The notes under the pieces are model-generated. The model had not been told where the DNA came from. It saw only the letters and a list, made by a program, of their open reading frames with translations, and searched no databases. A program made the position numbers and the translations under genes. A stretch of DNA of 64,000 nt from a bacterium. Lineage in GTDB: Bacteria; Ratteibacteria; UBA8468; B48-G9; DSTR01. The stretch spans positions 168-64,167 of the forward strand of contig JAKPFT010000087.1 in the NCBI GenBank assembly GCA_029551285.1, written 5' to 3'. Numbering within the stretch: position 1 is the stretch's first letter; every line of letters starts with the position of its first letter. Shown one piece after another: positions 1 to 64,000 of this stretch.

Positions 1-140
1 GGCACCCAGGTCAATGCCCAGGAACATTGTTTCAGCCATATACCATTATTTTAAGGAAAAAGGTTGTCTCGTCAAATCGTCTTGTGGTTTTCTTCCGGTA
101 ACTAAAGGAAGCATGGTAGAATTTAACCGGAGCTGTCACT

Positions 141-1262
141 ATGACCGGAGCAAACAGAAACTTAAAACAATTAGCCAGACAGTGTCAACAGAAGAACTGG
201 CCGGAGAATTTTTCTGATCTGGTGCAGGAATGTGTTGGTATTGACCTTGCCTGTTTTTACGGGAAAAGACACTTGAAGCATCCAGTTCTGGTGGCACCGG
301 GACAGCTGACAGTTCAGGCCAGCCAGGTAGTGAAGATTAAGGAAAGCGGTTATGCTGGCTGTATCCTGAAGTCGGCGGTTGGCGAAGAAGAAAATGGCTA
401 CTGCAGCATGGTTTTCCAGCGGAAGAAAGCAAGCTGGATTAAGACTGTGTACGACGAAGAAGACCTTTGCGGTCGGGAGCCTATTATCCACTGGGATGGT
501 CGGGCCGATACCAGAAATCTGGACCAGTATCTGCTTTTTGCCCGGAAGGCCAGAAGTCTTGATGACCAGGGGTTTTTTGTCGGCGGCTCCTTGCTCTGTC
601 ACCTTCCTGGTCCTGACGAGGAGTTTCATGAAAAAGAATGGAGGTTTACAGTGGGAAAACTCCAGGAAATCGGTTTTGACACCCTGGAGATTGATTTCTG
701 CCCGACCCTGGAGAAAGAAAGCGCGCTGGTGGAGAAAGCCAATATTCTGCGCTGGTATCGCACTGTCCCTGCTCTGGTGAAAAGTGTTGACCCCGGAATA
801 GCCGTCTTCCCGAAGATGCTTAATCTGCGGTGGGGCCTGGATTTTCAACTGGAAATGGCTTCCGCTGCGGTGCAGGGCGGTGCTGACGGATTGGTGGTGG
901 CTAACCGGATTTACCTGTCTGAACTTGGTTGTACCCACGGCGGCCGGATGCTTCGTCAGCAGAATCTTCTTCAGGTTAGAGAAATTCATCGTGCTTTTCC
1001 CCGTCTTCCCATTTCCGCTACCGGTGGTATTTACTCGGGGCGACATATGGCCGGGTATCTTCAGGCAGGTGCTCAAAACATTCAGTTGCTCAGTTATCTG
1101 ATGGGTCGGGTGAAAGCACCCTTCCTGCTGAAGAACGGGTATAAGTTTCAACAGGTTCTTTTTGAACTATTCTTCCATCCGGAGGACGGACTAATACCCC
1201 TGATGATGGAAAATGGCTGTCAGAATATCTGGCAGCTGCGGGAAGTCAGGTTATTGGTTTAG
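141..1262 (+). CDS. Dihydroorotate/dihydropyrimidine dehydrogenase-like FMN TIM-barrel protein
   Basis: 373-aa ORF. GIDL...PVLVAPG N-terminal motif and GADGLVVANR...ATGGIYSG C-terminal barrel motifs are typical of the DHOD/DHPD family. True start uncertain because the window begins just upstream. Confidence 0.5.
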   Translation: MTGANRNLKQLARQCQQKNWPENFSDLVQECVGIDLACFYGKRHLKHPVLVAPGQLTVQASQVVKIKESGYAGCILKSAVGEEENGYCSMVFQRKKASWIKTVYDEEDLCGREPIIHWDGRADTRNLDQYLLFARKARSLDDQGFFVGGSLLCHLPGPDEEFHEKEWRFTVGKLQEIGFDTLEIDFCPTLEKESALVEKANILRWYRTVPALVKSVDPGIAVFPKMLNLRWGLDFQLEMASAAVQGGADGLVVANRIYLSELGCTHGGRMLRQQNLLQVREIHRAFPRLPISATGGIYSGRHMAGYLQAGAQNIQLLSYLMGRVKAPFLLKNGYKFQQVLFELFFHPEDGLIPLMMENGCQNIWQLREVRLLV

Positions 1263-1863
1263 AAAGACTGTTTTCCTCCGCCAGCAGTCTGGCCGCAATT
1301 TCCTCGCACAGCACAACCACATCTTCTGTATCCAGGAACTTTTCAATTTCGCCATTGAAGAGAACCTTCAAATCAGCCGGGAATTCTTCGTCAGCCGGGT
1401 AGAAGAGAAAAAACAGTTTCACCGCTGGCAAAACAGATATTTGGATACCCGAAGGGGCCAGGTTAGTTTTCTGGCCGCCCCAGAAGAAGGCCTTTCTTTG
1501 CAGTACATCCGGTTGGGCCTGAAAGGCCGTGAGCAACGGTTTAATTACCCGGTCCACAAAGGAGGGATAGTAAATATTGCCTGCATTCATTTCCTTGAAA
1601 CTGATCAGTTGCCCCTGGTAACGACTACTGCGACTGTCAATCAGATAATGGACGATAACAATTTTTTCTCTCAGGGATAACCAGTCAGCCCCGGGAAAGT
1701 TGCCTTGAGAGAGAGATAACTGGCATGTTCGTCCAAGGTAGGGAAGAGTTAACAGGCCAGTTGGCTCGTCCCAGACGGCGCCGGTCCGGCCGGCAATAAC
1801 GGCCGGCGCTATTTTCTGTAGCTGGTGCCAGCCGAGGGATAAGGCCTCCTGAAGTTTCTCCAT
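1246..1863 (-). CDS. Hypothetical protein, last gene of the acs operon (possibly DUF3786-type, a family often linked to acs clusters)
   Basis: 205-aa ORF immediately downstream of acsE on the same strand. No family recognisable with certainty; the DUF3786 suggestion rests only on context and size. Confidence 0.35.
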   Translation of the reverse strand: MEKLQEALSLGWHQLQKIAPAVIAGRTGAVWDEPTGLLTLPYLGRTCQLSLSQGNFPGADWLSLREKIVIVHYLIDSRSSRYQGQLISFKEMNAGNIYYPSFVDRVIKPLLTAFQAQPDVLQRKAFFWGGQKTNLAPSGIQISVLPAVKLFFLFYPADEEFPADLKVLFNGEIEKFLDTEDVVVLCEEIAARLLAEENSLSKPIT

Positions 1864-1864
1864 G

Positions 1865-2740
1865 CTACACCTTCAGCCAGGAATGCGAGTAGATGGAACG
1901 GCCGGAAAGCACTTCGGCTGTTTTGGTGAATCTTCTTTTTTCTTCAGTAAGCGTAGCCGCGTCAAGTTGGCCTGTCAGACTCTCCTTTATCGTCCGGTTA
2001 ACTTCTGGTCGCTGACCGCGGGCCAGCGCTACCAGTTCGCTATCCAGAGCGTCAACGATGGCACTGTCCAGTCCGCAATCCATTAACATGGCCAGGTAGG
2101 TTTGATTCACCAGGGGCCGCAAGGAGTCCGGAACCCCATTGGAGACATTGGAAAGTCCGCAGGTGGACTTAAAGTCAGGCAAGATTTCCTTCAGCATCCG
2201 CATAAATTCCATCACGGCTACCACCTGGTCCTGCTGAAAAGCCACCGGCAAGACAATCGGGTCAAAATAAACATACTCGTGAGGCAGGCCAGCCTGGTCT
2301 ACCCAGGCAGCCATCTCCGCAGCCAGCGCACCCCGTTCGTTAGCGTCGCGAGGCATACCTTCTTTCCCCAGGAGCAGAGCAATGAAGCGGCAACGATATT
2401 TCTGCACCAGAGGAAAAAGCTGCTCCACCCGTTCCGCGGTGGCCTGAATGGAGTTAATCAGAGCGCGACTGCCTTCCATTTCCAGTCCTGTTCTGAGAGC
2501 TTCCGTATTGGTGGTGTCCAGCGAAAGGGGCAGGCTGGAAACTTCCCTCACAGTGGTAATGAGCCATTCCATTAATTTGGGCCCGTCTTTTCTGGCCGGT
2601 CCGATGTTCAAGTCAAGATAGTCCACCCCTGCCTGCTGGCTTAACACTACCAGTTGCTGTATCGGCTCTTTCCTCCTTTCTTTCATGGCGGCTGACAACT
2701 TCTTGTTCATAACATTGAGGTTTTCACCGATGAGCATCAT
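1865..2740 (-). CDS. acsE: Methyltetrahydrofolate:corrinoid/iron-sulfur protein methyltransferase (pterin-binding MeTr)
   Basis: 291 aa. N-terminal MLIGE(N/R)IN... matches the Moorella AcsE start, with LDxN(I/V)GP, LSLD(T/S)TN and GLSNVS blocks. Adjacent to acsC and acsB. Confidence 0.85.
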   Translation of the reverse strand: MMLIGENLNVMNKKLSAAMKERRKEPIQQLVVLSQQAGVDYLDLNIGPARKDGPKLMEWLITTVREVSSLPLSLDTTNTEALRTGLEMEGSRALINSIQATAERVEQLFPLVQKYRCRFIALLLGKEGMPRDANERGALAAEMAAWVDQAGLPHEYVYFDPIVLPVAFQQDQVVAVMEFMRMLKEILPDFKSTCGLSNVSNGVPDSLRPLVNQTYLAMLMDCGLDSAIVDALDSELVALARGQRPEVNRTIKESLTGQLDAATLTEEKRRFTKTAEVLSGRSIYSHSWLKV

Positions 2741-2768
2741 CTTGGCCTCCGGTCCTGAATATTCTCAG

Positions 2769-4109
2769 TTACTCTGCTTTCCAGTTCTTCAGAAAAACGG
2801 GGATGTAACTGGCTTCTCTCGGACCAAGAAGGATCTTCCAGCCAGGCAGTTCTTCCTCCAGTTCTCCCACCATACCGGCAACGACCCCTGGCAAAATGAG
2901 GGTTCGGTGGGCGATTTTTTCTTCCAAATGCGTCTGCTTAACCAGTTCGGCAATCTTTTCCGCATTAAACTTGTCCGCCGCCCACGCCGTCAGCACAGAC
3001 AATCCTTCAGCATCCTGGACCAGAAGGTAGGCCGGAACCCGAGAATTTTCAATTTCGCCGGAAACGACAAAATAGGTCAGGGAGAAGTTGGTGGTCACCA
3101 GTACGGGTGAGGATGGCCCCGGTTGACCGATTTCATAAAGGCCCTGAGGAGTGGCCATCGGTCGTTGAGGGTCGGTGAAGATATTAAGCCGTTCCAGGAG
3201 TAAGGGGAAAAGGATTTCTCCCTTTAACTCCGGGAGCACTACCAGGCTGGCATATTTGGCGATGGCTAAACAGGCGTGAAGAGCCTGTCTCAGCGGGTCC
3301 TGAGTGAGCGTGCCGGGCATGGTCAGGACCGGATAACCAAGTTCTTTAATGTGTCCCAGGATGGCCCCGCGGCGAATAGTTACCAGTTTCTCCAGCAGTT
3401 CCCTTCCCGAGGAGACTTCCGGATAAAGAACCAGGTCTGCCAGTCCAGGTCCAGAAAGTTTGCCTGCCAGTTCCACCAGTGTTTCAAGAGAAGCCCCGCG
3501 GACAACAAGCGGTAGGGAAAACTCTCTGGCCAGATTACCCATTTGCTCCCAGTTGGTGCTGTCAGCAGCGAAAAGTAGGGGTCGGCTCTGCAGACAACCT
3601 TTAACTGCTTCTCTCAATCTGGCGACTTCCTGACTCATGAGGAGCAGACATTTTCCGGTGGCGCAGGCTTTTTCCACCAGAGAGGAAAATCGGCCCTGCC
3701 CGGTGTCTTCAACGGCAATCAACTCCGCCTGCAGTTTTAAACCGACGCGTTCGTAGGAGAGACGGCCAATGTCAGCCAGTCTGGTAGTTATTTCCTCATC
3801 AGACATTCTCTCCGAGATCAGCACCCCGAGGGCTGGTGGATTGTAGAATGTTTTTTCGTGACGAAAGAGGACCGTTTCCCCTCCAAGTTTGATCTGGTTG
3901 TCTCCAGTGCCCACAGTGACCGTCCGGATGGGCGGGGCTGAGGCTTGAGCCAGCTGATTTTTCCCTTCTTCGCTGAGATGGGGACACCTAACTAATTCTG
4001 TTTTTCCCAGAGCCAGTTGCATGGCAAAGGCCAGACAGGTGGGGAAACCACACTCTTTGCAATTGGTTTTGGGCAGGTACTTGAAAATGTCCAGCGGTTT
4101 CAGAGCCAT
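2769..4109 (-). CDS. acsC: Corrinoid iron-sulfur protein large (gamma) subunit
   Basis: 446 aa. N-terminal CKECGFPTC...C 4Fe-4S motif of CFeSP AcsC, followed by a TIM-barrel-like region. Operon context between acsB and acsE. Confidence 0.85.
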   Translation of the reverse strand: MALKPLDIFKYLPKTNCKECGFPTCLAFAMQLALGKTELVRCPHLSEEGKNQLAQASAPPIRTVTVGTGDNQIKLGGETVLFRHEKTFYNPPALGVLISERMSDEEITTRLADIGRLSYERVGLKLQAELIAVEDTGQGRFSSLVEKACATGKCLLLMSQEVARLREAVKGCLQSRPLLFAADSTNWEQMGNLAREFSLPLVVRGASLETLVELAGKLSGPGLADLVLYPEVSSGRELLEKLVTIRRGAILGHIKELGYPVLTMPGTLTQDPLRQALHACLAIAKYASLVVLPELKGEILFPLLLERLNIFTDPQRPMATPQGLYEIGQPGPSSPVLVTTNFSLTYFVVSGEIENSRVPAYLLVQDAEGLSVLTAWAADKFNAEKIAELVKQTHLEEKIAHRTLILPGVVAGMVGELEEELPGWKILLGPREASYIPVFLKNWKAE

Positions 4110-4136
4110 GAGCCACTCCTTGAAAGTGAGCCGGCG

Positions 4137-6341
4137 TTACATAATCGGTTCCATTTCCAGAGCCGGATGTTTCTTTTCCTGGAGGAATGGTAAAATCGCT
4201 TCTTCCGTGACACCCACCGTTTCATCGGCAATTTTCTCAGGAAGGTCCGGAAGGCCGATTTCCGCCGCCCGTTTTTTTAACCGGTCCATGATCTCTTCCT
4301 TCAAGGCCTTTGGCATCCAGACCAGCCTTCTTATTCCTCCCTCAGCAGCCAGGTACTTACTCTGGGTAATGTTGAACTTGGAATGACCCAGGAATCCGGG
4401 TGTCTGCCGGCCACCGCCGATTGTTCCCGCCAGGGTAGTAAACTTCATGCCGCAGGGCGTTTCGCCTTTATAGTCGCGGTGTACCGTCATGATGCCGTTG
4501 CACATCGGCAGAACCACCGCCACACATTCACAGCAACCACAGGTGGTCATGGGGTCTACCATTAAACTGTAGATACTGACTTTTTCAATAGCGCCCCGGC
4601 TGGCCTGTCGCACAAAATTATTACAGCCTTCAAACTGGCCAAGTTTTTGATTCAAGACTGCACCCTTTTTCACCGGCTGGTTCGGCCCTTTGGGATTAAT
4701 TCTATTAGAACCTCTGCAGTCAAGCCAGGAGAAAGCTCCACACAGACCCGTCCGCTCCGGGGTAACGATGCAGACATGGGTAGGAGCGAAGGACTGACAT
4801 AAGGTGCAGGAATAAAAGGTATCCACCTCTTCGTCAGTCATCCCGGCCAGTCTTTCATCTCTCTTTGTCCAGACAGCCCTCGCCTGTTGAACCAGTTGCT
4901 TAACCGCGGCCTCTTCGGTGTAGATTTTCACCTGCACCTTGTCCAGGATATTGGCGAAAACTTCATGATACTTGGCATGGAGAACAACCCCCAGGTGTTT
5001 CAACAGGAGCCCTTTCTCTCTGGCTTTCTTGCTAATTCTCAGCCAGACAATGTCACGCTGGCCGATATGCATGACCCCGTTGATGTAGTTGAGATAATCG
5101 TGAATGTGACGTTCCAGGATTGGTTCAAAGTCCTCCTGCATTTCCCGTCCGGCCACCTGAACCAGGGTGGCCAGAGGTATCTGGCTTCCTTCGGGTAAGC
5201 TGTCCAGGTCAGGGCCAATGACTTCTATCCGGCCATCTTCCACCTGGTTCAACGGAAGAGAACTCGTCCATTCGCAGGCCAGAGTTTTTGTGCCCCCGGC
5301 TTCCACAAAAAGGTCCTCTTTTCTGATTCTTTCCCCCTCAAAGGCTGGTCCATAGGGAACCGGAATGGGAATTTTACTTACCGTAACTTTTAATCCCCGA
5401 ACCTCAACAGCCCTGGCCACAATCTGGTCATGGGGGACACCGGAAACCACGTGTTCATATGTACACACTCCGGTAGGAAGAATCTGAGGTATATCTGAGT
5501 CAGCGATGGTGGGAAAACCGAAATTGATGGCACCGGCAGCATTAGCGTACCAGCGGTCGGTAACCTCACCCAGGGCGATGACAAAGGCGAAAATCCGGTC
5601 CTTGTTATAGATGAGGATTTTCCGGTACTCGCCGGGCTGGATACCCCCAAAACTCATAGCGGCCCTGACCGCAAACCCAAGAGCAAAGACGGCCTGGGAG
5701 ATATCCGGGCCGAAAGGAACCAATCTTACTGGCCAGCCTAACTGCATCCCCGCGGCCTTAAGCTGTTCGGCAAACGTGGTACCCTGATGGCCAGCGCACA
5801 TGAAGACATAGAGATTTTTTTCCTGAAGTTCCTGAGCAATTCTGGCCGCTATTTTTTCTTCCGGCGCAGCTCCAACGATTGCGGCAAACCCGGGAGCCGT
5901 GCCATCGACAAATTCAATTCCCCGTTTTCTCAGGATGATATCGCTGGCCGCACCCAGCCAGAGTTTGCCCTCCGGCGCCTCTTCTTCCGGGGAATAAAAG
6001 TCAGGGTGCTCAAGGTAGGTAATTGCTTCAGCCATCTCTTCGGCAAAAAGGGTCGCCATTCCGGCATCAAGCACCGGCCCCAGGTATGGCAGATGGACTT
6101 TCTGGTAGACCGGTTCCGGAAGAAGCCTTTCACAGATAGCGAAAACTTTTTCCATATCGGCCAGTTTCCTCACCGGAAGGCCTGACAGCCCATAAATGAT
6201 GGGCAGGTAATAAGCAGTTTCCGGAAAACCAACCTCTGCGCCTGAGCCGTGTTTGTCCATAGCCTGTTGCCATTTTTTCCTGGCTTCGGAAACAATCTCG
6301 TGAGCCCCTCTGATAGCCGCAGCGGCGATAATTTTGGACAT
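4137..6341 (-). CDS. acsB: Acetyl-CoA synthase (CO-methylating), ACS catalytic subunit
   Basis: 734 aa. Shares FYSC(T/V)LCQSFAP(T/N)HVCIVTPER(T/V)GLCGA(F/V)SWLD and the C-terminal ...HPAL(E/T)M(E/D)PIM blocks with Moorella AcsB. Confidence 0.9.
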   Translation of the reverse strand: MSKIIAAAAIRGAHEIVSEARKKWQQAMDKHGSGAEVGFPETAYYLPIIYGLSGLPVRKLADMEKVFAICERLLPEPVYQKVHLPYLGPVLDAGMATLFAEEMAEAITYLEHPDFYSPEEEAPEGKLWLGAASDIILRKRGIEFVDGTAPGFAAIVGAAPEEKIAARIAQELQEKNLYVFMCAGHQGTTFAEQLKAAGMQLGWPVRLVPFGPDISQAVFALGFAVRAAMSFGGIQPGEYRKILIYNKDRIFAFVIALGEVTDRWYANAAGAINFGFPTIADSDIPQILPTGVCTYEHVVSGVPHDQIVARAVEVRGLKVTVSKIPIPVPYGPAFEGERIRKEDLFVEAGGTKTLACEWTSSLPLNQVEDGRIEVIGPDLDSLPEGSQIPLATLVQVAGREMQEDFEPILERHIHDYLNYINGVMHIGQRDIVWLRISKKAREKGLLLKHLGVVLHAKYHEVFANILDKVQVKIYTEEAAVKQLVQQARAVWTKRDERLAGMTDEEVDTFYSCTLCQSFAPTHVCIVTPERTGLCGAFSWLDCRGSNRINPKGPNQPVKKGAVLNQKLGQFEGCNNFVRQASRGAIEKVSIYSLMVDPMTTCGCCECVAVVLPMCNGIMTVHRDYKGETPCGMKFTTLAGTIGGGRQTPGFLGHSKFNITQSKYLAAEGGIRRLVWMPKALKEEIMDRLKKRAAEIGLPDLPEKIADETVGVTEEAILPFLQEKKHPALEMEPIM

Positions 6342-6384
6342 TGGTGAACTCCTTTTGCCATACTAATTCTGCCGGGGAAATATC

Positions 6385-8292
6385 TCAGAGTTCGCGCCTC
6401 ATAGCCATGTCAAAAAGGATTCTTTCCCTGGCTTTATCAATCCCTAATTTTTTTCTTTGTTTATCAATATGGGCCAGCATCAAACCGGCCATCTTTTTTG
6501 GGTCCGGCTCAAAGGCCCATCTTCCTCCCAGTTCGTTCTCCACCTCGTGAAACAGGTAATGCGTCAGGTTTCTGCCTCCCAGAACAGGAAAGGTGACTCC
6601 AAAAACAGTAAAAACTCCGGAAGCCACAAAATACTGTCCGATGCTGATGGCTTTTTCACTCATCCATTCGGGAGCCGCACCGGCGACGGGCAGGTCAGAA
6701 AGGTCATCTCCCAGTCCCCCTTCTCTGACCACCGCTGCCGCAGCCACCAGAATCCGGGAATTATCCACACAGGAGCCCAGATGGAGTACCGGTGGGATGC
6801 CGACGGCTTCACAGACCTCGCGCAATCCCTGGCCGCAGTAGTCAAGGCCTTTCACCGGGTCAAGCAGGCCGGCTCTGGCTGAGGCAATCGCCGAGCAACC
6901 TGTCTGGAGAACAAGAACGTCGTTGTGAACCAATTCTTTGACCACCGTAAGGTGGCCGCTATCGTGTTCTACCTTACAATTATTGCAGCCAACCACCCCG
7001 GCCACCCCTCTGATGCGTCCCCCGATGATGTTATCGTTCAATGGTCGGTATGAGGACCGAAACATTCCGCCAAGAAGATACGCGATGGTCTCGTGAGAAA
7101 ATCCGGCAACCAGGTCAACCTCTTCACCAGGCAGGTCAACCGGTTTGCCTTTTCTCTGACCAAAGTTTTCAATAGCCTGCCGCACAAGTTCCCGGGCTTT
7201 CTCCAGGGCTGTTTCCTCGGTAAATTGAACATGGACAGCGCCAGGGATCCTGGCTTTGTCTGAGGTCGTCACAATTTTCGTGTGATAACAGGCAGCAATC
7301 GCGGGCAAAGACTGCATGATGCACTGGATATCAACCGCCATTAAGTCAACGGCACCGGTGGTGATGGCTGTCTCCTGATTGAGAAAGTTGCCCATAAGAG
7401 GAATGCCGTGCCGCATGAGAATTTCGTTGGCGGTGCAGCAAATTCCGGCGATGTTGATACCCCGGGCTCCTTTCTCCCTGGCCTTTTGAATGAGGTCGGG
7501 TTCTTCCGCTGCGACTACAATCATTTCTGAAAGAAGGGGTTCGTGTCCGTGGACGATGATGTTGACGGTATCCTTCTTCAAAACCTGGAAGTTGACCTGG
7601 CTGACCATCGGCTGGGGAATACCAAAGAGTACATCCTGCAGCTCCGTGGCGATCATGGAACCACCCCAGCCATCACTTAAGGCACAGCGGCTGGCCTGAG
7701 ACATAAGACTGTGGTATTCCTGGTCAGTTCCCATGTGGGTACGGTGAAGGGCTTCCACCACTTCCCGGTCAATCCCGCGTGGTACTATCCCCAGTTTTTT
7801 CCACAGGTCATATCTTTTAAGCGGTGCGCGCCTCAGGAAAAAAAGTTCGCCTTCCTGCTGACCAAACTGATTTTGCGCCCACTGACCAACCTTGAGAGCC
7901 AATTCTTCCACAGTAAGATTTTTCGGCTCCAGACCAAGTTCCAGTGCCAGTTTAACCAGCTTATACTCATCGCGGATCTGGTACCCGGGGGCTTCCTTCC
8001 TGGCAACTTTAATTAGTGTTTCGGCCACCGCGCGGCCGTGGTCAGAATGAGCGGAAGCACCAACCGCCACCATCCGGAGAAAATTTCTTGCAGTAATGGT
8101 ATCAGCATCGGCACCGCAGACACCTAACTGGGGACCTTCACCAAAAGGGTCAATACGACACGGCCCCATCGCACAGTTGCGACAGCAAATACCTAACTGG
8201 CCGAACCCGCACTGAGGTTGTTGTCTGGCCAGTCTTTCCCAGCATAGTTCCAGTTCTGCTGAGCCGGCCGGTGATGGAAACTGGTTATCCAT
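6385..8292 (-). CDS. acsA: Anaerobic Ni-dependent carbon monoxide dehydrogenase catalytic subunit
   Basis: 635 aa. N-terminal Cys cluster CGFGQLGICCRNCAMGPCRI is typical of CooS/AcsA. Lies directly upstream of acsB. Confidence 0.9.
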   Translation of the reverse strand: MDNQFPSPAGSAELELCWERLARQQPQCGFGQLGICCRNCAMGPCRIDPFGEGPQLGVCGADADTITARNFLRMVAVGASAHSDHGRAVAETLIKVARKEAPGYQIRDEYKLVKLALELGLEPKNLTVEELALKVGQWAQNQFGQQEGELFFLRRAPLKRYDLWKKLGIVPRGIDREVVEALHRTHMGTDQEYHSLMSQASRCALSDGWGGSMIATELQDVLFGIPQPMVSQVNFQVLKKDTVNIIVHGHEPLLSEMIVVAAEEPDLIQKAREKGARGINIAGICCTANEILMRHGIPLMGNFLNQETAITTGAVDLMAVDIQCIMQSLPAIAACYHTKIVTTSDKARIPGAVHVQFTEETALEKARELVRQAIENFGQRKGKPVDLPGEEVDLVAGFSHETIAYLLGGMFRSSYRPLNDNIIGGRIRGVAGVVGCNNCKVEHDSGHLTVVKELVHNDVLVLQTGCSAIASARAGLLDPVKGLDYCGQGLREVCEAVGIPPVLHLGSCVDNSRILVAAAAVVREGGLGDDLSDLPVAGAAPEWMSEKAISIGQYFVASGVFTVFGVTFPVLGGRNLTHYLFHEVENELGGRWAFEPDPKKMAGLMLAHIDKQRKKLGIDKARERILFDMAMRREL

Positions 8293-8301
8293 GTTAACCT
8301 C

Positions 8302-9594
8302 CTAAGAAAAGAAAATCTGCTGCCCCTCAGGGGAAACTGATTCTCTGAAACCCGTATCTTTCTCTAACTTTTCTCTGAGATAGCCGTAGTCAAAGTAACT
8401 CTTGCCAAGGAAATTCTTGTAGTTTTTAAGGTCAATTCCAGCCCGGATGACAGCCGTATAAAAGCCAGCCTGTTGAGGGTCACCGCCAACCATAACAAAA
8501 CCGACCAGCCGGTTTTTCCGCAGAATGAAACGCTGGTAGTTCCAGCTTTTTCTGTCCTGTTTTTCCCTGATTTCGTCACTTTTTTCTGGCCGCAGGATAC
8601 CGGCGGAAACCAGCGGCAGCCCGAAAAATTCCGTGGCATTCGCCGGGAAGGAGCCGGGATATTTCCGGCGCGCCCCGGCCATATTTAAACCAGCCAGTCT
8701 TCCCTGTTCCTGGGCGGTTAGCCACAGGCCGTTAACAGTGGACTCACCGGTAATCATATCCCTGGTTTCGGCCACATCACCAGCGGCAAACACATCAGGG
8801 CAACCGGTCTGAAGAAAGTCATCAACGACAATACCATAACGACATTCCGTGCCGGCCTCCTTTCCCAGTTCCTTGTTGGGAAAAACTCCCTTTCCGACAA
8901 TGGCCAGGCCGGTTTCCATCTTTTCGCCGTTGTCCAGTTTTACGCCAGACAGTTCCTGCTCACCCAGCATTTCCACTGGCGCCAGGCCGGTTCTGATGAT
9001 AAGTCCGTTTGCCTGCAGGCAATCAGCCACTATCTCAGCAGCCTCCGGGTTGACCAGCTGGGAAAGGAGATGGTGTGATTTGACAATGATTTGAACCTTT
9101 AGACCCCTTTTCTTAAGAGCCGTAGCCGCCTTCAGTCCGATTAATCCACCACCAAAAATTACTGCCTGTTTACATTTCTCAGCCCGGGCGAGAATTCCCT
9201 GGGCATCAGTCAAAGTCCAGAAGTGATAAATTCCTTCTATTTGCTCTCCGGCCACCCCCAGGTTTCTGGGAAGGGAACCGGTCGCCACCAGCAGCCGGTC
9301 GTAACGCAGTTGTTTCCCGGAAGCGGTTTGCACCCTTTTCTCCCCGGGGATGATTCGGGTGACGCGTTCACCTAACAGAAGCGCCACCCGGTTTTTACGA
9401 AAATAATTCTCATCCTTGAGACAGAGGTCCTTTTTTGAGTGGGTTCCGGCGAGGTAATTGGTGATTAAACACCGGGCGTAAGGCAGGTACGGTTCTGCGG
9501 AGACCAGGGTAATCTCACCCTGCTGGTCCTCTTCGCGGATACCTTCAATGGCGTTCAGGCCAGCGGCACAGCCGCCGACAATCAGGTAATGCAC
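8302..9594 (-). CDS. FAD/NAD(P)-binding pyridine nucleotide-disulfide oxidoreductase (CODH-associated)
   Basis: 430 aa. Two Rossmann GxGxxG motifs (VGGCAAG; FGGGLIGLKAA) and a GD(V)A motif. Overlaps cooF by 13 nt. Confidence 0.7.
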   Translation of the reverse strand: MHYLIVGGCAAGLNAIEGIREEDQQGEITLVSAEPYLPYARCLITNYLAGTHSKKDLCLKDENYFRKNRVALLLGERVTRIIPGEKRVQTASGKQLRYDRLLVATGSLPRNLGVAGEQIEGIYHFWTLTDAQGILARAEKCKQAVIFGGGLIGLKAATALKKRGLKVQIIVKSHHLLSQLVNPEAAEIVADCLQANGLIIRTGLAPVEMLGEQELSGVKLDNGEKMETGLAIVGKGVFPNKELGKEAGTECRYGIVVDDFLQTGCPDVFAAGDVAETRDMITGESTVNGLWLTAQEQGRLAGLNMAGARRKYPGSFPANATEFFGLPLVSAGILRPEKSDEIREKQDRKSWNYQRFILRKNRLVGFVMVGGDPQQAGFYTAVIRAGIDLKNYKNFLGKSYFDYGYLREKLEKDTGFRESVSPEGQQIFFS

Positions 9595-10058
9595 CGGCTT
9601 CTCCTTTTCTTTTTCACTTCCTCAAACTCACTTGCCTGGCCGAAGAACAGTGCTTTGGTGGGGCAACTACTAACACACGGCGGCACTTCCTCATCCTGAC
9701 ACAACTCGCATTTTACCGCCACTGGATTTTCTCGGTCCATAGCAATAACCCCGTAGGGACAGACCATCAGACAGGAATAACAGTGAACACATCTGTCCCG
9801 GTTGATGACCGGAACTTCGTCTTTCCTGGTAATGGCTCCGGAGATGCAGGCTGAGAGGCAGTAAGGCTCGGGGCATTGACGGCATTGAAGAACCAGGGAC
9901 TTATCTGCCTGTCTGGTCACCCTGATTCTGGGTACCGGACCCGGTTTTTCCAGGATTGCCTCCGGCAGGTATTTGGTGCGCGAATGTTTCAGCCAGCAGG
10001 CCAGTAAACAACTGCGGCAGGCCAGGCATCTTTCCTGGTCAAAAAAAATTCTCTTCAT
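9582..10058 (-). CDS. cooF: CooF-like 4Fe-4S ferredoxin (CODH electron-transfer subunit)
   Basis: 158 aa with four CxxCxxCxxxCP-type clusters. Sits between acsD and the oxidoreductase. Confidence 0.7.
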   Translation of the reverse strand: MKRIFFDQERCLACRSCLLACWLKHSRTKYLPEAILEKPGPVPRIRVTRQADKSLVLQCRQCPEPYCLSACISGAITRKDEVPVINRDRCVHCYSCLMVCPYGVIAMDRENPVAVKCELCQDEEVPPCVSSCPTKALFFGQASEFEEVKKKRRSRCIT

Positions 10059-10060
10059 GG

Positions 10061-11041
10061 CTATATCTGTTCCGGGTTAACCGGCTTGTTCAGAACCGGT
10101 GTCATCAGTTCTGCGCTCCAGTCAAGAAAAAGTTTAGCCGCCGCAGGGTGTCTCATCACGACAATGTCGGCGCCGGCCAGCGTCAGCAAAGCTGCCGTGA
10201 TGGCCTCCATCATTATTCCCCTCGTTTTTTCATCACCCATGGCCGGGTTCTCGCTCCGGGGCAGGATGGCTTCCTTAGTTTTCCACACTTCTTTAGCCAG
10301 ATTACAGACCATGGGAAAACCTAACTTATCATCCTGTTGGATTAAGGCGGCGATGCGGTCCCTTTCCATTACGGAATAAGTGTACTCCAGCCCGTAACCA
10401 AGGCCGCCAGTGGTGGGGTCAATAATGATTTTGTTTTCGGGCACTCCCAGTTCCAGGAGAAGGATGTTTAACTGCTTGGCTAAATTGACATCAATCGGTG
10501 AGCTGGCGATGACTACCTGACGATAGGCGATGGCTGCTGCTCCTATGGCCTTATAGTTTTTCTCCTGGACCGGCCCTATGGCCACATTGCGACCAGCAGC
10601 GACTTCCGCGACTAACTTCAGAACTTCAGCATCCTTCTGGAGGTGGTCACAACCGAAAATTAGTAGCGGTACCTCCACTGTCTTCAGAACTGCTTCAACG
10701 GTTTTGACAGCTTCGGCCGCCGAACGGTTGGAACCCATGGGGTCAATACTGGCCAGGTGCAGCGCGATCGCTCTGGCCTGATACTTTTCTACATTTACTC
10801 TGGCCCAGGTGGCAGGGTCATTCAACGCTGATCCGTAAGGTACCAGACACGCTTCCGGCCAGTTCTCCGGAATTTCATCTCTGACTTCCATAGCGACCAG
10901 CGGTCCGCGGTGACCATCTCCGTCAAAGACGTGGTAATTAAAAGTTTTCTGACCGCCCGCCGTGACCGAGTTTTCACCAGTGCCCAGGGTGACTTCTCTT
11001 ATTTTTCCGGTGTAGGTCGGACCGGGAATTTGCAGGCTCAT
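10061..11041 (-). CDS. acsD: Corrinoid iron-sulfur protein small (delta) subunit
   Basis: 326 aa TIM-barrel protein in the acs cluster. Size and position fit the CFeSP delta subunit. Confidence 0.75.
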   Translation of the reverse strand: MSLQIPGPTYTGKIREVTLGTGENSVTAGGQKTFNYHVFDGDGHRGPLVAMEVRDEIPENWPEACLVPYGSALNDPATWARVNVEKYQARAIALHLASIDPMGSNRSAAEAVKTVEAVLKTVEVPLLIFGCDHLQKDAEVLKLVAEVAAGRNVAIGPVQEKNYKAIGAAAIAYRQVVIASSPIDVNLAKQLNILLLELGVPENKIIIDPTTGGLGYGLEYTYSVMERDRIAALIQQDDKLGFPMVCNLAKEVWKTKEAILPRSENPAMGDEKTRGIMMEAITAALLTLAGADIVVMRHPAAAKLFLDWSAELMTPVLNKPVNPEQI

Positions 11042-11227
11042 CTTTCCCCCAGATTTTTATGAATTTCTTTCCCGAATTACTTACCGCTCTCGCTGCCGAA
11101 ACCTTCCCCGAACCAATACCGTTCAGCACTTTTCAGGTACCGAATCATCTCTTCTCTTTCCCGAAGATTCTTCAACCAGGCCAGCGGTTTCCTTGGTTTT
11201 CCTGGCTGGAAGCGCTGGTTGCTCTGT

Positions 11228-11986
11228 TCAGGTTTCATGGCTGTCCTCCATCCTGAAAAGAATTGTTTCCACCGCCCTCAGAAAATGAGGCGCTTTTTCA
11301 GAGAAAGGTTTCCCTGCGATTTCTGTCTCGCGAATGGTTTCCTCGTAGGGGAGAAATCCGAGAAGGTTCAAACCTTTCAACTTTTCCCGAAGAAAGTCCT
11401 CTTCGCTCTTACTTCTCACGAAGTTACCCACCACGCCAATCTTTTTGAGGCCAAGTTGCCGGGCCAGAGTATCAATCCGATAGGCTGTCTGAACGCTTTT
11501 TTCGCCCGGTTCGGTAAGGATGATGAGCCAGTCAATTCCCATGGTGGTACCCCGGCCCAGATGCTCAATTCCGGCTTCCATGTCAAGGATGACAAACTCC
11601 TCACGCCTCAGAATCAGATGCCGCAACAGGGCTTTCAAAAAGGCATTTTCCGGGCAGGTGCAACCTGAACCTGCTGCTCTGATGGTGCCCATCACTCCCA
11701 GGAGAAGGTTGCCCTGGCGAAGGAAATACTTTTCCGGGATGTCGTCTACGCGGGGGTTAAGTTTGAAAACAGGCGAGGTTTCACTTTCGGTTCGCTCCTG
11801 AATGAGCTCCTTCATCTCTGACAGCGGCACAACGCTACCCTCTAATCCAAGCGTCAGCTGAAGATTCATGGCCGGGTCAGCGTCAATCAAAATCACTCTG
11901 AAGCCACGACGCTGTAACACCCACGCTAAACCAGCGGTGAAGGTTGTCTTGCCAGTTCCACCCTTGCCGCTGACAGCAATTTTCAT
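11228..11986 (-). CDS. cooC: CooC/AcsF-type Ni-insertion ATPase (MinD/ParA fold)
   Basis: 252 aa. Starts directly at the Walker A motif (MKIAVSGKGGTGKTT). First gene of the minus-strand acs unit. Confidence 0.85.
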   Translation of the reverse strand: MKIAVSGKGGTGKTTFTAGLAWVLQRRGFRVILIDADPAMNLQLTLGLEGSVVPLSEMKELIQERTESETSPVFKLNPRVDDIPEKYFLRQGNLLLGVMGTIRAAGSGCTCPENAFLKALLRHLILRREEFVILDMEAGIEHLGRGTTMGIDWLIILTEPGEKSVQTAYRIDTLARQLGLKKIGVVGNFVRSKSEEDFLREKLKGLNLLGFLPYEETIRETEIAGKPFSEKAPHFLRAVETILFRMEDSHET

Positions 11987-11993
11987 AGTTTAA

Positions 11994-12022
11994 AGTATAA
12001 AGGCTACCCCTGTCACTGTCAA
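11994..12022 (-). promoter_or_regulatory. Sigma70-like promoter for the acs operon (TTGACA-17 bp-TATACT), coordinates approximate
   Basis: On the minus strand I read a perfect -35 hexamer, a 17-bp spacer and a near-consensus -10 that ends about 7 nt before the cooC ATG. This would make the transcript leaderless or nearly so. Confidence 0.35.
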
Positions 12023-12047
12023 GAGGGATTGATTCATCAGAAATTCC

Positions 12048-12210
12048 AACATAAGAAAAGTTGTTGAGGAGTATGTCTAACTTCGGGAAGATTTCTGCCC
12101 ACACGCCCTTGTCGGAGACAGGACTACGAACGCTGCCGCTTTGCCTGCTTGTCTTGTAACTGCGCCATGGGATAGCGTGTGGTGAAATCTTAGCTCGTTG
12201 ACACCCCGGA
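12048..12210 (+). repeat. Copy 1 (short form) of a 135-260 bp repeated element with conserved 5' and 3' blocks
   Basis: About 123 bp essentially identical to copy 2. 5' block ...GAGTATGTCTAACTTCGGGAAGATTTCTGCCCACACGCC..., 3' block ...GCTGCCGCTTTGCCTGCTTGTCTTGTAACTGCGCC...GAAATCTT..CGTTGACAC. The terminal blocks can pair (AAGATTTC / GAAATCTT). Confidence 0.8.
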
Positions 12211-12314
12211 TTTATGCCGGGATTTTAAGGGCATTTCTCGCACGGTTCACTTCAGCGGGAAAACTTGCCACGGAGGGTGCGGTGCGGAAAGATAGCGATG
12301 TCTTACATGGTTTA

Positions 12315-12665
12315 TCAAACAATGAGAAGGGCCGTTTTCAGAGACCTTGCCACTTTCTCCATTATTTCTGCGGGAAGAGACCCAACCTTCTTCAGTAGAA
12401 TTGTCTCATGGACAACGGCTATCTTCTCGGTCTTTATAAAAGAGGGCCTCTTAAGCCCCGTTTGAGAAAATGTTGTAGTGTGTTCGCTGATCTCCACCCA
12501 GGTCTCACGCAATATTGCGCTTGCTGGCGCTCTTGAGAAAATCCCGATTACAATCACATCTTCCCCGTGAGTTACCCACACCAGCACGGGTCTGACTTTC
12601 TCAGAGGTGAAATCGGTAAAGGGGAATCGCACCAGCCAGATTTCTCCCCGTTCAGGTTTGGGCAT
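12315..12665 (-). CDS. Type II toxin, PemK/MazF family (start chosen at the internal MPKPERGEIWLV)
   Basis: Has the MazF/PemK hallmark (G(E/D)IW.V.F.P..G.E...RP.LV) and is about 116 aa from the internal Met. Overlaps the upstream small ORF by about 14 nt, as type II TA pairs typically do. Confidence 0.55.
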   Translation of the reverse strand: MPKPERGEIWLVRFPFTDFTSEKVRPVLVWVTHGEDVIVIGIFSRAPASAILRETWVEISEHTTTFSQTGLKRPSFIKTEKIAVVHETILLKKVGSLPAEIMEKVARSLKTALLIV

Positions 12666-12855
12666 CGTAGATATCATCCTCTTCCAGCCACTCTTTGAAA
12701 CCTGTTTCAGCAACGGTCATCATGGCAGCAGTCTCAGCTCTCTTTTCTAAGGCCTCGGTGATAGCAAGAATCTCTCTGGGAGGCAGTTGAAGAATCATCT
12801 CAAAAACCATCTTCCTGATTTCTTCAGTACTCATGTTCAGGATAACTTTAGCCAT
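12652..12855 (-). CDS. Putative antitoxin (67 aa) cognate to the MazF/PemK-like toxin
   Basis: Small acidic protein (C-terminal EEDDIYDAQT) directly upstream of, and overlapping, the toxin gene. Family not recognised. Confidence 0.4.
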   Translation of the reverse strand: MAKVILNMSTEEIRKMVFEMILQLPPREILAITEALEKRAETAAMMTVAETGFKEWLEEDDIYDAQT

Positions 12856-12994
12856 TTACCACCTCCGTGATAGTCTTATGGCCGTTTCCAGCACGTTTTT
12901 GTGTACCGCTCCATTATACCACTGGCAATGCGATTATAAAACCTGATGAACGCCAGGTTAAAATCCGACATAAAAAAGGCAGTGAAAAATGTAT

Positions 12995-13127
12995 TTAACT
13001 TCAGAAAGATTTCTGCCCACACGCCCTTGTCGGAGACAGGACTACGAACGCTGCCGCTTTGCCTGCTTGTCTTGTAACTGCGCCATGGGATAGCGTGTGG
13101 TGAAATCTTAGCTCGTTGACACCCCGG
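12995..13127 (+). repeat. Copy 2 (short form) of the repeated element
   Basis: Same sequence as copy 1 from AAGATTTCTGCCC through TTGACACCCCGGA. Lies about 40 nt upstream of the 13169 CDS, in the same orientation. Confidence 0.8.
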
Positions 13128-13168
13128 ACCTTATATCAGAATTTCAGGATTCATGATAGAATACTGGT

Positions 13169-14269
13169 ATGGCACAGGGGAAAAGGGTACCGGCGGTTTT
13201 CATCGCAGCTACCCGGCAGAACGACGGAAAGACCGTCTTAAGTTTAGGGCTGGTTCTGGCGCTCCAGAAAAAGTATCACCAGGTTGGTTTTATCAAACCG
13301 GTTGGCCAGAAGTACGTCGTGGTAGAAGGACAGAAGGTGGATAAAGACGCGCTGCTGATGAAGCAGGTTTGTTCTCTTAAGGAAAACCTGAAAGATATCA
13401 ATCCCATTGCTGTGGAGGAAGGTTTTACCAGACGGTACTTAGAAAGACCGCATGTTCACGGCCTGATGCAGCAGATTAAGGAAAGTTACATCCGGGTGGC
13501 AGAGGGAAAAGATGTTATCGTGATTGAGGGTACCGGACACGGAGGAGTGGGGACAGTCTTTGATCTGAGCAACGCGGCAGTGGCCAGGCTTCTGGAAGTA
13601 CCGGTGGTTTTAATTTCTATCGGGGGAATTGGCCGGCCGATTGACGAGATCGCCCTGAACAGGGTCTTTTTTGCTAACTATGGAGTAAGTTTGAAAGGTG
13701 CCCTGATCAACAAGGTACTGCCTGAGAAAAAGAGCCTGGTAGAAAAATATGTTTCTATCGGACTGACCCGGCAGCAACTTTCTCTGCTGGGAGTTATTCC
13801 TTATGTGCCGGTGCTGGCTCATCCGACAGTCGGACAGGTTTTTGAAACCGTTAAGGGCAAATTGTTGGTTGGGGGAGAAAGGATGCGGCAGCAGGTGCTG
13901 AATGTTCTGGTGGGGGCGATGACCCCCCGGCACGCTCTGGATTATTTCCGTCCCGGTTCCCTGCTTATTACTCCGGGAGACCGGGAAGATATCATTCTGG
14001 CAGCGCTGTCACATTCATCCACGATGAGCACTGGTTCCCCGATGATTTCTGGAATTGTTCTTACCGGTGGGTTGGCACCTCACAAGACTATTCTGGAACT
14101 TCTGGTGAGGAGTAATCTTCCTACACTGCTGTCTACAGAAGGAACCTACGAGGTGGCCTCAATGGTTCATTCCATGGAGGTGAAAGTGAGGGCGGAAGAT
14201 ACAGAAAAAGTTGAAATTGCCAGGCGGCTGGTGGCGGAAAACGTTCGGGTGGAGGAACTTTTCAACTGA
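13169..14269 (+). CDS. Phosphotransacetylase N-terminal-like protein (BioD-like P-loop plus DRTGG domain), standalone
   Basis: 366 aa. The N-terminus resembles the BioD-like domain of long Pta (VFIAATRQNDGKTVLSLGLVLAL). A DRTGG-like segment (LLITPGDREDIILAAL) follows. No PTA_PTB catalytic domain is present. Confidence 0.5.
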   Translation: MAQGKRVPAVFIAATRQNDGKTVLSLGLVLALQKKYHQVGFIKPVGQKYVVVEGQKVDKDALLMKQVCSLKENLKDINPIAVEEGFTRRYLERPHVHGLMQQIKESYIRVAEGKDVIVIEGTGHGGVGTVFDLSNAAVARLLEVPVVLISIGGIGRPIDEIALNRVFFANYGVSLKGALINKVLPEKKSLVEKYVSIGLTRQQLSLLGVIPYVPVLAHPTVGQVFETVKGKLLVGGERMRQQVLNVLVGAMTPRHALDYFRPGSLLITPGDREDIILAALSHSSTMSTGSPMISGIVLTGGLAPHKTILELLVRSNLPTLLSTEGTYEVASMVHSMEVKVRAEDTEKVEIARRLVAENVRVEELFN

Positions 14270-16167
14270 TGAAACAGGTCAGCCTAACCTTTTATCCAGA
14301 AGGGATTCGGATAACGGTCCCAGCCGGTACCGATCTTCTTACCGCAGCCTTGAAAGCAGGACTGGCGCTCAGTTCCTCCTGTGGCGGCAAAGGAGTGTGT
14401 GGTCGGTGCCGGGTAAAAATTAAAACCGGGGATGTTGAAAGCGAACCGACAGGGAAAATTTCTGCCGAAGACCGCAGAACCGGTATTTACCTGGCCTGTC
14501 GCACTCTGGTACGCGGGGATACTGAGGTAGAAATTCTTCCTCAGACCAGGGTTTCCTTCAGGCCCGGGGTAGAAATTTTCCGCAGGGAAGAAGTAACCCC
14601 GGAAGCAAAAGGTTGTTTATTCTGGCTCTTTCCCCGGCACGCCCTGACCAGAAAATTTGTTGTTCCCATGGGAAAACTGGTGGCTCAACGGCCAGGGAGC
14701 GACTTCGGTAGAATTGAGTATTTCTTAAAGGAACAGGGTTCAGGAGAGATTTCGGTTAACCTTGCTACCCTACGCCGGTTACCGATGGTACTTCAGCAAA
14801 ACCGGGAACTCGTTACAGTGACTGTCGGTGAACGGCCGGGATTGACGGAAGTGATTCTGGTAGAACCTGGAGATACGAGCTTTTCTCATTACGGCGTGGC
14901 CGTAGATGTGGGCACAACGACCATTTCCGCCTGTCTGGTTAATCTTAACACCGGGCAGGTATTAGGAACTGAGATGGCTTTCAACCGGCAGGTCTCCTAC
15001 GGAGAAGATGTTATCACCCGGATGATGATGGCCGAAAAGGAGGCTGGTCTGGAGCAACTTCACCACGCCGTGGTGGAGACGATTAACGAACTAATCCGGA
15101 GTTTGACTCTTGGCTCCAGGGTGAATTTGACTGATATTACCGCGGTGGCCTGCTCCGGAAATATGACCATGATGCATCTTCTCTTAAAAATTAACCCTTC
15201 TTTTCTGCGGCGAGAACCGTATGAACCCAGCACCAACAATTTCCCGGTAATAGAAGCTGCCGAGGTGGGGATCAGGGTTAATCCTTCGGCGTTACTGGCC
15301 GCGGTGGGCGGAGTTTCTTCCTATGTAGGAGGGGACATCACTGCGGGGGTATTGACCCTGGGGCTGCTCAATAGTTCCTCTCTTTGTATGCTGTTAGACA
15401 TCGGGACCAACGGTGAAATGGTTCTGGGTAACAAAGACTGGTTGGTCTGCTGTTCCGCTTCCGCCGGACCGGCTTTTGAAGGCAGCGGCGTTCAGGATGG
15501 GATGAGAGCCATACCCGGCGCCATTGAGGAAGTGAGGATTCTTTCTGGCCCGGCCGGAGAACTGGTTGAAGTGGAAACCATTGCCGGCCATCCGCCCATA
15601 GGTATCTGCGGGTCAGGCTACATGTCTCTTTTAGCCGCTCTTTTTGAAAAAGGTATTATTGACCGCTCAGGTCACTTTACAGAAGTGAGCCAGAGGATGG
15701 TGGGACGCCGGGAAGAAAGAGGTTATCAGGTGGTGGCGGCAGAGGCATCCGGTCACGGCCGGCCGATTGTGATTACCCAGATTGACATTGAGAATCTGCT
15801 GCGGGCGAAAGCCGCTATTTACGCCGGGATGACCAGCCTGGTGCGACACGCTGGAATTTCCTTCCAGGATATAGATAGAATCTACATTGCGGGTGGCTTC
15901 GGCAGCAGAATCAATATTCGCAGTGCTATTAAAATTGGTCTGTTACCGGACCTGCCCGAAGAACGTTTCCAGTTTGTGGGCAACACTTCCCTTCAGGGGG
16001 CTTACTGGTTTTTGATGAGTAAGTCGGCCCGGGAGGCAAGCCGGGAGATAATCAACCGTATGACACCTGTAGAACTGTCGCTGGACCCTGAATATATGGA
16101 GGAGTACCTGCGAGCCCTTTTCATTCCTCACACTGATTTGAATCTGTTTCCCTCGGTAAGGAAATGA
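14269..16167 (+). CDS. Reductive activator of corrinoid Fe-S protein (RACo/AcsV-like): N-terminal 2Fe-2S ferredoxin plus ASKHA ATPase
   Basis: 632 aa. N-terminal plant-type ferredoxin motif (SSCGGKGVCGRCRVKI) followed by a long ASKHA/DUF4445-like region. Size and WL context match RACo. Confidence 0.75.
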   Translation: MKQVSLTFYPEGIRITVPAGTDLLTAALKAGLALSSSCGGKGVCGRCRVKIKTGDVESEPTGKISAEDRRTGIYLACRTLVRGDTEVEILPQTRVSFRPGVEIFRREEVTPEAKGCLFWLFPRHALTRKFVVPMGKLVAQRPGSDFGRIEYFLKEQGSGEISVNLATLRRLPMVLQQNRELVTVTVGERPGLTEVILVEPGDTSFSHYGVAVDVGTTTISACLVNLNTGQVLGTEMAFNRQVSYGEDVITRMMMAEKEAGLEQLHHAVVETINELIRSLTLGSRVNLTDITAVACSGNMTMMHLLLKINPSFLRREPYEPSTNNFPVIEAAEVGIRVNPSALLAAVGGVSSYVGGDITAGVLTLGLLNSSSLCMLLDIGTNGEMVLGNKDWLVCCSASAGPAFEGSGVQDGMRAIPGAIEEVRILSGPAGELVEVETIAGHPPIGICGSGYMSLLAALFEKGIIDRSGHFTEVSQRMVGRREERGYQVVAAEASGHGRPIVITQIDIENLLRAKAAIYAGMTSLVRHAGISFQDIDRIYIAGGFGSRINIRSAIKIGLLPDLPEERFQFVGNTSLQGAYWFLMSKSAREASREIINRMTPVELSLDPEYMEEYLRALFIPHTDLNLFPSVRK

Positions 16168-16922
16168 TCACTGTTGGAGTTGCCGGCAAGGGTGGGACAG
16201 GCAAAACTACAGTCTGTGCCCTGACAATTGTGGCGCTGAAAAGAGCTGGCAAGAGACCTCTGCTGGCCGTTGACGCTGACCCCAGCAGCATGCTGTGTGA
16301 GGTGCTGGGAGTGCTGGCGCCCCCAAGTTTGGTCAGTCTGGTGGATGAGGTTGGTCGCTCTTTTGATAAACTGCCGCAGGGCATGGACAAGAGCAGATAC
16401 TTAGAGTACCGGATTCGCGAGGCGGTCAGTGAAAACAGGGATTTTGACGTCCTGCTGATGGGACGCACCGAGGGGCCAGGCTGCTACTGTTATGCCAATC
16501 ACCTGCTTCGCGATCATCTTGACCGGCTGGAGAAAAATTACCAGTTTGTGGTCATTGATAATGAGGCCGGACTGGAGCATCTTTCCCGGCGGACCACCAG
16601 ACAACTGGACCTTCTTCTTCTGACCACCATAACCAGCCGAACTTCCCTGCTAAGTGTGGAGCGAATCCTGGAGATGGTTAATGACAGGAATTTAGATATC
16701 CGGGTGGGGAAAGTCTGTCTTGTGGTGAACGAAATGGCAGGAAATTCTTTGCCTTCACTGGCAGAAAAGTTTTCTCTGCCTTCTTTCCGTCTGCCGGTTG
16801 ACAGGGAAATATTAACTCGCAGTGAAAAAGGCCAGGGGTTGATGGACCTTCCTGATGATTCTCCTGCTCTTGTCAGCATCAAAGATAATCTTCTACCGAT
16901 TCTAAACTCCCTGGTCAATTAG
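16164..16922 (+). CDS. cooC: Second CooC/AcsF-type Ni-insertion ATPase
   Basis: 252 aa. Walker A at the N-terminus (MITVGVAGKGGTGKTT). Overlaps the RACo gene by 4 nt. Confidence 0.8.
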   Translation: MITVGVAGKGGTGKTTVCALTIVALKRAGKRPLLAVDADPSSMLCEVLGVLAPPSLVSLVDEVGRSFDKLPQGMDKSRYLEYRIREAVSENRDFDVLLMGRTEGPGCYCYANHLLRDHLDRLEKNYQFVVIDNEAGLEHLSRRTTRQLDLLLLTTITSRTSLLSVERILEMVNDRNLDIRVGKVCLVVNEMAGNSLPSLAEKFSLPSFRLPVDREILTRSEKGQGLMDLPDDSPALVSIKDNLLPILNSLVN

Positions 16923-16948
16923 CCTCAAGATTAGCTTTACCAGAACCT

Positions 16949-17740
16949 ATGTCAAAAAAAATTACACTCGCCAGAAGAAAAGTCGTCTGCATTACAGGTG
17001 CGGCTGGAGGTATCGGTCAGGCCCTCTGTCAGGCTTTGGCCAGGCAGAAGTTTCTGGTGGTGGCCGTGGACAGGCTGCCCCGGCCGCAGGCCAGACATAT
17101 ACTGGAAACGCTGGTCGGCAGAGGACACCTTTATCTTTCCGCTGATATTGCCAGTTTTAGCGAGCGGGAAAGGGTAGTTGCTGAGATTCGCCGGAAAATC
17201 GGCCGGCTGGACCTCCTGGTAAATAATGCCGGCGTGGCTCCAGTCCGGAGGCTTGACCTTCTGGAGACGACCGAGGAAAGTTACGACCGGGTGATGACGA
17301 TTAACCTGAAGGGCACCTTTTTCCTTACCCAGGCTGTGGCTCGTTACATGGTGGAACTGGTGGAAAAAGGTGTTTCCTTACACCCTAAGATTATCAACAT
17401 TTCTTCTATCTCCGCGTACACTTCCTCGGTGAGCCGGCCGGAATACTGTCTTTCCAAGGCCGGCGTCAGCGTGATGACGAAACTTTTTGCTGACCGGCTG
17501 GCCGGCCACGGAATCTATGTTTACGAAGTCAGACCGGGCATTATTGAAACGCCGATGACTGCCGCGGTAAAAGAAAAGTATGACCGGCTCATCTTTCAGG
17601 AAAATCTTTTGCCCATCAAGCGCTGGGGAAAACCGGAGGATGTGGCGGCCGCGGTGGTAGCCATTGCCACCGGTTGCTTTGACTATTCCACCGGCTCTGT
17701 TTTTGAAGTTGATGGCGGTTTTCATCTGCGACGGCTGTGA
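16949..17740 (+). CDS. Short-chain dehydrogenase/reductase (SDR) family oxidoreductase
   Basis: 263 aa. TGAAGGIGQA Rossmann motif, NNAG motif and YxxxK catalytic motif (YCLSK). Confidence 0.8.
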   Translation: MSKKITLARRKVVCITGAAGGIGQALCQALARQKFLVVAVDRLPRPQARHILETLVGRGHLYLSADIASFSERERVVAEIRRKIGRLDLLVNNAGVAPVRRLDLLETTEESYDRVMTINLKGTFFLTQAVARYMVELVEKGVSLHPKIINISSISAYTSSVSRPEYCLSKAGVSVMTKLFADRLAGHGIYVYEVRPGIIETPMTAAVKEKYDRLIFQENLLPIKRWGKPEDVAAAVVAIATGCFDYSTGSVFEVDGGFHLRRL

Positions 17741-19710
17741 GGATAAGGATGAAGAAAACCGGGTTGAAGATATTGCCGGGTTTGCAAGTGGATTGCTACC
17801 GGTGTCAACACCTGGTGGTGGGTAGCGGCGCGGCTGGCTTAAACTGCGCTCTGTATCTAGCTGAAGCTGGCAAAGATGTGGCCATAGTAACCAGCCGGCT
17901 TTTAGGTGGGACCTCCTATAATTCTGGCTCTGACAAGCAGACCTATTACAAGATGAGCCTCTTCGGGGATACCGAGGATAGTCCTATTTCCATGGCCCGG
18001 GCTCTTTTTGAGGGTGGCGGGATGGATGGCGATTTAGCCTACATTGAAAGCCTGGGAAGCCTTCCGGCATTCTTTCGTCTGGTGGAAAAGGGTGTTCCCT
18101 TTCCGGCCAATGAGTATGGTGCTTTTGTCGGTTATAAGACAGACCACGACCCAAGACAGCGGGCTACCAGTGCCGGGCCGAAAACTTCCCGTTTTATGGT
18201 GGAAGTCCTGCTCAGGGAGGTGAAGCGCCTGGGGGTGCCGATTTTTGATGAAATCAGCGTCGTCAAACTGGTAACTGTGGGCAAGCGCCGGAAGAAAATT
18301 GTCGGTCTGGTGGGAATGGAGAGGAAAAAAGTAACTGGCCGGTCTTCAGGCATAGTGGTGTTTGAGGCCGAAGCGGTGATTCTGGCCACTGGAGGACCGG
18401 GAGAGCTCTACGCTAACAGTGTCTATCCTGCTGGACAGGTCAGTCTTCACGGAGTGGCGCTGGAAGCCGGAGTAGAAGCCGTAAACTTAGGCGAGTCCCA
18501 GTTTGGTCTGGCTTCCACTTCCTTCCGCTGGAATCTTTCCGGGACCTATCAGCAGGTTATTCCCTCCTACTTCAGTTGTGAGGAAGGTGGAAGGCGCCAC
18601 AACTTTCTAAAAAACTGGTATCGCCATCTGGGGGAAATGGCCAGCAACATTTTTCTGAAGGGGTACCAGTGGCCTTTTTCGGCTGAGCGGGTGGCAAATT
18701 TTGGTTCCTCCCTGATTGACCTGGCGGTTTATTTTGAGAAAAAAGAAGGCCGGGCGGTGATGATGGACTTCACGGAAAATCCGTGCTCTCAGGGAGAAGA
18801 ATTCAGTCTGGCTCTTCTTTCCGGGGAAGCACTCACTTATCTGAAACGTTCTGGAGCGCTTCAGGAAACACCCTACCTGAGGTTGCGCCGGATGAATCCT
18901 CAGGCCATAGAAATTTACCGGGAACACGGAATAGATCTGAAGCGACCCCTGTGCGTTGATGTCTGTTTCCAGCACAACAACGGTGGTCTGGCCGTGGACA
19001 CCAGCTGGCAAACAGCCATCAGCGGCCTTTTTGCCATCGGCGAGCTGGCTGGCACCCACGGCGTAAGACGGCCTGGTGGTGCGGCCTTAAACTCAGGTCA
19101 GGTGGGGGTAGCCAGGGCGGCGAAATACCTTCTGGAGTTGAGCCGGTCAACTGGCGAGGAAGAAGTTACCGGGTTGCTCCGGCAGGCTGCGGGCCAGGTG
19201 TGGCGGGAAAGTCAGCGCATGGTTTCCCAGAGAGGTCTTCAGCATCAAATTGTCCGCAAAGAAATTCAGCAGCGGATGAGCCAGGCGGCCGGTTTTCTGC
19301 GCTACCCTTCCCTGGTGGCTGAGGCTCTCAAGCAGGCCAGGAAACTTCTTAGAGAAATTGAAAATAGAGGCCTGTCAGCGAAAAAAAGCCAGTTGGTGAC
19401 TGCCTGGGAAACTAAAAGTCTGGTGTTGACCCACCTGGCCTTTCTGGCCTCAATAGACTTCTACCTCAGGAAAGGAGGCGGAAGTCGGGGCAGTTATCTG
19501 GTGGTCGTTGAAGACACTTTCAGGGAGAAAGCCGTTTTTTCCGTGAACAACAAGCAGGGTGAAGTCTTCCGCTGTCGGAAAGAAAAACTTTCTGACCGGG
19601 GCTTCAAGATAGTGGTGGACAGGGAAGGTAACTGCCAGGCAGTCAGGGTGAAACCGCTGCCTAAGGATGACAGCTGGTTTGAGACTATCTGGAAGTGTAC
19701 GGGGAAATAA
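17737..19710 (+). CDS. FAD-binding flavoprotein of the fumarate reductase/succinate dehydrogenase/AprA-like family
   Basis: 657 aa. N-terminal VVGSGAAGLNCALYLAEAG dinucleotide-binding motif with flavoprotein-family blocks downstream. Specific function not assignable. Confidence 0.55.
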   Translation: MRIRMKKTGLKILPGLQVDCYRCQHLVVGSGAAGLNCALYLAEAGKDVAIVTSRLLGGTSYNSGSDKQTYYKMSLFGDTEDSPISMARALFEGGGMDGDLAYIESLGSLPAFFRLVEKGVPFPANEYGAFVGYKTDHDPRQRATSAGPKTSRFMVEVLLREVKRLGVPIFDEISVVKLVTVGKRRKKIVGLVGMERKKVTGRSSGIVVFEAEAVILATGGPGELYANSVYPAGQVSLHGVALEAGVEAVNLGESQFGLASTSFRWNLSGTYQQVIPSYFSCEEGGRRHNFLKNWYRHLGEMASNIFLKGYQWPFSAERVANFGSSLIDLAVYFEKKEGRAVMMDFTENPCSQGEEFSLALLSGEALTYLKRSGALQETPYLRLRRMNPQAIEIYREHGIDLKRPLCVDVCFQHNNGGLAVDTSWQTAISGLFAIGELAGTHGVRRPGGAALNSGQVGVARAAKYLLELSRSTGEEEVTGLLRQAAGQVWRESQRMVSQRGLQHQIVRKEIQQRMSQAAGFLRYPSLVAEALKQARKLLREIENRGLSAKKSQLVTAWETKSLVLTHLAFLASIDFYLRKGGGSRGSYLVVVEDTFREKAVFSVNNKQGEVFRCRKEKLSDRGFKIVVDREGNCQAVRVKPLPKDDSWFETIWKCTGK

Positions 19711-19775
19711 TCTGATTTCTCTGCGGGGTGAGAGAAAGCGGTAGCGCTGTCACAGGGACGGCCGCCCCAAGGAAA

Positions 19776-19795
19776 GTAATCCCGGCCGGGATTAT
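19776..19795. terminator. Perfect 16-bp palindrome (AATCCCGGCCGGGATT) between convergent genes; candidate bidirectional terminator
   Basis: Palindrome seen directly after both stop codons (17737..19710 on plus, 19795..20808 on minus). No strong U-tract. Coordinates approximate. Confidence 0.35.
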
Positions 19796-20808
19796 TATGA
19801 AAAAAGAAGGCCAGGAACAGTTGCCCCGCAGACAGCGCAGCGATTCCGGGAAAGCCCTACCCGGGAAATAGAATAACCCCGGCGCCGGATCAGGAGCTGG
19901 TGACACTTGTGGCAGTAAGTATTTTCGCCTTCGTCGCCGGGTATGTTTCCCGTATAGACATACTGCAGTCCTGCCTGGAAGCCAATCTGGCGTGCAGCCG
20001 TTATGGTAGCGACCGGCGTTGGCCCCCGGTCAAGCAGCCGGTACATAGGAAAGAAACGGCTCAGATGCCAGGGAATTTCAGGGCTGATGCTGACCAGTGT
20101 TTCTGCTAACTGGCCGAGCAGTTTCTCATTATCATTCTCGCCGGGAATAATCAGAGTGGTCACCTCCACCCAGATACCGAGTTTTTTCATCCTTCTGATA
20201 TTTTCCACCACCGGCTGCTGTCGGGCATGGCACAGCCTGCGGTAGAAAGAATCGTCTCCCTTCAGGTCCACATTGGCCGCATCCAGAACCGGAGCCAGCA
20301 GTTCCAGAGCCTGCTGGCTCATGTATCCATTGGTAACAAAGTTGTTTTTGAGACCTTTTTCTTTAGCCAGTCGGGCCACTTTCAGGGCATACTCTAAGAA
20401 GATGGTCGGCTCAGTATAGGTATAAGAGATGCTGAGGCAGTTAGCCGCCTGAGCCTGTTGAATTACTTTCTCCGGAGGCACAAACTTCTCATGGGTTGGC
20501 CAGTGCCTTTCTTTGGGAGCCTGAGAAATCTCAGCGTTCTGGCAGAAGGTGCAGGCAAAGTTGCATCCGACCGTGGCGATGGAATAAGACAGCGAACCGG
20601 GAAGGAAGTGATAAAAGGGTTTCTTTTCTATCGGGTCCACATTTTCCGCGATTAACTGGCCGTAAACCTCGCTGTAGAGTTTCCCCTGCCGGTTAAGGCG
20701 CACCCCGCAGAAACCCCTCTGACCTTCCTTAATCACGCACGACTGGTGGCACAACTGGCAGCGGACGGTGTGGTTTTCCATCTTTTCCCAGAGAATAGCC
20801 TCGTACAT
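19795..20808 (-). CDS. Radical SAM enzyme, PflA/AmmeMemoRadiSam (AmrS)-like
   Basis: 337 aa. N-terminal Cys-rich segment (CQLCHQSC...GFCGVR) then the canonical CNFACTFCQN radical SAM CxxxCxxC motif. Confidence 0.65.
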   Translation of the reverse strand: MYEAILWEKMENHTVRCQLCHQSCVIKEGQRGFCGVRLNRQGKLYSEVYGQLIAENVDPIEKKPFYHFLPGSLSYSIATVGCNFACTFCQNAEISQAPKERHWPTHEKFVPPEKVIQQAQAANCLSISYTYTEPTIFLEYALKVARLAKEKGLKNNFVTNGYMSQQALELLAPVLDAANVDLKGDDSFYRRLCHARQQPVVENIRRMKKLGIWVEVTTLIIPGENDNEKLLGQLAETLVSISPEIPWHLSRFFPMYRLLDRGPTPVATITAARQIGFQAGLQYVYTGNIPGDEGENTYCHKCHQLLIRRRGYSISRVGLSRNRCAVCGATVPGLLFS

Positions 20809-20819
20809 TGTTAGCCCCT

Positions 20820-22895
20820 TCAGAATTCACACGTCTGCTTCCAGCAGTGGGCCAGCGTGGCCGGCGAGAAAAACTCATCCAGTTCGTTAAGGTCGTGACC
20901 CAGGTAGAGGACTTGCTGCGGCCGGCTGCCGTAACGGAACACGGTGATACCTTTACAGTTAGATTTCCAGGCCATCAAAAAAATCTTTCTGACATCGGCC
21001 ACGGTGGCTTCCGCCGGAAGATTCACCGTCTTGGAGACAGCGTTATCAGTGTATTTCTGGAAGGCAGCCTGCATCTTCAGGTGCTGGGTGGGAGAAAGGT
21101 CAAAGGCCGTAACAAAGAGCCGTCGCAGATGTTCAGGAATACCGGGCAAACCAGCCAGACTTCCCCGGGTCATTACCTGGCGCATCAGAGAGACGCTGAG
21201 TATGCCGGCTTTTTCCGCTGCCCGCTCAAAGACCGGATTCACTTCCAGAAATGTCCGGCCATTCAGGATGCGCCGGAGAAAAGTTAGTCCAAAAAAGGGT
21301 TCAATACCGCTGGAACAGTTAGCAATCACACTGATGGTGCCGGTAGGCGCGATGGTTGTTCTCGTCGCATGGCGCAGGGCCTGGACTTTTCTGTGGTAGC
21401 GGCTCAGGGGAAAATTCGGGAAAGAACCTCTTTCCTCACCCAGACGACAGGAGTAAGAAAAGGCTGTCTGGTTGATGAACTTCATCACCTCTTCCGCTAA
21501 CTCAAAACTCTTCTGGCTGCCATAGGCAAGACCAAGCTGGGCGAGAGTGTCGGCCCAGCCCATGATGCCCAGTCCAATCTTCCGGTTAGCCCGGGTAATC
21601 TGTTCCACCTGGGGCAGCGGAAAACGGTTGACTTCAATAACGTCGTCCAGGAAGCGCACTGCCAGTTCCACCAGTTGTTTCAATTTTTCCCAGTTAATTT
21701 TATCTTTCTCCACCACCCTGGTTAGATTGATGGAACCCAGATTACACGATTCAAAAGGTAAAAGTGGTTGTTCTCCACAGGGATTACAGGCTTCAATTTT
21801 GCCCAGGCCCGGGGTGGGATTGGCGCGATTGACGGCATCCAGGAAAATCAATCCCGGTTCTCCGCTCTCCCAGGCGCATTGGGCCATCATCTCAAAAACT
21901 TCTCTGGCCGGTAATCTTCTGGTGGTCTGGTTGGTACGCGGGTTAATCAGGGGGTAATCCTGCCGCTGCAGCACCCTTTTCAAAAAATCGTCGGTGACCG
22001 CCACGGAGAGATTGAAATTGGTAAATCGCTGTGTCCTTTTGGCCGCGATGAACTCTAAGATGTCCGGGTGGTCTACCCTCAAAATCCCCATGTTGGCTCC
22101 GCGGCGACGGCCTCCCTGTTTCACCACCGAAGTAGCCGCATCAAAAATTTCCATGAAAGACAGGGGGCCGGAAGCCTGCCCCCGCGTAGAAGCTACCAGG
22201 TCTCCGCGAGGTCTCAACCGGGAAAAGGAAAAGCCTGTTCCCCCTCCGCTCTGGTGAATCAACGCCATGTTCTTCAGGGCTTCAAAAATTCCCTCAATGG
22301 AGTCCTCAACCGGTAGCACAAAACAGGCGGAAAGCTGTCCCAGACTGGTTCCAGCATTCATCAGGGTTGGAGAATTGGGCAGAAACTCCAGGTTGGTCAT
22401 CAGGGAAAAGAATTTCTCCTCGTATTCAGAAACGCTGCCGCCAAAATTGCTTTCCCCTGAAGCCACATGATGAGCCACCCGACGGAAAAGTTCTTCTGGT
22501 TTTTCCACCACCTGGCCATTGAGTCGCAGCAGGTACCGCTCTTTAAGTACTGCTGCGGCCGTTACCGAAAGTTTGAGGCGTCCCTCCACTCCCAGAACAG
22601 TTTTGCTCTCTCTGAGAAGGCGGCGCTGATCGCGGTAACGAATGTAGGCTGAGGCCACCGGCGCAAGATTGTTCTCCATCAGCACCTGTTCCACTGTATC
22701 CTGAATTTCCTCTACGTGGGGATAGCCACCGGGTGTCTTCTTTAGCTTCTCCAGGACACATTGAGTAAGATAGGCTGCTCTTCCCGGAGCCGTTAAGTGA
22801 CAGGCAGCGAGGGCCTTGCTGATGGCAGTTTCAATTCTAACTGGAGAAAATTTCTCTAAGGATCCGTCCCGTTTCCGGACGCGAGTAAGCTTCAT
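20820..22895 (-). CDS. nrdJ: Class II adenosylcobalamin-dependent ribonucleotide reductase with N-terminal ATP-cone
   Basis: 691 aa. ATP-cone at the N-terminus (VRKRDGSLEKFSPVRIETAISKA). Catalytic core has CNPCGEQ and NLGSINL-type blocks. Start overlaps the upstream PDZ gene by 4 nt (ATGA). Confidence 0.85.
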   Translation of the reverse strand: MKLTRVRKRDGSLEKFSPVRIETAISKALAACHLTAPGRAAYLTQCVLEKLKKTPGGYPHVEEIQDTVEQVLMENNLAPVASAYIRYRDQRRLLRESKTVLGVEGRLKLSVTAAAVLKERYLLRLNGQVVEKPEELFRRVAHHVASGESNFGGSVSEYEEKFFSLMTNLEFLPNSPTLMNAGTSLGQLSACFVLPVEDSIEGIFEALKNMALIHQSGGGTGFSFSRLRPRGDLVASTRGQASGPLSFMEIFDAATSVVKQGGRRRGANMGILRVDHPDILEFIAAKRTQRFTNFNLSVAVTDDFLKRVLQRQDYPLINPRTNQTTRRLPAREVFEMMAQCAWESGEPGLIFLDAVNRANPTPGLGKIEACNPCGEQPLLPFESCNLGSINLTRVVEKDKINWEKLKQLVELAVRFLDDVIEVNRFPLPQVEQITRANRKIGLGIMGWADTLAQLGLAYGSQKSFELAEEVMKFINQTAFSYSCRLGEERGSFPNFPLSRYHRKVQALRHATRTTIAPTGTISVIANCSSGIEPFFGLTFLRRILNGRTFLEVNPVFERAAEKAGILSVSLMRQVMTRGSLAGLPGIPEHLRRLFVTAFDLSPTQHLKMQAAFQKYTDNAVSKTVNLPAEATVADVRKIFLMAWKSNCKGITVFRYGSRPQQVLYLGHDLNELDEFFSPATLAHCWKQTCEF

Positions 22896-23710
22896 CGCAG
22901 GTGGTAACTTAAAAGAAGAGGTGTGTTGTTACGGATTACTTCTACCGTGACAGTTTTTGTGGCTGAATTCAGAACCTGCTGATAGACCGCAAAAGCTCTG
23001 GCCAGACTGTCAATCAGCACACCGTTGACCCGGCGGATGATATCGCCGCTGCGCAACCCGTACTGGTAGGGCAGGCTATTTTCCGGCACCTGGCTGACCC
23101 GGAAGCCCTCTACCCTGCCCTCTTCGGTGATAAACGGGGACACCTTGAAGTTTTCCATAAGGTTGGGCGTGTCTCTCAGTTGGTTCAGCACTTCAGAGAC
23201 AGATACAGCCAAGGGTTCCTGAGCCACCGGCGGAGCCGTTGTTGCCTCCCGGCCTGACACAGGCAAAACAACTGTCTTAGTGGCCGGTTCTTTCCCCTTT
23301 TCTATGGTAACTGCCGCCGGCTGTGTTCCTGAAGAAGCCAGCGTTGTTTCTGGCAGGGACAGGCTAACTTCTTTCCCCTCGTATTCAAAAACCACCCTTT
23401 TTTCTTCAATGCGGGCGATGACGGCGCCAGCGCAGACAATTTCTCCTTGCCGGAAAAGGCTCTCTTCGTTCTGGTTTTTTAACCGCAGGACAGCCATGGA
23501 ACCAACCTGAGGAGCGTAGATGATGCCTTTTAACTCAACCAGAGTGTCAAGAGCCGGTGCTGGCTGAGGTTTAAGAATACTGTACCTGACAGGCGTTTTC
23601 GGTGGCGCCGGCTGGGTAAAAACATTTTTCTTGAGGATTAAATTTGTGTCTGTCCGGGAAGCAGCCGCCGCCAGAATAAGGCAAAGAAAGGTTAAGAACA
23701 CTTTTCTCAT
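22892..23710 (-). CDS. Secreted PDZ-domain protein (GspC-like architecture)
   Basis: 272 aa. N-terminal signal peptide, Pro/Thr-rich linker and a C-terminal PDZ-like segment (GFRVSQV...GLRSGDIIRRVNGVLI). Confidence 0.5.
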   Translation of the reverse strand: MRKVFLTFLCLILAAAASRTDTNLILKKNVFTQPAPPKTPVRYSILKPQPAPALDTLVELKGIIYAPQVGSMAVLRLKNQNEESLFRQGEIVCAGAVIARIEEKRVVFEYEGKEVSLSLPETTLASSGTQPAAVTIEKGKEPATKTVVLPVSGREATTAPPVAQEPLAVSVSEVLNQLRDTPNLMENFKVSPFITEEGRVEGFRVSQVPENSLPYQYGLRSGDIIRRVNGVLIDSLARAFAVYQQVLNSATKTVTVEVIRNNTPLLLSYHLR

Positions 23711-24900
23711 GAACCAGCTCCGAGAGCCAGTTGTAAGATACCAATCAGGTCAAAGATGTCAATACTGGCATCCTGGTTGAGGTCAGCCGCGGAGATAAGT
23801 TTCTCCGGATAAGGCACCTGGTAGGTGAAACTGCCCAGGGAAACTTCACTTTCAGTGGCCATTCTCAGACATAAAACGACATCAATGACATTGACCGTCC
23901 CGTCAAAATTCAGGTCGCCTTTTCTCACCACCGGGTCGGTGAGAGAAAAATTTACGCTGGAAAGATTCTGCCCCGGAAGAACCGTTACTGGATTGTCAGG
24001 ATAGAAATGAGAAGGCTCGGTCAAAACATCAAACAAGCCGTCACCGTTGGCGTCAAGAAAAGCCCAGAGGTAGTAGCATCCGGTGGAAACAGAAGAGATG
24101 GTAAAAGGACCAGGACCGGGAGAGACCGTTGAATAAGCCGGGACGCTCAGGTAAGAGTTCGCGGGAAGCAGATAGATGAAGATTAAACCAGCACAGTTTC
24201 CCTGATAGTCTATCCATCCCGAGATTGAACCCGGTTGTGTCTGGACGGTGTAGGTGGCGGAAGCGACACTGCTGGGATTAAGTCCGGACTTGTAAGCACG
24301 CGCCTTCAGGCTACAACTGCTGGTGAGATTCAATGGTGTGGTATAGAGCGGCGAAGTTAAGCCCGGGTCACTGCCGTCAGTGGTATATCTGATGGTGGCC
24401 CCTGGTGTCTCGCAGGAAAGAGAGACATTGACCGGGCTGGTGTAACTACCTGGCGCCGGCGAAAAAATAGGTTCAATGACTGTATTAACCTGGGTAATTC
24501 TCTGGCTGCCAGAGATCGGAATCTTCATTTCTCCGCTGGCGCTGATTGTTCCGGAAAACTTACAGGTACCTGCGGCGTTTGAAGGAATCTGAATCGTATA
24601 ACTGATGGTAAAGGAACTCACCCCGGAGGTACTGTACTGCAGCCAGGTGTAGGTCTGGCCGATTACTTTAATATAGGAAGGTACAGCCGAAGAAATGGTC
24701 CAGCCTTCAGGCACGGTTTCGTTGACAATCACGGCGGCCGGCGGGTTGGCCGGGTCAGTACTCACATTGATGGTGACCTGGACTGAACCACCGGGAACGA
24801 AGGTTGCGGGAAGGTTTCTGCTGGCGCTGGTACCTGCCTGAAGACCGTTCACCAGGGGGACCAGCAGAAGCAAAACACAGAAGATGCAGGTTTTACACAT
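23707..24900 (-). CDS. Secreted surface protein with CHB_HEX_C-like (Fn3-like) domain and C-terminal dockerin-like domain
   Basis: 397 aa. Signal peptide. FSPAPGSY...IRYTTDGSDP...KARAYKSGLNPS matches the chitobiase/hexosaminidase C-terminal-like domain. C-terminal duplicated Ca-binding dockerin segments (DLNFDGTVNVIDVVLCLRMA ... DLNQDASIDIFDLIGILQLA). Confidence 0.6.
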   Translation of the reverse strand: MCKTCIFCVLLLLVPLVNGLQAGTSASRNLPATFVPGGSVQVTINVSTDPANPPAAVIVNETVPEGWTISSAVPSYIKVIGQTYTWLQYSTSGVSSFTISYTIQIPSNAAGTCKFSGTISASGEMKIPISGSQRITQVNTVIEPIFSPAPGSYTSPVNVSLSCETPGATIRYTTDGSDPGLTSPLYTTPLNLTSSCSLKARAYKSGLNPSSVASATYTVQTQPGSISGWIDYQGNCAGLIFIYLLPANSYLSVPAYSTVSPGPGPFTISSVSTGCYYLWAFLDANGDGLFDVLTEPSHFYPDNPVTVLPGQNLSSVNFSLTDPVVRKGDLNFDGTVNVIDVVLCLRMATESEVSLGSFTYQVPYPEKLISAADLNQDASIDIFDLIGILQLALGAGS

Positions 24901-24916
24901 GGCTTTTCCCTGAAAA

Positions 24917-25549
24917 CTAATTTCTGGTAATCTTTCTTAAGAGGAGGATGACATCAAGGATATCCACGATGTCATTGCCATCAAGGTCAGCCCGGTTTAG
25001 AACCGGTGGTTCCATTCCCAGAGCCATTCGAAGACAGAGGGCAAGGTCAACAATATCAAGATTTTTGTCCCCGCTGATGTCGCCGGCGATGTAGATAATT
25101 TCTCCGGAAGTCAGGTTGACATTACGCGCCCACCCGTCGGCCCAGCTATTGGAATCCGGACCAAGGCACACGGCCTGGTATTCTATACCTTTTCGAGCAT
25201 CCCAGATTCTGAAGGTAATCGTATCACCCTGGCGGGCGCCCTCATCCACTGTCGGTGTGGTGATGTCATCACCGTAGACTTCCATAAAGCCGTAGAATCC
25301 GGCAGTGTGAATTACAAATCTGCCGCAGAGCACACCATTTGGGTCAAAAGCTGCCACCTCATCGCCAGGCTGTCCGGCCACTCCATTAATACTCACCTGC
25401 CCGTAGAAAGGGCATGAAGTTGGCGTGTTGATGGGAGTTGCAAAGTGGGCTGCCAGCAAAAGGTTGCTTTCAACGAAGAGAATAGCACCGACGACAAACC
25501 CGGTTTGTCTCTTTCTCCACCCCACTTTGCTCCTTTCTATTGTGACCAT
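24917..25549 (-). CDS. Small secreted protein: one FYG/Cys-Cys module plus dockerin-like tail
   Basis: 210 aa. Module FYGQVSINGVAGQPGDEVAAFDPNGVLCG...VYGDD.TTPT.DEGA..GDTITFRIW. C-terminal GDISGDKNLDIVDLALCLRMALG...ADLDGNDIVDILDVILLLRKI. Confidence 0.55.
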   Translation of the reverse strand: MVTIERSKVGWRKRQTGFVVGAILFVESNLLLAAHFATPINTPTSCPFYGQVSINGVAGQPGDEVAAFDPNGVLCGRFVIHTAGFYGFMEVYGDDITTPTVDEGARQGDTITFRIWDARKGIEYQAVCLGPDSNSWADGWARNVNLTSGEIIYIAGDISGDKNLDIVDLALCLRMALGMEPPVLNRADLDGNDIVDILDVILLLRKITRN

Positions 25550-28500
25550 CTCAGTTGCCCATTCTCAGAGAGTTTAATCCAGTAACCGTAACCAGGAGCA
25601 AAGTAATGCAGGGTGTTGAAGATCGGCGTATCTGGCTTGTAAGTATGATAACCGTCAGCGTCAAAACTGCGGATGTAGGTAAACTGGCCAGTTAGAGAAG
25701 TGAGAACAGCACCAACATCATCAACCTTGATGGCTTCCGTGACATCTTCCGGTAGAGTTACTAACGGTGCAGTAGCAGTATCATAGTAACACACTGGTGC
25801 CCAGCACCCGACCAGAACCCAGCGGCGATTCGCATCCACTGTCACAGAAAGAGTGTCAGTCGGTGAGATTTTGGCGCCAAGCAGTTCCAGGGTAACGTCT
25901 TCTTTCATCTTAATCCAGTATCCATAGCCAGGCGCTAAGTAATTTAGAGTGTTGTACTGTGGTGTGTCAGGATAATAGGTATGGTAGCCGTCTTTATCAA
26001 AACTGCGGATGACCTCAAACTTGCCAGCGATGGAAGAAAGAGCCTGGGCAATATCGTTTACCGGAACCGCCTCTGTTCCGGAAAGGGTAGCAACATCTGG
26101 CGGGTTTTGGCTGGAGTAGTAAAGACGGTTCACCGAGAAACTGAACAAATTCCAGCCGGCCTTAAGTGGAATCCTCTGGCCCACATCAAGGTTCACCTGC
26201 CGGGAGTCACCGTTTGCAGTCCAGGTAGCATTATCCGGTCCCAGGGGTTTGGCTGTGTAAGTCTTTTTCTCGCTTGCCTTCCAGATTCTGAAAGTCAGAC
26301 CTTCACCGGGACTGGCTCCTTCATCAACGCCGGAAGTATCCGGGTCGTCGCCGTAAACCAGTAAATCACCGTAAGAACCGGTGTTGGTAACCAGGAAACT
26401 TCCACAGCACACGCCGCTGCTATCATAAACAGCAATTTCATCGCCGGCTGCGGCATCCACAGTGAAAATTTTAACGGTGCCGTGGAACCTGACCGAATAA
26501 TTACTCTGGGTGAAGGGCAGGAAATGGTAGAAGTTGGCCGTGACTTCTTTAGGCCCATTCATGGTGACACTGACCGGGTTAGTGGTTCCGGAAAGACTGC
26601 CGCTCCACCCGGTGAAAGTATAGTCACTGCTGGCTGTGGCCTGGACCTGCACCTGGCTGCCGCTGTCGTACCAGTTGCTTTCTGGACTGACACTTCCGCC
26701 AAAAGAGTTATTCACGCCGGTGGTGAGGTAGTACTGGGTCGTCCAGGAAAGATTCAGGGTTTTAGCCTCATTCATCAGCAGAGAACCGGAAGCCGGTGAA
26801 GTCACGTATCTGATGCCGGTCCCTCCGGAAACAGGTGTGGTGACCGACCAGTTGGCCGTAGTTCCTGCATCGTACCAGCCTTCGCCCTGTGGATTGCCGT
26901 ATTCAGAGTTAATTTTCAGGTAATACTGCGTTTTCCAGAGCCAGGTAACGGCAGAAGGTTCGTTGATGGTAAAAGTCAGGGAACTGTCAGTTCCGCTGGC
27001 TGGCGCACTGCCAGTACCGGTCCAGCCGGTGCAGACATATTGCGTGGAACCCACAGTCACTGGTGTGGTCACTGCAGAACCGACCAGGGAACCAGCGTTG
27101 TACCAGTCTTCACCACTGGGGCTGCCATGCTGGGAAATCACCGTGAAGTAGTACTGGGTCGTCCAGGAAATTACCACGGTATCAGGCTCATTCATGACCT
27201 TGCTTCCAGAACTCGGAGCGGTGACAAAACGAATTCCTGTTCCGCCTGACCACGGACTGGTGACCGACCAGTTGGCTGTAGTTCCCGCATCGTACCAGCC
27301 TTCGCCCTGTGGATTACCATGTTCGGAAACGACGCTGAGGTAGTACTGGGTCGTCCAGGAAATAGTTACTGTGTTCGGCGCGTTCATGACTACAGAACCG
27401 GAGGAGGGTCTGGCTTCGTATCTTGTGCCGGTTGTGCCTGCTACTGGCGAGTCAACCGACCAGTTAGCCGTGCTTCCCGCGTTATACCAGCCAGCGCCAG
27501 CAGGGCTGCCATGAGCAGAAACAATCGTCAGGTAGTACTGGGTAACCCAGGTAATGTTGACAGTTTTTGGCCCATCCATAAAGACGCTTCCAGAAGCTGG
27601 AATAGCTACATACTGAACGCCAGTAGCACCAGCCACCGGTGAGTTTACTGACCAGTTGGCCGAAGTTCCTTCATTATACCAGCCAGCACCAACCGGCGTG
27701 CCGTAAGTTGAGTTAAGCGTCAGGTAGTACTGCGTAATCCAGGAAATGGTGATAGTTTTTGGCCCATCCATGAGTACGCTGCCAGAAGAAGGAACAGCCA
27801 CATAGCGCACACCCTCAGCCCCGGCTACCGGGGAAGTGACTGACCAGTTGGCCGTAGTTCCTGCATCGTACCAGCCAGCGCCAACCGGTGTGCCGTAAGC
27901 CGAAACTATGGTCAGAAGATACTGCGTTTTCCAGTTCCAGGTGATGGTGGAGTTGTTGGTAATGGTGAAGGTTACGGAAGTAGCCGTACCGCTGGTCGGC
28001 ACATCTCCGGTTCCAGTCCAGCCGGTGCAGACATACCGGATGCCGGTTTCCCCAGCCACCGGAGAGACCACCGAGGCTGTTACTTGCGTCAGGGTGTCGT
28101 AGATGTGAAGGCCAGCCGAAGGTTCTGGAGAACCATAAGCACTGCTGACCGTAAGACTGGCGCCGGTGGAAAGATTTACTTCCAGGGGGTCTGCGGATGG
28201 GTCCCACAACGGAGTGACCGAGGCAATGGCCAGATACTCTTTCTGTTCACTGGCGTCCCAGATACGGAAGGTGATGGTGTCACCATTTTCCGCTCCTTCA
28301 TCCTCAGCCGGGGTAGTGCTGTCATCCCCGTAAACTGGAAGATACCCGTAATAGCCAGCATGTTCCACGACAAAAGCGCCGCAGCAAACCCCCTGCGGGT
28401 CAAAAGCGCCGACTTCGTCTCCTGACTGAGCCGGCACTCCGTTGATGGTAATCACTCCATAAAATTCTCTCACTGAGGGTGTTTTCGCCACCGGTGTGTA

Positions 28501-29847
28501 ACGACGGCCAGTAAGAGAAAAGTTGGCCATCACAGTTTTGCCACTATTCATGGTCACGGTGGCCGGGTTATCTGTCCCGGTTAAGTCTCCGCTCCAGCCC
28601 GTGAAGGTGAAACCGCTGTTAGCCACCGCAGTCACCTGAACACTTTCGCCGCTGTCATACCAGTTACTGCTGGGTGTTACCGAACCGCCCGCGGCTGGAT
28701 TGGTCTGCGTCGTCAAAAGGTACTGGACCTTCCAGTTCCAGGTGATGGTGGAATTCTGGGTAATGGTGAAGGTTACGGAAGTAGCCGTACCGCTGGCCGG
28801 CACATCTCCGGTTCCAGTCCAGCCGGTGCAGACATATCTGGTGTTACCGGCAGTTACCGGCGAAAAAACAGAAGCGGTTACTGAAGTGCCGGTGGCGTAA
28901 GAGTGGCTGCCGACACCCGGGTCAGGTGAACCGTAAGCGCTGGCCACGGTCAGATTAACCTGACCAAGAAAGACCGCGGTAACTGTTCTGGGCGCATTAA
29001 CTGTGACTACGGTCGGATTGGTAGACCCAGAAAGGTCTCCACTCCAGTGGTCAAAAACATAGCTGGGGTTGGCTGTCGCCTGGACCTGCACCTGGCTGCC
29101 GCTGTCGTACCAGTTGCTGGCTGGCGTGACTGTTCCGGCCTGAACCGGGTCAGCCTGCGTGGTTAAGTAATACTGGACCTTCCAGTTCCAGGTGATGGTG
29201 GAGTTGTTGGTAATGGTGAAGGTTACGGAAGTAGCCGTACCGCTGGCCGGCACATCTCCGGTTCCAGTCCATCCGGTGCAGACATAGCGCACTCCAGAGC
29301 CAGCATCAACCGGCGAGGTGACTGAGGCAGTAACTTGAGTTCCGGTATTATAGTAATGAATACCCACGCCCGGGTTGGGCGAGCCGTAGGTGCTGGTGAC
29401 ACTTAAGGTTAACTGGCTGACGCTGGTGCTCAGATTAACATTCAGCTTGCCCTTGTCCACCCAGACAGGACTGTCCGGACCCAGCAGTACCGCATCAAAT
29501 ACCTGATTGGTGCTGGCCTGCCAGATTTTGAAGGTAATCGTATCACCTGGCTGAGCGCCTTCATCTATTGTTGGAGTGGTGGAATCATCGCCATAAACTG
29601 CCATGAAACCGTAGAAACCCTCGGTGTTCACCGTGAAAACACCGCAGCAAACTCCCTGCGGGTCAAAAGCCGCCACCTCATCGCCGGGTTGAGCCGGACT
29701 GCCATTTACCTGAACTGTGCCGTAAAAGTCGCAGGAAGTCGGCGACGTTCCCACGATGGAGAAGTGGCCGGAGAAACACAACTGACCAAAAAGAAGAGAA
29801 ACAGCCAGGACTGCAAACCCCAATCCAATCTGCTTTTGAGGTCTCAT
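25537..29847 (-). CDS. Large secreted repeat protein (1436 aa): FYG/Cys-Cys modules, divergent InlB B-repeat-like units, six tandem ~69-aa repeats, C-terminal tandem GWNL/APGYGYWIK modules
   Basis: Signal peptide. Three FYG...GVCCG...VYGDD...TFRIW modules. Recurrent (Y/V)VCTGWTGTGDVPASGTATSVTFTI units. Tandem TQYYLT.VSA.G.P.GAGWY.AG.TANWSV.SPVAG.. repeats. Thr/Ser-rich throughout. Confidence 0.65.
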   Translation of the reverse strand: MRPQKQIGLGFAVLAVSLLFGQLCFSGHFSIVGTSPTSCDFYGTVQVNGSPAQPGDEVAAFDPQGVCCGVFTVNTEGFYGFMAVYGDDSTTPTIDEGAQPGDTITFKIWQASTNQVFDAVLLGPDSPVWVDKGKLNVNLSTSVSQLTLSVTSTYGSPNPGVGIHYYNTGTQVTASVTSPVDAGSGVRYVCTGWTGTGDVPASGTATSVTFTITNNSTITWNWKVQYYLTTQADPVQAGTVTPASNWYDSGSQVQVQATANPSYVFDHWSGDLSGSTNPTVVTVNAPRTVTAVFLGQVNLTVASAYGSPDPGVGSHSYATGTSVTASVFSPVTAGNTRYVCTGWTGTGDVPASGTATSVTFTITQNSTITWNWKVQYLLTTQTNPAAGGSVTPSSNWYDSGESVQVTAVANSGFTFTGWSGDLTGTDNPATVTMNSGKTVMANFSLTGRRYTPVAKTPSVREFYGVITINGVPAQSGDEVGAFDPQGVCCGAFVVEHAGYYGYLPVYGDDSTTPAEDEGAENGDTITFRIWDASEQKEYLAIASVTPLWDPSADPLEVNLSTGASLTVSSAYGSPEPSAGLHIYDTLTQVTASVVSPVAGETGIRYVCTGWTGTGDVPTSGTATSVTFTITNNSTITWNWKTQYLLTIVSAYGTPVGAGWYDAGTTANWSVTSPVAGAEGVRYVAVPSSGSVLMDGPKTITISWITQYYLTLNSTYGTPVGAGWYNEGTSANWSVNSPVAGATGVQYVAIPASGSVFMDGPKTVNITWVTQYYLTIVSAHGSPAGAGWYNAGSTANWSVDSPVAGTTGTRYEARPSSGSVVMNAPNTVTISWTTQYYLSVVSEHGNPQGEGWYDAGTTANWSVTSPWSGGTGIRFVTAPSSGSKVMNEPDTVVISWTTQYYFTVISQHGSPSGEDWYNAGSLVGSAVTTPVTVGSTQYVCTGWTGTGSAPASGTDSSLTFTINEPSAVTWLWKTQYYLKINSEYGNPQGEGWYDAGTTANWSVTTPVSGGTGIRYVTSPASGSLLMNEAKTLNLSWTTQYYLTTGVNNSFGGSVSPESNWYDSGSQVQVQATASSDYTFTGWSGSLSGTTNPVSVTMNGPKEVTANFYHFLPFTQSNYSVRFHGTVKIFTVDAAAGDEIAVYDSSGVCCGSFLVTNTGSYGDLLVYGDDPDTSGVDEGASPGEGLTFRIWKASEKKTYTAKPLGPDNATWTANGDSRQVNLDVGQRIPLKAGWNLFSFSVNRLYYSSQNPPDVATLSGTEAVPVNDIAQALSSIAGKFEVIRSFDKDGYHTYYPDTPQYNTLNYLAPGYGYWIKMKEDVTLELLGAKISPTDTLSVTVDANRRWVLVGCWAPVCYYDTATAPLVTLPEDVTEAIKVDDVGAVLTSLTGQFTYIRSFDADGYHTYKPDTPIFNTLHYFAPGYGYWIKLSENGQLRWSQ
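26700..27930 (-). repeat. Intragenic tandem DNA repeats (period ~207 bp, about 6 units) inside the 1436-aa gene, plus three near-identical ~110-bp segments further 5' (about 27.93, 28.72 and 29.18 kb)
   Basis: Recurring strings such as GTAGTACTGGGTCGTCCAGGAAA, and CCGACCAGTTGGCCGTAGTTCCTGCATCGTACCAGCC identical at two places. CCAGTTCCAGGTGATGGTGGAGTTGTTGGTAATGGTGAAGGTTACGGAAGTAGCCGTACCGCTGG occurs three times. Coordinates approximate. Confidence 0.6.
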
Positions 29848-29862
29848 GGCACCTGCCCTCCT

Positions 29863-30261
29863 TTACTCAACGACGAAAAGATTGACCTGGTGACGGTCAT
29901 GGTTCTTCGTCCAGACAGCATTTTCCGGCTTATCAACCACCGCAGTTTTGCCGTTAATCTTGAAGGTAATAACATCTCCAGGTTCAGCCCCCTCATCTCT
30001 GGTGGTGGTGGGGTCATCGCCGTAGACGCAAAGATACCCGAAGACGCCTAATTTTTTTACGATGAACTTCCCGCAGAGGTTACCCTGAGGGTCGTAGGCG
30101 GTGATGACATCGCCTTCTTTGACCGGTGCATTGTTCACCATCGCCTGGCCGTAAAAATCAACACCTTCAGGGGTGGGAGTAACTCTTTCCTCAGCCAGCA
30201 AAATAGCGGTTAACATCAGCGACAGAAGGAGCCCGAAGATCATATGCCCTCTCATCTTCAC
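29863..30261 (-). CDS. Small secreted protein consisting of a single FYG/Cys module
   Basis: 132 aa. Signal peptide then FYGQAMVNNAPVKEGDVITAYDPQGNLCG...VYGDDPTTTRDEGAEPGDVITFKI. Confidence 0.5.
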   Translation of the reverse strand: MKMRGHMIFGLLLSLMLTAILLAEERVTPTPEGVDFYGQAMVNNAPVKEGDVITAYDPQGNLCGKFIVKKLGVFGYLCVYGDDPTTTRDEGAEPGDVITFKINGKTAVVDKPENAVWTKNHDRHQVNLFVVE

Positions 30262-30301
30262 CCCCTGATTGTCAGGATAAACATTGTGGTCTCTGTCTTT
30301 C

Positions 30302-32185
30302 TCACTGTGTTCCCCATCGGAAGGAACGTGAAGTTGTCATTTTTATCCAGTAACCGTATCCCGGCCCGAAGTAGTGCAGGGTATTGAAAACAGGATTTAC
30401 TGCCGGGTCAAAGGTCCTGGCGCCATAAGCGTCAAAGCCGCGTACCACGCTGTAGTATCCGGCAATACTGTTTAAGGCATTGGCCACGCTGGGAAGGGAA
30501 ACAAAACTGTTCACTCCTTCCGGAAAGGAAACTGCCGGTTGACTGCCATTATCGTAATATACATTTGTGTCCCAGTATCCCACTAAATTCCAGCCAGTAT
30601 TCAGGGTGAGGGTGGCTGAAGGATTAACCGGCTCGCCTTCTAATTCAAGGGTTGCGGCTTCGCTCATCTTAATCCAGTAGCCATAGCCGGGTGCCAGATA
30701 ATGCAGGGTATTAAACACAGGATTGACCGTGGGGTCAAAGGTCATGGCGCCAGAGGCGTCAAAGCCGCGGACCACCGTATATTTACCGGCAATGGAAGTT
30801 AGAACATCTCCAATGCTGTTGACTTTCTGGTAATTGACCCCGGCCAACATCGCCACGTTCGGCTGAGCGGCACTGTCGTAAAAACAGGTGTTGAGTGGAA
30901 AACTGATTAGGTTCCAGCCGGCGACCAGAGGCATTCTCCAGCGATTAATTCCGTTAAGGTTAACATTGCGATTGACACCATCCTGCCAGAGGATGCTGTC
31001 GGGGCCAAGCGCGGTGGCCAGGTAGATTTTTTTCTCCGCGGCTGACCAGATTTTGAAGGTGATGGTATCGCCGTTTTGCGCGCCTTCATCCCTGGTGGGA
31101 GTCGTCGGGTCATCGCCGTAAACAGGCATGAAACCGTAAAAACCAGCTGTCGTAACCTTCCATGTTCCACAGCAGACACCCTGCGGGTCAAAGGCGGCAA
31201 TCATATCACCTGGCTGGACATTCACGCTGTTAATCGTCGCGTTTCCATAGAAATTGATCCAGGTGTTGGTCGTGGTTAGTATCCCGAACGGAAAAAGATA
31301 CTCTGAGGTAGCAATGCTGCTGGGGTTCATGCCTTCTTTGAAGGCTCTGGCCTTGATGGTAGTGGCTGTAGCGACACTCAGCGGCGTGGTGTAAACAGTT
31401 GAAGTCTCCGTAGGGTCAGAGCCGTCGGTGGTATAGCGAATCGTTGCGCCGCTGGTAACGCAGGTAATAGCAACACTGAGACTGCTGCTGTAAGCGCCGG
31501 GGTTTGGACTGAAGGTTGGGGTAGCCACTGTTTCCAAGATTGTATAAAGCCCGCAGGCTATCTGACTGGGATTCATCCCTTCCTTGAAGGCTCTGGCTTT
31601 GATGGTCGTGGTGGTATTAACAGCCACCGGTGTCGTGTAAATGGTTGAAGTCTCCGTGGGGTCAGAGCCGTCGGTGGTATAACGGATGGAGGCCCCGCTG
31701 GTGCTGCAGGTGATGGCTACTGATTGTGCGCTAGCGTAACTGCCGGGAGGTGGCGAAAACTGCGGCGTGGAAACAGTGGAATTGTCAAGAATTACGGTGT
31801 CGCCGACGATGTTGTAAGTGCCGTAATCGTCAACGACAGAGCCGGTGAAAACTTTGTCGCCGCTATCACCAGCAGGAACGCTGACAGTGTAAGTAATCTG
31901 ATAGGGCACATCTATCGGGTTCGTACTGTAATTGAGCCACTTGTAGCGGTTGTCTTCCGAAATGTAAGTGCTATAAGGCGGGGTGGAGGAAACAATGGTC
32001 CAGCCTTGCGGCAGATACTCCCGAATAACGATGCTCACCACATGGTCAGGAATGACGGTGAGGGTAACCTGAAAAGTAGTGCCGGCCACATAACCGTCAG
32101 GCAGATTTCTGGTGACGCTGGTAGCGGAGAAGACCTGGCTGGAAAGAAAAAGGGAAAGAAACAATAAAGAAAACTTTCTCGTCAT
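30302..32185 (-). CDS. Secreted surface protein (about 627 aa from the internal Met): two CHB_HEX_C-like domains, one FYG/Cys-Cys module, C-terminal tandem GWNL/APGYGYWIK modules
   Basis: Start chosen at MTRKFSLLFLSLFL (signal peptide). Duplicated FSPPPGSY...IRYTTDGSDPTETST(I/V)YTTP...KARAFKEGMNPS. Same C-terminal module pair as the 1436-aa protein. Confidence 0.55.
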   Translation of the reverse strand: MTRKFSLLFLSLFLSSQVFSATSVTRNLPDGYVAGTTFQVTLTVIPDHVVSIVIREYLPQGWTIVSSTPPYSTYISEDNRYKWLNYSTNPIDVPYQITYTVSVPAGDSGDKVFTGSVVDDYGTYNIVGDTVILDNSTVSTPQFSPPPGSYASAQSVAITCSTSGASIRYTTDGSDPTETSTIYTTPVAVNTTTTIKARAFKEGMNPSQIACGLYTILETVATPTFSPNPGAYSSSLSVAITCVTSGATIRYTTDGSDPTETSTVYTTPLSVATATTIKARAFKEGMNPSSIATSEYLFPFGILTTTNTWINFYGNATINSVNVQPGDMIAAFDPQGVCCGTWKVTTAGFYGFMPVYGDDPTTPTRDEGAQNGDTITFKIWSAAEKKIYLATALGPDSILWQDGVNRNVNLNGINRWRMPLVAGWNLISFPLNTCFYDSAAQPNVAMLAGVNYQKVNSIGDVLTSIAGKYTVVRGFDASGAMTFDPTVNPVFNTLHYLAPGYGYWIKMSEAATLELEGEPVNPSATLTLNTGWNLVGYWDTNVYYDNGSQPAVSFPEGVNSFVSLPSVANALNSIAGYYSVVRGFDAYGARTFDPAVNPVFNTLHYFGPGYGYWIKMTTSRSFRWGTQ

Positions 32186-32330
32186 GGAAGGCTCCTTCGG
32201 TTGGCAGGGTTTCTGGCTCATTTTTCTATTGTTTTTAGCCGCACTTCACCTATGCTGCAATTTTACCCCGGCACACCCTTTTCTGTCAAGTCGCTTTTTT
32301 TAGACGCTAAAATACCCGCATAAAGGCATG

Positions 32331-32590
32331 GTTAACGAGGGAAGATTTCAAGACACGGTAGCCGATGGCGCAGTTACAAGACAAGCACCCAAAGCGGCAG
32401 CGTTCGGTAAGCGTCCCCCAAAAGGCAATCCGGGACGGCCACCTTACCCGGCGGTGTCTCCAGTTCGCCGCATGACGAATGAGTTCGCGCCAGCAACCGA
32501 TTGGGTGTGTAATCTTGTCTGCAACAAGGCGTGTGGGCAGAAATCTTCCCGAAGTTAGACACCTTTTTTTCACAACCTTCGTTATCTCGT
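32331..32590 (-). repeat. Copy 3 (long form, minus orientation) of the repeated element, in the 5' leader of the 30302..32185 gene
   Basis: Reverse complement begins ...GGTGTCTAACTTCGGGAAGATTTCTGCCCACACGCC and ends ...GCTGCCGCTTTGGGTGCTTGTCTTGTAACTGCGCC...GAAATCTTCCCTCGTTAACC. Carries about 105 bp of extra internal sequence homologous to copy 4. Confidence 0.75.
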
Positions 32591-34174
32591 GCTTTTAGTT
32601 AGACGCCGATACTTTGACCTCAGTATAGTTAGCAGCCAGAAGCCAACCATCAGATACGGAAGAAGTCCTTTTAGAAAGAGAGCAGCCAGCCAGACCACCG
32701 GATAAAGCATCAGGCGAACGATGGCTCTAAGCCAGCCTTTTCTGGAAATGAAGGAAGCCGCGGCTGGCCCTTTCCGGTAATACCAGGTGACAAAAGCCCG
32801 GCCAACTTCAGTTGGACAGAGTACTCTATCCCGGAAAAGACGCAACACTTCAATCTCCTTGCTCAACGGCGAGCCGAAAGCAGCCGTGGCGATAAAACAG
32901 CCACCACTGTCAGCGCTGCGGACCACCGGGCCGGAAGGGTCAACAATCACTCCATTAGCCACTCCATCAGCGTCGCCTGAGCCACCGTCAGTAAGGGTCA
33001 CAATGGCTACATTGCCGGTCATTTCAACCTGGGAATACTCCTGCCATCGCTGAGTGGCTGCCGCGCTCTCATCATACTTGTACCATCTGCTGCCTCCAGG
33101 CAGAACTTCCGGGAAGATAAAGCGCAACCTCACTGTTTGCCCTTCTGGCACTTCCACGCGGCTGAGAAAGACACCATAAGGAGCCCGGAGAAAATCAGGC
33201 AGATTCTCAGCCTCCATGCCAGAAAAGTAGGTTACGGGATATCCATCAGGAGATTCCAGCAGAACAGCCTTATCGTGGAAGGAGATAATTTTCGTATCCT
33301 GAGGTAAAGGCAGGTCCGGATTGTATCCGTAATGGGAAAGGTCTTCCCCGGCCGGCTCCTGTTGGTCAGGGATACCATTGCCGTCGGTATCTTCTGTTTG
33401 ACTGCGGGGCACCGTGGTTATGGCTGCTTCTGCGGGTTGGGAACTTCGGCCAGCGCTGTCGGTGGCCTGAACCCTGATGATATAAGAAGTTTCTGGTTGC
33501 AGGATGCAGGAGCCAATCCAGGCAGCATTAACCTGGCCTGAGGTAACGCTTGTGGCAAAGACAATTGTCTCGTTGTTAGCGCAACGTATTTCCCAGGAGC
33601 TGGAAGCCGCAGGGGTGTTGAGCGGACTCAAATACTGCCCTGTCACCTTAATCGGAATGTCTACGGCAAGAGCGCTGGCGTTCAGGGCCTGGCCGTCCTG
33701 ATTGAAGAATTGCAAATTGTAAAAGAAGGGCTGGCCGTCAGAAGTAAACTGCTCACCGCCGATGGCAGTCTCATACTGATAATTGGAGACGTCAATCCAG
33801 CGACAAGTTCCCTGAAATGTTCTGGCGCCGCTGGCCTGCTCTGGAATCTGAAGTTGATAGCTAATGTCCATAGAAGTGTCACTGATGACATCGTGGAATT
33901 CCCACTTGATTTCGCCGGTCTCAGGAAGGAACCGACTCTGGACAGGGTCTGCCGTGACTAAGTTCCAGCCCACCGGGACATATTCGGTTACAATTACGGC
34001 ATTGGGCAGGTTGGCTTCATCCACTTCAAGGTTCAGCGTCACCGTGAGACTGCTGCCAGGCTGGTAGGCCACCGGCAAGGTTCTGGTAGCCGTCACTGTC
34101 TGAGCAAATTGAGCGAAGGAAAAGGATGGAAGGAAAAGAAGAAGCACAAGCAATAAACCAGCAACCTTTCTCAT
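32582..34174 (-). CDS. Secreted protein with a C-terminal Cys-containing hydrophobic/basic tail (GGCFIATAAFGS...TM...KYRRLTKSTR); putative surface-anchored protein
   Basis: Start taken at the internal MRKVAGLLLVLLLF, whose ATG overlaps the upstream stop as ATGA. The C-terminal 110 aa contain a conserved Cys motif, a TM helix and a basic tail, the layout of a protein-sorting or anchor signal. Confidence 0.5.
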   Translation of the reverse strand: MRKVAGLLLVLLLFLPSFSFAQFAQTVTATRTLPVAYQPGSSLTVTLNLEVDEANLPNAVIVTEYVPVGWNLVTADPVQSRFLPETGEIKWEFHDVISDTSMDISYQLQIPEQASGARTFQGTCRWIDVSNYQYETAIGGEQFTSDGQPFFYNLQFFNQDGQALNASALAVDIPIKVTGQYLSPLNTPAASSSWEIRCANNETIVFATSVTSGQVNAAWIGSCILQPETSYIIRVQATDSAGRSSQPAEAAITTVPRSQTEDTDGNGIPDQQEPAGEDLSHYGYNPDLPLPQDTKIISFHDKAVLLESPDGYPVTYFSGMEAENLPDFLRAPYGVFLSRVEVPEGQTVRLRFIFPEVLPGGSRWYKYDESAAATQRWQEYSQVEMTGNVAIVTLTDGGSGDADGVANGVIVDPSGPVVRSADSGGCFIATAAFGSPLSKEIEVLRLFRDRVLCPTEVGRAFVTWYYRKGPAAASFISRKGWLRAIVRLMLYPVVWLAALFLKGLLPYLMVGFWLLTILRSKYRRLTKSTR

Positions 34175-36825
34175 GGTCCCCCCTGCTTTTGGAAGACTGG
34201 CAAGCGGCATCTTTGATTCACTGACTGAACCTGACCGTAAGTTGTCTGTTCCGGTGCGCTGATGGTGAAAAAACCGCTACTTCCGCTCACTCCAGGCAAG
34301 TCTTTACTGGCTACCCGAATTTGATAATCGGCTCCTGCCGGCAGTGTCGCTGGAATACTCCACGGACAGAAACCTTCGCCCTGCTGGCCAGGGCTGACCG
34401 TGGTGATGGTACCAAGAAGAAGACCTGATTTCCACAACTGCACCGTAACCTGTGAACCCGGGAAACCCTGGTATTGCCAGCGGATAGTTTGACTGCTGCC
34501 GGCCGGCCAGATTTCGCCGGCCATGGGCGCCACTACGGCGATACTTCCATGAGAAATAGAAAAGGACCCGCTTTCGGCAAACAGAGAGGGATAACGATAA
34601 CTGGTCACCCTGATTAGATAGTTATCCCCCGGAGTCAGGTTCAGCGGTATTGCCCAGGTCTGAGTTCCTTCTCCGGCTTGGCCGACGCAGGAACCGGCGG
34701 AGATCAGTCCCTTCCTTTTTCCGCCTTGATAAAGTTCCATCCTTACCTGATTGCCCGGGTCTCCAGTGTACTGCCAGCGGATGGAAGCTGTCGTTCCGGT
34801 ATACCAGACCGCGCCTGGTTCCGGCGCCACCACCGCGATGCTTTTCTTATGGATGCTGAAAAATTGGGCGCTGGCATCACTGACCCAGGGGTACTCCTTG
34901 CTGGTGATGCGCATCCGGTAGCGGCTGCCTTCCGCAATCCCGGCTGGCTTCCAGGGATAACTGCCCTGGCCTTCCCGGCCAATGCTGACGCCATCAGAGA
35001 CTATTGCGGCTACTTCCTCTCCGTCCAGCAGGGCAATTTCCACATTACGGCCGGCCTGGCCGGTGTACTGCCAGCGGATGAGTTGAAGGCTGTCCCTGTC
35101 CCAGGACTCACCGCCAGCCGGCGAAAGAACTTTTAACCAGGCCAGTGGCTGAGTGATGGAGAGGGAAAAATCCCGGCGGTCACTCCCCGGTGGAGTGGAA
35201 CTATCTGTGACCTGAATCTGGAACGAGTAAACGCCGGCACTGGCCGGTGTTCCTTCCACACAGGCCTGGCTGTTGGCCGTGGTCAGGGTCAAGCCTGGCG
35301 GCAACTGGCCGCTAACCAGTGACCAGAAATAGGGTTTCTCACCGCCGTCAGCCAGGACCCTGTTCCGGTAAAATCTGCCAGTATAGCCGCTGGCCAGAGA
35401 GGGAGTAATAATTTTTACCTGGCCACCGACGACATCAAAGGCGTTGCTGCTGCCGCTTTTTCCCTGTGCCGCCACAGTGATGACATTGCCTGCTTTAACG
35501 GCATTGATGGTCACATTCCCTTCCCAGTAACCCTCGGTAAAATTGCCGGTGCTGGCAGGCGAAATAGTCCCGGTCAGGTCAGAAAGGGAAACCACACCAT
35601 TGAACTGGCGATAAAGTTGGCCACTCCTGTCCCGGGCCGTAATTTTCAGCAGGAAGGCAACGCCTGTCTTCTGGGGAGAAGAAATGGGGGAGACCTCAAA
35701 TCTTTCCAGGCTGGGCGGGGCACCAAGCGCATAAAAAGTTCCATCCGAACAACCTGAGAAAACCGTGCCGTCAGCGCCGATGGCTGGCGAGGCAGCACCT
35801 GCGGGACTGCCGAGAGCAAACTTCCACTTCAGCCGTCCGTTGCGGTCTATGCAATAAAGATGGCCGTCGTTACACCCGAAATAAAAGTTGTTCTGGCTGT
35901 CCACAGCTGGTGAAGATTCTACAGTGTTCTCTGTCCGGTAGAGCCACTTAAGTTTGCCGAAGCCATCCAGCGCTGCGAGGAAATTTCCGGCGCCAACATA
36001 GATGCGGCCGTTGAAATCTATGGCTGGAGAAGAGACCAGCGCCGCCCCGAAACTGTACTTCCACCTTTCTGTTCCCCCGCCGCTGACACCATAAAAGTAA
36101 CCGGCCTGGTTGCCCAGATAGATTGTCCCGTCAGGGCCAACTGAAGGAGCGTGGGTTATGGCTGAGCCGGTCACCACCCGGAAAAGGAGTTTTCCTTCCG
36201 GGTTGAATCCATAAAGACTGCCATCAGAAGAACCGACATAGATTTCCCCGGAAAAACCAATCACCGGAGAGGAGAAAACAGGGCCTTCTGTCTGGAATTT
36301 CCAGCGGACGGTCCCGTCAGATTTCAAGGCGTAGAGGCACCGATCACCGGAACCAACATAGATAGTCCCCTCACTGTCTATCACCGGAGAAGAGAAATTA
36401 CCCCCGGTGGTGGTCAGTTTCCACTTCAAACTTCCGGTGGCAGAAACAGCGCAAAGCGCGCCTTCTCCGGAACTGACATAGGTGCTCAGATAGACCGTAC
36501 CGTCACTGCCCAGGGCCGGCGAGGAACGGATGGTGCCGCCTGGACGAAAACTCCAGCGTAAGGTGCCATCAGGCGCTAAGGCATAAAGAGTGCCTTTTTC
36601 TGAGGTAAAATAAACGCTGCCGTCGGAACCTATAGCCGGGGAAGAGACAATCGCGGCGTCGGCTTTGAACTTCCATTTCAGGGAAGGTTGTTCTGGTCCA
36701 GGCACTGTGGCCCGGCCGGTGTGTCTGGCATCGTGGCGAAACATTGGCCAGACTTCGGATGCTTCGGGATAGCCGCAGGAAAAAATCAAAGAAAGACAGG
36801 CAACCAGCCAGATTTTTCCGCTCAT
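34171..36825 (-). CDS. Lipoprotein with PQQ-like beta-propeller repeats followed by three Kre9/KNH-like Ig-type repeats
   Basis: Start placed at MSGKIWLVACLSLIFSCGYP (lipobox LIFSC), preceded by a GGAGGAG RBS; the longer track ORF is an N-terminal extension. Repeated GTLYA...DGT(L/V)RW(K/S)F blocks. Three G(Q/F)(A/P)G..V.(I/M/V).L..(G/S)..(repeat) segments. Confidence 0.6.
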   Translation of the reverse strand: MSGKIWLVACLSLIFSCGYPEASEVWPMFRHDARHTGRATVPGPEQPSLKWKFKADAAIVSSPAIGSDGSVYFTSEKGTLYALAPDGTLRWSFRPGGTIRSSPALGSDGTVYLSTYVSSGEGALCAVSATGSLKWKLTTTGGNFSSPVIDSEGTIYVGSGDRCLYALKSDGTVRWKFQTEGPVFSSPVIGFSGEIYVGSSDGSLYGFNPEGKLLFRVVTGSAITHAPSVGPDGTIYLGNQAGYFYGVSGGGTERWKYSFGAALVSSPAIDFNGRIYVGAGNFLAALDGFGKLKWLYRTENTVESSPAVDSQNNFYFGCNDGHLYCIDRNGRLKWKFALGSPAGAASPAIGADGTVFSGCSDGTFYALGAPPSLERFEVSPISSPQKTGVAFLLKITARDRSGQLYRQFNGVVSLSDLTGTISPASTGNFTEGYWEGNVTINAVKAGNVITVAAQGKSGSSNAFDVVGGQVKIITPSLASGYTGRFYRNRVLADGGEKPYFWSLVSGQLPPGLTLTTANSQACVEGTPASAGVYSFQIQVTDSSTPPGSDRRDFSLSITQPLAWLKVLSPAGGESWDRDSLQLIRWQYTGQAGRNVEIALLDGEEVAAIVSDGVSIGREGQGSYPWKPAGIAEGSRYRMRITSKEYPWVSDASAQFFSIHKKSIAVVAPEPGAVWYTGTTASIRWQYTGDPGNQVRMELYQGGKRKGLISAGSCVGQAGEGTQTWAIPLNLTPGDNYLIRVTSYRYPSLFAESGSFSISHGSIAVVAPMAGEIWPAGSSQTIRWQYQGFPGSQVTVQLWKSGLLLGTITTVSPGQQGEGFCPWSIPATLPAGADYQIRVASKDLPGVSGSSGFFTISAPEQTTYGQVQSVNQRCRLPVFQKQGGP

Positions 36826-36897
36826 CGGCACTCCTCCAGTTGACGTCAGTGGCCACCCTGATAAAATATACTGCGTCAGAGAAACAAAGTCAAGGCC

Positions 36898-37635
36898 ATG
36901 ATGATGGACAGAAGTTGCTTCCTGAAAAGGGAGAAAAAAGTCCTGGTGATTATCCCGGCCTTCAACGAAGCCAGCAGTATCGTCGGGGTTGTTCGGGGCG
37001 TGAAACAATCTTTTCCTGAAGCCGACATCCTGGTGGTGGATGATGGCTCAAAAGACGCTACCGGAGAACTGGCTCGGCAGGAGGGGGCCGGTGTGGTGCG
37101 ACTGCCTTTCAACCTGGGGGTGGGCGCAGCCCTCCAGACAGGCTACAGGTACGCGCTGAGGTATGCCTACGAGTTCGTTGTTCAACTGGACGCCGATGGC
37201 CAGCATGACCCTCTTTACCTGCCGGAATTGCTTCGGCCGTTAAGTGAAGACCAGGTTGACCTGGTGATTGGTTCCCGGTTTCTTGAAAGAAGCAGATTTC
37301 CAGGTTCATGGACCAGGCTGGTGGGTATCAAAATCTTTGCCTTTCTGACCTGGCTGGCGACCGGGCAGAGGCTGACTGACCCGACTTCCGGCTACCGGGC
37401 CATGAGGCGGTCGGTAGTGGAATTTTTCTGCAGCGATTTTTTCCCTCATGATTATCCTGACGCTGATGTCCTCATCACTACCTGCCGGGCCGGGTTTCGC
37501 CTCAAGGAAATTCCTGTGGTGATGAAGGAACGGCTAACCGGCTGTTCTCTCCATCGCGGACTGAAACCCTTTTACTACATCTACAAGATGTTTCTATCCA
37601 TTCTGGTGAGCGTTTTGCGCCAGGACTGGAGGTAG
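36898..37635 (+). CDS. GT2 family glycosyltransferase, polyprenyl-phosphate sugar (Ppm/DPM1-like) synthase type
   Basis: 245 aa. VLVIIPAFNEASSI...ILVVDDGSKDAT...DADGQHDP motifs of dolichyl/polyprenyl-phosphate mannose or glucose synthases. Confidence 0.8.
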   Translation: MMMDRSCFLKREKKVLVIIPAFNEASSIVGVVRGVKQSFPEADILVVDDGSKDATGELARQEGAGVVRLPFNLGVGAALQTGYRYALRYAYEFVVQLDADGQHDPLYLPELLRPLSEDQVDLVIGSRFLERSRFPGSWTRLVGIKIFAFLTWLATGQRLTDPTSGYRAMRRSVVEFFCSDFFPHDYPDADVLITTCRAGFRLKEIPVVMKERLTGCSLHRGLKPFYYIYKMFLSILVSVLRQDWR

Positions 37636-37637
37636 GC

Positions 37638-38009
37638 ATGCTCTTCCGACAGAAAGTCTTTGCGATTGTGGTCAGCCTTCTGGTGATCGTGGGTATTGTG
37701 GAACTGGTCAGGCGGAGAAAACTGGCTGAGGAATATTCCTTTCTCTGGCTGGTCACCGGTTTTCTGCTGCTTCTGGTGACAGTGAAACTTGACGTGCTGA
37801 TTTTCCTGAGCCGGCTGATTGGCGCAGAAGTACCCACCAACACCCTTTTCATTTTTGGCCTGATTTTTCTCATGCTGCTGGCCCTCCACTTTTCCCTTAA
37901 GTTTTCTCAGATGGCCAGCCAGATAAAGAACCTGGCTCAGGAAGTGGCGCTTCTTCAGAAAAAAGTTGAAGACCAGGGACAGTTTCTGAGCGGGGACGGC
38001 GCCCGGTGA
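37638..38009 (+). CDS. Small 3-TM membrane protein (DUF2304-like) commonly paired with GT2 enzymes
   Basis: 123 aa with three predicted TM helices. Immediately follows the GT2 gene and overlaps the GT4 gene by 4 nt. Confidence 0.45.
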   Translation: MLFRQKVFAIVVSLLVIVGIVELVRRRKLAEEYSFLWLVTGFLLLLVTVKLDVLIFLSRLIGAEVPTNTLFIFGLIFLMLLALHFSLKFSQMASQIKNLAQEVALLQKKVEDQGQFLSGDGAR

Positions 38010-39148
38010 GAACTCAGGTGATGCGTCTGTGTTTCATTGTTGACTACTACCTTCCCCATATTGGCGGTGGCGAGGTTTACGTTTCCGGACTGGCGGAAGA
38101 GCTAGTCCGGCGGGGTCATGCCTGTGTGGTGGTCACGGCAAGGTTTGACAGGAGATTGCCTGTCAGAGAAGTGATTAACGGCGTCACCGTTGTTAGAATT
38201 TCTCTGCCGCGGCCATCCCGTCTTTGTTTTTTTGTGTTGGGGTTACCGCGGATGATGGAGGAGGCGAGAAAATCTGATGTGGTCATCGGTGCTTCCTATG
38301 GCGGGGCAGTACCGGCCTTTCTAACCGGATTTTTCTCCGGAAGACCGTGCTGCCTGATTGTCTACGAATTCATGGCTGGATTGTGGAGAAACCTGGAGTC
38401 AAATCCGGTGAGGGCCTTTTTCTACCAGGCTGTGGAACGGCTGATTGCCGGGTTACCCTTTTCCTGCTTCCTGACGCTTTCCCGTTACACCAGAAATACT
38501 CTGAGGCTTCTGGGAGTAGCTGACAATAGGCTGGAAGTTGCTTACGGCGGTGTGGACCGGCTGGTAGAAGAAAGTATCAGCAAGGAAGGACACCGAAAGG
38601 TGGACTTTGGCTTCCCGGAAAATTCATTCGTTTTCCTGACCTCTGGCCGGACCGGCATCAGCAAAGGTATAGAGTTAATGGCTCAGGCGGCCGGTTTGAT
38701 TCTGAAAGCAAGGCCGGAAGCCCGTTTTGTTTTCATTGTCACTCCAGGACACCCTGGGAAATGGCAGCAAACAGTGGCCAGTCTTAACAAACTTCCACCA
38801 GACACCTTCAGGCTCATCCCGGGTCTGCCGCGGGAGAAACTGCTACTATACCTTGCTGCCGCTGACTGTGTTATCATTCCCTCATTGTCTGAAGGTTTTG
38901 GCTTTGCGGCTCTGGAAGCCTGCTTTTTTGGCAAGCGCGTTGTGGCCACCGATGCCGGTTCTCTTCCGGAAGTTGTCTTCGGGAGATACCGACTGGTAAA
39001 ACCCGGCTCGGTAAAGGCTCTGATGGAAGGTTGTCTCCAGGCGTTAAGGGACGAGCTGGAAGAGTCTCCAGTAAAAAATTTCTCCTGGTCAAAGACTGCC
39101 GGTAAGGTGGAAAACATCTGTCTGGGACTTCTCCGGAAATGGCGATGA
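38006..39148 (+). CDS. GT4 family (GT-B) glycosyltransferase
   Basis: 380 aa. N-terminal GGGEVYVSGLAEELVRRGH and a C-terminal E...E-type GT4 region (PSLSEGFGFAALEA). Confidence 0.8.
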   Translation: MRTQVMRLCFIVDYYLPHIGGGEVYVSGLAEELVRRGHACVVVTARFDRRLPVREVINGVTVVRISLPRPSRLCFFVLGLPRMMEEARKSDVVIGASYGGAVPAFLTGFFSGRPCCLIVYEFMAGLWRNLESNPVRAFFYQAVERLIAGLPFSCFLTLSRYTRNTLRLLGVADNRLEVAYGGVDRLVEESISKEGHRKVDFGFPENSFVFLTSGRTGISKGIELMAQAAGLILKARPEARFVFIVTPGHPGKWQQTVASLNKLPPDTFRLIPGLPREKLLLYLAAADCVIIPSLSEGFGFAALEACFFGKRVVATDAGSLPEVVFGRYRLVKPGSVKALMEGCLQALRDELEESPVKNFSWSKTAGKVENICLGLLRKWR

Positions 39149-40092
39149 AACAGTGTCTTTTCTGCGGTCAAAAGGTTTTTGTCCAGCGCTATTGTGGTAT
39201 TCCGGACCGGCTGGGCATGAGTAAAAAGTTGCACGCCATCTTAGAATGTGCTTTTTGTCACTCCTTTCAGGTGGAGCCGATACCTTCGGCAGAGGAAATG
39301 GCCCGGCTTTACCCGCCAGCTTATGCCTTCAAAGAAACCACCGGCGGTCCCGGCCGAAGATTCTGGAACAGGATTGAATGGCAGATTTTTTATGCTCCGG
39401 TGCTGAGAGCGTGTGTTAATCTTGTCAGAAGACATACGGGCGTTGAGCAGGGGAAAATTCTGGATATCGGTTGTGGCAGCGGGCTGAGACTGAAGGAGTT
39501 TTCCCGGGCCGGTTTTCAGACAGAAGGGGTTGATTTCTCTAAGGAAGATGTTGACTACGCCAGGGAAAAACTGGGGCTGGCCGTCACCAGAGTCAACATT
39601 GAAGAAGAAAACTTGCCAGAGGGTAACTATGAGCTGGTGATGGCCTACTGGGTGATGGAGCACCTGAGAGAACCGGCTCTTCTAACAAGAAAGATTTACG
39701 CTGCGCTCAAATCAGGCGGCTGGGCAGTTTGTGGTGTGCCGCTGAGTGACAGTCTGGTCTCAAGGGTTTTCCGCGGCCGCTGGAGCGCGGTCAGAGAAGC
39801 GCCCAGGCACCTTGGTATTCCTTCCCGGAAAGGTATGAGAGAACTTCTGAAGCAGGCCGGATTTCAAAAAGTCTTCTGGAAACCGGTGTCTCTTTTTGAG
39901 CTGGCCGGTGATGTGGCTCTTTCGCTCTGGCCCAGGGGAAACTTTGTTCTCACCCAGAACAAACCAGGCTGGGTCGGTGTGGGTGACCGGCTGATGACAG
40001 GTTTTTTGACCCTGCTGGGCCTGCCGCTGGTGGGCCTGATTACCATCCTGAAGTTCCCGCCAGGGTTGACAGTCTTCTTCGCTCAGAAGTAG
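39139..40092 (+). CDS. Class I SAM-dependent methyltransferase
   Basis: 317 aa. ILDIGCGSGL motif I. N-terminal C4 zinc-ribbon-like CxxC..CxxC. Overlaps the GT4 gene by 10 nt. Confidence 0.75.
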   Translation: MAMKQCLFCGQKVFVQRYCGIPDRLGMSKKLHAILECAFCHSFQVEPIPSAEEMARLYPPAYAFKETTGGPGRRFWNRIEWQIFYAPVLRACVNLVRRHTGVEQGKILDIGCGSGLRLKEFSRAGFQTEGVDFSKEDVDYAREKLGLAVTRVNIEEENLPEGNYELVMAYWVMEHLREPALLTRKIYAALKSGGWAVCGVPLSDSLVSRVFRGRWSAVREAPRHLGIPSRKGMRELLKQAGFQKVFWKPVSLFELAGDVALSLWPRGNFVLTQNKPGWVGVGDRLMTGFLTLLGLPLVGLITILKFPPGLTVFFAQK

Positions 40093-40114
40093 TTCAAAGG
40101 AGTTCGGGAACAAC

Positions 40115-42277
40115 ATGAAGAAGCGGATTAAACCCGACGGTATTGACCGGAAAGACTTAAGCGGCAGCCAGATTATCCTTCTAACGGTGCTTTTGGTGCT
40201 TGCTGGTTTTTTGCTTTACTGGCCTTCCATGAAAGGTCCCTTTGTTCTTGACGATTACCACTCCATTCTTTCTAACAGGGCTCTTCAGACATTCAATCCA
40301 GCCGCTCTCTGGAATTTCACCAGAACCCGCTTTCTGACTTATTTCACGCTGGCGGCTAACTGGCGTCTGTCAGGGGAAAAGACTTTCAGTTACCATCTGG
40401 TGAATGTAGCCATCCACCTTCTGGCCACTTTTTCTTTCTGGCTTCTGGTCACCCTTTTGTTAAGAACACCAGGATTGGAAAAGACAAAACCTGCTGGACC
40501 GCCGGTCTTAACCGGTCTTGTGGCGGCAGCAGTTTTCCTGGTTCACCCAGTGGCTACCCAGGCGGTCAGCTACCTTGTTCAGCGCGCTACTTCTCTGGCA
40601 ACCTTTTTTTATCTTACCAGTGTGGTTCTTTTCTTAAAATTTCGGATGGCTGAAGGTGCTCTTCGGAAAGGAAAATGGCGATGGTACCTGCTGGCCGTGC
40701 TGACCACCTGGGCGGCGATGTTCACCAAGGAAATCTGTTTTACGCTGCCGGTGATGATAGTGATGGTTGACCTTCTTACTTTCCCCGGGAAAAAGTGGCG
40801 AGGAAGAATTTTATGTTATCTCCCATTTCTTGTCTCTCTAAGTTTCATCCCACTACTGCTTGTTGCCACAAAGAACTTTAACCTGGGCGAGTTAGGCCGG
40901 GTGGCAGAGCCAGCCGGGGCTATTTCTCCCTGGCATTACCTTTGCACTCAGTTCCGGGTCCTGGTAACTTACCTTCGTCTCCTGATTCTTCCAATCAACC
41001 AGAACCTTGACTACCAGTACACGCTTTTTCGCAGTTTTTTCCATGTGCCGGTGGTGGCCAGTTTTATTCTGCTGTTGCTGGTGGCACTTGGTGGCATCTT
41101 TGCCTGGTGGCGGGGAAACCGGCTGGCTGGCCTGGCCGTTCTCTGGTTTTTTCTGACACTTTCTGTGGAATCAAGTTTTATTCCCATAAGTGACCTCATT
41201 TTTGAGCACCGGCTCTACCTGCCGCTGGCCGGCTATGCCATGGCGTTTGCTTCTGGTTTTTACTGGTGCCAGCGTGAAGGCAGCCGCAGACTGGCTAACC
41301 TAACTCTATTTCTGCTGATGATTCTTTATTCAAGCCTCACCCTTCAGCGAAACTTTCTCTGGGCAGACGATTTAAAACTCTGGCTGGACACCGCGGCCAG
41401 GAGTCCGAACAAAGCCCGCGTCCTTAACAACCTGGGTGCAGTTTACAACAACCGCCGCCAGTATCAGCAGGCCGTCCAGGTTCTGAGTCGGGGTCTTTTC
41501 TTCGCTCCGCGTTTTTATCCACTCTACCTCAACCGCGGTCGGGCCTTGATGGAATTAGGTGACACCCGGGCCGCCCTTTCTGATTTTCTTTCAGGGCTGG
41601 CTCTCCAGCCAGAAGCCGGTGATATTCATCTCAACATTGCGGTCCTTTATGCCCAGTTAGGCGATTATCAGAAAGCCCTGTACCATCATCAGCGCTCCAT
41701 TGAACTGCTGCCGGACAGCGCCACAGCCTACAACAACCGGGCTTCCACCTATACCCGGATGGGATATTACGACTTAGCCATCGCTGACTGCGAGAAAGCA
41801 CTTTCTCTCAACCCGAAACTGGCTGAGGCTTGTTTTAACTTAGCCAGTGCCTGGGAAGAGAAAGGGGACAGAGAAAGGGCAGTCAGGTACTACACCAGAG
41901 CCATTGAGGTCAAACCTGATTATTTTGACGCCTATACCAATCGCGGGACAACCTATCGTTTTCTGGGTCAGACCGAGAAAGCCCTCGCCGACTACAGCCG
42001 GGCGATTTCCCTGAAGCCTGATAATCCTGGTGCCTATAACAACCGGGGCAATATCTATCTGGAGCGTCGTGAATATCAACGAGCCATTCAAGATTATAAC
42101 CAGACCTTGAATCTTCAGCCGGCGCATGCGGTGGCTTACTTTAACCGGGCGGTAGCCTACTTCAACCTTAAGGATTACCGTCAGGCCGCCGAAGATGTCA
42201 GAAAGGCGCAGCAGTTAGGGCTGAAGGTGCCGGCTGACTTCCTCCAGTTGCTCTCCTCAGTCGGAGCCAATCCCTGA
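40115..42277 (+). CDS. TMTC/PMT-like GT-C membrane glycosyltransferase homolog (DUF1736/PMT_2-like N-terminal polytopic domain) with C-terminal TPR array
   Basis: 720 aa. About 11 TM helices with a conserved YHLVNVAIHL motif. Then about 9 TPR repeats (AYNNRG..Y. pattern). Paralog of the 56383..58965 gene. Confidence 0.7.
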   Translation: MKKRIKPDGIDRKDLSGSQIILLTVLLVLAGFLLYWPSMKGPFVLDDYHSILSNRALQTFNPAALWNFTRTRFLTYFTLAANWRLSGEKTFSYHLVNVAIHLLATFSFWLLVTLLLRTPGLEKTKPAGPPVLTGLVAAAVFLVHPVATQAVSYLVQRATSLATFFYLTSVVLFLKFRMAEGALRKGKWRWYLLAVLTTWAAMFTKEICFTLPVMIVMVDLLTFPGKKWRGRILCYLPFLVSLSFIPLLLVATKNFNLGELGRVAEPAGAISPWHYLCTQFRVLVTYLRLLILPINQNLDYQYTLFRSFFHVPVVASFILLLLVALGGIFAWWRGNRLAGLAVLWFFLTLSVESSFIPISDLIFEHRLYLPLAGYAMAFASGFYWCQREGSRRLANLTLFLLMILYSSLTLQRNFLWADDLKLWLDTAARSPNKARVLNNLGAVYNNRRQYQQAVQVLSRGLFFAPRFYPLYLNRGRALMELGDTRAALSDFLSGLALQPEAGDIHLNIAVLYAQLGDYQKALYHHQRSIELLPDSATAYNNRASTYTRMGYYDLAIADCEKALSLNPKLAEACFNLASAWEEKGDRERAVRYYTRAIEVKPDYFDAYTNRGTTYRFLGQTEKALADYSRAISLKPDNPGAYNNRGNIYLERREYQRAIQDYNQTLNLQPAHAVAYFNRAVAYFNLKDYRQAAEDVRKAQQLGLKVPADFLQLLSSVGANP

Positions 42278-45200
42278 TTACGGCGTGTCCGTGAGAGAAA
42301 GGGCCCGCCGGAGAATTCTAATCACATCAAGGATGGTGACCGCGCTGTCTTCGTCCAGGTCAGCCACCGCAGGCCTGGCCACTTCCAGACCCAGGGCCAT
42401 TCTCAGACACACCATCACATCAAGAATGTCAATGGTGTCGTCTCCGTTCAGGTCGGCTTTCCCGTTCCAGAGGACCGGCACCGGTACCAGTTTATCGGCG
42501 GTGTCACCACTGGCCCTGGGAGACAGTTGTCCCCAGAACCAGAGCGAGCCGTTAGCCTTCACGGCCAGGGTAGCACTTTCAGCCACAGAGACGCTCACCC
42601 AGTCAGTTTCCTGACCCACCCTCACCGGAACGACCCGGTCCACGCTGGAGCCATCGCCCAGCCGGCCATAGCCGTTGTGTCCCCAGGTCCAGAGAGAACC
42701 ATCTTTCTTCAACGCCGCGCTGTGGGCTTCGCCAGCCGAGATGGCTACCCAGTCGGCTCCGCTGAGCATCACCGGATAAGGCCGGTCCACAGTGGTCCCA
42801 TCACCTAACTGGCCGTACCAGTTAGAACCCCAGGCCCAGAGCGTGCCGTTGGTCTTAAGCGCTATGGTATAACTTGTTCCAGCCGAGATGGCCAGCCAGT
42901 CAGTATCAAAGCCGATACGCACCGGGCTGGGCCGGTCAAGGTAAGTACCGTCGCCTAACTGCCCGCAACTGTTGTCACCCCAGGCCCAGAGCGTGCCGTC
43001 GGCTTTAAGGGCCACGGTGTGGCGGCCACCAGCGGAAACAGCCTTCCAGTTGTTGGCAGTACCGACCTGCTGGGGTAGATGATGGCTGCTGATGCTGCCG
43101 TCACCTAACTGTCCGCAACTGTTATCGCCCCAGGTCCAGAGCGTCCCATCGCCTCTGATGGCGGCGCTGTGTTTTCTTCCGGCAGAGACAGCCTGCCAGA
43201 ACTGGCTGCTGATGAGAAGCGGTTGGTTTCTGCTGGCGGTGGAACCATCGCCTAACTGGCCACAGTCATTTTCACCCCAGGCCCAGAGGCTACCATCACT
43301 GGCAATAGCCAGGCTATGACTGGTTCCGGTGGAGACGCGGCTCCAGGTCTTCTCAGGCAGCACCGGCACCGGCTGGCTCTTGCTCACCGTGGAACCATCG
43401 CCCAGCTGGCCGGCGCTATTTTCGCCCCAGGTCCAGAGGGTGCCGTCAGCCTTGACAGCAGCAGCGTAACTGCCACCGCCTTTCGTGCTGCGCCAATCAG
43501 TGGCGATACCGACCTGGGTGGGCGTGCTCTTGCTGGTTCGGGTGCCATCGCCTAACTGACCATAAGCATTGCTTCCCCAGGCCCAGAGTGTTCCGTTGGT
43601 GCCGTCATAGCGCAGTCCGAGGGAGTGCTGTCCGCCAGCGGCAATGGAAACCCAGGTGTTTTCCAGTCCTACCCGGTTGGGCAATTTGTTCATGGTTTCG
43701 CTGTTGACATCTTCGGAGACGCCCAACTGGCCATAGGTGTTGTTACCCCAGGCCCAGAGGGTACCGTCTTTCTTAATGGCCAGGGTGTGAGCCCATCCGG
43801 CTTCCACATCCTGCCAGTTGGTATCACTGTTAACCTGGGTTGGAGTTGAGGCTGGCCCGGTGCCGCCGGTGCCTAACTGGCCGTAGTCGTTGGCGCCCCA
43901 GGCGTAAAGAAGACCATTGCTCTTGACCGCCACCGAGTGGTACCAGCCAGCAGTAATCTTTGCCCAGTTGGTTTCCGAACCTATCTTTCTGGGCAGATAG
44001 AAATCCGTGGAGCTGCTGGTCCGGCCTAACTGACCGTAGGCGTTGTTGCCCCAGGACCAGATTGTGCCGTCGCTCTTCATCGCCAGGGTGTGGAACCAGC
44101 CGCAGGCCACAGCCACCCAGTTATTCTCGGTGCCAATCCGCACCGGCGAGTACCGGGTGACCGTAGTTCCGTCACCTAACTGGCCATAACTGTTCTGACC
44201 CCAGGCCCAGAGAGACCCGTCAGACTTGAGAGCCACCGTATGAGCCGAGCCAGCAGAAACGGCTACCCAGTCGCTATCCAGACCAATCTGCACCGGTGTT
44301 AGCCTGTTGGTGGCTGTGCCATCGCCTAACTGACCGTAGTTGTTAGCGCCCCAGGCCCAGAGGGTCCCATCGGTCTTGATGGCCAGGGAGTGGGAATGAC
44401 CGGCGGCTACGAGGCTCCAGTTGGTGTCCGTGCCAATCTGTACCGGCACCAGGGCGTCGTTATTGGTGCCATCGCCAATCTGGCCGGAGTTATTGCGTCC
44501 CCAGGCCCAGAGGGTTCCGTTACGTTTAATCCCTAAGGAATGGAACTGGCCCGCGGCAATCTTGCCCGGCGCAAAGTTGGACGGACCGGAGGCTACGGAA
44601 ACAGTTACTGTGACCAGTTCTGTTTCGGTATAAGCGTCGTCATTGATTCTGACGGTTGCGGAATAACTTAGTCCAGGCACCAGGTTGGTCCGGTTCACAG
44701 TCACACTGACGGAAACTGGCTGGTCGCTGACAGTGCCATTGGCCGGCACGATACTGGTAATCCAGTCGGCTCCCTGCTGATAAATCACCGTGCTCAGCCA
44801 GGCAACAGAACCTGTGCCGGCATTAGCCAGGTTGAAACTCATGGTGTTGATGGTGGTGCCGAAATTGAGCGTGGCTGGATTAACCGTCAGGTTGGGCGTG
44901 ACCACCATGCGCACCGGTATGGTTCTCACCTGGCTTCCGGCAGTGACGGTGATGTCACTGTTGTAAGTGCCGACAGGTAGTCCCTGGCGGTTGACTTCCA
45001 CCACCACGGTATCCACTTCTGTAGTGGTCGTGCCGGAAGCCGGGCTAATACTGGTAATCCAGGCAGCGGTCCTGGTAATGTTCCAGTTCAGGGTTCCGCC
45101 GCCGGTATTTCTGATGTTTAACTGCAGACTGGTGAGACTTCTGTCAAAGTCAAGGCTATCCGGCGTGACCAAAAGTTCCGGTGAAGCCACGGCCATCATA

Positions 45201-48200
45201 ATGGTCACCGCGGTATTGTTGGCGTTGCTGGTTACCGGCAAAGCAGCAGTGTAGTTACCGGCACTCAGGCCGTTTCGGGAAACAGTGACCGTCACGGTGG
45301 TGGAACTTCCACCAGACAGCACTCCGTTGCTGGGCGAGGCGCTGACAACCCAGTTGTTTCCCTGCTGGTAGACGGCTGTGCCCAGTGACCAGTTCAGCAG
45401 ACCTGTTCCCGTATTGGTAATGGTGAAACTGGCCGTCTCGGTGGTGAAGCCAAAGTCAAGGGAAGCCGGCTGAACTGACAGGGCCGGGCCTACCAGAGAA
45501 AAACTGTTGCCCAGCAGATACTCACCGGAAAGATGAGCCGTCCCGGTTCCGGTAACAAACTTCAGTCCTTCACCGGTAGGCGAGGAGCAGATAGAACGGA
45601 TTTCGCCTCTGATGGTATCGCCTAAGGTGGCGACGGAATTTCCCTTGACCACGATGAAGAAGTAGGTTCCAGGGTTATCCGGAATCAGGGTATCGGCGTT
45701 GCTGGCAAAGGTCATCCGGACTCTGGTGGCATCAATCCAGGTAATACTGGTGGGTGTCACAAAGGTATCAGACTGGCTGGAGAAAACACCGTTACCGGTA
45801 TCCCGGTAAAGTGCCACGCCGCTGTCGCTGGTGATGCCCAGAGGTGCCAGGTCAGAGACGACATTGGTGCCGGTGAAGTAAACATTCACTTCCCGCAGGT
45901 AGTTGGCTTCCGCAGAGGTGCTATCGTAAGCGTGGATTCTGATGATGGCTTTCTGCTCTGACCTGGAGATGGTGTCGTTGGTGCTCACCAGATCCGTTAA
46001 AAAGACTGGCAGCCGGGCCGTAACCGCCCCTGTAGTAAGATTGGTGTCGCCGTAAGAGCGGCCAGCCGAGAAGACCAAGGCATTGGAAGGCAGGGACAAA
46101 CTAAAGCTATCCTTGTACTCCAGATTCTCGCCGGTCCGGAAGACAAGGAAGTAGGTCGGACCATTCTGACTGAAAGCAGTGGGTAATGGTTCCGGCGAGA
46201 CCAGGTTTAAGTCAATGTACCGGCCAAGGATAGTGCGGCCGCGGCCCAGGAAGTAAAGGCCTTCACCGCTGTCGTACTGGCCATTGCTGTTCCCATCACG
46301 ATAAGCAAAGCCATACTCTCCGGAGGAGACATCAATTCCGGTGGTGCCTGCGGTAACTGTTCCCGCCAGCAAAGTTTCGCCGTTATCGTATCTTTTGTTA
46401 CCGTTGGCGTCAACCCACAGGGCGTCGCCAGGGCTCCAGAAGCCATTGGCATCCTGGTCGTACCACGAGACTTTATCGCTGGCGGCAAAGAGGGAGAGCC
46501 GGCTTCCCTCAGGGGCTACCTGACCGGTAATGTAACCGCTGCTGTCTGACTGCCAGCCAGAGGAAGTTACCGGCACAAGCGTGTCTGTAGCCGGGTTGAA
46601 AATTCCGTCACCGTTGTCCCGCCACAGGGAAAGGCCGCTGCTTCTGGTGCTGGAAATTGAGGCTAAAGCCTGGCCTGGCGTGGGCAACGAGCCGGCTGGC
46701 GCCAGTGGATTGAAGTAAACCCGCAGACTGTTCAGGGTAGTATTGGCCGCAAGGTCGCAAACGCTGATGCCGATGGCTGCCACCGGGTCAGAAGTGGCGT
46801 CCACTCCGGTGCCATTGGGACCAATAAGGTCAGTCAGCACCAGAGGACTGAAGTAGGGATTACCGCTGATGACATTGGTGCTCAGTTTGGCGAAACTGAA
46901 GCCGTTGACCTTCAGCACCCTGACCTGGTCTCCACCGGCGACCCCGGCCGTGACAAAATTGGCGCCTGCGCAGGTGACCACTGTTCTGGTGTGGTCCACC
47001 GAAACAATCCGGTAAACCTTTCCGGCAGCTGCTCCGCTTTTTACCAGCAGGTACCAGTCCTGGGTGAAATCGTTGCCAGTATCATTCAGCGCTGCCGTGA
47101 GGGTTAATTTCTCCGGTTCCGGTCCTGCTGAAGCCACCACGGCTTCTTGGTAAAGTTTACTGGTGGGGTCAGCCGCGACCTTAGTTCCATAACCCACACC
47201 GTAACTGCGCAGCGGCTCAATATTGCTGCCGTGGATTCTCACCTGGAAAGTATCGCTGTCTTCCATACTGGCACTGGCCCGTAGCACCACAAAGAACGTG
47301 CTGCCGGTGGTTGACACCTGGGGTGGATTTTCCGGCTGAATGAGGAAGCGATAGTAGGGCTCATCACTCCGGGAAAGCGATGACGGCGCCACTACCGGCA
47401 CGACCAGCTGGTCTTCTTCGTCAAAGACACCGTTTTTGTTGCTGTCAGCGTAAAGCGCCAGACCGCTGTTTTTATCGCGGGTGAAGAAGGCTAAGTCAGA
47501 AAGGTTAAACCCGGTGCCCGGGATAAGATGGACCACCACACTCTGCAGGTAAACTGTCTCCACACCAGTTTCATCGCTGCTGTAAGCGGTAAACTTCATC
47601 ACGGCTGTCGGTGCCCCTGACGGGTTCATCCGCTGGCCGGCCCGGGTAAGGTCGCTCAAGAGTGTGGTGACATTGGCCACGATGGGCTGACTACCGTCTT
47701 TTTCCCGGTCAGCGTCAGAGTTTAGACCGCCAGCAGCCGAAGCGTGGCCGCTGATACTGACATCGGTGGCTCCGACACTCACCTGGATTTTGTCCTGATA
47801 CTTCAGGGTTGAGGAAGTTCTCAAGATAATGAAGTAGTCGTCTCCGCGGTTGGCTCCGGTATCGTTAGCCAGAACATTGCCGCTGACGGCAATGGCTGTT
47901 TCTGGCTGGACAATGCCGGTAAGTTTTCCGTTTTCGTAGACCCAGGAATGGCTGTGAATCGGGACAAAGATGTCGCTGGCATCAAAACTGCCAACCAGAC
48001 CCGCGGCCTTGTTGTCCCGGTAAAGCATCAAACCGGAAGGCACAACTGCGCCGGCCGGCGGCGTTCCTCCGGAGATAGGCAGAAAATCGCTGGCGCTTAG
48101 CCCGTCTCCAGAAAGCGTGACCTTGATGTAGTCTAATGTTTCCGTGGAATTTGTTCCGAAGGCCAGGTTAACACCGATAATCGGAATGTTGCTGCTTCTG

Positions 48201-51200
48201 GGGTCAATGTACCTGGCAGTTATGTCAGAGAGAGCAAAGACCAGCGGGGCAGCCGCCACTTTGCTTTCGGCAATGGAAAGAGCCTCTTTTGCTGCCTGGG
48301 GCACCTGGACAAAACTAATGTCGCCCTGTTTGATAAAGGTTTTGAAGCTGGCGCCGTAAGGCACATTATTCTGGCTCACCCGGACGACCACAAAGAAGTC
48401 GCTCCTGCCATCGCTGGTTGCTGGCAGGGCCGCGTTGGCCGCCGTAGCGTCAAGGTAGATGGTCAACGTGGTATTGTCGTCACCGTCTGTTCCCCAGGTA
48501 AACCCGTTCGTTCCCCGGGTAGCATCCACGGGAACAGCCGTATCAACCGCAGCGTCAAAAATTCCGTTGTTGTTGGTATCCGCATAGATAGCCACGCCGG
48601 ACTGTCCGGGGTTAACCGCATTCAGGGCAGTCAGGGTGGTCTTCGGGTCAAAGCGGCCGCCGCTGGTGTCCTTGAAGGTAACGGTGACACTATTTAGCAC
48701 TAACTCCTGGTAGGTGGCGAGGGCTTTCTGCACTCCGGCGTTGCCAGCGGCATCAATGCCTAACAGGGCTGTTGGCGTATCAATCGGCAGAACCATCGGC
48801 CGGCTGGTAAACTTAGTAAGGTTAGCCGTCTCGCCATCCAGGTTGTCGTCAGTGAGGTAATGCTGATACCGGTATCGGGTAATCAGGTCGGCATTATCCG
48901 CCAGCATCAGGTAGTTCTTTCCGGGTTCGCTCATCTCTTCCGGGATGGAGTAGTCAAAACCGGTCACGGAAACAAGGTCGTTGATGGCCGCTTCAGCGAC
49001 GATGGTGTTGGTGGTAGTTGTTCCGGCTGGCGTGTAAGGAGCGTCCACATCGTTGGTGGCGATGATGAAGTTACTCACTCCCACCGCAAAGCGCAGTCCG
49101 TAAGGTAATGCCGCAGTCGTCTTCAGTGCCAGGTAGTAGTCAGCGCCGGCCGAAGCGCCGGTATCGTCTGCGGGCAGGTCTTCCGGCGTGGTCAGGGTGC
49201 AGGTAGCAGTATAGACACCCGGGGCCGGTGAGGTCCAGGCCGAAAGTGTGGTTGCTACATTGTTGTCCAGGGCACTGAACCAGCCGTTATCCACCGGACT
49301 GTCGTCCCGGTAAACGGCCAGGGAGAAGAAAGTGTTAAGGGTATCGGTGTCAAAACTGACACTGTCAGTCAGGTCAACATCGGTGAAGGTAACATCAAAA
49401 GATTTCCACTTCCCTGGTGCCGTCGCTTCGGAGAAGATGTTAATTCCAAAAAGCGCCAGACCTCTGTCAGCGCTGTCCGGACCGTTGTTCGGAAGAACTC
49501 CCTGGTTAACTGCCGGATAAGCGGTAGCCGTCAAACCGCGGTTCACCGGAACCATTCTGGCGACCAGGGAGCGGTTAGCGTTCATGGTGATGACAATCGG
49601 GTTTTTGGTGGAACCTTCCACCGGCTCGTTGCTATTATCCAGGCCGCCGCCGCTCCAGGATGCGAAGACATAGCCAGCCGCGGGAACCGCGGTAATCGTG
49701 ACCGGTGTGAAACCGTCAGGATAGAAGCCCACCGGATAGGTAACCCCGCCGCTGGTAGGTTCAGCCTGGACCGAACCGCTGCCGGCAGGAGAAACAGACA
49801 GGGAAAGTTGCCGGTCGCCAGGATTGCCGGGAACAAAGTGGGCTTCTACGGTATGGCCCTGGTTCATGGTGATGGTAATGAACGGCTGGGTAACCGGGCT
49901 GTCCACTCCGTCCACAACCCACTTGCTGAACTGATTTCCGGCGTTGGCAGTGGCGGCGATGATGACCACTTCTCCCGCCTGCCGCCAGGCTGAACCAGAC
50001 GGCCAGACACTGCCACTTCCCACTGCGGTCACGGTCAACTGGTACTCGCTAATCCACTGCCAGGTGATGGTGGAATTCTGGTTGATGGTGAAAGTAACCA
50101 TGGTGCCGGTACCGGTGGCTGGCACACTGCCAGTGCCTGTCCATCCGGTGCAGACATACCTTGTTCCGCTGGGCGCGTTGGTGTCTGGAGAAGTCACCGA
50201 ACAGGTTACCTGCGCATCCCGGCCGTAGAAAGTGGTGCCTACCGGTGGCACCGGACTGTCATACAGCGAAGCCACGGTCAGGGAAATAAGCGTTCCGATC
50301 AAACTGCTGGTGGCGCGATACTCTTCGGAAGTTTCCGGAATTCCTGCAGGCGAAGAAAACTTCAAACCTTCGCCCTGCACGACAGAAAGTGAAGAACGGA
50401 TTTCCGCGGTGATAGTATTTCCTGAAGTAAGCACCTCGCTGGAGTGAAGCACGATGAAGTAGTCGTTTTTGTGTTCAGGGTCATCTGTATCTGGCACCGG
50501 CGCCGCACCGTCGGCAAACCTGATTCTCACCCGGTCGCTGCCGACATAGGAGATGGAAAGCGGCTGGACAAAAGTATCTGTGTTTCTGTCAAAAATTCCG
50601 TCGCCATTGTCCTTCCAGAGGCCTACGCCACTACTTGCGCCGGTGGAGAGGAAGGCCAGGTCTCCGAAAACATTGGTCCCGGTTAAGTAAAGATTCACTT
50701 CAGAGAAATAATGCTGGTGGGCCGGGATGGGATTTCCTGGTGGGTCTTCGTCTAACTGGTCGTCGTAAAGGTTAATACCGATGACTGCGTGGTACTCATC
50801 CTTGTAGATTCTGTCTCCAGCCTGCACTAAGTTGTTAAGGAATACTGGAATTCTGGCAGTAACGACGTTGGTGGTGAGGTTGGTGTTGGCGTAGGAATAA
50901 CCGGAGGAGTAAGTGACCGCATTGGCCGGCAGGGACAGACTGAACTGGTCGGTAAACTTGATTTTATCTCCGGTGCGGAAGGCGATGAAGAAGTCAGTCA
51001 GTCCGTTGTTGTCATTAGCCGGCACGGAAACTACAGGGCTCAGGTGTAAGTCGGCAAAGTAGCCTAAAACCTTTCTGCCCCTTCCTAAGAAGTAGATGTC
51101 TTCGCCGTCGTCCCAGACCCCGTCACTATCTTCATCGTAGTAAGCAAATCCATAAAGATTGTTGTGAAGCAGCACACCGTACTCGTTCCCGGTCAGACTT

Positions 51201-54200
51201 CCCTGATAGATGACGCTATCGGTGCCGGAAGTAAACCTTCTATCTCCATCCAGGTCCACCCAGAGACCGTCTCCGCTTGACCAGACACTGTCACCGTCAG
51301 CGTCATACCAGCAGACCTTATCCGAGGGCTTAAAGAAGGTAAGCTCTTGTCCGGCAGGAATCTCTGTTCTCGCGGCATGACCGCCAGAACCTGCCGTCGC
51401 TGTGCCGTCTCCGTCCACATATCCATCATCAAAATCTGAGCGCCAGCCAGCCACATTTATCGGCAGGAATCTATCGCTGCGCCAGTCAAACCGGCCATTG
51501 TTGTTGGCATCGGCCCACACAGAGAGACCGCTGCTGTTATTACCGGAAAGCGGCGCTAAAATTGTCTCCGGATGGGTATCCGGAGAAGTGCCAACAGGAT
51601 TGAAATACACCCTGACGCGGTTTAAGGTGTTGGCAGAAATTGCGTCATAAACATTGAGGCCAATCGCACCCACCGGGTCAGAAGTCGCATCCACTCTCTG
51701 GGAAGGAGTGACCAGGTTAGCCAGGATAGAAGTGCTTACCGTTTTATTGGTCAGGGTATTGGTCCTGATTTGCTTGTAAGGCTGACGCTGTCCGCCGGTG
51801 AAGGTAAACATAATTCCTTCCCCCTGCTCCAAGACATCGTCTGACCAGTGCCGGAAGGAAATGTCATCGCCTGACTCCATGGTGGAGCGCGGCTGAACGA
51901 CTAAGAAGTAGTCAATCCCTTCGTCATCGCCGGTATCGGTGGTGGGGATATCCGCCACCACTCCGTTGTCTGGATTGGTTTCAAACCAGAGATGGACAAT
52001 CCATGGTCCGTTAGGGTCTCCGGTAAATCCTGGATGGCTTTCCAGGGTGGGAACAGCCCGCATCGTCACCCGGCTATCCAGATTGTCAAATACTCCGGGT
52101 ATCAGTCCGTCGTCTTTGTAAAGAGCAATTCCGCAGCCACCGTTGGGGTCGTTACACTCCCCGACGGCATCTACAACATTGCTGATGGAAATAAAATCTG
52201 TGATGTCAAAGTTTCTGGTGCCGTCGTCAAGGATGTGGATTCTCAGGTCGCTGAGGTAGCAGGTAGTACCTGGCGGCGCCACCATGTTGTATCCGATGAC
52301 CGCGGTCTTCTGCTGGGGATTAATCGTCTGGCCAGCCTGGGTCAGGTCGGTGAAAAACACCGGCATAACTGTGGGGTAAGCACTGTGCACAGTTTTCACC
52401 GGGTCAATAGAAGCCTTCAGACCGCTACCAAACTGAATGTCTTCGTTCCCGCGGATAAAAGCCGTGACGACGTCTCCGGCATCAATACCCCTTTCCCACC
52501 AGTTGCTGGTATAACGTGCATCCTGGATACCTCTTCCCCGGACGCAGATGTAGTAGTCGTAACCGCGGTACTGGCCGGTCCACAGGTCGTCCGGGTAAAG
52601 CTGGATGGCTGTTTTCGGCTTGAGAATCACATAGTAAGACTTGTAGTATCGTTTGCCGCTACTGGGTTCAATGGCATCCGGTGGCTTGTTTGGATTGTAA
52701 TTGGGGTCATCTTGCTCCAGGCCGCCGGGGTCGTCGTTTTCCGGAGACCAGACTGTGCCGTCGTAGTTGTACCACTGAAGGCTGTCCGCAGAAAGCCGCA
52801 CGCAGGTATCCACCGGGTTGCTGCCGTAGCCGGTAAAGGAATGCATGCCCGGGATGAAAATCTGCGGCAGGCCCTTGGTGTCTGTCCCATAGGGAGCCGG
52901 CGTGTCCAGCCAGAGAGACACACCGGAATACGCGTTGTCAGAAAGCGGGGCTAAGTCTGTCGGCTTAAACCCGTTTGTTCCCTTAAACCAGACGCGGATC
53001 CACTCAAAGGTCTCGCTGTCTGAGTAAGCCGAGCCGTCCGCCGGATAATTGCTGTCGCACATGTTCATCGCCAAGATGGGGACCGGCCAGCCGTCAGGGT
53101 CCACCGGGTCTGTGGAACCGGTAATGCCGTCTTGCCAGTTGGAAGTCATCGGCGCTTCGGAAGCCACATACCAGGGTTCAATGGAAAAGACAGTTCTGGC
53201 TTCCTTGCACCCGTCCATGTCAGCCACCGGTACTGGCGGTAACGCGTTCAGGTCACCATTATTTCTACCAGACGGCTGGAAGTGTCGGTATAACTTTGAC
53301 CTGGTTCCAACATCGGCCAGTTGGGGTTTGGAGTTATCCTCATGAGCAGGGTTTGGCGTGCCATCAAGGTTTGACATGTGGCAGAACTGGATGAAGGAGT
53401 GCTCATCATCTGTGCTTTCTTCAATGTAGGCGCGGAAGTTCATTCCGTACTTCGGGGTTCTGGTGACCCACTGGTGGTCAGGCGCGGAAGAAATAGCGAT
53501 GAAATAATCTACATTGTCGTCACAAGTGGCTTCCAGTGGCAGGTTCTGAAAGTACATGGTCACCCGCCAGCGTGGCGGCCGGCTATGTCCGCGGTTCACC
53601 CAGATTACTCCGCCGTCAACTACCTTCTCGCCAATCTCCGTTGGCCAGTCAGGTTCAGCATTACCCGAATAGCCGCTTTCCAGGGGGTCAGGATAGGGTG
53701 CGCCAAAACCAACCACCTGAAGACACTCATAGACAAAACCGTTGTCGGTTGTGGGCTTAACATAGTCCCCTTTCCTGTAAAGAGTATTGGCGCTCCAGGC
53801 AGGAACATCCGGAACGACGCTCTCCCAGTTGTTGATGATGTGGCCGCCAGGCGCTGGCGGTCTTCTCAGGGTTGAATCTTCGGTCGCCCAAATGCAGGTA
53901 TCGGTTCTCCAGTCAAAGTTACCGTCGCCGGTGTCCTGATAGATGGCGATGTTGGGATGCGGCGCCATCGGATGGCTGGCTAACTTCCCGTAATCAAAGT
54001 CTTGCGGGTAGGTATCCTCAAAGGTCACCACCAGTTTGTAAAGTCTCTCCTGGCCATCATGCAGCGGGTCTAAAGCCACTCCGGCTAAGTCCAGCCCTAA
54101 CACCGGGTAGGGCGCGGTCAGCCTCATTACCTCCAATTCTTCTGGCCCGTAAGGATAGGCGTGGTCAGAGGCGCCAAACCAGTTATACGTCCACTGACTG

Positions 54201-55825
54201 TACAAGTAAGGACCGCCCTGACCACTGTCATTATTGCCCCAGCTGGGATAATCGTTCCACCACCGCGTCTGGGCTGCACCAACCGGAATACCGTGGCCCT
54301 GGTCGCTTCTTCTCGCGGTCATATCCACAATCCGCTGCTCACAGGTGACTGTATCAGTCCTCGTGGTTCCACCAACTGACTGCCGGTAAAGAGCAGTTCC
54401 GCCGAAGTTCCAGTCATTGGGATACTGAACACCCGGGTCAATGTCGTTTACGGTAATCATTGCCGGAGCCGGGTCCTCGGAATGGCCTAAAGCAAGTTGA
54501 AAGGTGTCTCCATGTTCCATCTTGCCGCTGGTGCGCACCACTATGTAAAACCGGCTTCCGTAAGTAGCGCTGATTAACTTGGTAAACCCGGAGAAAAGTA
54601 TTTCGGTCGTACCGTCATCCTCCCACTGTGCGGTAAACTCAGCAATCTTATAGTCAACACTAAAATCCGACGGGTCAAAAATTTTGGCAGTCAACGGGTC
54701 AGAATCGCTTGAGTCCCGGTAAAGAGCCACAGAAGCAATTGACCTGTTAGGCAGGGAACTAACCGAAGTCTGCGTCAGGTAGCATCTCACACTGGTAAGA
54801 TTCATTACATCAGGGTTGCCATAGCCGGTCTGCGTGGTGACATCAAAGTAAAGCACCGCGGTGCGACAACTCTTAGAAAGAATTCCCTGGTTCTGCACCG
54901 TCATCTTACCTGCGGTAATACTTACTCTGACGACGCGGATGGTGCCGCTGGAGATGTACGGCGGGTCTTGCCCAGGTTGTAGCGCAGGGGGCGGGCTGCC
55001 GAAGCTTGCCCCAATTTGGTAGACTCCGGGATCCCGGGCCTGGGTGTTCCATTCGTGCGACGTCGTTCCGGGCCCGAACGTCCCAATTGAGACCCAGCGA
55101 GAGCCCGGGGTTAGTATGTCCTTGTAGTAGAGGGTTGTGGAATGTGAAGGAAGGGGCGGGTGCCAGGTAATCTGGTAAATTCCGTCCTGCCTGGTTAACT
55201 CTCCGGCCAGGGATGGATTGATAATGCCAGCGCCAGGAAACTGCCAGACGATGGTCTGGCTGGTGTAACTGCCGGTGAAGTCGGGGGGATTGGGAACGGA
55301 GGACAAGGTGTAATTCCATCCGATTCTCGTTATTCGTAGCGTAAAATCGTCGTTGGCCTCTATATTTGAAGTATTCGCCATAATGACGATAAAGTAGGTG
55401 CAGGACCAGGTACCTGGCGGATTCTCCGTCCAGGTATTAACATATTCATCGGCAAAGTCAATGGTAACCTCAGAGCCAATAGCCGGGTTGTTAACCGTGC
55501 CGTTGGTCAGAACCGTATCGCCAGCGCCGAAGTTCCCATCTCCGTTGTCCCGGTAGATGGCGACACTGGCAATCTCTGTTGAATCCAGGTTAGGCACACC
55601 AACATCGTTAAACTGCACCAGAACAGACTGAAAAACATCACCTGAGTTATCCGACTGAAGGTCCAGTTTGAAAACAGCCATGGGGTTTCTTGCCGGAGTC
55701 CAGGGGGTGAGGGAAATATCCGTACTGGTGCCGGTAATCGTCGCCTGACAGTTGGCCTTTAGTATCAGGAGAAAAAGTACTCCTGACCACAACCCTATCC
55801 TGAAGCGGTTAATTTTGCCTGTCAT
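42278..55825 (-). CDS. Giant secreted protein (4515 aa): large internally duplicated Thr/Ser-rich region, divergent InlB B-repeat, three BACON-like domains, about 14 or more RCC1 repeats, C-terminal dockerin-like domain
   Basis: Signal peptide MTGKINRFRIGLWSGVLFLLILKANCQA. Paralogous ~900-aa segments (for example GRGRKVLGYFADLHL... versus GRGRTILGRYIDLNL...). BACON-like LxFxxxxxTxSFxIxNxGxGxLNWxx units. GQLGDGT-type RCC1 blades. Terminal DLNGDDTIDILDVMVCLRMALG...DLDEDSAVTILDVIRILRRA. Confidence 0.7.
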   Translation of the reverse strand: MTGKINRFRIGLWSGVLFLLILKANCQATITGTSTDISLTPWTPARNPMAVFKLDLQSDNSGDVFQSVLVQFNDVGVPNLDSTEIASVAIYRDNGDGNFGAGDTVLTNGTVNNPAIGSEVTIDFADEYVNTWTENPPGTWSCTYFIVIMANTSNIEANDDFTLRITRIGWNYTLSSVPNPPDFTGSYTSQTIVWQFPGAGIINPSLAGELTRQDGIYQITWHPPLPSHSTTLYYKDILTPGSRWVSIGTFGPGTTSHEWNTQARDPGVYQIGASFGSPPPALQPGQDPPYISSGTIRVVRVSITAGKMTVQNQGILSKSCRTAVLYFDVTTQTGYGNPDVMNLTSVRCYLTQTSVSSLPNRSIASVALYRDSSDSDPLTAKIFDPSDFSVDYKIAEFTAQWEDDGTTEILFSGFTKLISATYGSRFYIVVRTSGKMEHGDTFQLALGHSEDPAPAMITVNDIDPGVQYPNDWNFGGTALYRQSVGGTTRTDTVTCEQRIVDMTARRSDQGHGIPVGAAQTRWWNDYPSWGNNDSGQGGPYLYSQWTYNWFGASDHAYPYGPEELEVMRLTAPYPVLGLDLAGVALDPLHDGQERLYKLVVTFEDTYPQDFDYGKLASHPMAPHPNIAIYQDTGDGNFDWRTDTCIWATEDSTLRRPPAPGGHIINNWESVVPDVPAWSANTLYRKGDYVKPTTDNGFVYECLQVVGFGAPYPDPLESGYSGNAEPDWPTEIGEKVVDGGVIWVNRGHSRPPRWRVTMYFQNLPLEATCDDNVDYFIAISSAPDHQWVTRTPKYGMNFRAYIEESTDDEHSFIQFCHMSNLDGTPNPAHEDNSKPQLADVGTRSKLYRHFQPSGRNNGDLNALPPVPVADMDGCKEARTVFSIEPWYVASEAPMTSNWQDGITGSTDPVDPDGWPVPILAMNMCDSNYPADGSAYSDSETFEWIRVWFKGTNGFKPTDLAPLSDNAYSGVSLWLDTPAPYGTDTKGLPQIFIPGMHSFTGYGSNPVDTCVRLSADSLQWYNYDGTVWSPENDDPGGLEQDDPNYNPNKPPDAIEPSSGKRYYKSYYVILKPKTAIQLYPDDLWTGQYRGYDYYICVRGRGIQDARYTSNWWERGIDAGDVVTAFIRGNEDIQFGSGLKASIDPVKTVHSAYPTVMPVFFTDLTQAGQTINPQQKTAVIGYNMVAPPGTTCYLSDLRIHILDDGTRNFDITDFISISNVVDAVGECNDPNGGCGIALYKDDGLIPGVFDNLDSRVTMRAVPTLESHPGFTGDPNGPWIVHLWFETNPDNGVVADIPTTDTGDDEGIDYFLVVQPRSTMESGDDISFRHWSDDVLEQGEGIMFTFTGGQRQPYKQIRTNTLTNKTVSTSILANLVTPSQRVDATSDPVGAIGLNVYDAISANTLNRVRVYFNPVGTSPDTHPETILAPLSGNNSSGLSVWADANNNGRFDWRSDRFLPINVAGWRSDFDDGYVDGDGTATAGSGGHAARTEIPAGQELTFFKPSDKVCWYDADGDSVWSSGDGLWVDLDGDRRFTSGTDSVIYQGSLTGNEYGVLLHNNLYGFAYYDEDSDGVWDDGEDIYFLGRGRKVLGYFADLHLSPVVSVPANDNNGLTDFFIAFRTGDKIKFTDQFSLSLPANAVTYSSGYSYANTNLTTNVVTARIPVFLNNLVQAGDRIYKDEYHAVIGINLYDDQLDEDPPGNPIPAHQHYFSEVNLYLTGTNVFGDLAFLSTGASSGVGLWKDNGDGIFDRNTDTFVQPLSISYVGSDRVRIRFADGAAPVPDTDDPEHKNDYFIVLHSSEVLTSGNTITAEIRSSLSVVQGEGLKFSSPAGIPETSEEYRATSSLIGTLISLTVASLYDSPVPPVGTTFYGRDAQVTCSVTSPDTNAPSGTRYVCTGWTGTGSVPATGTGTMVTFTINQNSTITWQWISEYQLTVTAVGSGSVWPSGSAWRQAGEVVIIAATANAGNQFSKWVVDGVDSPVTQPFITITMNQGHTVEAHFVPGNPGDRQLSLSVSPAGSGSVQAEPTSGGVTYPVGFYPDGFTPVTITAVPAAGYVFASWSGGGLDNSNEPVEGSTKNPIVITMNANRSLVARMVPVNRGLTATAYPAVNQGVLPNNGPDSADRGLALFGINIFSEATAPGKWKSFDVTFTDVDLTDSVSFDTDTLNTFFSLAVYRDDSPVDNGWFSALDNNVATTLSAWTSPAPGVYTATCTLTTPEDLPADDTGASAGADYYLALKTTAALPYGLRFAVGVSNFIIATNDVDAPYTPAGTTTTNTIVAEAAINDLVSVTGFDYSIPEEMSEPGKNYLMLADNADLITRYRYQHYLTDDNLDGETANLTKFTSRPMVLPIDTPTALLGIDAAGNAGVQKALATYQELVLNSVTVTFKDTSGGRFDPKTTLTALNAVNPGQSGVAIYADTNNNGIFDAAVDTAVPVDATRGTNGFTWGTDGDDNTTLTIYLDATAANAALPATSDGRSDFFVVVRVSQNNVPYGASFKTFIKQGDISFVQVPQAAKEALSIAESKVAAAPLVFALSDITARYIDPRSSNIPIIGVNLAFGTNSTETLDYIKVTLSGDGLSASDFLPISGGTPPAGAVVPSGLMLYRDNKAAGLVGSFDASDIFVPIHSHSWVYENGKLTGIVQPETAIAVSGNVLANDTGANRGDDYFIILRTSSTLKYQDKIQVSVGATDVSISGHASAAGGLNSDADREKDGSQPIVANVTTLLSDLTRAGQRMNPSGAPTAVMKFTAYSSDETGVETVYLQSVVVHLIPGTGFNLSDLAFFTRDKNSGLALYADSNKNGVFDEEDQLVVPVVAPSSLSRSDEPYYRFLIQPENPPQVSTTGSTFFVVLRASASMEDSDTFQVRIHGSNIEPLRSYGVGYGTKVAADPTSKLYQEAVVASAGPEPEKLTLTAALNDTGNDFTQDWYLLVKSGAAAGKVYRIVSVDHTRTVVTCAGANFVTAGVAGGDQVRVLKVNGFSFAKLSTNVISGNPYFSPLVLTDLIGPNGTGVDATSDPVAAIGISVCDLAANTTLNSLRVYFNPLAPAGSLPTPGQALASISSTRSSGLSLWRDNGDGIFNPATDTLVPVTSSGWQSDSSGYITGQVAPEGSRLSLFAASDKVSWYDQDANGFWSPGDALWVDANGNKRYDNGETLLAGTVTAGTTGIDVSSGEYGFAYRDGNSNGQYDSGEGLYFLGRGRTILGRYIDLNLVSPEPLPTAFSQNGPTYFLVFRTGENLEYKDSFSLSLPSNALVFSAGRSYGDTNLTTGAVTARLPVFLTDLVSTNDTISRSEQKAIIRIHAYDSTSAEANYLREVNVYFTGTNVVSDLAPLGITSDSGVALYRDTGNGVFSSQSDTFVTPTSITWIDATRVRMTFASNADTLIPDNPGTYFFIVVKGNSVATLGDTIRGEIRSICSSPTGEGLKFVTGTGTAHLSGEYLLGNSFSLVGPALSVQPASLDFGFTTETASFTITNTGTGLLNWSLGTAVYQQGNNWVVSASPSNGVLSGGSSTTVTVTVSRNGLSAGNYTAALPVTSNANNTAVTIMMAVASPELLVTPDSLDFDRSLTSLQLNIRNTGGGTLNWNITRTAAWITSISPASGTTTTEVDTVVVEVNRQGLPVGTYNSDITVTAGSQVRTIPVRMVVTPNLTVNPATLNFGTTINTMSFNLANAGTGSVAWLSTVIYQQGADWITSIVPANGTVSDQPVSVSVTVNRTNLVPGLSYSATVRINDDAYTETELVTVTVSVASGPSNFAPGKIAAGQFHSLGIKRNGTLWAWGRNNSGQIGDGTNNDALVPVQIGTDTNWSLVAAGHSHSLAIKTDGTLWAWGANNYGQLGDGTATNRLTPVQIGLDSDWVAVSAGSAHTVALKSDGSLWAWGQNSYGQLGDGTTVTRYSPVRIGTENNWVAVACGWFHTLAMKSDGTIWSWGNNAYGQLGRTSSSTDFYLPRKIGSETNWAKITAGWYHSVAVKSNGLLYAWGANDYGQLGTGGTGPASTPTQVNSDTNWQDVEAGWAHTLAIKKDGTLWAWGNNTYGQLGVSEDVNSETMNKLPNRVGLENTWVSIAAGGQHSLGLRYDGTNGTLWAWGSNAYGQLGDGTRTSKSTPTQVGIATDWRSTKGGGSYAAAVKADGTLWTWGENSAGQLGDGSTVSKSQPVPVLPEKTWSRVSTGTSHSLAIASDGSLWAWGENDCGQLGDGSTASRNQPLLISSQFWQAVSAGRKHSAAIRGDGTLWTWGDNSCGQLGDGSISSHHLPQQVGTANNWKAVSAGGRHTVALKADGTLWAWGDNSCGQLGDGTYLDRPSPVRIGFDTDWLAISAGTSYTIALKTNGTLWAWGSNWYGQLGDGTTVDRPYPVMLSGADWVAISAGEAHSAALKKDGSLWTWGHNGYGRLGDGSSVDRVVPVRVGQETDWVSVSVAESATLAVKANGSLWFWGQLSPRASGDTADKLVPVPVLWNGKADLNGDDTIDILDVMVCLRMALGLEVARPAVADLDEDSAVTILDVIRILRRALSLTDTP

Positions 55826-55838
55826 AGATTTCCTCCGG

Positions 55839-55875
55839 AAAAAAAGGACTGGCCCTGTAGAAAGGCCAGTCCTGG
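55839..55875 (-). terminator. Intrinsic-terminator-like hairpin (10-bp perfect stem plus U7 on the minus strand) ending about 2 nt before the RBS of the giant gene; candidate attenuator
   Basis: Plus strand AAAAAAA-GGACTGGCC-ctgtagaaa-GGCCAGTCC. Read on the minus strand this is a stem-loop followed by UUUUUUU, then CCGGAGG (RBS) and the ATG. Coordinates approximate. Confidence 0.4.
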
Positions 55876-56025
55876 TAAACTGCCGAGAAAGAAAAATTTT
55901 TCATCGGCGCCGCCGTTTAGTATTTTGACGCTACCTGCTGTGCTCTCGTTTAGTTGTTAATCTTTAACAGGCATTATACCCTTTTTTTCTCTTCTGCGCA
56001 AGATATGTGAATTTGACCGGAAGTT

Positions 56026-56285
56026 CCGACATAGGAAAGGTTGTTTAGGAGTATGTCTAACTTCGGGAAGATTTCTGGGCACACGCCTTGTCGCAGACAA
56101 GACTACGCAGCCAATCGGTTGCTCGGCGAACTCGCTCGCCATGCGGCGAGCTCAAACACCGCCGAGAAAGGTATTGCGTCCCGGTTGAACTTGTCCGGTC
56201 CGCTTACCGACCGCTGCCGCTTTGGCTGCTTGTCTTGTAGCTGCGCCCTCGGCTACCGTGCCTTCAAATCTTCCCTCGTTGACAC
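56026..56285 (+). repeat. Copy 4 (long form) of the repeated element, in the 5' leader of the second TMTC-like gene
   Basis: ...GGAGTATGTCTAACTTCGGGAAGATTTCTGGGCACACGCC...about 105-bp insert...GCTGCCGCTTTGGCTGCTTGTCTTGTAGCTGCGCC...CAAATCTTCCCTCGTTGACAC. Perfect 10-bp terminal inverted repeat GGGAAGATTT / AAATCTTCCC. Confidence 0.75.
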
Positions 56286-56382
56286 TTGGTCCTATGTCGG
56301 AATTTTAGAATTTGACCTGGCTTGTTGGCTGATGTATCCTTACTCCCGTGGCCTTTTCCGGCAGGGCTATCCCGGTAATCCT

Positions 56383-58965
56383 ATGAAGAAGAAGGTGTTA
56401 GTTGTTTGCCTGCTGCTGATAGTCGGTGTTGTCCTTTATTCCAACACCTTCCGTGTGCCTTTCACCTTTGACGATTATCACTCCATTGTCCTGAATGACA
56501 AAATTCATTCCTGGGGCGACTGGTCTGCCATCTGGTCTTTCAGCCGCGCGCGTTTTCTCACCTATCTTACCTTTGCGCTAAACTACCACTTCGGCGGCCT
56601 GCATGTTACTGGCTACCACCTGGTGAACCTTTTGATTCACCTGTCGGCTTCCATCGTCCTTTTCTTTTTCGTTTTACTTCTGACAGGGACAGCGTTTGAG
56701 CCTGAGCGGTCATTCCTGATTGCGGCTGTGGCTTCGCTAATTTTCCTGATTCACCCGCTCCAGACTCAGGCGGTTACCTACATCGTCCAGCGGGCAGCCA
56801 GCCTGGCGACACTGTGTTACCTGGCGACGCTCTGGCTCTATCTTAAGTATCGGCTTTCTCCTGAAAGAAAACGCTGGCTTTACTATTGCCTGGCGCTGCT
56901 TGTTGCCGTCGCGGGAATGTTCACCAAGGAAATCTGTTTTACCCTGCCGCTGATGATTCTGATGGTTAACCTTATCTCAGGAAAGGCCTGGCGCCGTGAC
57001 TGCCTGCCTTTTCTTCTCACCATGGCGGTCGTGCCGGCGCTTCACCTTTCGGGCGTGAAAGGCGCTGGACTGGGAGAAATCGGCCGGCTTGCCGAACCCA
57101 GCGGCACCATCGGGCCTCTAACTTACCTTTTTACCCAGTTTCGGGTGCTGGTCAGTTACCTGCGGCTTTTGCTTTTTCCGATTAAGCAGAACCTTGACTA
57201 CGACTACCCGGTGTACCACAGTTTTCTGGTGCCGCCGGTCTGGGGCAGTTTTCTGCTGCTGGCGTTTCTGTCTGGTCTGGGTTTCTATGCTTACCGGAAG
57301 GGGCAGCGGTTTTTTAGCCTGGCCGTGGCCTGGTTTTTTGTGGCGCTGGCTGTAGAAAGCAGTATCTACCCCATCGCCGATGTCATCTTTGAACACCGTC
57401 TTTACTTAGCGATGCCAGCATATGCTCTGGCAGTGGCGCTGCTTTTCGCTTACCTGAAAGGACAGGCGCCAAAATTTCTCTGGGCTACGGCTCTGGTTCT
57501 TCTGATGGCTGGCTACTCTACGCTGGCCTACACGCGTAACAATGTCTGGAAAAGCGCGGTCAGCCTCTGGCAGGATGTGGTGAGGAAAAGCCCGGGAAAA
57601 GCCAGAGCCCACCACAACCTTGGGCATGCCCTCACCGGCGAGAAAAAACTTGACGCGGCGCTAAAAGAGTTTAACCTTGCCTTAAAACTTAACCCGAATT
57701 TCCATCTCACCTACTTTACCCGGGGCAGTCTTTACGCCCAGATGGGCCAGTACCAGAAGGCACTGGATGATTTCAACACCCTGCTGAAGATAAGTCTGGA
57801 TAAGACCAGGCTAAGTCATGTTTATGTCGCCCGCGGGAAACTTTATGCGGAATTGGGAGAGATGGAAAAAGCCCTGAGTGATTTTAACCAGGCCATCAGG
57901 CTTGACAGGAAAAGTGCGATTGCCTTCAGCGAGCGCGGCCTGCTTTTTGCCAAACACGGACAGTATCAGCAGGCCATCAGGGATTTCAACGAGGCTCTGA
58001 GACTGAACAGCCACCTGGCTGACGCCTACAACAACCGGGGTCTGGCCCGGGTCTACCAGGGAGAGATTGAAGCTGCCCTGATGGACTTTAGAAGGGCGCT
58101 GAATGAGATGCCTGACTTTGCCAGCGTCTATGTGAACATGGGACTGGCCTATTTCCGGCGAGGCGACTGGCCGCAGGCTCTCAAAGCGTATCAGAAGGCG
58201 CTGGAGTTAAACAGTGAACTTTCCAGTGCCTACGCGGGGCTGGCACTGGTATATCGCAAGATGGGTCAGACAGAAAAAGCCAGGCAGCAACTGGAATCGG
58301 CCCTGGCCGCGAAGCCAGGGGATAAAACGCTGCTGAAGGCTCTGGAAGACCTGAAAAAAGAAAGCGCAGCCATGGCTTTGTCCAGCGTTCGCTCGCTAGC
58401 TCTGTCTTACTGTGAAAAGGGAAACGCTTTCCGGGAAAAGGGAGACTGGCTGGCCGCAATAGAACAGTACAATCTGGCTTTGAAGGAAGACCCGACTTTT
58501 GCTGCCGCCTACTACAACCGCGGCCGTACCTACCAGGAATTAGGAAAAAACGAGGAAGCACTGAACGACTACCTCCTGGCGCTGAAATATAATCCGAAAG
58601 ATGCCGAAGCCTGGAATAACAAGGGTTTTCTCTTAGACCAGCAGGGGAAACTTGACCAGGCCATCAGCGATTACTCCCGGGCGATTCTCTACGACCGCGG
58701 CAACAGCCAGGCTTACAACAACCGCGGGAATGCCTTCTTCAAGAAAGGTGAGTACGAGAAGGCTATCGCGGATTACAGCCAGGCCCTTGGTCTCAACCCG
58801 GCGCTGGCTCAGGCTTACCGGAACCGCGGGATGGCTTACGGGAAACTTAAGGAATACGAAAAAGCCGCCCTTGATTTTCAGAAGTATCTGGAGCTGAACC
58901 CGGATGACCCGAAGAAGGATAGCCTGAAAAAATTCATTGAAAAGCACATCAAGGGTGGGTCTTAA
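56383..58965 (+). CDS. Second TMTC/PMT-like GT-C membrane glycosyltransferase homolog with a long TPR array (start chosen at MKKKVLVV)
   Basis: About 860 aa from the chosen start. The same N-terminal polytopic domain as 40115..42277 (FTFDDYHSI...GYHLVNLLIHL), then about 14 TPR repeats. The track ORF extends upstream across repeat copy 4, which I do not accept as coding. Confidence 0.65.
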   Translation: MKKKVLVVCLLLIVGVVLYSNTFRVPFTFDDYHSIVLNDKIHSWGDWSAIWSFSRARFLTYLTFALNYHFGGLHVTGYHLVNLLIHLSASIVLFFFVLLLTGTAFEPERSFLIAAVASLIFLIHPLQTQAVTYIVQRAASLATLCYLATLWLYLKYRLSPERKRWLYYCLALLVAVAGMFTKEICFTLPLMILMVNLISGKAWRRDCLPFLLTMAVVPALHLSGVKGAGLGEIGRLAEPSGTIGPLTYLFTQFRVLVSYLRLLLFPIKQNLDYDYPVYHSFLVPPVWGSFLLLAFLSGLGFYAYRKGQRFFSLAVAWFFVALAVESSIYPIADVIFEHRLYLAMPAYALAVALLFAYLKGQAPKFLWATALVLLMAGYSTLAYTRNNVWKSAVSLWQDVVRKSPGKARAHHNLGHALTGEKKLDAALKEFNLALKLNPNFHLTYFTRGSLYAQMGQYQKALDDFNTLLKISLDKTRLSHVYVARGKLYAELGEMEKALSDFNQAIRLDRKSAIAFSERGLLFAKHGQYQQAIRDFNEALRLNSHLADAYNNRGLARVYQGEIEAALMDFRRALNEMPDFASVYVNMGLAYFRRGDWPQALKAYQKALELNSELSSAYAGLALVYRKMGQTEKARQQLESALAAKPGDKTLLKALEDLKKESAAMALSSVRSLALSYCEKGNAFREKGDWLAAIEQYNLALKEDPTFAAAYYNRGRTYQELGKNEEALNDYLLALKYNPKDAEAWNNKGFLLDQQGKLDQAISDYSRAILYDRGNSQAYNNRGNAFFKKGEYEKAIADYSQALGLNPALAQAYRNRGMAYGKLKEYEKAALDFQKYLELNPDDPKKDSLKKFIEKHIKGGS

Positions 58966-59632
58966 AAAGAAGAGCGTCCTTTGCTTGCCAGGAGCGGAGA
59001 AAATTCAGGTAGGACAAACCTTTTGTTAGGGAGATGTGTTTCTCTATCACCGGCCAATCAAGAATAGGAGCGCAATTCTCACGCTGGAGATAATCAGGCA
59101 GGCTTGACCAGCGATAATTCTTGAGAAATTGTTCCGCTTTTTCCCAGTTTGCCACTCCCTTTTCCTTCCAGTCAGGTAGCAGTAGATTGAGCGGATTGAG
59201 GTGGATGTATCTGGTGAGGTGGAGTAAATACTCATCGGTTTGAACTTCCTTAACCTTATACCTGCCGTCAAAAAGCACGCCGGTTCTCTCGTAGCGCTCG
59301 TTGAAGTACATGGCGTGCGCCGTGCAGATCTTGCGCAGAAACTTGATAATCCCCCCTTCCCTTTTCTCGCATAACAACAGGTGAAAATGGTTGGGCATAA
59401 GGCAGTAACAGACGATGGAAACAAGGGGTTGCCTTTCCGGAAATTTCCTGAGAGCCGGGGTCTGACTGGCTGCCCGAATCACTGAGGCCGGTCGTTCATC
59501 GTTAAGAGTTAGAAGGGACTGCTGAAATCTGCGATAGTCACGGCTATGGAGAAAGATTTCCCGCTTGTCCACACCCCGGCTGTAGAGATGGTAAAAACCG
59601 CCGCTGGAGAAGAATACTTTTCTGTAAGGCAT
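58949..59632 (-). CDS. HUH/Y1 transposase-like protein (IS200/IS605 TnpA or REP-associated tyrosine transposase family)
   Basis: 227 aa. HUH motif (MPNHFHLLL) and a downstream conserved Tyr region (DGRYK). GAGGAGA RBS. The 3' end overlaps the convergent TMTC-like gene by 17 nt. Confidence 0.55.
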   Translation of the reverse strand: MPYRKVFFSSGGFYHLYSRGVDKREIFLHSRDYRRFQQSLLTLNDERPASVIRAASQTPALRKFPERQPLVSIVCYCLMPNHFHLLLCEKREGGIIKFLRKICTAHAMYFNERYERTGVLFDGRYKVKEVQTDEYLLHLTRYIHLNPLNLLLPDWKEKGVANWEKAEQFLKNYRWSSLPDYLQRENCAPILDWPVIEKHISLTKGLSYLNFLRSWQAKDALLFKTHP

Positions 59633-59684
59633 TGTCTCCTCGTTACTTGCAAGGACGGGCCTTGCAGGAAACGGCGAAGAGAAA

Positions 59685-59712
59685 GGCGGGGAAAAGTTCC
59701 CCGCCTTTCTTT
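59685..59712. terminator. GC-rich hairpin (GGCGGGGAA-aag-TTCCCCGCC) followed by TTTCTTT; terminator for the PD40 gene, possibly bidirectional
   Basis: 9-bp stem with T-rich flanks on both sides, between the 59731..62535 gene end and the RAYT-like gene start. Coordinates approximate. Confidence 0.45.
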
Positions 59713-59730
59713 ACGGCAACAATCAACACC

Positions 59731-62535
59731 TTACGGCGTCTGGGCAGGTGTTATACCGGTCCAGTACATTTCAAAGGCTGTCCAGGCGTTGTTCAGGCTG
59801 TAGTAGTACTGGCCCTGATAGGTGTTGCTGGCCCAGAAACCGATAATGCTGATGAGGACATTGTCCCAGTTGTCGGTGTTGGATGGCCACTGCGGACCAA
59901 GGTTACCCACCTGATAACCGAGAACCAGTTGCCGGTTGTACTTCCACTCGTTGATGGTGTACAGAAGGTCGGCATCTTCAATGATGGCGTTGTCATTATC
60001 ATCTCTGACGTTTCCATCAGCGTCATAGATGTCGGTGGGGATGTACGGGTTAGCCACCAGAAGTCTGCCGCTACCGGCAACGGCTGTTTCGGTGTTGGCT
60101 CCGGTAACCGGGTTGACATAAACCAACTCGCCGACAAAGTTGGTTTTCTGTCCGGTGGCGGGAGAAACTGCCACGCTGACCTTGACCACATGGTCACTGA
60201 CATTGCCGGCGACACCGCTACCACTGTCAGCGAAGACCAGTTTCAGGGTGTTAAGTCCTGTGTACGGGCTGTTCGCATAGACCACATAGTTGGTGGTTAC
60301 TGTACCATCAACCCAGACCGTGTTAACCGGCGTGCAAGCCATCACATCGTTGAGGACATAGCCGGCTGGCTTGTTCATCTCATCCACATCGATACTGATG
60401 GTATAAATGAGATTGGAGCCGTTAGGTGCGCGGTTCTGCATGATGCGGTTGGCATACATGGTGCCAGAATTCCGCTGGATACCCCAGGCAACTTCGTCAC
60501 CGACTGCGTCACCCGGTAGGGACCCAACAAGGGTTTCCGTCACCGCGCCGCTGGCGTTAGCCAGCAGGATTTCTCTGGTACCCCGGGCAACCACCGTGGC
60601 GACAAAGGCGATGCTGCCATCGCCCACCGGTGAGTAGACCGGGTAGGTCGGGTTGGTGTAGGCCGTGTAGTCAATGTTTCCAGCGCCGAAAAGTTGCACA
60701 TCGGTTCCGGTCTTGGCATCCATGGTATAAATCTTGTAAGAGCAATCCCGGTTGGAAACAAAAACAATCCGGCTGCCGTCCGGGCTGTAGGCAGGATACC
60801 TGTCTGACCAGATGCCCTGAGAGTTGCCAGCCATCAGTTGAACGCGATTGTTCTGAACATTAGCCGTATTAGCAGCCCAGTTCAGGTCAACGCCAGCGGT
60901 CCAGATCTGATGGTTGCCAATGTAGGCTCCAGTGTTCAGCCTGTGGCTGAAGGCAATCTGGTTGTTAGCCGGGGCCACCGCCGGGTCGTAGAGGTCAACG
61001 GTGGTGGCGACCAGTCCGGCCAGGGTAAGAATCTGGGCCGTTGAGCCCATGGTCTCGGTAATCTTTTTCACATAAAGGTTCTTATTCTGAGTTCGAGGGA
61101 GATTTCCATAGGCATAGACGACCCATTTGCCGTCAGCGGAAACTGCCGGACAGCGAACTGCCTGGGTGCCAGCGGTTCCGGCCAGGACAAGCTGGGGATT
61201 GGTGCCGTTGGTGTTGATGATGTGGCTGGTGCTGGGTTCCCCGGTATAGCCGGCTTCAACGAAGTCGTAAACGATGTTGGCACCGTTGGCGTTCAGGTCA
61301 ACGTGGGTGATCTGCTCGCCGCTGGTGAGGTGCGTCACCTGGGTTGCCGTGCCCAGGGTCCCGGTGGCGTCAAAGTCACTGCGGAAGACCTGATAGTTGT
61401 TGACATAGACCAGTCTGGTAGTGCCAATGTCCACGCCGCCTGGCGCCGGTACGGCTGGTCCCCAGGCAACCAGGCCTTCTTCGCCGTTGTCACTGGTCCA
61501 CTCAGCCATCTGGGTGTTGGAAGAAGCGCCGGTGTCATAGTTGGCCTGCCAGACATTAACATCCGCGGAAAGAATCGCGGCGCCATAAAGCATATTACCG
61601 GTGGTCGGCGTCAGCGGAACGTCACGGCTCAGGGCATTATCACCGTAGAAAGCCGGGTCATACTCATCCTTGTCCGGAGTGTTGGTAAGGTTGACCTGGT
61701 TTCCGGTAACCGAGCCGGCTCCGCCGCTGGCGTCAGCCATGTAAACATCCCATTTGGTCCAGGAGAAACCGCTGGCCTGACGCCGGTTGTAAATGATGTA
61801 AGGAATACCACCAGCCACCGCGGTCATCAGACGACCGTACTGGACATTGCCGTTGGGGTTGGAAGTTAGATTGGTCTTGCCCTGACCATCAAGGTTAATC
61901 CGGTAGATATTCTGCACGCCGTTGAGGCTGCCGATGTAAACAACCTGGGTGCTGGGCGTGCTGGCGTTACCATCCAGGAAGGCTGGATGGGAGTAGGTCA
62001 TACCTGTTTCCTGAAGGAGAATTTCCCGGACCTTGGTGGTCACATTGTACTTTACCAGATAGGACTTGCCGGTGGTGGTATCTTCCATCGCTGCCACGAG
62101 AACATTCCCATCTGGAGATAAGGCCGCATACTTATAACTGCTGGTTGCACTTCCTGTGAGGAAAAGATTCACCTGAGGCGCACTGGTAGCGTCAGAGGCA
62201 ACCTTATAAACGTCAAAGTAAGCATTGACTGCCCCACCAGTCCCGCAGTTACTTGTGAAGACGATGCTCTTGCCGTCACTGGTGAAAGCAGGGTTAAGAA
62301 TCATGCCACCGGCGCCAGGAGTGAAGTAAGTCACCTGGCTGACCTCACCGGTCTCCAGGTTCTTCACATACAACTCACCGGTTTGCGTGATAACTCCGTC
62401 GCTGCGGGTGATGGTGCCAACATAGAGGATATTACCCTGTTTACCAAGCGCGGCTTCGGCTGCCTGTGGCAGCATGAGGCCCAGTGCTAAAACCCCAACC
62501 GCTGCTGTTAGCAGCCACCTGACCTTTCTACTCAT
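59731..62535 (-). CDS. Secreted TolB-like/PD40 beta-propeller repeat protein
   Basis: 934 aa. Signal peptide (LLTAAVGVLALGLMLPQAAEA). Multiple PD40-like blades (F(T/S)SDGK(S/W)IVF.S.R.G, YSPDGSRIVFVSNRD). Thr/Ser/Asn-rich. Confidence 0.6.
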   Translation of the reverse strand: MSRKVRWLLTAAVGVLALGLMLPQAAEAALGKQGNILYVGTITRSDGVITQTGELYVKNLETGEVSQVTYFTPGAGGMILNPAFTSDGKSIVFTSNCGTGGAVNAYFDVYKVASDATSAPQVNLFLTGSATSSYKYAALSPDGNVLVAAMEDTTTGKSYLVKYNVTTKVREILLQETGMTYSHPAFLDGNASTPSTQVVYIGSLNGVQNIYRINLDGQGKTNLTSNPNGNVQYGRLMTAVAGGIPYIIYNRRQASGFSWTKWDVYMADASGGAGSVTGNQVNLTNTPDKDEYDPAFYGDNALSRDVPLTPTTGNMLYGAAILSADVNVWQANYDTGASSNTQMAEWTSDNGEEGLVAWGPAVPAPGGVDIGTTRLVYVNNYQVFRSDFDATGTLGTATQVTHLTSGEQITHVDLNANGANIVYDFVEAGYTGEPSTSHIINTNGTNPQLVLAGTAGTQAVRCPAVSADGKWVVYAYGNLPRTQNKNLYVKKITETMGSTAQILTLAGLVATTVDLYDPAVAPANNQIAFSHRLNTGAYIGNHQIWTAGVDLNWAANTANVQNNRVQLMAGNSQGIWSDRYPAYSPDGSRIVFVSNRDCSYKIYTMDAKTGTDVQLFGAGNIDYTAYTNPTYPVYSPVGDGSIAFVATVVARGTREILLANASGAVTETLVGSLPGDAVGDEVAWGIQRNSGTMYANRIMQNRAPNGSNLIYTISIDVDEMNKPAGYVLNDVMACTPVNTVWVDGTVTTNYVVYANSPYTGLNTLKLVFADSGSGVAGNVSDHVVKVSVAVSPATGQKTNFVGELVYVNPVTGANTETAVAGSGRLLVANPYIPTDIYDADGNVRDDNDNAIIEDADLLYTINEWKYNRQLVLGYQVGNLGPQWPSNTDNWDNVLISIIGFWASNTYQGQYYYSLNNAWTAFEMYWTGITPAQTP

Positions 62536-62929
62536 ATCCTACCTCCTTTTCTGACAAACTCACTTCTTTTGCCACTACCCCGACTGCTACAGAAAACAAA
62601 CCAACCGCTACTTCCTGTCTCTGTGATTTTTCTCTGTTTCACCTCCTTCATGGTCCGGCGCTACACAGTTGACCTTTCAGCCTTCAGGTGGACCATATTG
62701 CCTGAGGACCGGGATTTTCTTTCCTGGCCGGGTTTTTTAGGTCCGGCCTGACATTGTACCGGAATTTTACCCTATCCCTGAAATTTGTCAAGTCCCCTGT
62801 ATTTTCTGTCATTTAAAAATTAAAAGTGCACTGATTTTTTAGGATTTAAAGATTAAAAGTGCACTAATGTTGCCTCTCCCTTGATGGGAGAGGGTCAGGG
62901 TGAGGGTGAAAAGGGGTTAATAAAGAAAC

Positions 62930-64000
62930 AGCGGTAGTAATGTGGATACTGTGGTTAACTCTTAATTTCAAGAGTTATCCAAGCTTTCGTGGATAATGTG
63001 AATAACTGGCTGTTTAGTTATTGAAGACGAAGGCGGCATTATCCACAAAGCGTCAGTATCCACATTTAAGGTCTTATGGTTTAATCTTTTCTTGTTGAAA
63101 ACAAGGAGGATTAGACCATGGGAAAACAAATACATAGGCGTTTGGCGGATGAGCAGGTAAAAGGTTTGCTGGAGAGGTACTGTTCAGGAGAAGTTGAGCT
63201 GGAGTATATATTAAAGATTCTGGAGATAAAGCGCAGGCAATTTTTCAAGATATTAAAGCGATATAGAGAAGATACCGCAAGCTTTTCAATTGCATATAAC
63301 AGACAGGAGAAAACTCGGCAGATTCCGAGGCAGGTAGAAATGAACATTATAAAAGAGTTAAAGATAGAAAGATTCTTGATAGAAGACCCTGCAATGCCGG
63401 TAAGGAACTACAATTACAGTTATGTACGGGACCAGTTGTGGAAGAATTACAAACAGAAGGTTTCCGTGCCGACGATTATAGACAGGGCAAAGAAGAATGA
63501 CTTTTATCTGCCGAAAAAGGAGCATAAAAAGCACGACAGGGAAGTATTGACTAATTATGCCGGAGAGTTAATACAGCATGATTCCTCTCAACATAAATGG
63601 TCACCCTATGCTGATAAAAAATGGTATTTGATAACTTCTCTGGATGATTACAGCCGCAAGATGCTTTATGCTGACCTGGTAGAGAGAGAAACTACATGGG
63701 ACCATATTGCAGCTATGGAAAGCATCTTCTTGAAATATGGACTGCCTTTGTCGTTTTATGTGGACAGCCATTCCATATTCCGGTTTGTGCAGGGCAGGGA
63801 TAGTTTCTGGCGCAAGCATTACAAGGTAACCGATGATGCTGATCCGCAGTGGAAACAGGTGCTCATTGAATGCGGCGTGAAAATAACCTATGCCTTATCT
63901 CCGCAGGCAAAAGGCAAGGTTGAACGGCCATATGGCTGGTTACAGGACAGAATTGTGAGAACCTGTGCGAGAGAGAACATAAAAGAAATCAGAGGTGCCC
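62930..64000 (+). mobile_element. Low-GC insertion sequence, partial (left end plus 5' part of a DDE/rve-type transposase gene), running off the window
   Basis: GC drops sharply after about 62.76 kb. Nested inverted repeats built from GTGGATA(C/A)TG (GTGGATACTG...GTGGATAATG...CATTATCCAC...CAGTATCCAC) lie upstream of an ORF that starts near 63118 (MGKQIHRRLADEQVKGLLERY...) with integrase-core-like HDSSQHKW...DDYSRK...E blocks and no stop before the window end. Confidence 0.55.
63118..64000 (+). CDS. DDE transposase (integrase core, IS481/ISNCY-like), 5' partial with no stop in the window
   Basis: Open frame of about 294 codons to the window end. N-terminal HTH-like region then rve-like catalytic core. 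AT-rich codon usage unlike the host genes. Start coordinate approximate. Confidence 0.55.
   Translation, partial: MGKQIHRRLADEQVKGLLERYCSGEVELEYILKILEIKRRQFFKILKRYREDTASFSIAYNRQEKTRQIPRQVEMNIIKELKIERFLIEDPAMPVRNYNYSYVRDQLWKNYKQKVSVPTIIDRAKKNDFYLPKKEHKKHDREVLTNYAGELIQHDSSQHKWSPYADKKWYLITSLDDYSRKMLYADLVERETTWDHIAAMESIFLKYGLPLSFYVDSHSIFRFVQGRDSFWRKHYKVTDDADPQWKQVLIECGVKITYALSPQAKGKVERPYGWLQDRIVRTCARENIKEIRGA

Follow-up and report, generated by a model that had tools for sequence, protein, structure and literature searches.

Several Asp or Glu residues held in loops at one pole of the fold are a trait of C2 domains and of Ca2+-dependent carbohydrate-binding modules (CBMs) and lectins, and acidic loops are also frequent in the Ca2+-stiffened extender domains of RTX adhesins. 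The cohesin (PF00963) and dockerin (PF00404) domains are known from cellulosomes and from non-cellulosomal systems, as Peer et al. 2009 is cited in PMC10066038. The window analysed here, a stretch of 64,000 nucleotides from a bacterium of the Ratteibacteria lineage (GCA_029551285.1, contig JAKPFT010000087.1, positions 168 to 64,167 of the forward strand), holds a minus-strand operon in which a nameless domain, here called the module, is found in four proteins together with a second unnamed domain, GW (GWNLIS...GYGYWIK), and with dockerins.

The operon begins with the gene of a 639-aa protein (30302..32221, minus strand, as are all features given here), which according to HMM and Pfam matches is laid out as a signal peptide, an N-terminal domain shared with the 397-aa protein of the same operon, two CHB_HEX_C domains and a module-GW-GW end. 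The start at 32185 given in the earlier note is M13 of this open reading frame and is also called by JGI, leaving a protein of 627 aa. There follow the genes of proteins of 132 aa (29863..30261), 1436 aa (25537..29847), 210 aa (24917..25549) and 397 aa (23707..24900) and, as the last of the operon, a GspC-like gene with T2SSC and PDZ domains by Pfam (22892..23710), the successive spacings being 40, 15, -13, 16 and -4 nt. The 132-aa protein is a signal peptide and a module and nothing else; from the ATG at codon 7, the start called by JGI, it has 126 aa, and P0001 is identical to aa 7-132. The 1436-aa protein, recognized by Flg_new_2 (E = 7e-36) and by module and GW matches, runs from a signal peptide and a module through InlB B-repeats, a second module and further repeats to a C-terminal module-GW-GW. 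In the 210-aa protein a signal-peptide-like N-terminus and a module precede a dockerin-like segment (aa 155-207; 24929..25087), which matches Dockerin_1 weakly (E = 0.011, 16.4 bits, below the cut-off of 22.9) and in which two D-x-D/N-G-D...D repeats, DISGDKNLDIVD and DLDGNDIVDILD, were found by inspection of the sequence. The secreted 397-aa protein combines the shared N-terminal domain, CHB_HEX_C and a dockerin that passes the same cut-off with 23.9 bits, and is without the module. By eye, the N-terminus of all four module proteins is basic at first and hydrophobic further on, which would suit a signal peptide, and Pfam finds no catalytic domain in the window proteins. The genome of the host, an anaerobe, carries CODH/ACS genes.

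In the six translated frames of the whole window, an HMM made from the module copies (--max) recovers six copies and no more, with domain E-values of 1e-44 to 1e-52, in the four minus-strand proteins of 210, 1436 (three copies), 132 and 639 aa; the next match anywhere in the window has E = 0.2, and the 397-aa neighbour reaches merely E = 1.6. The four open reading frames lie on the minus strand as first reported, but the earlier count of seven copies in five proteins falls to six in four, and the unit is not ~80 aa long but ~100-110 aa, from a (P)T-rich leader and FYG through VNL. Copy A of the 1436-aa protein (aa 39-140; 29428..29733; E = 1e-51) stands right behind the signal peptide and has the Cys-Cys pair (CC), as does copy B (aa 461-560; 28168..28467; E = 3e-48). 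Copy C (aa 1119-1221; 26185..26493; E = 6e-48), fused to the GW pair, is the near-C-terminal copy that had been called degenerate; it is the most divergent of the window, with 47% identity to copy A. The module of the 639-aa protein (aa 322-423; 30953..31258; E = 1e-52) has CC and forms part of the AF2 cassette model, while LC is found instead both in the 210-aa protein (aa 46-147; 25109..25414; E = 4e-52, with alignment) and in the 132-aa protein, whose module belongs to a short 'ING' subtype (aa 34-128; 29878..30162; E = 1.4e-44). Since pairwise identity among the copies is 47-64% in protein and 52-63% in DNA, they are old duplicates, and an assembly artefact is excluded.

No described family covers the module, in agreement with the earlier failure to assign it to Pfam: Pfam-A (2025), NCBIfam 20 and PDB sequences gave nothing over it in the four window proteins at E <= 1, profile searches of the PDB were empty, and its multi-copy and stand-alone homologues had no Pfam or NCBIfam match at cut-off over the module. 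The sole Pfam profile to surface on homologue modules was PapC_C, scoring 15-21 bits where 27 are required, its sub-threshold matches recurring in multi-copy members at profile positions 8-21. Nor is the module described in two papers on the giant and dockerin proteins of Omnitrophota. AF2 models copy A (aa 28-145) as a seven-strand beta-sandwich (pLDDT 94.2, pTM 0.87), and in its model of the module-GW-GW cassette of the 639-aa protein (pLDDT 96.6, pTM 0.85) a single residue separates the last module strand from the first GW strand. Foldseek searches of the PDB and BFVD returned no specific fold match for the module, just generic sandwiches, the best being the C-domain of the PapC usher (PDB 3l48, E = 2e-3, TM 0.39-0.52) and another top match an intradiol dioxygenase sandwich (TM 0.4-0.5); for the cassette TM was <= 0.21. 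The autonomous fold that had been suggested is borne out by the model of copy A and by secreted homologues of 110-180 aa that stand alone, of which there are dozens, and the module is, as modelled, an independently folding beta-sandwich domain of secreted and cell-surface proteins, its family named in no database.

The family comprises 5,142 representatives at 50% identity (E <= 1e-3), all from uncultured lineages, among them Zixibacteria, Ignavibacteria, Latescibacterota, Omnitrophota, Deltaproteobacteria, Chloroflexota and Woesearchaeota, and a single protein may carry up to 15 copies. By scanning genome contigs with the six window copies as query, 119 confirmed module loci were gathered from MAGs of more than 10 phyla, and conservation was assessed over 204 module instances from 78 genomes. 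The most conserved part is the acidic YGDD/DEGA stretch (D49 90%, D50 87%, D57 81%, E58 79%, D/E64 90%, n = 204), the other conserved positions being G17, D24, G31, G39, Y47 and G59. The metal site that the earlier note had suggested keeps its acidic half, as these blocks are the conserved core and a Ca2+ site stays plausible from the sequence, and loses its Cys half. A census of Pfam families in 67 multi-module proteins found T9SS tails in 27 of them, cohesin and dockerin in 4 each, and also HYDIN-like Ig, fn3, Big, cadherin-like and LysM domains; CHB_HEX_C and BACON are further partners, and tandem module arrays are interleaved with the HYDIN-like Ig domains in proteins of 3,000-5,000 aa. 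No catalytic family is found among the 25 commonest partners, and a carbohydrate-binding module appended to an enzyme was rejected on the grounds that GH, PL, CE and peptidase families are missing both there and in the window proteins. In proteins of the FCB group (Fibrobacterota-Chlorobiota-Bacteroidota) a CarboxypepD_reg domain lies immediately upstream of the module. The FCB loci also share a neighbourhood of VanZ, PP2C phosphatase, TrkA channel and PMT_2/TPR genes, which was set aside as a functional clue, being housekeeping-like synteny.

The module is one half of a conserved two-domain system, the other half being GW, to which it is joined without a linker. In the window the 1436-aa protein ends in two GW domains (aa 1224-1324 and 1334-1436; 25540..26178; E = 1.6e-50 and 4.5e-53), and so does the 639-aa protein (aa 427-529 and 534-638; 30308..30943; E = 1.3e-52 and 3.4e-52, and seen in the AF2 model). 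The C-terminal cassette has the form module-GW-GW in the window and module-GW-module-T9SS tail in the FCB group, the arrangement cohesin-module-GW-GW is found in P0243, and the module is present in 69 of 75 GW-containing open reading frames. Split variants exist as well, in which proteins end in GW or in cohesin-GW-GW without a module in cis, and here the module is in the next gene at 4 of 6 genome loci and in both cohesin-GW-GW clusters. More generally, with adjacency enriched by design since the loci were found by module search, the gene after a GW gene carries a module in 58 of 73 cases (in 51 of the 58 inside the first 60 residues), and 13 of 15 stand-alone module genes are directly downstream of a GW gene. 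An N-terminal module is found in 64 of 75 complete module proteins without GW. The gene that follows a cassette gene almost always encodes a signal peptide and a module, either alone, as in the 132-aa type, or leading a surface protein, as in the 1436-aa and 210-aa types, and the window order of 639, 132, 1436 and 210 fits this pattern of a GW gene followed by N-terminal-module genes exactly. A role of the N-terminal module as a secretion signal was rejected, internal and tandem copies being common, and so was a division into specialized plug and cassette subtypes: when modules were sorted by context (N-terminal, stand-alone, before GW, after GW), identity was 0.36 within the 'after GW' class against ~0.30 between classes, too slight a separation.

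In the best reading, which is tentative and has somewhat less than an even chance, the module would serve binding and assembly in cell-surface complexes, probably in a Ca2+-dependent way, as half of the GW system. The binding or assembly role proposed earlier agrees with the domains found alongside the module and with the order of the genes, its ligand being putative. The acidic loops (AxD, YGDD, DEGA, GD) and a conserved Trp would lie at the pole opposite the GW junction, a placement deduced from the alternation and order of strands in the AF2 model, not from coordinates, and these loops would most likely form a Ca2+ site that grips a partner. Such binding would link the products of the operon in a single surface complex, and it would operate beside dockerins (in the window) and cohesins (in relatives) that belong to the same proteins or clusters.

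It is somewhat doubtful that the module is instead a Ca2+-dependent lectin or CBM, its tip binding a glycan on prey or host cells, on a substrate or on the cell's own envelope, with neighbouring genes sharing the module through a common target and not through mutual binding. Conserved Asp/Glu loops on a beta-sandwich, together with Tyr and Trp, would suit this role, as would multivalency (2 to 15 copies per protein), the presence of CHB_HEX_C, BACON and LysM among the partners and the small secreted forms that resemble stand-alone lectins, and the GYGYW and GWN motifs of GW are likewise aromatic-rich. However, the module matches no CBM or lectin by sequence or fold (Pfam, PDB, BFVD), the want of catalytic partners noted above is unlike typical CBMs, and the strict order from GW gene to N-terminal-module gene is left unexplained by glycan binding itself.

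In a more specific form of the assembly reading, which is doubtful, the module and GW would be a hitherto unrecognized pair of plug and socket, functionally analogous to dockerin and cohesin, the GW protein recruiting the N-terminal module of the next gene. The recruiting part would be the GW-GW end or the module-GW-module before a T9SS tail, and ordered surface complexes would be built in this way in ten or more phyla, most of them uncultured, which range from Omnitrophota and Zixibacteria to DPANN archaea. Within the window the three-module 1436-aa protein would serve as scaffold, with the 210-aa protein as adaptor and the 132-aa protein as cap or competitor. Against the assembly reading in general it counts that a tandem-duplicated family with a shared function would also place its copies side by side, that the tandem arrays in giant proteins, with as many as 15 copies, resemble a stalk or a multivalent lectin more than one-to-one docking, and that tips with conserved aromatic and acidic residues are just as characteristic of sugar binding that depends on Ca2+.

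A passive role is quite unlikely, in which the module would be an Ig-like, Ca2+-rigidified spacer extending long adhesin stalks and having no ligand of its own. The arrays between HYDIN-like Ig domains in the 3,000-5,000-aa proteins, the generic nature of the sandwich and acidic loops such as those of Ca2+-stiffened extenders would agree with it, but a spacer does not fit with dozens of secreted module-only proteins, with the fixed position first behind the signal peptide or directly before GW, or with loop conservation across phyla that is far above that of ordinary spacer Ig domains.

Very unlikely is a pilin-like subunit, with small module proteins that polymerize, the cassette protein as anchor and the larger module proteins at the tip of the fibre. 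Small module-only genes do adjoin those of large module proteins, and the best Foldseek matches are the PapC usher domain and Gram-positive pilins. These matches are weak, however (E >= 2e-3, TM 0.4-0.5 for the module and <= 0.21 for the cassette), the sandwich is complete as modelled, with no strand missing for donor-strand exchange, a conserved Lys/Asn isopeptide pair is absent, and no usher, chaperone or sortase is found among the Pfam-scanned neighbours in the window or related loci. Isopeptide and thioester adhesins (CnaB, TED) were also rejected: strand 1 lacks a conserved Lys, no conserved Gln could pair with the Cys, and conservation of the VNL Asn ends with the relatives of the window, VEL, VDL and IDL being found elsewhere.

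The Cys-Cys pair, which had been described as conserved, occurs in 4 of 6 copies in the window; among the 204 family instances it occurs 6 times, limited to the closest relatives (L001, L002 and L004). Across the family the first position is usually L, V, H or K, and the second Cys is kept in 72% of instances, V, A or I standing there in 26%; 54 of the 204 instances have no Cys at all and 103 exactly one, so a disulfide or thiolate site is no family feature. That the pair is a strained disulfide or thiolate metal site central to function is highly improbable, given its restriction to those few relatives, the LC of two window copies and an anaerobic host with CODH/ACS genes; in the best reading it would instead be a lineage-specific substitution at a buried strand position and no functional site.

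Two abundant domain families are still nameless, the module, which forms over 5,000 clusters at 50% identity, and GW; both are found in the largest surface proteins of phyla known from metagenomes only (Omnitrophota, Zixibacteria, Ignavibacteria, Latescibacterota, Woesearchaeota). Cell-cell attachment, thought to be central to the lifestyle of such organisms, is nearly unannotated in them. A defined cassette and a strict gene order offer annotators two new models, and a small, confidently modelled domain pair provides concrete candidates for binding tests. If the pair proved to be a novel docking system, it could join cohesin-dockerin as an orthogonal tool; were the module merely lectin-like or a spacer, the benefit would be better annotation.

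By its predicted seven-strand sandwich, its similar size and an opening hairpin of the G-x-V...G-x-P-x-x-G-x-x-V type, the module would be closest to the transthyretin/prealbumin-like domains (CarboxypepD_reg, PF13620; PapC C-domain, PF13953, 3l48). Aligned by hhalign with the upstream CarboxypepD_reg-like domain of FCB proteins, it gave a probability of 19.8% over 36 columns, which is not significant. The extended acidic loop YGDD...DEGA..GD, which connects strands 4 and 5, has no equivalent in those domains, nor has the conserved Trp, and the module belongs to no usher or peptidase. With C2 domains and Ca2+-dependent CBMs and lectins it would have in common a sandwich with conserved Asp/Glu loops at one pole, as suggested by strand order and conservation, whereas neither sequence nor fold matches and the metal site of the module is putative. 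From cohesin-dockerin the system differs in that the module is not a cohesin by sequence, the cohesin being a separate domain in the same proteins, and in that most module loci, those of FCB type, are without any dockerin. No cohesin profile in Pfam recognizes the module or GW, and no cohesin structure was listed by Foldseek with the module or the cassette as query; the two dockerins of the window with no recognizable cohesin beside them make the cellulosome parallel incomplete. The likeness lies in a non-catalytic 1436-aa protein with several beta-sandwich modules and a C-terminal non-catalytic unit, in a small adaptor-like protein of 210 aa made of a module and a dockerin-like segment, in a dockerin-bearing neighbour of 397 aa and, among relatives, in real cohesins fused to the same GW cassette.

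Four proteins encoded on the minus strand of the window share a repeated module, and the earlier note had their open reading frames (ORFs) right: one copy lies in the 210-aa protein (24917-25549), three in the 1436-aa protein (25537-29847), one in the 132-aa protein (29863-30261) and one in the 639-aa protein (30302-32221). For the last of these, the start had been placed at 32185, which is Met13 and agrees with the JGI gene call, although the ORF itself extends to 32221. When an HMM built from the module copies was run unfiltered against all stop-to-stop segments in the six frames of the window, exactly six copies were found (domain E 1e-44 to 1e-52); the next match was no better than E = 0.2, leaving no seventh copy. 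A tally of seven copies in five proteins had been proposed, and each number was off by one, as there are six in four. The copy of the 1436-aa protein that had been called degenerate does exist, but it is the third of that protein's three (aa 1119-1221) and is 47% identical to the first. Pairwise identity among the six copies is 47-64% in protein and 52-63% in DNA, and they are therefore old paralogues. The true unit is about 100-110 aa long rather than about 80, and comprises a Pro/Thr-rich leader and the stretch from FYG through VNL. The N-terminus is basic and then hydrophobic in all four proteins.

That the module could not be assigned to a known Pfam family was borne out by searches of Pfam-A, NCBIfam 20 and PDB sequences. 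Over the module of the window proteins, neither Pfam-A, with models to 2025, nor NCBIfam 20 gave a match at E <= 1. Homologues in which the module is repeated up to 6 or 14 times were scanned as well, since weak similarity would add up across copies, and neither these, nor 67 further multi-module proteins, nor the stand-alone, cohesin-fused and type IX secretion system (T9SS)-type members had a Pfam-A or NCBIfam match over the module at E <= 1. The only recurrent Pfam signal was a sub-threshold, 14-residue PapC_C match (15-21 bits versus a cut-off of 27), and profile searches of all PDB sequences gave no match. AlphaFold2 (AF2), with an 86-sequence alignment, models the module confidently as an all-beta domain of seven strands (pLDDT 94.2, pTM 0.87); together with the signal peptide plus module proteins among its relatives, this upholds the autonomous fold suggested previously. 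Foldseek of the model against the PDB returned no match at E <= 1e-3. The best PDB matches, at TM 0.4-0.5, were the PapC usher C-terminal domain, the intradiol dioxygenase sandwich and the UafA and Bap adhesin domains, and matches in BFVD, to tail-fibre and to CarboxypepD_reg-like sandwiches, were of the same strength. Aligned by hhalign with the CarboxypepD_reg-like domain that precedes it in proteins of the Fibrobacterota-Chlorobiota-Bacteroidota (FCB) group, the module scored 20% probability. It is an autonomous extracellular sandwich and represents a family that is new but of a well-known type, the extracellular beta-sandwich module, from which it stands out in how clearly its partner domain and its gene grammar are defined.

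The family is large and unnamed. A word-indexed search returned 86 relatives, the 132-aa protein of the window among them, all of 66-181 aa and annotated as 'hypothetical'; most of those inspected consist of a signal peptide and the module. Scanning 1.84 billion representatives in full with HMMER gave 5,142 proteins at E <= 1e-3 and 2,411 at 1e-10; the best 150 of the 5,142 measure 260-5,376 aa and carry at most 15 copies each. A survey of GTDB with a single genome per species confirmed 119 loci, of which 78 were kept. Every surveyed locus comes from a MAG, the sources being Zixibacteria, Ignavibacteria, Latescibacterota, WOR-3, Eisenbacteria, Poribacteria and Omnitrophota, as well as Deltaproteobacteria (Syntrophus, Syntrophorhabdaceae), Zetaproteobacteria, Chloroflexota and Woesearchaeota.

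The partner domain, GW, is a unit of about 100 aa with GWNL(I/V)S and GYGYWIK motifs, two copies of which directly follow the last module of the 639-aa (30308-30943, minus strand) and 1436-aa (25540-26178, minus strand) proteins. Searches of Pfam, NCBIfam and the PDB gave no match to it. AF2 predicts module-GW-GW as one rigid body (pLDDT 96.6, pTM 0.85), in which a single residue separates the last module strand from the first GW strand and for which Foldseek found no PDB counterpart (TM <= 0.21); in this model the module is rigidly fused to GW. One form of the cassette, module-GW-GW, sits at the extreme C-terminus of proteins from Omnitrophota-like, delta- and zetaproteobacterial MAGs. The other, CarboxypepD_reg-module-GW-module-T9SS sorting domain, ends adhesin-like proteins of 1,000-2,900 aa in the FCB group. 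Split forms also occur, in which a protein ends in GW with no module in cis, as do two cohesin-GW-GW database proteins (P0254, P0351); a third, P0243, reads cohesin-module-GW-GW.

The order of GW and module genes is strict. Since the loci were collected through the module itself, all such gene-order and coupling counts are enriched by design: a module is present in 69 of 75 GW-containing ORFs of the related loci; the gene directly downstream carries it for 58 of 73 GW genes, within the first 60 residues in 51 of the 58; it is N-terminal in 64 of 75 complete module proteins lacking GW; of 15 stand-alone module genes, 13 lie immediately downstream of a GW gene; and the next gene supplies the module to 4 of 6 split genome-locus ORFs and in both cohesin-GW-GW clusters. 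The window's minus-strand operon follows the same GW-then-module order, with gaps of only 40, 15, -13, 16 and -4 nt. Its genes encode, in turn, the 639-aa protein with its C-terminal module-GW-GW; the 132-aa protein (signal peptide and module); the 1436-aa protein (signal peptide, module, more repeats and C-terminal module-GW-GW); the 210-aa protein (signal peptide, module and dockerin-like C-terminus); a 397-aa protein with a C-terminal dockerin (23707-24900); and, overlapping the latter by 4 nt, a GspC-like protein (T2SSC and PDZ, 22892-23710).

In the FCB group, a large two-module T9SS adhesin is paired with a small T9SS protein with an N-terminal module, in a neighbourhood conserved in three related loci (L014, L033 and L035) and 25 more. 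The order is VanZ, the pair and a PP2C phosphatase, with a PMT_2/TPR glycosyltransferase too in 4 loci. As the PP2C neighbour recurs in these 28 loci, from Zixibacteria, Ignavibacteria and relatives, the pair is suggested to be an old, vertically inherited core envelope component. In four other loci (L008, L025, L028 and L032) the module lies on contigs binned as Woesearchaeota or 'uncultured archaeon'; in L028, two module proteins come after one that ends in GW. Either transfer between the domains of life or mis-binning would account for these cases.

The two dockerin-bearing proteins of the window are those at 23707-24900 and, with a dockerin-like segment, 24917-25549 (minus strand), and no Pfam-recognisable cohesin was found in the large window ORFs scanned. 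The GspC-like gene stands alone, with no other type II secretion component among the window ORFs scanned; T2SS-like loci have been described upstream of Omnitrophota giant genes (preprint 10.1101/2023.11.21.568195). Directly after the signal peptide, the 397-, 639- and 542-aa proteins share a domain of about 110 aa (TRNLP...VPxGW...; 24499-24831, 31787-32122 and 33743-34090, minus strand; 33-39% identity), whose sole assignment is a weak DUF11 match (E = 0.007). The 542-aa protein (32582-34210, minus strand) has choice-of-anchor U and a CFI-box-CTERM sorting signal (NCBIfam E = 1e-22 and 1e-24), the latter being another type of C-terminal anchor, and a little-studied one, within this cluster of surface proteins. 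A giant 4,515-aa ORF (42278-55825, minus strand) with RCC1-type propeller repeats, three BACON_2 domains, InlB B-repeats and HYDIN-like Ig is flanked by TPR proteins (40115-42277 and 56041-58965); large surface ORFs are a noted Omnitrophota feature (PMC10066038). A Wood-Ljungdahl cluster (1865-16167: the CODH/ACS subunits CdhD, ACS beta and Prismane-type CODH, RACo corrinoid activator, pterin-binding methyltransferase and CooC-like ATPase) marks the host as a putative anaerobic, acetogen-type organism. As the nearest relatives of its class II ribonucleotide reductase are from Omnitrophica (72%) and Ratteibacteria (60%), this anaerobe is probably Omnitrophota-like.

Across 204 non-identical module instances, the acidic YGDD and DEGA blocks proved as conserved as had been claimed, the core being G17, D24, G31 (99%), G39, Y47 (94%), D49 (90%), D50 (87%), T53, D57, E58, G59, A60, G63 and D/E64. 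Reading the model's secondary-structure string, with consecutive strands alternating in direction, we infer that D24, the YGDD, DEGA and GD loops and a conserved Trp share the N-terminal pole, opposite the C-terminal exit; with all of these at one pole, a Ca2+ or ligand site there would be the most economical reading. The module is associated with cohesin, dockerin and T9SS surface proteins. The Pfam domains that most often accompany it in the 67 multi-module proteins are the T9SS tail (27), FlgD_ig (18), HYDIN-like Ig (15), fn3, Big_9, cadherin-like, cohesin (4) and dockerin (4); LysM occurs in at least one member, the database protein P0092. We tentatively favour a binding and assembly unit, in which the acidic pole would probably confer Ca2+-dependent binding and the modules would tie the operon's products into a single surface complex.

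A Ca2+-dependent glycan-binding module is a rather unlikely alternative; the top 25 Pfam partners of the 67 proteins include no catalytic family, unlike with enzyme-appended CBMs, and the partner profile reads as that of adhesin and scaffold proteins. Somewhat more doubtful still is that module and GW might fit together as a new kind of plug and socket, in the manner of dockerin and cohesin. It is improbable that the module serves as a passive rigid spacer, and very improbable that it is a pilin-like subunit. A central role for Cys-Cys chemistry, which the earlier note had taken for a conserved feature, is scarcely credible: the pair occurs in four of the six window copies (Leu-Cys in two) and in just 6 of the 204 instances, confined to the three closest relatives, with 54 instances Cys-free and 103 having exactly one Cys, so that a disulfide or thiolate site is no family property. 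The first Cys position is L in 41%, V in 13%, H in 11% and K in 10%; at the second, Cys is kept in 72% and replaced by V, A or I in the others, the pattern of a buried small residue. An extra Cys stands right before strand 1 in the two modules directly after the signal peptide of the 1436-aa (PTSCDFYG, 29698-29733) and 210-aa (PTSCPFYG, 25379-25414) proteins, both on the minus strand, and internal copies lack it; a bond between it and the Cys of strand 3 would be possible, though in this lineage alone.

The assembly reading is readily testable, and the module and GW are of solid value for annotation. By fold, the module is closest to the PapC_C and CarboxypepD_reg sandwiches, although sequence similarity to them is not significant. 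In putative function, it would be closest to non-cellulosomal cohesin-dockerin scaffolding (Peer et al. 2009, as cited in PMC10066038), and dockerin-rich proteins are described in Omnitrophota (bioRxiv 10.1101/2023.11.21.568195), yet the module belongs to neither the cohesin nor the dockerin family.

Follow-up and report, generated by a model that had tools for sequence, protein, structure and literature searches.

A predicted bacterial operon encoding a homolog of the animal TMTC protein O-mannosyltransferases

The uncultivated bacterium studied here is predicted from its sequence to have a five-gene operon, one of whose products is truly homologous to the animal protein O-mannosyltransferases of the TMTC family. 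The operon lies within a 64,000-nucleotide stretch of DNA (the window), and a check of the open reading frames (ORFs) in 36898-58965 found all of the genes at the positions given in the original prediction (Table 1). Pfam searches, translation and the 38% identity between the two GT-C/tetratricopeptide repeat (TPR) proteins bore out the proposed GT2, DUF2304, GT4 and methyltransferase genes, the YHLVN/TPR membrane protein, the 4515-aa giant protein and the second paralog; the original interpretation as a whole is partly supported. The locus is probably a conserved operon that serves glycosylation at the outer side of the cytoplasmic membrane, and its dependence on a GT-C enzyme that uses a polyprenyl-phosphate sugar is very likely.

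Table 1. Features of the glycosylation locus and the adjoining genes (positions are those of the window)
Feature	Position	Strand	Basis or detail
Promoter-like site, candidate operon promoter	36840..36867	+	TTGACG, 16 nt, TG-TAAAAT; ~30 bp upstream of GT2 start
GT2, 245 aa	36898..37635	+	Pfam Glycos_transf_2, 8.9e-27
DUF2304 small membrane protein, 123 aa	37638..38009	+	Pfam DUF2304, 6.1e-25
GT4 (GT-B fold), cytoplasmic, 380 aa	38006..39148	+	Pfam Glycos_transf_1 / Glyco_transf_4
SAM-dependent methyltransferase, 317 aa	39139..40092	+	Pfam Methyltransf_23, 1.8e-21
TMTC-family GT-C glycosyltransferase with TPR, 720 aa	40115..42277	+	Homology and motifs
Giant secreted protein, 4515 aa	42278..55825	-	Pfam domains
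Second TMTC-family GT-C/TPR paralog, 860 aa	56383..58965	+	Translation; divergent from giant gene

The cassette genes are tightly packed and leave no room for an additional ORF. The DUF2304 gene starts 3 bases past the GT2 stop and is overlapped by 4 bases by the GT4 gene, which is in turn overlapped by 10 bases by the methyltransferase gene. In a consensus scan the promoter-like site had 10 of 12 consensus matches with an extended -10, a consensus match alone. The five genes occur in identical order in two relatives (loci L001 and L003, ~60% identical), and three more phyla have the GT2 and DUF2304 pair next to GT-C homologs, which makes four in all. Because of this recurrence, the gene order cannot be attributed to chance. 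None of the five cassette proteins matched a flippase family (GtrA, Wzx or ArnE/F-like) in Pfam or NCBIfam.

The 720-aa GT-C protein comprises an 11-helix membrane domain (residues 1 to ~417) followed by ~9 C-terminal TPR repeats that are predicted to be periplasmic. An 11-TM GT-C fold with a non-cytoplasmic C-terminal TPR domain is also what marks a TMTC. Its motifs are DD46-47, YHLVN93-97, HP144-145, KE205-206, DY299-300 and EHRLY364-368. The 860-aa protein is a paralog (38% identity, E 1e-148) with ~13 TPR repeats and the same catalytic motifs, (F/L)DDYHSI and YHLVN being present in both; its listed ORF begins at a TTG at 56041, and the real start is at 56383. The two belong to a family of 35,137 clusters at E<=1e-3 that is covered by no Pfam model and includes multi-paralog arrays with divergent TPR domains.

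A profile of this family scored 81-124 bits against 16 TMTC1-4 sequences, and the reverse search gave 77-106 bits. In that reverse search the TMTC HMM gave 82 and 84 bits on the window proteins, the higher score belonging to the 860-aa paralog. Profile alignment with hhalign related the GT-C family to TMTC with a probability of 99.95% (E 2e-38, 379 columns), and the controls were low (ArnT 3.2 bits, Pmt1 -7.7 bits). Of the Pfam models suggested for checking the assignment, Glycos_transf_2 and DUF2304 were detected in the donor genes; neither PMT_2 and DUF1736 nor any other Pfam model matched either window membrane domain at E<=10, or the membrane part of 14 family members.

The family also has no sequence match among PDB chains. 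This absence of Pfam and PDB matches, together with the degeneracy of motifs M2 and M3 relative to TMTC, would fit non-catalytic scaffolds or chaperones derived from a GT-C enzyme, with the proximity of GT2 and DUF2304 a coincidence. We consider that explanation highly improbable. Eight motif residues (D46, D47, K205, E206, D299, E364, R366 and Y368) do not vary among 46 homologs of 34-66% identity, which indicates selection on an active site; moreover, the GT2 and DUF2304 adjacency recurs in four phyla, and the reading frames in the window are overlapping or near-contiguous. The GT-C fold and catalytic acidic loop expected of these proteins were recovered, the fold through structural matches to GT-C enzymes and the loop through the invariant DD.

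The GT2 is of the polyprenyl-phosphate sugar synthase type, with VVDDGS and DADGQH (DXD) motifs, and lacks the C-terminal transmembrane pair of GtrB and ArnC. Its best NCBIfam matches are PpgS (111 bits), AglJ (85.5) and ArnC (47), all under the equivalog cutoffs, with PgfS among the weak matches; PpgS (NF058614), with a cutoff of 370 bits, is thus the top match and not an equivalog. Sequence matches in the PDB are to Dol-P-Man synthase (5mlz, 5.3e-12), ArnC (2.1e-11) and GtrB (4.8e-5). The DUF2304 protein has ~3 TM helices and a C-terminal helix, and its gene directly follows that of the GT2, as in pairs of the GacI/GacJ and PpgS/Rv3632 type. In those pairs the DUF2304 member, GacJ or Rv3632, binds or stimulates the synthase, and by analogy the window DUF2304 protein is a predicted partner and activator of the GT2. 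The sugar placed on polyprenyl phosphate is no less likely to be an N-acetylhexosamine (HexNAc) than mannose. Mannose, the sugar originally proposed, is rather unlikely, and finds no support in the best GT2 match (PpgS) or in the GT-C enzymes, which are missing the S-H-K-S-Y part of M2, modeled as contacting mannose.

The remaining two cassette genes may modify this sugar. The GT4 could extend the lipid-linked donor by a second sugar or take part in building the acceptor; its homologs (3e-49, 2e-47) adjoin the GT-C/GT2/DUF2304 module in the Bacteroidota loci L057 and L058. The methyltransferase, which has a Cys-rich N-terminal segment and is kept in L001 and L003, may methylate the sugar.

We propose a pathway that would follow the known "three-component" logic, with a bacterial TMTC-family member as the transferase. 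Family membership suggests that the GT2, a peripheral protein that the DUF2304 partner would hold and activate at the membrane, would load polyprenyl phosphate with sugar taken from a nucleotide sugar. More speculatively, the cytoplasmic GT4 and methyltransferase could elaborate the lipid-linked sugar in the manner of archaeal Agl enzymes, which work on dolichyl monophosphate; a methylated disaccharide is one possible product. The product would then be flipped across the membrane, a step for which no gene was identified. Fold, homology and catalytic motifs suggest that the 11-TM GT-C would transfer the sugar to the acceptor using the invariant DD loop and the K/E, D and R residues. Its periplasmic TPR domain may help to choose the acceptor, and the second paralog could serve another client set from the same donor.

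By analogy with the characterized members of the TMTC sequence family, all of which glycosylate proteins, and with the architecturally identical TfpW, which does so too, the acceptor is most likely to be Ser/Thr on folded proteins that are secreted or at the surface; whether the acceptor is a protein at all we judge to be evenly balanced. Both characterized DUF2304-partnered synthases (GacI/GacJ with GacL, and PpgS/Rv3632) feed GT-C enzymes that modify polysaccharides, and PpgS is the top curated match of the GT2. It is therefore possible, if somewhat unlikely, that the locus is a glycan-decorating system of the Gac/Gtr/PpgS type, in which polyprenyl-P-HexNAc from GT2/DUF2304 would be added by the GT-C as a side-branch on envelope polysaccharide, LPS or lipid, the TPR domain would dock envelope-assembly machinery, and the giant gene would be a mere neighbor. 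The module in L057 sits among two GT4s, one GT2, a WsaF-like GT and two methyltransferases, polysaccharide-export proteins of the BcsC and PgaA types also have TPR domains, and giant or Ser/Thr-rich proteins are not generally associated with the family. However, the window GT-C belongs to none of the GacL, GtrC, YfhO or ArnT types and is homologous along its full length to the TMTCs, whose known members act on proteins. Four of its five best GT-C structural matches are protein glycosyltransferases (Pmt4, AglB, Pmt2 and STT3B), and a single glycan acceptor would poorly explain the multi-paralog arrays with divergent TPR domains.

Under the preferred reading of a protein acceptor, the giant protein and the other secreted proteins of the island are candidate clients. 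The giant protein has a signal peptide, 13 RCC1 repeats (two propellers), three BACON_2 domains, Flg_new_2 and a HYDIN-type Ig domain by Pfam, which covers ~3400 aa of it sparsely. Its C-terminal dockerin is weak (18.4 bits vs the Pfam cutoff of 22.9), and among the neighbors described as dockerin-bearing, one (23707-24900) is above the cutoff and no others are. To call the giant protein "extremely Thr/Ser-rich" was an overstatement: its Ser+Thr content is 18.5% (31% in the richest 150-aa window), compared with 15-23.5% in other secreted neighbors and 8-13% in cytoplasmic proteins of the window. This content is ordinary among beta-rich secreted proteins, and composition analysis found no mucin-like tracts in the giant protein.

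That the giant protein is the dedicated substrate is doubtful, and an O-mannosylation system specific to it, with both flanking paralogs acting on it, is improbable. The arrangement of cassette GT-C, giant gene and second GT-C is shared by the window, L001 and the genome containing L003 and L005, and in each of the three the GT-C gene and the gene convergent with it have abutting or overlapping stop codons (in the window TGA and TTA directly abut at 42275-42280). L001 and L003 have giant orthologs (71% and 74% identity, respectively) adjoining the cassette, and in L005 the giant N-terminus (65%) adjoins the ortholog of the second paralog, the same position as in the window. In addition, TfpW and Pgf give examples of bacterial GT-C genes that adjoin their own substrate genes, and the Ig-like, BACON and beta-propeller domains are the kind of folded domain modified by TMTC and TMEM260. 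However, this synteny is confined to relatives with 60-75% identical proteins and may simply be inherited, and in L001 a different gene (VWA/PD40) lies between the cassette and the giant ortholog. The co-occurrence with giant Thr-rich proteins that had been anticipated did not hold outside these relatives: an ORF of 1500 aa or longer is nearby in only 3 of 78 distant loci, cassette-bearing loci of other phyla are without giant genes, and we found no general association of the GT-C family loci with giant or Ser/Thr-rich proteins. The modest Ser+Thr content and the lack of support for mannose also weigh against a giant-specific O-mannosylation system. Beyond these relatives, the N-terminal region of the giant protein has a single homolog, on a contig showing no GT-C, which is uninformative.

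A broader proposal, which we advance tentatively and regard as unlikely in its full form, is that bacterial TMTC homologs are protein O-glycosyltransferases acting on folded surface-protein domains, in this locus those of the giant RCC1/BACON protein and the secreted proteins near it. The donor would be a small methylated glycan on polyprenyl monophosphate made by GT2/DUF2304, GT4 and the methyltransferase. Such a system would be widespread, unrecognized and periplasmic, a prokaryotic relative of animal cadherin O-mannosylation, built on a family with paralog arrays in Omnitrophota and further uncultivated phyla.

TMTC enzymes perform cadherin O-mannosylation, and TMTC3 mutation causes cobblestone lissencephaly; according to a 2021 analysis, the TMTCs' own transferase activity had not been demonstrated. 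In the literature searched, prokaryotic TMTC homologs are mentioned only in passing. The present analysis shows that these homologs form a very large family outside Pfam coverage that has kept its catalytic motifs and is coupled to GT2 and DUF2304 in four phyla. The compact, expressible operon would allow donor, enzyme and candidate clients to be tested together, making it a tractable bacterial model of a poorly understood human enzyme family. It could also open the way to a TMTC-type enzyme structure and help to trace the origin of the TMTC branch of protein O-glycosylation. For Omnitrophota biology, the findings suggest possible glycosylation of the large surface proteins to which attachment or predation has been ascribed.

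Among known systems, the TMTC1-4 enzymes of metazoans (CAZy GT105), which O-mannosylate cadherins and protocadherins in the ER, are homologous to the window GT-C across the entire catalytic domain. They share 11 TM helices with the N-terminus inside and a C-terminal TPR domain on the non-cytoplasmic side, have several paralogs in each genome, and conserve DD (M1), KE..T (M4), D (M5), E/R/Y (M7), YHLVN and HP..T..V. The DD pair of both window paralogs (D46/D47 in the 720-aa protein) lines up with the DD that TMTCs carry in their first extracytoplasmic loop, and K205, E206 and T210 of the 720-aa protein with M4, KE(T/Q)xxT. In contrast, M2 (SHKSYRP), modeled in TMTC as contacting mannose, loses S-H-K-S-Y in the bacterial family through an 11-residue deletion in the hhalign alignment, with only the Arg (R72) retained, and RxD of M3 becomes RxT/S. 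The DW of M5 becomes DY, with D299 present and the Trp replaced by an invariant Tyr, and the Arg of M7 (ERxxY) is displaced by one residue, with E364, R366 and Y368 present. Judged by alignment, the M4, M5 and M7 residues look functionally equivalent to the TMTC metal- and phosphate-binding motifs. DUF1736 (PF08409, the TM7-TM8 loop) is undetected in the bacterial family, and the window gene is bacterial and in an operon with its presumed donor synthase.

Fungal and actinobacterial PMTs (GT39), which work with Ppm1, have no detectable sequence relationship to the window GT-C and no shared PMT/PMT_2 match; they resemble it at the fold level only and carry a MIR domain in place of TPR repeats. 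The published description of TfpW, the pilin O-arabinofuranosyltransferase of Pseudomonas aeruginosa, gives it 11 TM helices, an N-terminus in the cytoplasm, a DDX motif in the first periplasmic loop and, at its C-terminal end, a large TPR domain in the periplasm. Its donor is a polyprenyl-P-sugar, its acceptor is a protein, and its gene lies beside that of the substrate. However, its substrate is a small pilin, and its donor is D-Araf from DprE1/DprE2-type genes rather than GT2/DUF2304. The GacI/GacJ/GacL system of Streptococcus pyogenes and PpgS/Rv3632 of Mycobacterium tuberculosis likewise have a GT2 synthase gene just upstream of an activating DUF2304 partner, feeding an outer-face GT-C. 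They differ in adding GlcNAc or GalNAc to cell-wall polysaccharides and in a GT-C without a TPR domain (per the description of GacL), and the window cassette has no Wzx/GtrA-type flippase. Finally, streptococcal Pgf and GtrB/PgtC2 also make an Und-P-sugar with a GT2 and transfer it through a GT-C to Ser/Thr of extracytoplasmic proteins, and the Pgf cluster encodes its own adhesin substrates; their GT-C is of the YfhO type without TPR domains, and their acceptors are disordered poly-Ser/Thr tracts, which are absent from the window giant protein.

All genes named in the original prediction, which read this region as a TMTC/PMT-like O-mannosylation system dedicated to the giant secreted protein, were recovered by ORF mapping and Pfam scans. 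The first five form a single-operon layout: taken in order, neighbouring genes are 3 bases apart, overlap by 4 bases, overlap by 10 bases and are 22 bases apart, and a promoter-like site (10 of 12 consensus positions matched) precedes the GT2 gene by 30 bp. The two membrane proteins with tetratricopeptide repeats (TPR) are paralogs (38% identity overall, E 1e-148). The second starts at ATG 56383 and not at TTG 56041, where its mechanical ORF opens 114 codons upstream of a conserved MKKK start; judging from the homologs, which have no counterpart of it, this extension (56041-56382, + strand) is probably not translated. In PADLOC, the methyltransferase matched nothing but a generic methyltransferase (mad2, 43 bits).

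Features of the cassette, the giant gene and their surroundings in the window
Feature	Position	Strand	Remarks
CODH/ACS cluster	1865-11041	-	CdhD, ACS beta subunit, Prismane-type CODH, pyridine-nucleotide oxidoreductase
DRTGG/AAA_26 protein and corrinoid activator RACo	13169-16167	+	opposite strand to CODH/ACS
Ribonucleotide reductase, class-type	20820-22895		
Secreted-protein island, first part	23707-37008	-	flanks cassette
GT2	36898-37635	+	Pfam Glycos_transf_2, 8.9e-27
DUF2304 protein	37638-38009	+	Pfam DUF2304, 6.1e-25
GT4	38006-39148	+	
SAM methyltransferase	39139-40092	+	
Methyltransferase N-terminal segment	39139-39270	+	Cys-rich (CLFC...C...C..C), zinc ribbon-like
Membrane+TPR protein, 720 aa	40115-42277	+	C-terminal 300 residues are TPR repeats
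Giant protein, 4515 aa	42278-55825	-	convergent on operon
Membrane+TPR protein, 860 aa	56383-58965	+	divergent from giant gene, on its far side
IS200-like Y1 transposase	58949-59632	-	Pfam Y1_Tnp, 1.1e-7; 17-base overlap with 3' end of second paralog
Secreted-protein island, second part	59731-62535	-	flanks cassette

Neither PMT_2 nor DUF1736, the Pfam models suggested for the membrane+TPR proteins, matches them even at E ≤ 10, and no PDB chain was matched by single sequence or by family profile. The identity of the membrane domain was therefore settled through structure and direct comparison. Sixteen TMTC1-4 catalytic-domain sequences (human, frog, zebrafish and fly) were rebuilt from the alignment of Eisenhaber et al. 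2021 (PMC7801869, Additional file 1) and set against a profile built from alignment A2 of the bacterial membrane domain. The bacterial HMM scored all 16 at 81-124 bits. In the reverse direction, the TMTC HMM gave the bacterial domains 77-106 bits, and the two window proteins reached 82 and 84 bits. Aligned with hhalign, the two families matched with 99.95% probability (E 2e-38) over 379 columns that cover the entire domain. Control rows from the same published alignment scored 3.2 bits (ArnT) and -7.7 bits (Pmt1), so the TMTC signal is more than hydrophobic composition. At the sequence level, the window proteins and the TMTC catalytic domain are truly homologous. They also have the TMTC-type architecture originally proposed, 11 transmembrane helices followed by C-terminal TPR repeats.

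Mapping of the seven TMTC motifs onto the bacterial/TMTC alignment gave a graded picture. M1 (DD) corresponds to D46-D47, which is invariant in 46 homologs, M4 (KE..T) to K205-E206..T210, M5 (DW) to D299-Y300, and M7 (ERxxY) to E364-H365-R366-L-Y368, with the Arg displaced by one residue. The YHLVN motif spotted earlier exactly matches the YHLVN of TMTC2. Of M3, the Arg (R157) is conserved and the Asp is not. M2 (SHKSYRP) lines the mannose in models of TMTCs; in the bacterial proteins an 11-residue deletion removes S-H-K-S-Y and only the Arg (R72) is retained.

The bacterial TMTC-like family is very large: 1.84 billion representatives yielded 35,137 clusters at E ≤ 1e-3, 19,585 at 1e-10 and 5,248 at 1e-30. 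Its members are spread over Omnitrophota, Nitrospirota, Planctomycetota, Desulfobacterota, Bacteroidota and further phyla. Their membrane domain falls outside every Pfam model, and where sources name the proteins the sole name is "tetratricopeptide repeat protein". Several copies often stand in tandem, with 126 genes across 78 loci. Tandem groups of two or three paralogs with no nearby GT2 occur in eight loci from Omnitrophota and other groups (L004, L014, L015, L030, L034, L038, L047 and L079), which suggests that one distant donor locus serves many transferases.

On the donor side, the window GT2 resembles the PDB sequences of Dol-P-Man synthase (5.3e-12), ArnC (2.1e-11) and GtrB (4.8e-5), and the curated families PpgS (111 bits), AglJ (85.5) and ArnC (47), all far under equivalog cutoffs. 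It has a DXD motif and lacks the C-terminal transmembrane pair. Two DUF2304 proteins are known to stimulate synthases of this kind: GacJ binds and stimulates the GlcNAc-P-undecaprenol synthase GacI, whose GlcNAc the GT-C enzyme GacL places on cell-wall polysaccharide, and Rv3632 stimulates the GalNAc-P-polyprenol synthase PpgS (bioRxiv 10.1101/180810). Together, these matches and precedents make the enzyme class, a polyprenyl-phosphate sugar synthase, clear. The matches span several specificities; the mannose of the original prediction is not supported, and HexNAc is at least as likely.

The linkage of the GT-C gene to these donor genes is meaningful. The same five-gene order is found in two relatives about 60% identical (L001/L002 and L003). 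Among 78 species-representative distant loci (30-38% identity), GT2+DUF2304 adjoins the GT-C gene in one Nitrospirota locus (L044) and three Bacteroidota loci (L054, L057 and L058, the last two of which also keep a GT4 homolog), and lies within 8 kb of it in L048 (Desulfobacterota). By a rough estimate that assumes independent loci and about one GT2+DUF2304 locus per 3-Mb genome, the pair would be expected by chance in a 20-kb window in ~0.7% of cases, versus 6% observed. In unbiased neighbour clustering, this GT2 family stood out as the recurrent neighbour of highest specificity, present in at least 13 of 80 loci. A different donor-synthesis module may be present in L028, L060 and L063, where an ArnC-like GT2 without DUF2304 (E 1e-24 to 1e-30 against the GT2 of the window), a GFO/IDH/MocA oxidoreductase and an ABC ATPase lie ≤6 kb from the GT-C gene; in L028 and L063 this set also includes a ~446-aa protein with no Pfam hit.

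Linkage to the giant protein is only local. A giant ortholog adjoins the cassette in L003 (74% identity), another follows it in L001 (71%) with a VWA/PD40 gene inserted between, and in L005, from the same genome as L003, the second paralog adjoins the giant's N-terminus (65%); the entire cassette/giant/second-paralog arrangement is thus conserved among close relatives. Only 12 of the 78 distant loci have an ORF of ≥1000 aa within 10 kb, and only three one of ≥1500 aa, with Ser+Thr contents of 3-23%; none of the cassette-bearing loci of other phyla has a giant neighbour. Judged by the refutation criterion of the original prediction itself, these loci count against a dedicated enzyme-substrate pair. 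The giant protein may still be one client, with which the locus data are compatible. In L058 (Lentimicrobiaceae), three proteins with T9SS C-terminal sorting domains (Por_Secre_tail; 273-2599 and 7455-9533), one of them a trypsin-like protease, flank the GT-C/GT2/DUF2304/GT4 genes and are possible protein clients in that lineage.

The giant protein has 13 RCC1 repeats, three BACON_2 domains, Flg_new_2, a HYDIN-type Ig domain and a dockerin under the Pfam cutoff. Its Ser/Thr richness had been overstated: Ser+Thr amount to 18.5%, reaching 31% in the richest 150-aa window, and there are no mucin-like tracts. Likewise, a single neighbour carries a dockerin above the Pfam cutoff. Pfam covers almost nothing of roughly the first 3400 residues, and secondary tblastn hits reveal a ~480-aa internal duplication (residues 1367-1854 and about 2996-3461, roughly 42% identity). 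Only two homologs of the N-terminal region were found among 5.8 billion proteins, the distant one on an uninformative contig. The stop codons of the giant gene and the last operon gene abut directly (TGA|TTA, 42275-42280, 0 intergenic bases), which leaves terminators no space; transcription from the two sides must therefore end in collision or read-through. The GT-C stop-to-stop junction in L001 (6779/6780) also has 0 bases, although the convergent gene differs (VWA/PD40), and in L003 the GT-C and convergent large genes overlap by 17 bases (5344-5360).

The surrounding secreted-protein island includes CHB_HEX_C/Fn3_assoc proteins (one of which has a dockerin), a Flg_new_2 protein of 1436 aa whose Ser+Thr content is 23.5%, a protein of 542 aa that no Pfam family matches, a PQQ-propeller/Kre9_KNH/He_PIG protein of 945 aa and a PD40 protein of 934 aa. 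In L005, a homolog of the Y1 transposase (6759-7529, - strand) follows the orthologous paralog in the equivalent place, and this conserved position suggests a domesticated or REP-associated (RAYT-like) gene over a recent insertion; related genes also occur in L009 and L042. The CODH/ACS cluster bears out the description of the organism as a Wood-Ljungdahl anaerobe.

The best-supported reading of the operon is a three-component-type extracytoplasmic glycosylation pathway; which sugar it carries, which acceptor receives it and what part the giant protein plays are matters of inference. Based on family membership, GT2 and DUF2304 would load a sugar onto polyprenyl phosphate. More speculatively, GT4 and the methyltransferase might elaborate the lipid-linked sugar at the cytoplasmic face, as the haloarchaeal Agl pathway builds and methylates its glycan on dolichyl monophosphate. 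A flippase, for which the five-gene cassette has no gene, would move the product outward, and the TMTC-family GT-C would transfer the sugar to an acceptor chosen with the help of its periplasmic TPR domain. We give a protein acceptor an even chance. It is favoured because characterised TMTC-family members act on proteins, because protein glycosyltransferases make up four of the five top-scoring GT-C structural matches, because TfpW, of the same architecture (11 transmembrane helices, a DDX motif in loop 1 and a periplasmic TPR domain), O-glycosylates the pilin encoded next to it, and because the divergent TPR domains within paralog arrays point to many clients. The main rival, decoration of a glycan as in the Gac and PpgS systems, appears possible but rather doubtful; the DUF2304 precedents GacI/GacJ and PpgS/Rv3632 and the GT-rich context of L057 speak for it.

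In the searchable literature, prokaryotic TMTC homologs are mentioned only in passing, no functional study of them was found, and the Omnitrophota giant-protein literature checked does not link TMTC-like genes to giant proteins. Two elements are new: by sequence, this very large Pfam-uncovered bacterial protein family belongs to the TMTC family, and it is genetically coupled to a donor module of GT2+DUF2304(+GT4+methyltransferase). For glycobiologists, this homology and the operon should be useful and somewhat surprising. Compared with the TMTC family, the window GT-C is a sequence-level but divergent member, departing from it in M2 and in DUF1736. The operon as a whole would work like the known three-component systems GacI/J/L, PpgS/Rv3632, Gtr and Pgf.

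Follow-up and report, generated by a model that had tools for sequence, protein, structure and literature searches.

The giant gene and its surroundings

The 64,000-nucleotide stretch of DNA analyzed here (hereafter, the window) carries on its minus strand a single uninterrupted open reading frame (ORF) for a protein of 4515 amino acids, as the original prediction had stated. The ORF starts with ATG, with a Shine-Dalgarno sequence, GGAGGA, 6 nt on its 5′ side. The features at the locus are as follows.

40115..42277, plus strand: convergent neighbour, 720 aa, several membrane segments, TPRs at the C-terminus (labelled TMTC-like in the original prediction)
42278..55825, minus strand: whole gene, 4515-aa secreted multidomain protein; stop codon 42278-42280
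55742..55825, minus strand: signal peptide, residues 1-28; predicted cleavage after CQA, read by eye from the sequence
55832..55873, minus strand: 5′ leader; 12-bp GC-rich hairpin then T7 (55873-55845), GGAGGA ribosome-binding site at 55837-55832
56383..58965, plus strand: divergent neighbour, paralogous to the convergent one (37.6% identity); ORF listed from 56041, likely ATG at 56383
59731..62535, minus strand: PD40 beta-propeller protein, 934 aa, secreted

Rfam gave no family match for either the whole window or the 5′ leader. We considered whether so large an ORF might be an assembly artefact or a decaying pseudogene read as one frame, given that the gene is split over contigs of 1–7 kb in three short-read MAGs. 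Taken together, the pieces from these three MAGs and a JGI contig cover residues 341–4515 at 98.6–100% identity; across these four assemblies there is no gap and no frameshift. Nor did we find near-identical internal DNA repeats that could collapse during assembly, and a single 2358-aa fragment, a protein from another assembly, bridges both copies of the internal duplication described below. A collinear, full-length ortholog of 4469 aa is encoded in a separate metagenome (locus L003) at 68.7% identity to the giant, and the comparison of the two genes (pN 0.17–0.26; pS ~0.75, saturated) indicates strong purifying selection over the whole length. Against these observations, we give the artefact or pseudogene reading practically no chance: the 4515-residue protein is real and conserved, and is encoded by an uncultured anaerobic bacterium. 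An identical, unnamed protein at NCBI is encoded on a 64,583-bp contig. Plus-strand ORFs inside the gene (for example, 51992-52954) were taken as spurious because the minus-strand ORF is constrained throughout.

The N-terminus, MTGKINRFRIGLWSGVLFLLILKANCQA/T with cleavage predicted before the T, has a basic n-region, a 13-residue hydrophobic core, and small residues at −3/−1. Equivalent N-termini occur in the L003 ortholog and in a second ortholog (P0022), in line with the signal peptide proposed earlier. Apart from a helix in the dockerin-like tail, no transmembrane segment was found in the giant. Further relatives at 40–75% identity were recovered by exhaustive search. Word-prefiltered homolog searches with the duplicated block and with a 7-sequence family alignment returned nothing, presumably as the prefilter was swamped; these empty results are not proof of absence, since the exhaustive search did find relatives. 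A scan of genome contigs yielded one match, a weak one at 35% identity in an Anaerolineae MAG.

At its 3′ end, the giant gene abuts the convergent TPR gene with no intergenic base, its stop codon following directly on position 42277, and the same stop-to-stop arrangement recurs on an independent contig (L001); the convergent abutment reported from the sequence thus holds at both loci. The 720-aa neighbour has a 65% identical counterpart at the same relative position in L003, where the divergent TPR neighbour also has a counterpart upstream of the ortholog. Both neighbours have at least seven hydrophobic segments, an FxxDDYHSI loop motif (GPFVLDDYHSI and VPFTFDDYHSI) and 6–11 TPRs. Their membrane part had no match in Pfam (E≤0.1) or the PDB (E≤10), and NCBIfam returned TPR models only. 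The TMTC-like label is therefore borne out by segment number, the DD loop motif and the TPRs, but not by any sequence model or PDB entry, and the neighbours resemble TMTC enzymes or GT-C protein O-mannosyltransferases by architecture only.

Metazoan TMTC enzymes O-mannosylate cadherin domains. By extension, the bracketing TPR paralogs could be GT-C type protein O-glycosyltransferases that modify the beta-sandwich modules of the giant, making the locus a glycoprotein system. The shared membrane and TPR architecture would suit such a role, and the bracket is common to the window and L003, each with a divergent paralog on the 5′ side and a convergent paralog, a methyltransferase and a GT4 on the 3′ side. 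However, the bracket is missing from four loci of more distant relatives (L004, L005, L006 and L007), between genomes as close as those of the window and L003 gene order can simply be inherited, with the genes unconnected in function, and the membrane part lacks the model or structural match that would place it among such enzymes. We regard a glycoprotein system as very unlikely. PD40 homologs, for their part, lie directly downstream of every BACON-RCC1 relative that was seen with its context.

An array of 13 modules

Residues 35–3425, ~76% of the chain, consist of 13 copies of a ~170-aa module. An HMM built from three copies detected 13 regions in the giant on the first pass, with i-Evalues to 1e-14. 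The copies are delimited as follows, all on the minus strand.

55307..55723: M1, residues 35-173 (own-HMM iteration and A1 profile)
54461..54925: M2, residues 301-455 (own-HMM iteration and A1 profile)
53336..54142: M3, residues 562 to ~830 (first half by profile; end approximate)
52406..53146: M4, residues 894 to ~1140, with an insert (first half by profile; end approximate)
51800..52366: M5, residues 1154-1342 (profile)
50885..51736: M6, residues 1364-1647 (profile; split by an acidic insert of ~80 aa)
50351..50851: M7, residues 1659-1825 (profile and AF2 beta-sandwich)
49049..49495: M8, residues 2111-2259 (profile)
48299..48829: M9, residues 2333-2509 (profile; best GEVED match, sub-threshold)
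47735..48244: M10, residues 2528-2697 (profile)
47183..47671: M11, residues 2719-2881 (profile)
46046..46849: M12, residues 2993-3260 (profile; acidic insert like that of M6)
45551..46012: M13, residues 3272-3425 (profile)

Several copies carry insertions. M3 is split at ~686–756 by an insert with a CBM5/12-like motif, the insert and the second half (DYFIAISS) having been read by eye; the second half of M4 was assigned from a YYVILKPK motif; and the acidic insert of M6 is rich in DxDxDG-type loops. The consensus, xGINxxD...DLAxL...SGxxLYxDxxxxGxFDxxxD...PxxDxxxxGxDxFxVxRTS...GDxF, holds in 35 diverse members. Its acidic loop (SGvaLYxDxNxNGxFDxxxD) is of the EF-hand/dockerin type and is followed by a second acidic motif, PxxDxGxxxGxDYF; the Asp after [YW]x is invariant in all 15 aligned module pieces of the giant. 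The family profile aligned this loop with the calcium loop of a dockerin in the PDB (5m2s, E=0.1), and calcium binding by the module loops is most likely on the strength of these motifs.

Neither sequence nor profile searches matched the module to any entry in Pfam, NCBIfam or the PDB. Below threshold, its profile aligned with an FG-GAP-like repeat and with positions 2–51 of GEVED (PF20009), the only curated family to recur among the weak matches. GEVED overlaps the [YW]xDxNxNGxFD loop, but it spans 78 positions against ~170 aa for the module; it was matched by 3 of 15 module pieces in the window and, across the family alignment, by 3 modules of 35. The best match, in M9, reached 18.3 bits against a cut-off of 24.4 over those positions 2–51, and the other two in the window scored 13.7–14.1 bits over profile positions 2–16 and 2–26. 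We rejected GEVED as the identity of the module. One fragment (P0151) bears a precomputed GEVED tag.

An AF2 model of M7 predicted a beta-sandwich (pLDDT 77.5, pTM 0.78), so that the module is, as modelled, a beta-sandwich with an EF-hand/dockerin-like loop. A model of M6+M7 left the acidic insert unresolved, with low confidence (pLDDT 56), and was not used. Foldseek comparison of the module with the PDB gave no match at E≤0.001 (TM 0.31–0.39, E≥0.02), and these weak matches (TM ~0.38) do not settle the fold class.

Profiles A1 and A5 define the module family. Among 1.84 billion cluster representatives, a profile built from the copies picked out 713 (E≤1e-3), 100 of them also at E≤1e-30. Many are themselves giant, with up to 25 copies of the module and up to 7445 aa. 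The module is a new building block that no curated database describes.

Within the array lies the duplication noted from the sequence, although it differs in extent and layout from the ~900-aa tandem block originally proposed. Self-alignment delimited two copies:

50264..51937, minus strand: duplication copy A, residues 1297-1854 (tail of M5, M6, M7)
45458..47083, minus strand: duplication copy B, residues 2915-3456 (M12, M13)

The copies are 40.6% identical over ~560 aa (BLAST E=1.7e-111), and the paralogous strings quoted in support of the duplication were located at residues 1581–1595/3196–3210 and 1709–1745/3311–3347. Beyond the two copies, similarity falls to 23–28%, as between any two modules, which leaves the ~900-aa size without support. 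The arrangement is not tandem because ~1060 aa separate copies A and B. Nor is the event recent: L003 has orthologs of both copies (70.5% and 70.4% identity), and in more distant relatives there is one copy only. At the DNA level, faint traces of the duplication remain at an offset of 4800–4890 nt. Judged by these alignments, the duplication represents one old, dispersed event inside the 13-module array.

The array does not evolve uniformly. Comparison with orthologs outlined one further feature:

54326..55741, minus strand: hypervariable N-terminal tip, residues 29-500 (M1, M2 and linkers)

In three pairwise comparisons, identity to orthologs was 30–50% before residue 500 versus 70–84% after it, and pN in the tip of the giant reached 0.45. 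The most constrained portion of the protein is the dockerin-like tail at the opposite end (pN 0.126).

InlB, BACON, RCC1 and dockerin-like regions

The remaining domains interrupt or follow the array, all on the minus strand.

49556..50263: three divergent InlB B-repeats, residues 1855-2090 (Pfam Flg_new_2; third repeat read by eye)
44588..45517: three BACON-type Ig-like domains, residues 3437-3746 (Pfam BACON_2)
42491..44578: 14 RCC1 blades, residues 3750-4445 (Pfam RCC1/WD40_RLD; [WY]xWG motifs)
42281..42490: dockerin-like tail, residues 4446-4515 (two loops, DLNGDDTIDILD and DLDEDSAVTILD)

A divergent InlB B-repeat had been placed in the C-terminal quarter. The repeat itself is genuine, with Flg_new_2 (PF18998) scoring 51.1 bits in two stretches (best 1928–1999; cut-off 23.6), but it lies mid-protein, a position kept in L003 and in P0001. 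The three BACON-like domains were recovered as predicted: BACON_2 (PF19190) matched three stretches at 78.3 bits (cut-off 25) and is also above threshold in L003 and L004, and the same region of the giant matches a HYDIN/VesB-like Ig domain at 29.4 bits. The estimate of at least 14 RCC1 blades likewise agreed with the 14 [WY]xWG motifs counted at ~50-aa spacing, echoed by a 150-nt periodicity in the DNA, and with scores of 491.8 bits for RCC1 (PF00415; cut-off 21.7) and 659.1 bits for the RCC1-like domain WD40_RLD (PF25390; cut-off 150). By motif count, the blades are enough for two seven-bladed propellers.

Of the domain calls, only that of the dockerin fell short of its Pfam threshold in the giant: Dockerin_1 (PF00404) scored 18.4 bits against a cut-off of 22.9, whereas the tail of the L003 ortholog passed at 23.2 bits. 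Both loops of the tail are of the D-x-[ND]-x-D...D type, each followed by a hydrophobic helix, and form a tandem loop-helix pair with D/N at positions 1, 3, 5, 9 and 12, position 9 of the second loop being T. Describing the tail as dockerin-like is thus apt for its two loops and for its ortholog, if not for its own score. Two more dockerin-tailed proteins are encoded in the window, at 23710-24900 (23.9 bits) and 24920-25549 (16.4 bits), and another at the L006 locus (26.9 bits). No Pfam cohesin was detected in the giant (E≤1), elsewhere in the window or at the related loci.

Among the 150 best family representatives, only three combine the module with BACON, RCC1 and dockerin, so the combination is as rare as had been supposed; P0011, P0012 and P0026 share BACON, RCC1 and the dockerin tail with the giant. 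The P0011 cluster is named "alpha-tubulin suppressor-like" by JGI. Of the same 150, 32 terminate in a CFI-box-CTERM sorting domain (confirmed for P0001: 81.4 bits, cut-off 40), 29 in a hydrophobic helix plus basic tail, and four in a dockerin, as judged by a small HMM made for the purpose. The family thus exchanges its C-terminal end: members usually finish with membrane-anchor signals, and the lineage of the giant with a BACON-RCC1-dockerin cassette instead. We suggest a cell-attached C-terminus for the family because relatives bear C-terminal anchoring signals at the same position, and by analogy the C-terminus would be the anchor end of the giant.

A proposed calcium-stiffened surface fibre

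The original prediction read the protein as a cell-surface binding platform on the basis of its C-terminal quarter. The signal peptide, the lack of a transmembrane segment, the dockerin-like tail and the curated domains, every one of which is of an extracellular type, agree with such a platform. That reading had, however, taken the N-terminal 3440 aa for a single duplication when they comprise the 13 module copies.

We favor, with moderate confidence, a Sec-exported, fibre-like and calcium-stiffened surface protein, tethered by its C-terminus and exposing a hypervariable N-terminal tip. The 13 beta-sandwich modules strung together would form an extended stalk, interrupted by the three InlB B-repeats. 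Its acidic loops would bind calcium and thereby stiffen the chain, as in other giant calcium-dependent adhesins. Beyond the stalk and the three BACON-type Ig domains, the 14 RCC1 blades, as two propellers, are a candidate binding head; we know of no defined extracellular ligand of RCC1 propellers. The dockerin-like tail may tether the C-terminus non-covalently to a cell-surface partner, and the N-terminal 500 residues, the fastest-evolving part, would be the distal tip, with an adhesive role for the whole.

The closest parallels are the giant adhesins of the RTX/BIg type (MpIBP, LapA, SiiE), Gram-negative proteins with BIg- or cadherin-like repeats that leave the cell by type I secretion via a C-terminal signal. 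Like the giant, they run to thousands of residues, with a long beta-sandwich extender, acidic calcium-type loops, non-repeat binding domains near one end and one cell-attached terminus. The giant differs in its N-terminal Sec signal, its module without a Pfam, NCBIfam or PDB match, and its dockerin-like tail. Among bacterial RCC1-repeat proteins, its C-terminal 700 aa are canonical blades, yet this part is only 15% of the chain, unlike the Oscillospiraceae RCC1-type giants, for which the literature describes RCC1 as the single repeating domain over the full length.

Alternatively, the protein could be a scaffoldin-like platform, in which the modules act as functional cohesin analogues recruiting the organism's own small dockerin-tailed secreted proteins while its C-terminal dockerin anchors the assembly in the manner of CipA. 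As in the scaffoldins CipA and ScaA, repeated beta-sandwich modules precede a C-terminal dockerin. The best Foldseek matches in the PDB include ten cohesins (3ul4_A, probability 0.96; 1anu, 0.91) together with TTHA1873, and the dockerin-tailed proteins of the window and L006 have no Pfam cohesin nearby that might otherwise serve them. These structural matches, however, stay below a TM of 0.4 with none at E≤0.001, and cohesin (PF00963) was rejected as the identity of the module after single modules gave no Pfam match even at E≤10 and PDB profile searches returned no cohesin. To our knowledge, cohesins carry no calcium loop, the most conserved feature of the module. Most family members, moreover, lack any dockerin context and end in membrane anchors, and carbohydrate-active enzymes were not seen in the context. 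We consider a scaffoldin-like role unlikely.

The same tail could instead be an extra calcium-binding element rather than an anchor, the giant being released as an untethered matrix or biofilm fibre or as a factor for attachment to prey or host. The sub-threshold dockerin score and the absence of a detected partner in the window and related loci speak for this, as does the nearest named relative of the stalk, from a Candidatus Omnitrophota MAG; for giant extracellular proteins of Omnitrophota, an action on the surfaces of host or prey has been put forward (bioRxiv 10.1101/2023.11.21.568195). The Omnitrophota "dockerin-type" giants, for which an attachment role was proposed, are ≥30,000 aa long and combine numerous dockerin and TSP3 repeats with transmembrane regions at the C-terminus (West-Roberts et al. 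2023, same preprint). They share with the 4515-aa giant a predicted extracellular location and dockerin/EF-hand-type calcium loops, but the latter lacks TSP3 repeats, ends in just one dockerin-like tail and is built from another repeat module. A tail under tighter constraint than any other stretch of the protein, whose ortholog passes the Pfam cut-off and whose position is held in relatives by bona fide anchoring signals, argues against release, which we find improbable.

A bolder possibility, which we hold to be quite unlikely, is that giant envelope proteins marked by the module make up an unrecognized class, present in Omnitrophota-like bacteria and in other uncultured ones, and that in the lineage of the giant the module serves as the receptor in a non-canonical dockerin system. 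The dockerin-like tails of the conserved PD40 propeller, of a chitobiase-domain protein and of the giant itself would then dock onto the modules to build a surface assembly, which the TMTC-like neighbours may glycosylate.

In type, the giant is a rather ordinary surface protein of very large size, made from a new building block. The module now has a usable definition, with boundaries, a consensus, a profile and a model, and it recurs in at least 713 protein clusters. Through its curation, many megabases of coding sequence that are now "dark" would gain annotation. A search for a cohesin-independent dockerin receptor could start from the conserved partners, the PD40 propeller and the dockerin-tailed proteins. 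Uncultured, often host-dependent bacteria meet their surroundings mainly through very large surface proteins, most of whose sequence is still unannotated.

The giant gene and its conservation

The giant gene is a single ORF of 4515 codons plus stop (42278..55825, minus strand) without interruption, starting at an ATG with GGAGGA six bases 5′. Its N-terminus (MTGKINRFRIGLWSGVLFLLILKANCQA, followed by T) reads as a predicted Sec signal peptide, with counterparts at the N-termini of two orthologs, in keeping with the original prediction of one uninterrupted ORF with a signal peptide. Likewise, its stop abuts that of the convergent 720-aa TPR gene (42277/42278), with zero bases between. In L003, a locus from a different metagenome (Ga0136652_1000169), the convergent TPR gene ends flush, with zero intergenic bases, against the stop of a facing PD40-VWA gene (17856/17857); in the window the facing gene is the giant gene.

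Frameshifts and assembly collapse had been named as what might undo the ORF, and the evidence speaks against each of these. An unnamed NCBI protein on a 64,583-bp contig has the identical sequence. Residues 341–4515 are covered, at 98.6–100% identity with no gaps, by nine fragments from three further TPA MAGs (locus tags PKW42, PK644 and PKX93) and by JGI contig Ga0116245_10012941 (99.87% DNA identity to the window, no indels). L003 carries a collinear, full-length ortholog of 4469 aa (68.7% identity), against which synonymous sites are saturated (pS ~0.75) and pN runs from 0.13 to 0.26 along the gene, the first 500 codons excepted. No near-identical DNA repeats were found inside the gene; its internal repetition consists of a 150-nt RCC1 periodicity (60–82% identity) and faint remnants of an old duplication. 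We give an artefact almost no credence.

A 12-bp GC-rich hairpin followed by T7, terminator-like in form, lies 19 nt 5′ of the start codon (55845-55873, minus strand). Directly upstream of it no gene runs in the same direction: the adjacent one is divergently oriented, and the closest gene on the minus strand stops ~3 kb off. At the corresponding place L003 shows a 7-bp hairpin that lacks a T-run. Rfam gave no match to the window element, whose role could be attenuation or stabilisation of the mRNA.

A repeat module and an internal duplication

Chunked self-BLAST yielded one strong internal pair, residues 1297-1854 and 2915-3456, aligning directly at 40.6% identity (E=1.7e-111). The duplication originally described is thus real, but its unit is ~560 rather than ~900 aa, and the copies are not tandem, being ~1060 aa apart. 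Both lie within one 2358-aa fragment (residues 1340-3697). Each copy is more similar to its L003 counterpart (70.5% and 70.4%) than to the other (~42%), and the block is single-copy in the more distant relatives P0001, P0008, P0010, P0011 and L004, so the duplication is older than the divergence of the window and L003 lineages yet specific to their sub-lineage.

Self-BLAST also returned many weaker matches (23–30% identity), which reflect a repeat module overlooked in the original prediction. With an HMM made from three of the copies, 13 regions emerged on the first pass; further iteration and a MAFFT alignment set their boundaries.

Modules of the giant protein (residues)
M1: 35-173
M2: 301-455
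M3: 562 to ~830, with loop insertion
M4: 894 to ~1140, with loop insertion
M5: 1154-1342
M6: 1364-1647, with acidic loop insertion rich in DxDxDG-type motifs
M7: 1659-1825
M8: 2111-2259
M9: 2333-2509
M10: 2528-2697
M11: 2719-2881
M12: 2993-3260, with acidic loop insertion rich in DxDxDG-type motifs
M13: 3272-3425

The consensus is xGINxxD ... DLAxL ... SGxxLYxDxxxxGxFDxxxD ... PxxDxxxxGxDxFxVxRTS ... GDxF, in which the Asp following [YW]x is invariant across 15 aligned pieces; the loop spacing, read from sequence, is that of an EF-hand or dockerin calcium loop. The only two PDB matches of the family profile to approach significance were a NigD-like protein (E=0.07) and a Ruminococcus dockerin calcium loop (E=0.1). 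A Pfam scan of the giant protein gave no match at E<=1 in the module regions. When 15 window pieces and 35 modules from the family alignment were scanned one at a time, GEVED alone appeared, below threshold: its best score was 18.3 bits (M9, profile positions 2-51) against a cut-off of 24.4, and the remaining matches covered nothing but the loop (positions 2-16 or 2-26 of 78). An AF2 model of M7, built on an alignment of the 15 paralogous pieces, gave a beta-sandwich (pLDDT 77.5, pTM 0.78). Foldseek retrieved nothing from the PDB at E<=0.001; its best matches, TTHA1873, several cohesins and the staphylococcal adhesins SdrD and ClfA, had TM 0.3–0.4 throughout. Given the absent Pfam match, the sub-threshold GEVED scores and the weak TM values, we rejected both a cohesin and a GEVED assignment and regard the module as a family not yet curated, its predicted fold a generic jelly-roll or Ig-like sandwich.

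A CBM5/12-like motif (Y..GD.V.P....G..Y.C...G.SG..EP.WP...G..V.DG.V.W) is inserted in M3 (residues 686-756; 53558-53770, minus strand). The giant protein of the related locus L004 has three such copies in its core block (~residues 1230-1400; Pfam CBM_5_12, 17.5 bits, below threshold).

C-terminal domains and anchors across the family

Curated domains of the giant protein (Pfam score versus per-family cut-off)
Flg_new_2 (divergent InlB B-repeat): residues 1855-2090, mid-protein, 51.1 versus 23.6
BACON_2: residues 3437-3746, three stretches, 78.3 versus 25
RCC1: 13 stretches, 491.8 versus 21.7 bits; 14 blades by motif count
Dockerin_1: two loop-helix segments, DLNGDDTIDILD and DLDEDSAVTILD, 18.4 versus 22.9, below cut-off

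The three BACON-like domains and at least 14 RCC1 blades foreseen for the C-terminal region were recovered, the blades being enough for two putative seven-bladed propellers. The InlB B-repeat, although genuine, sits mid-protein rather than in the C-terminal quarter. The dockerin-like tail, under stronger constraint than any other part of the protein (pN 0.126), has both segments yet scores below the cut-off here; its L003 ortholog passes (23.2 bits). An NCBIfam scan added nothing above threshold, leaving residues 1-1850 and 2100-3430 without any curated-model match.

Searched exhaustively with the profile, 1.84 billion cluster representatives yielded 713 module-family proteins at E<=1e-3, of which 395 remain at E<=1e-10 and 100 at E<=1e-30; they reach 7445 aa in length and contain as many as 25 matched stretches. 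Close relatives were seen as fragments (P0026, 74% identical over 3010-4515; P0022, 65% over 27-1279), and a scan of species-representative genomes returned only a weak Anaerolineae match. The BACON, RCC1 and dockerin combination originally called rare accompanies the module in just 3 of the top 150 representatives; the more distant P0011 and P0012 (45–46% identity) have this layout. P0001, a 3593-aa protein from a Candidatus Omnitrophota MAG (46% identity over ~1700 aa), has the same stalk with central B-repeats, yet its C-terminal end is a CFI-box-CTERM sorting domain (81.4 versus 40 bits). In its MAG (locus L005; GCA_043797665.1, 20919-26883), ExbB, ExbD and TonB genes precede it and secreted S8 and M4 peptidases follow, a context unlike that of the window.

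Among the 150 best representatives, the C-terminus carries CFI-box-CTERM in 32, a hydrophobic helix with basic tail in 29 and a dockerin, by a small home-made HMM, in 4. Family-wide, the C-terminus is thus the end bearing anchoring signals, and in the window lineage BACON, RCC1 and dockerin have taken the place of a membrane anchor. A Kyte-Doolittle scan found no membrane segment in the giant protein except a hydrophobic helix within the dockerin-like tail. That the protein is a released matrix or attack factor we consider unlikely.

Genomic context and a candidate surface fibre

Genes around the giant gene
2769-8292 (-): acetyl-CoA decarbonylase/synthase and anaerobic CO dehydrogenase complex genes, named from identical NCBI proteins
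22892-23710: GspC-like PDZ protein
23707-37008 (-): run of secreted/surface protein genes, whose products are two chitobiase-C-domain proteins, one of them with dockerin (23.9 bits), and proteins of 210 aa (sub-threshold dockerin), 1436 aa (three InlB B-repeats), 542 aa (no match) and 945 aa (PQQ propeller with Kre9-like Ig domain)
40115-42277 (+) and 56383-58965 (+): bracketing paralogs, 37.6% identical to each other
58949-59632 (-): IS200-like (Y1) transposase, separating the PD40 gene from the giant-gene locus
59731-62535 (-): PD40/TolB-like propeller gene

The host is an anaerobe; the window also encodes a B12-dependent ribonucleotide reductase, and the decarbonylase/synthase and CO dehydrogenase genes point to a probable Wood-Ljungdahl pathway. 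Each bracketing paralog combines several hydrophobic segments with an FxxDDYHSI motif in a loop and TPRs at the C-terminus. Their membrane parts matched nothing in Pfam, NCBIfam or the PDB, so the original label "TMTC-like" stands for architecture only. The same bracket occurs in L003, followed by a methyltransferase and a GT4 gene, and is missing from L004, L005, L006 and L007. A glycoprotein system involving these membrane proteins seems to us more doubtful still than a released factor.

More widely conserved than the bracket is the secreted PD40 propeller protein (930–1140 aa, 31–52% identical to the window copy), whose gene neighbours that of every BACON-RCC1 relative with known surroundings. 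It follows the giant gene immediately, on its downstream side, in L003 (14440-17856), L006 (7807-11190) and L007 (9076-10470), and after a transposase, of DDE type, in L004 (16074-19319). In the window it is instead 3.9 kb upstream and adjoins the IS200-like transposase, which may explain the displacement. The four complete PD40 copies (window, L003, L004 and L006) share a W-rich C-terminal motif, and those of the window, L003 and L004 an acidic "D.D..I.D.DLLY.I..W" stretch resembling half a dockerin.

The two dockerin-tailed proteins of the secreted-protein run, both smaller than the giant protein, are likewise encoded in the window, and Pfam found no cohesin there or in the related loci. A scaffoldin-like platform, with the modules as receptors for dockerin tails, is, in our view, improbable, to about the same degree as a released factor.

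Our favoured reading, at slightly better than even, is a calcium-stiffened surface fibre. The protein would be exported by Sec, its 13 modules would form the fibre with acidic loops binding calcium, the double RCC1 propeller would be a candidate binding unit near the base, and the dockerin-like tail would hold the fibre on the envelope. Identity is 30–50% over the first ~500 residues, then 70–84% (window/L003, window/P0022 and P0022/L003), and pN reaches 0.45 in the first ~500 codons. Since a fast-evolving end opposite the anchor is expected of a surface fibre, we infer that these residues may form its exposed, outward-facing tip.

Giant calcium-dependent repeat adhesins and the Omnitrophota extracellular giant proteins (bioRxiv 10.1101/2023.11.21.568195; bioRxiv 10.64898/2026.06.07.730766) are like this protein in kind but differ in export signal, size and, above all, repeat unit; no curated library or solved structure covers the module. 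The gene was already public as an unnamed protein, and its general role is unsurprising. Within the libraries and literature searched, the module family and its swapping of anchors are previously undescribed.
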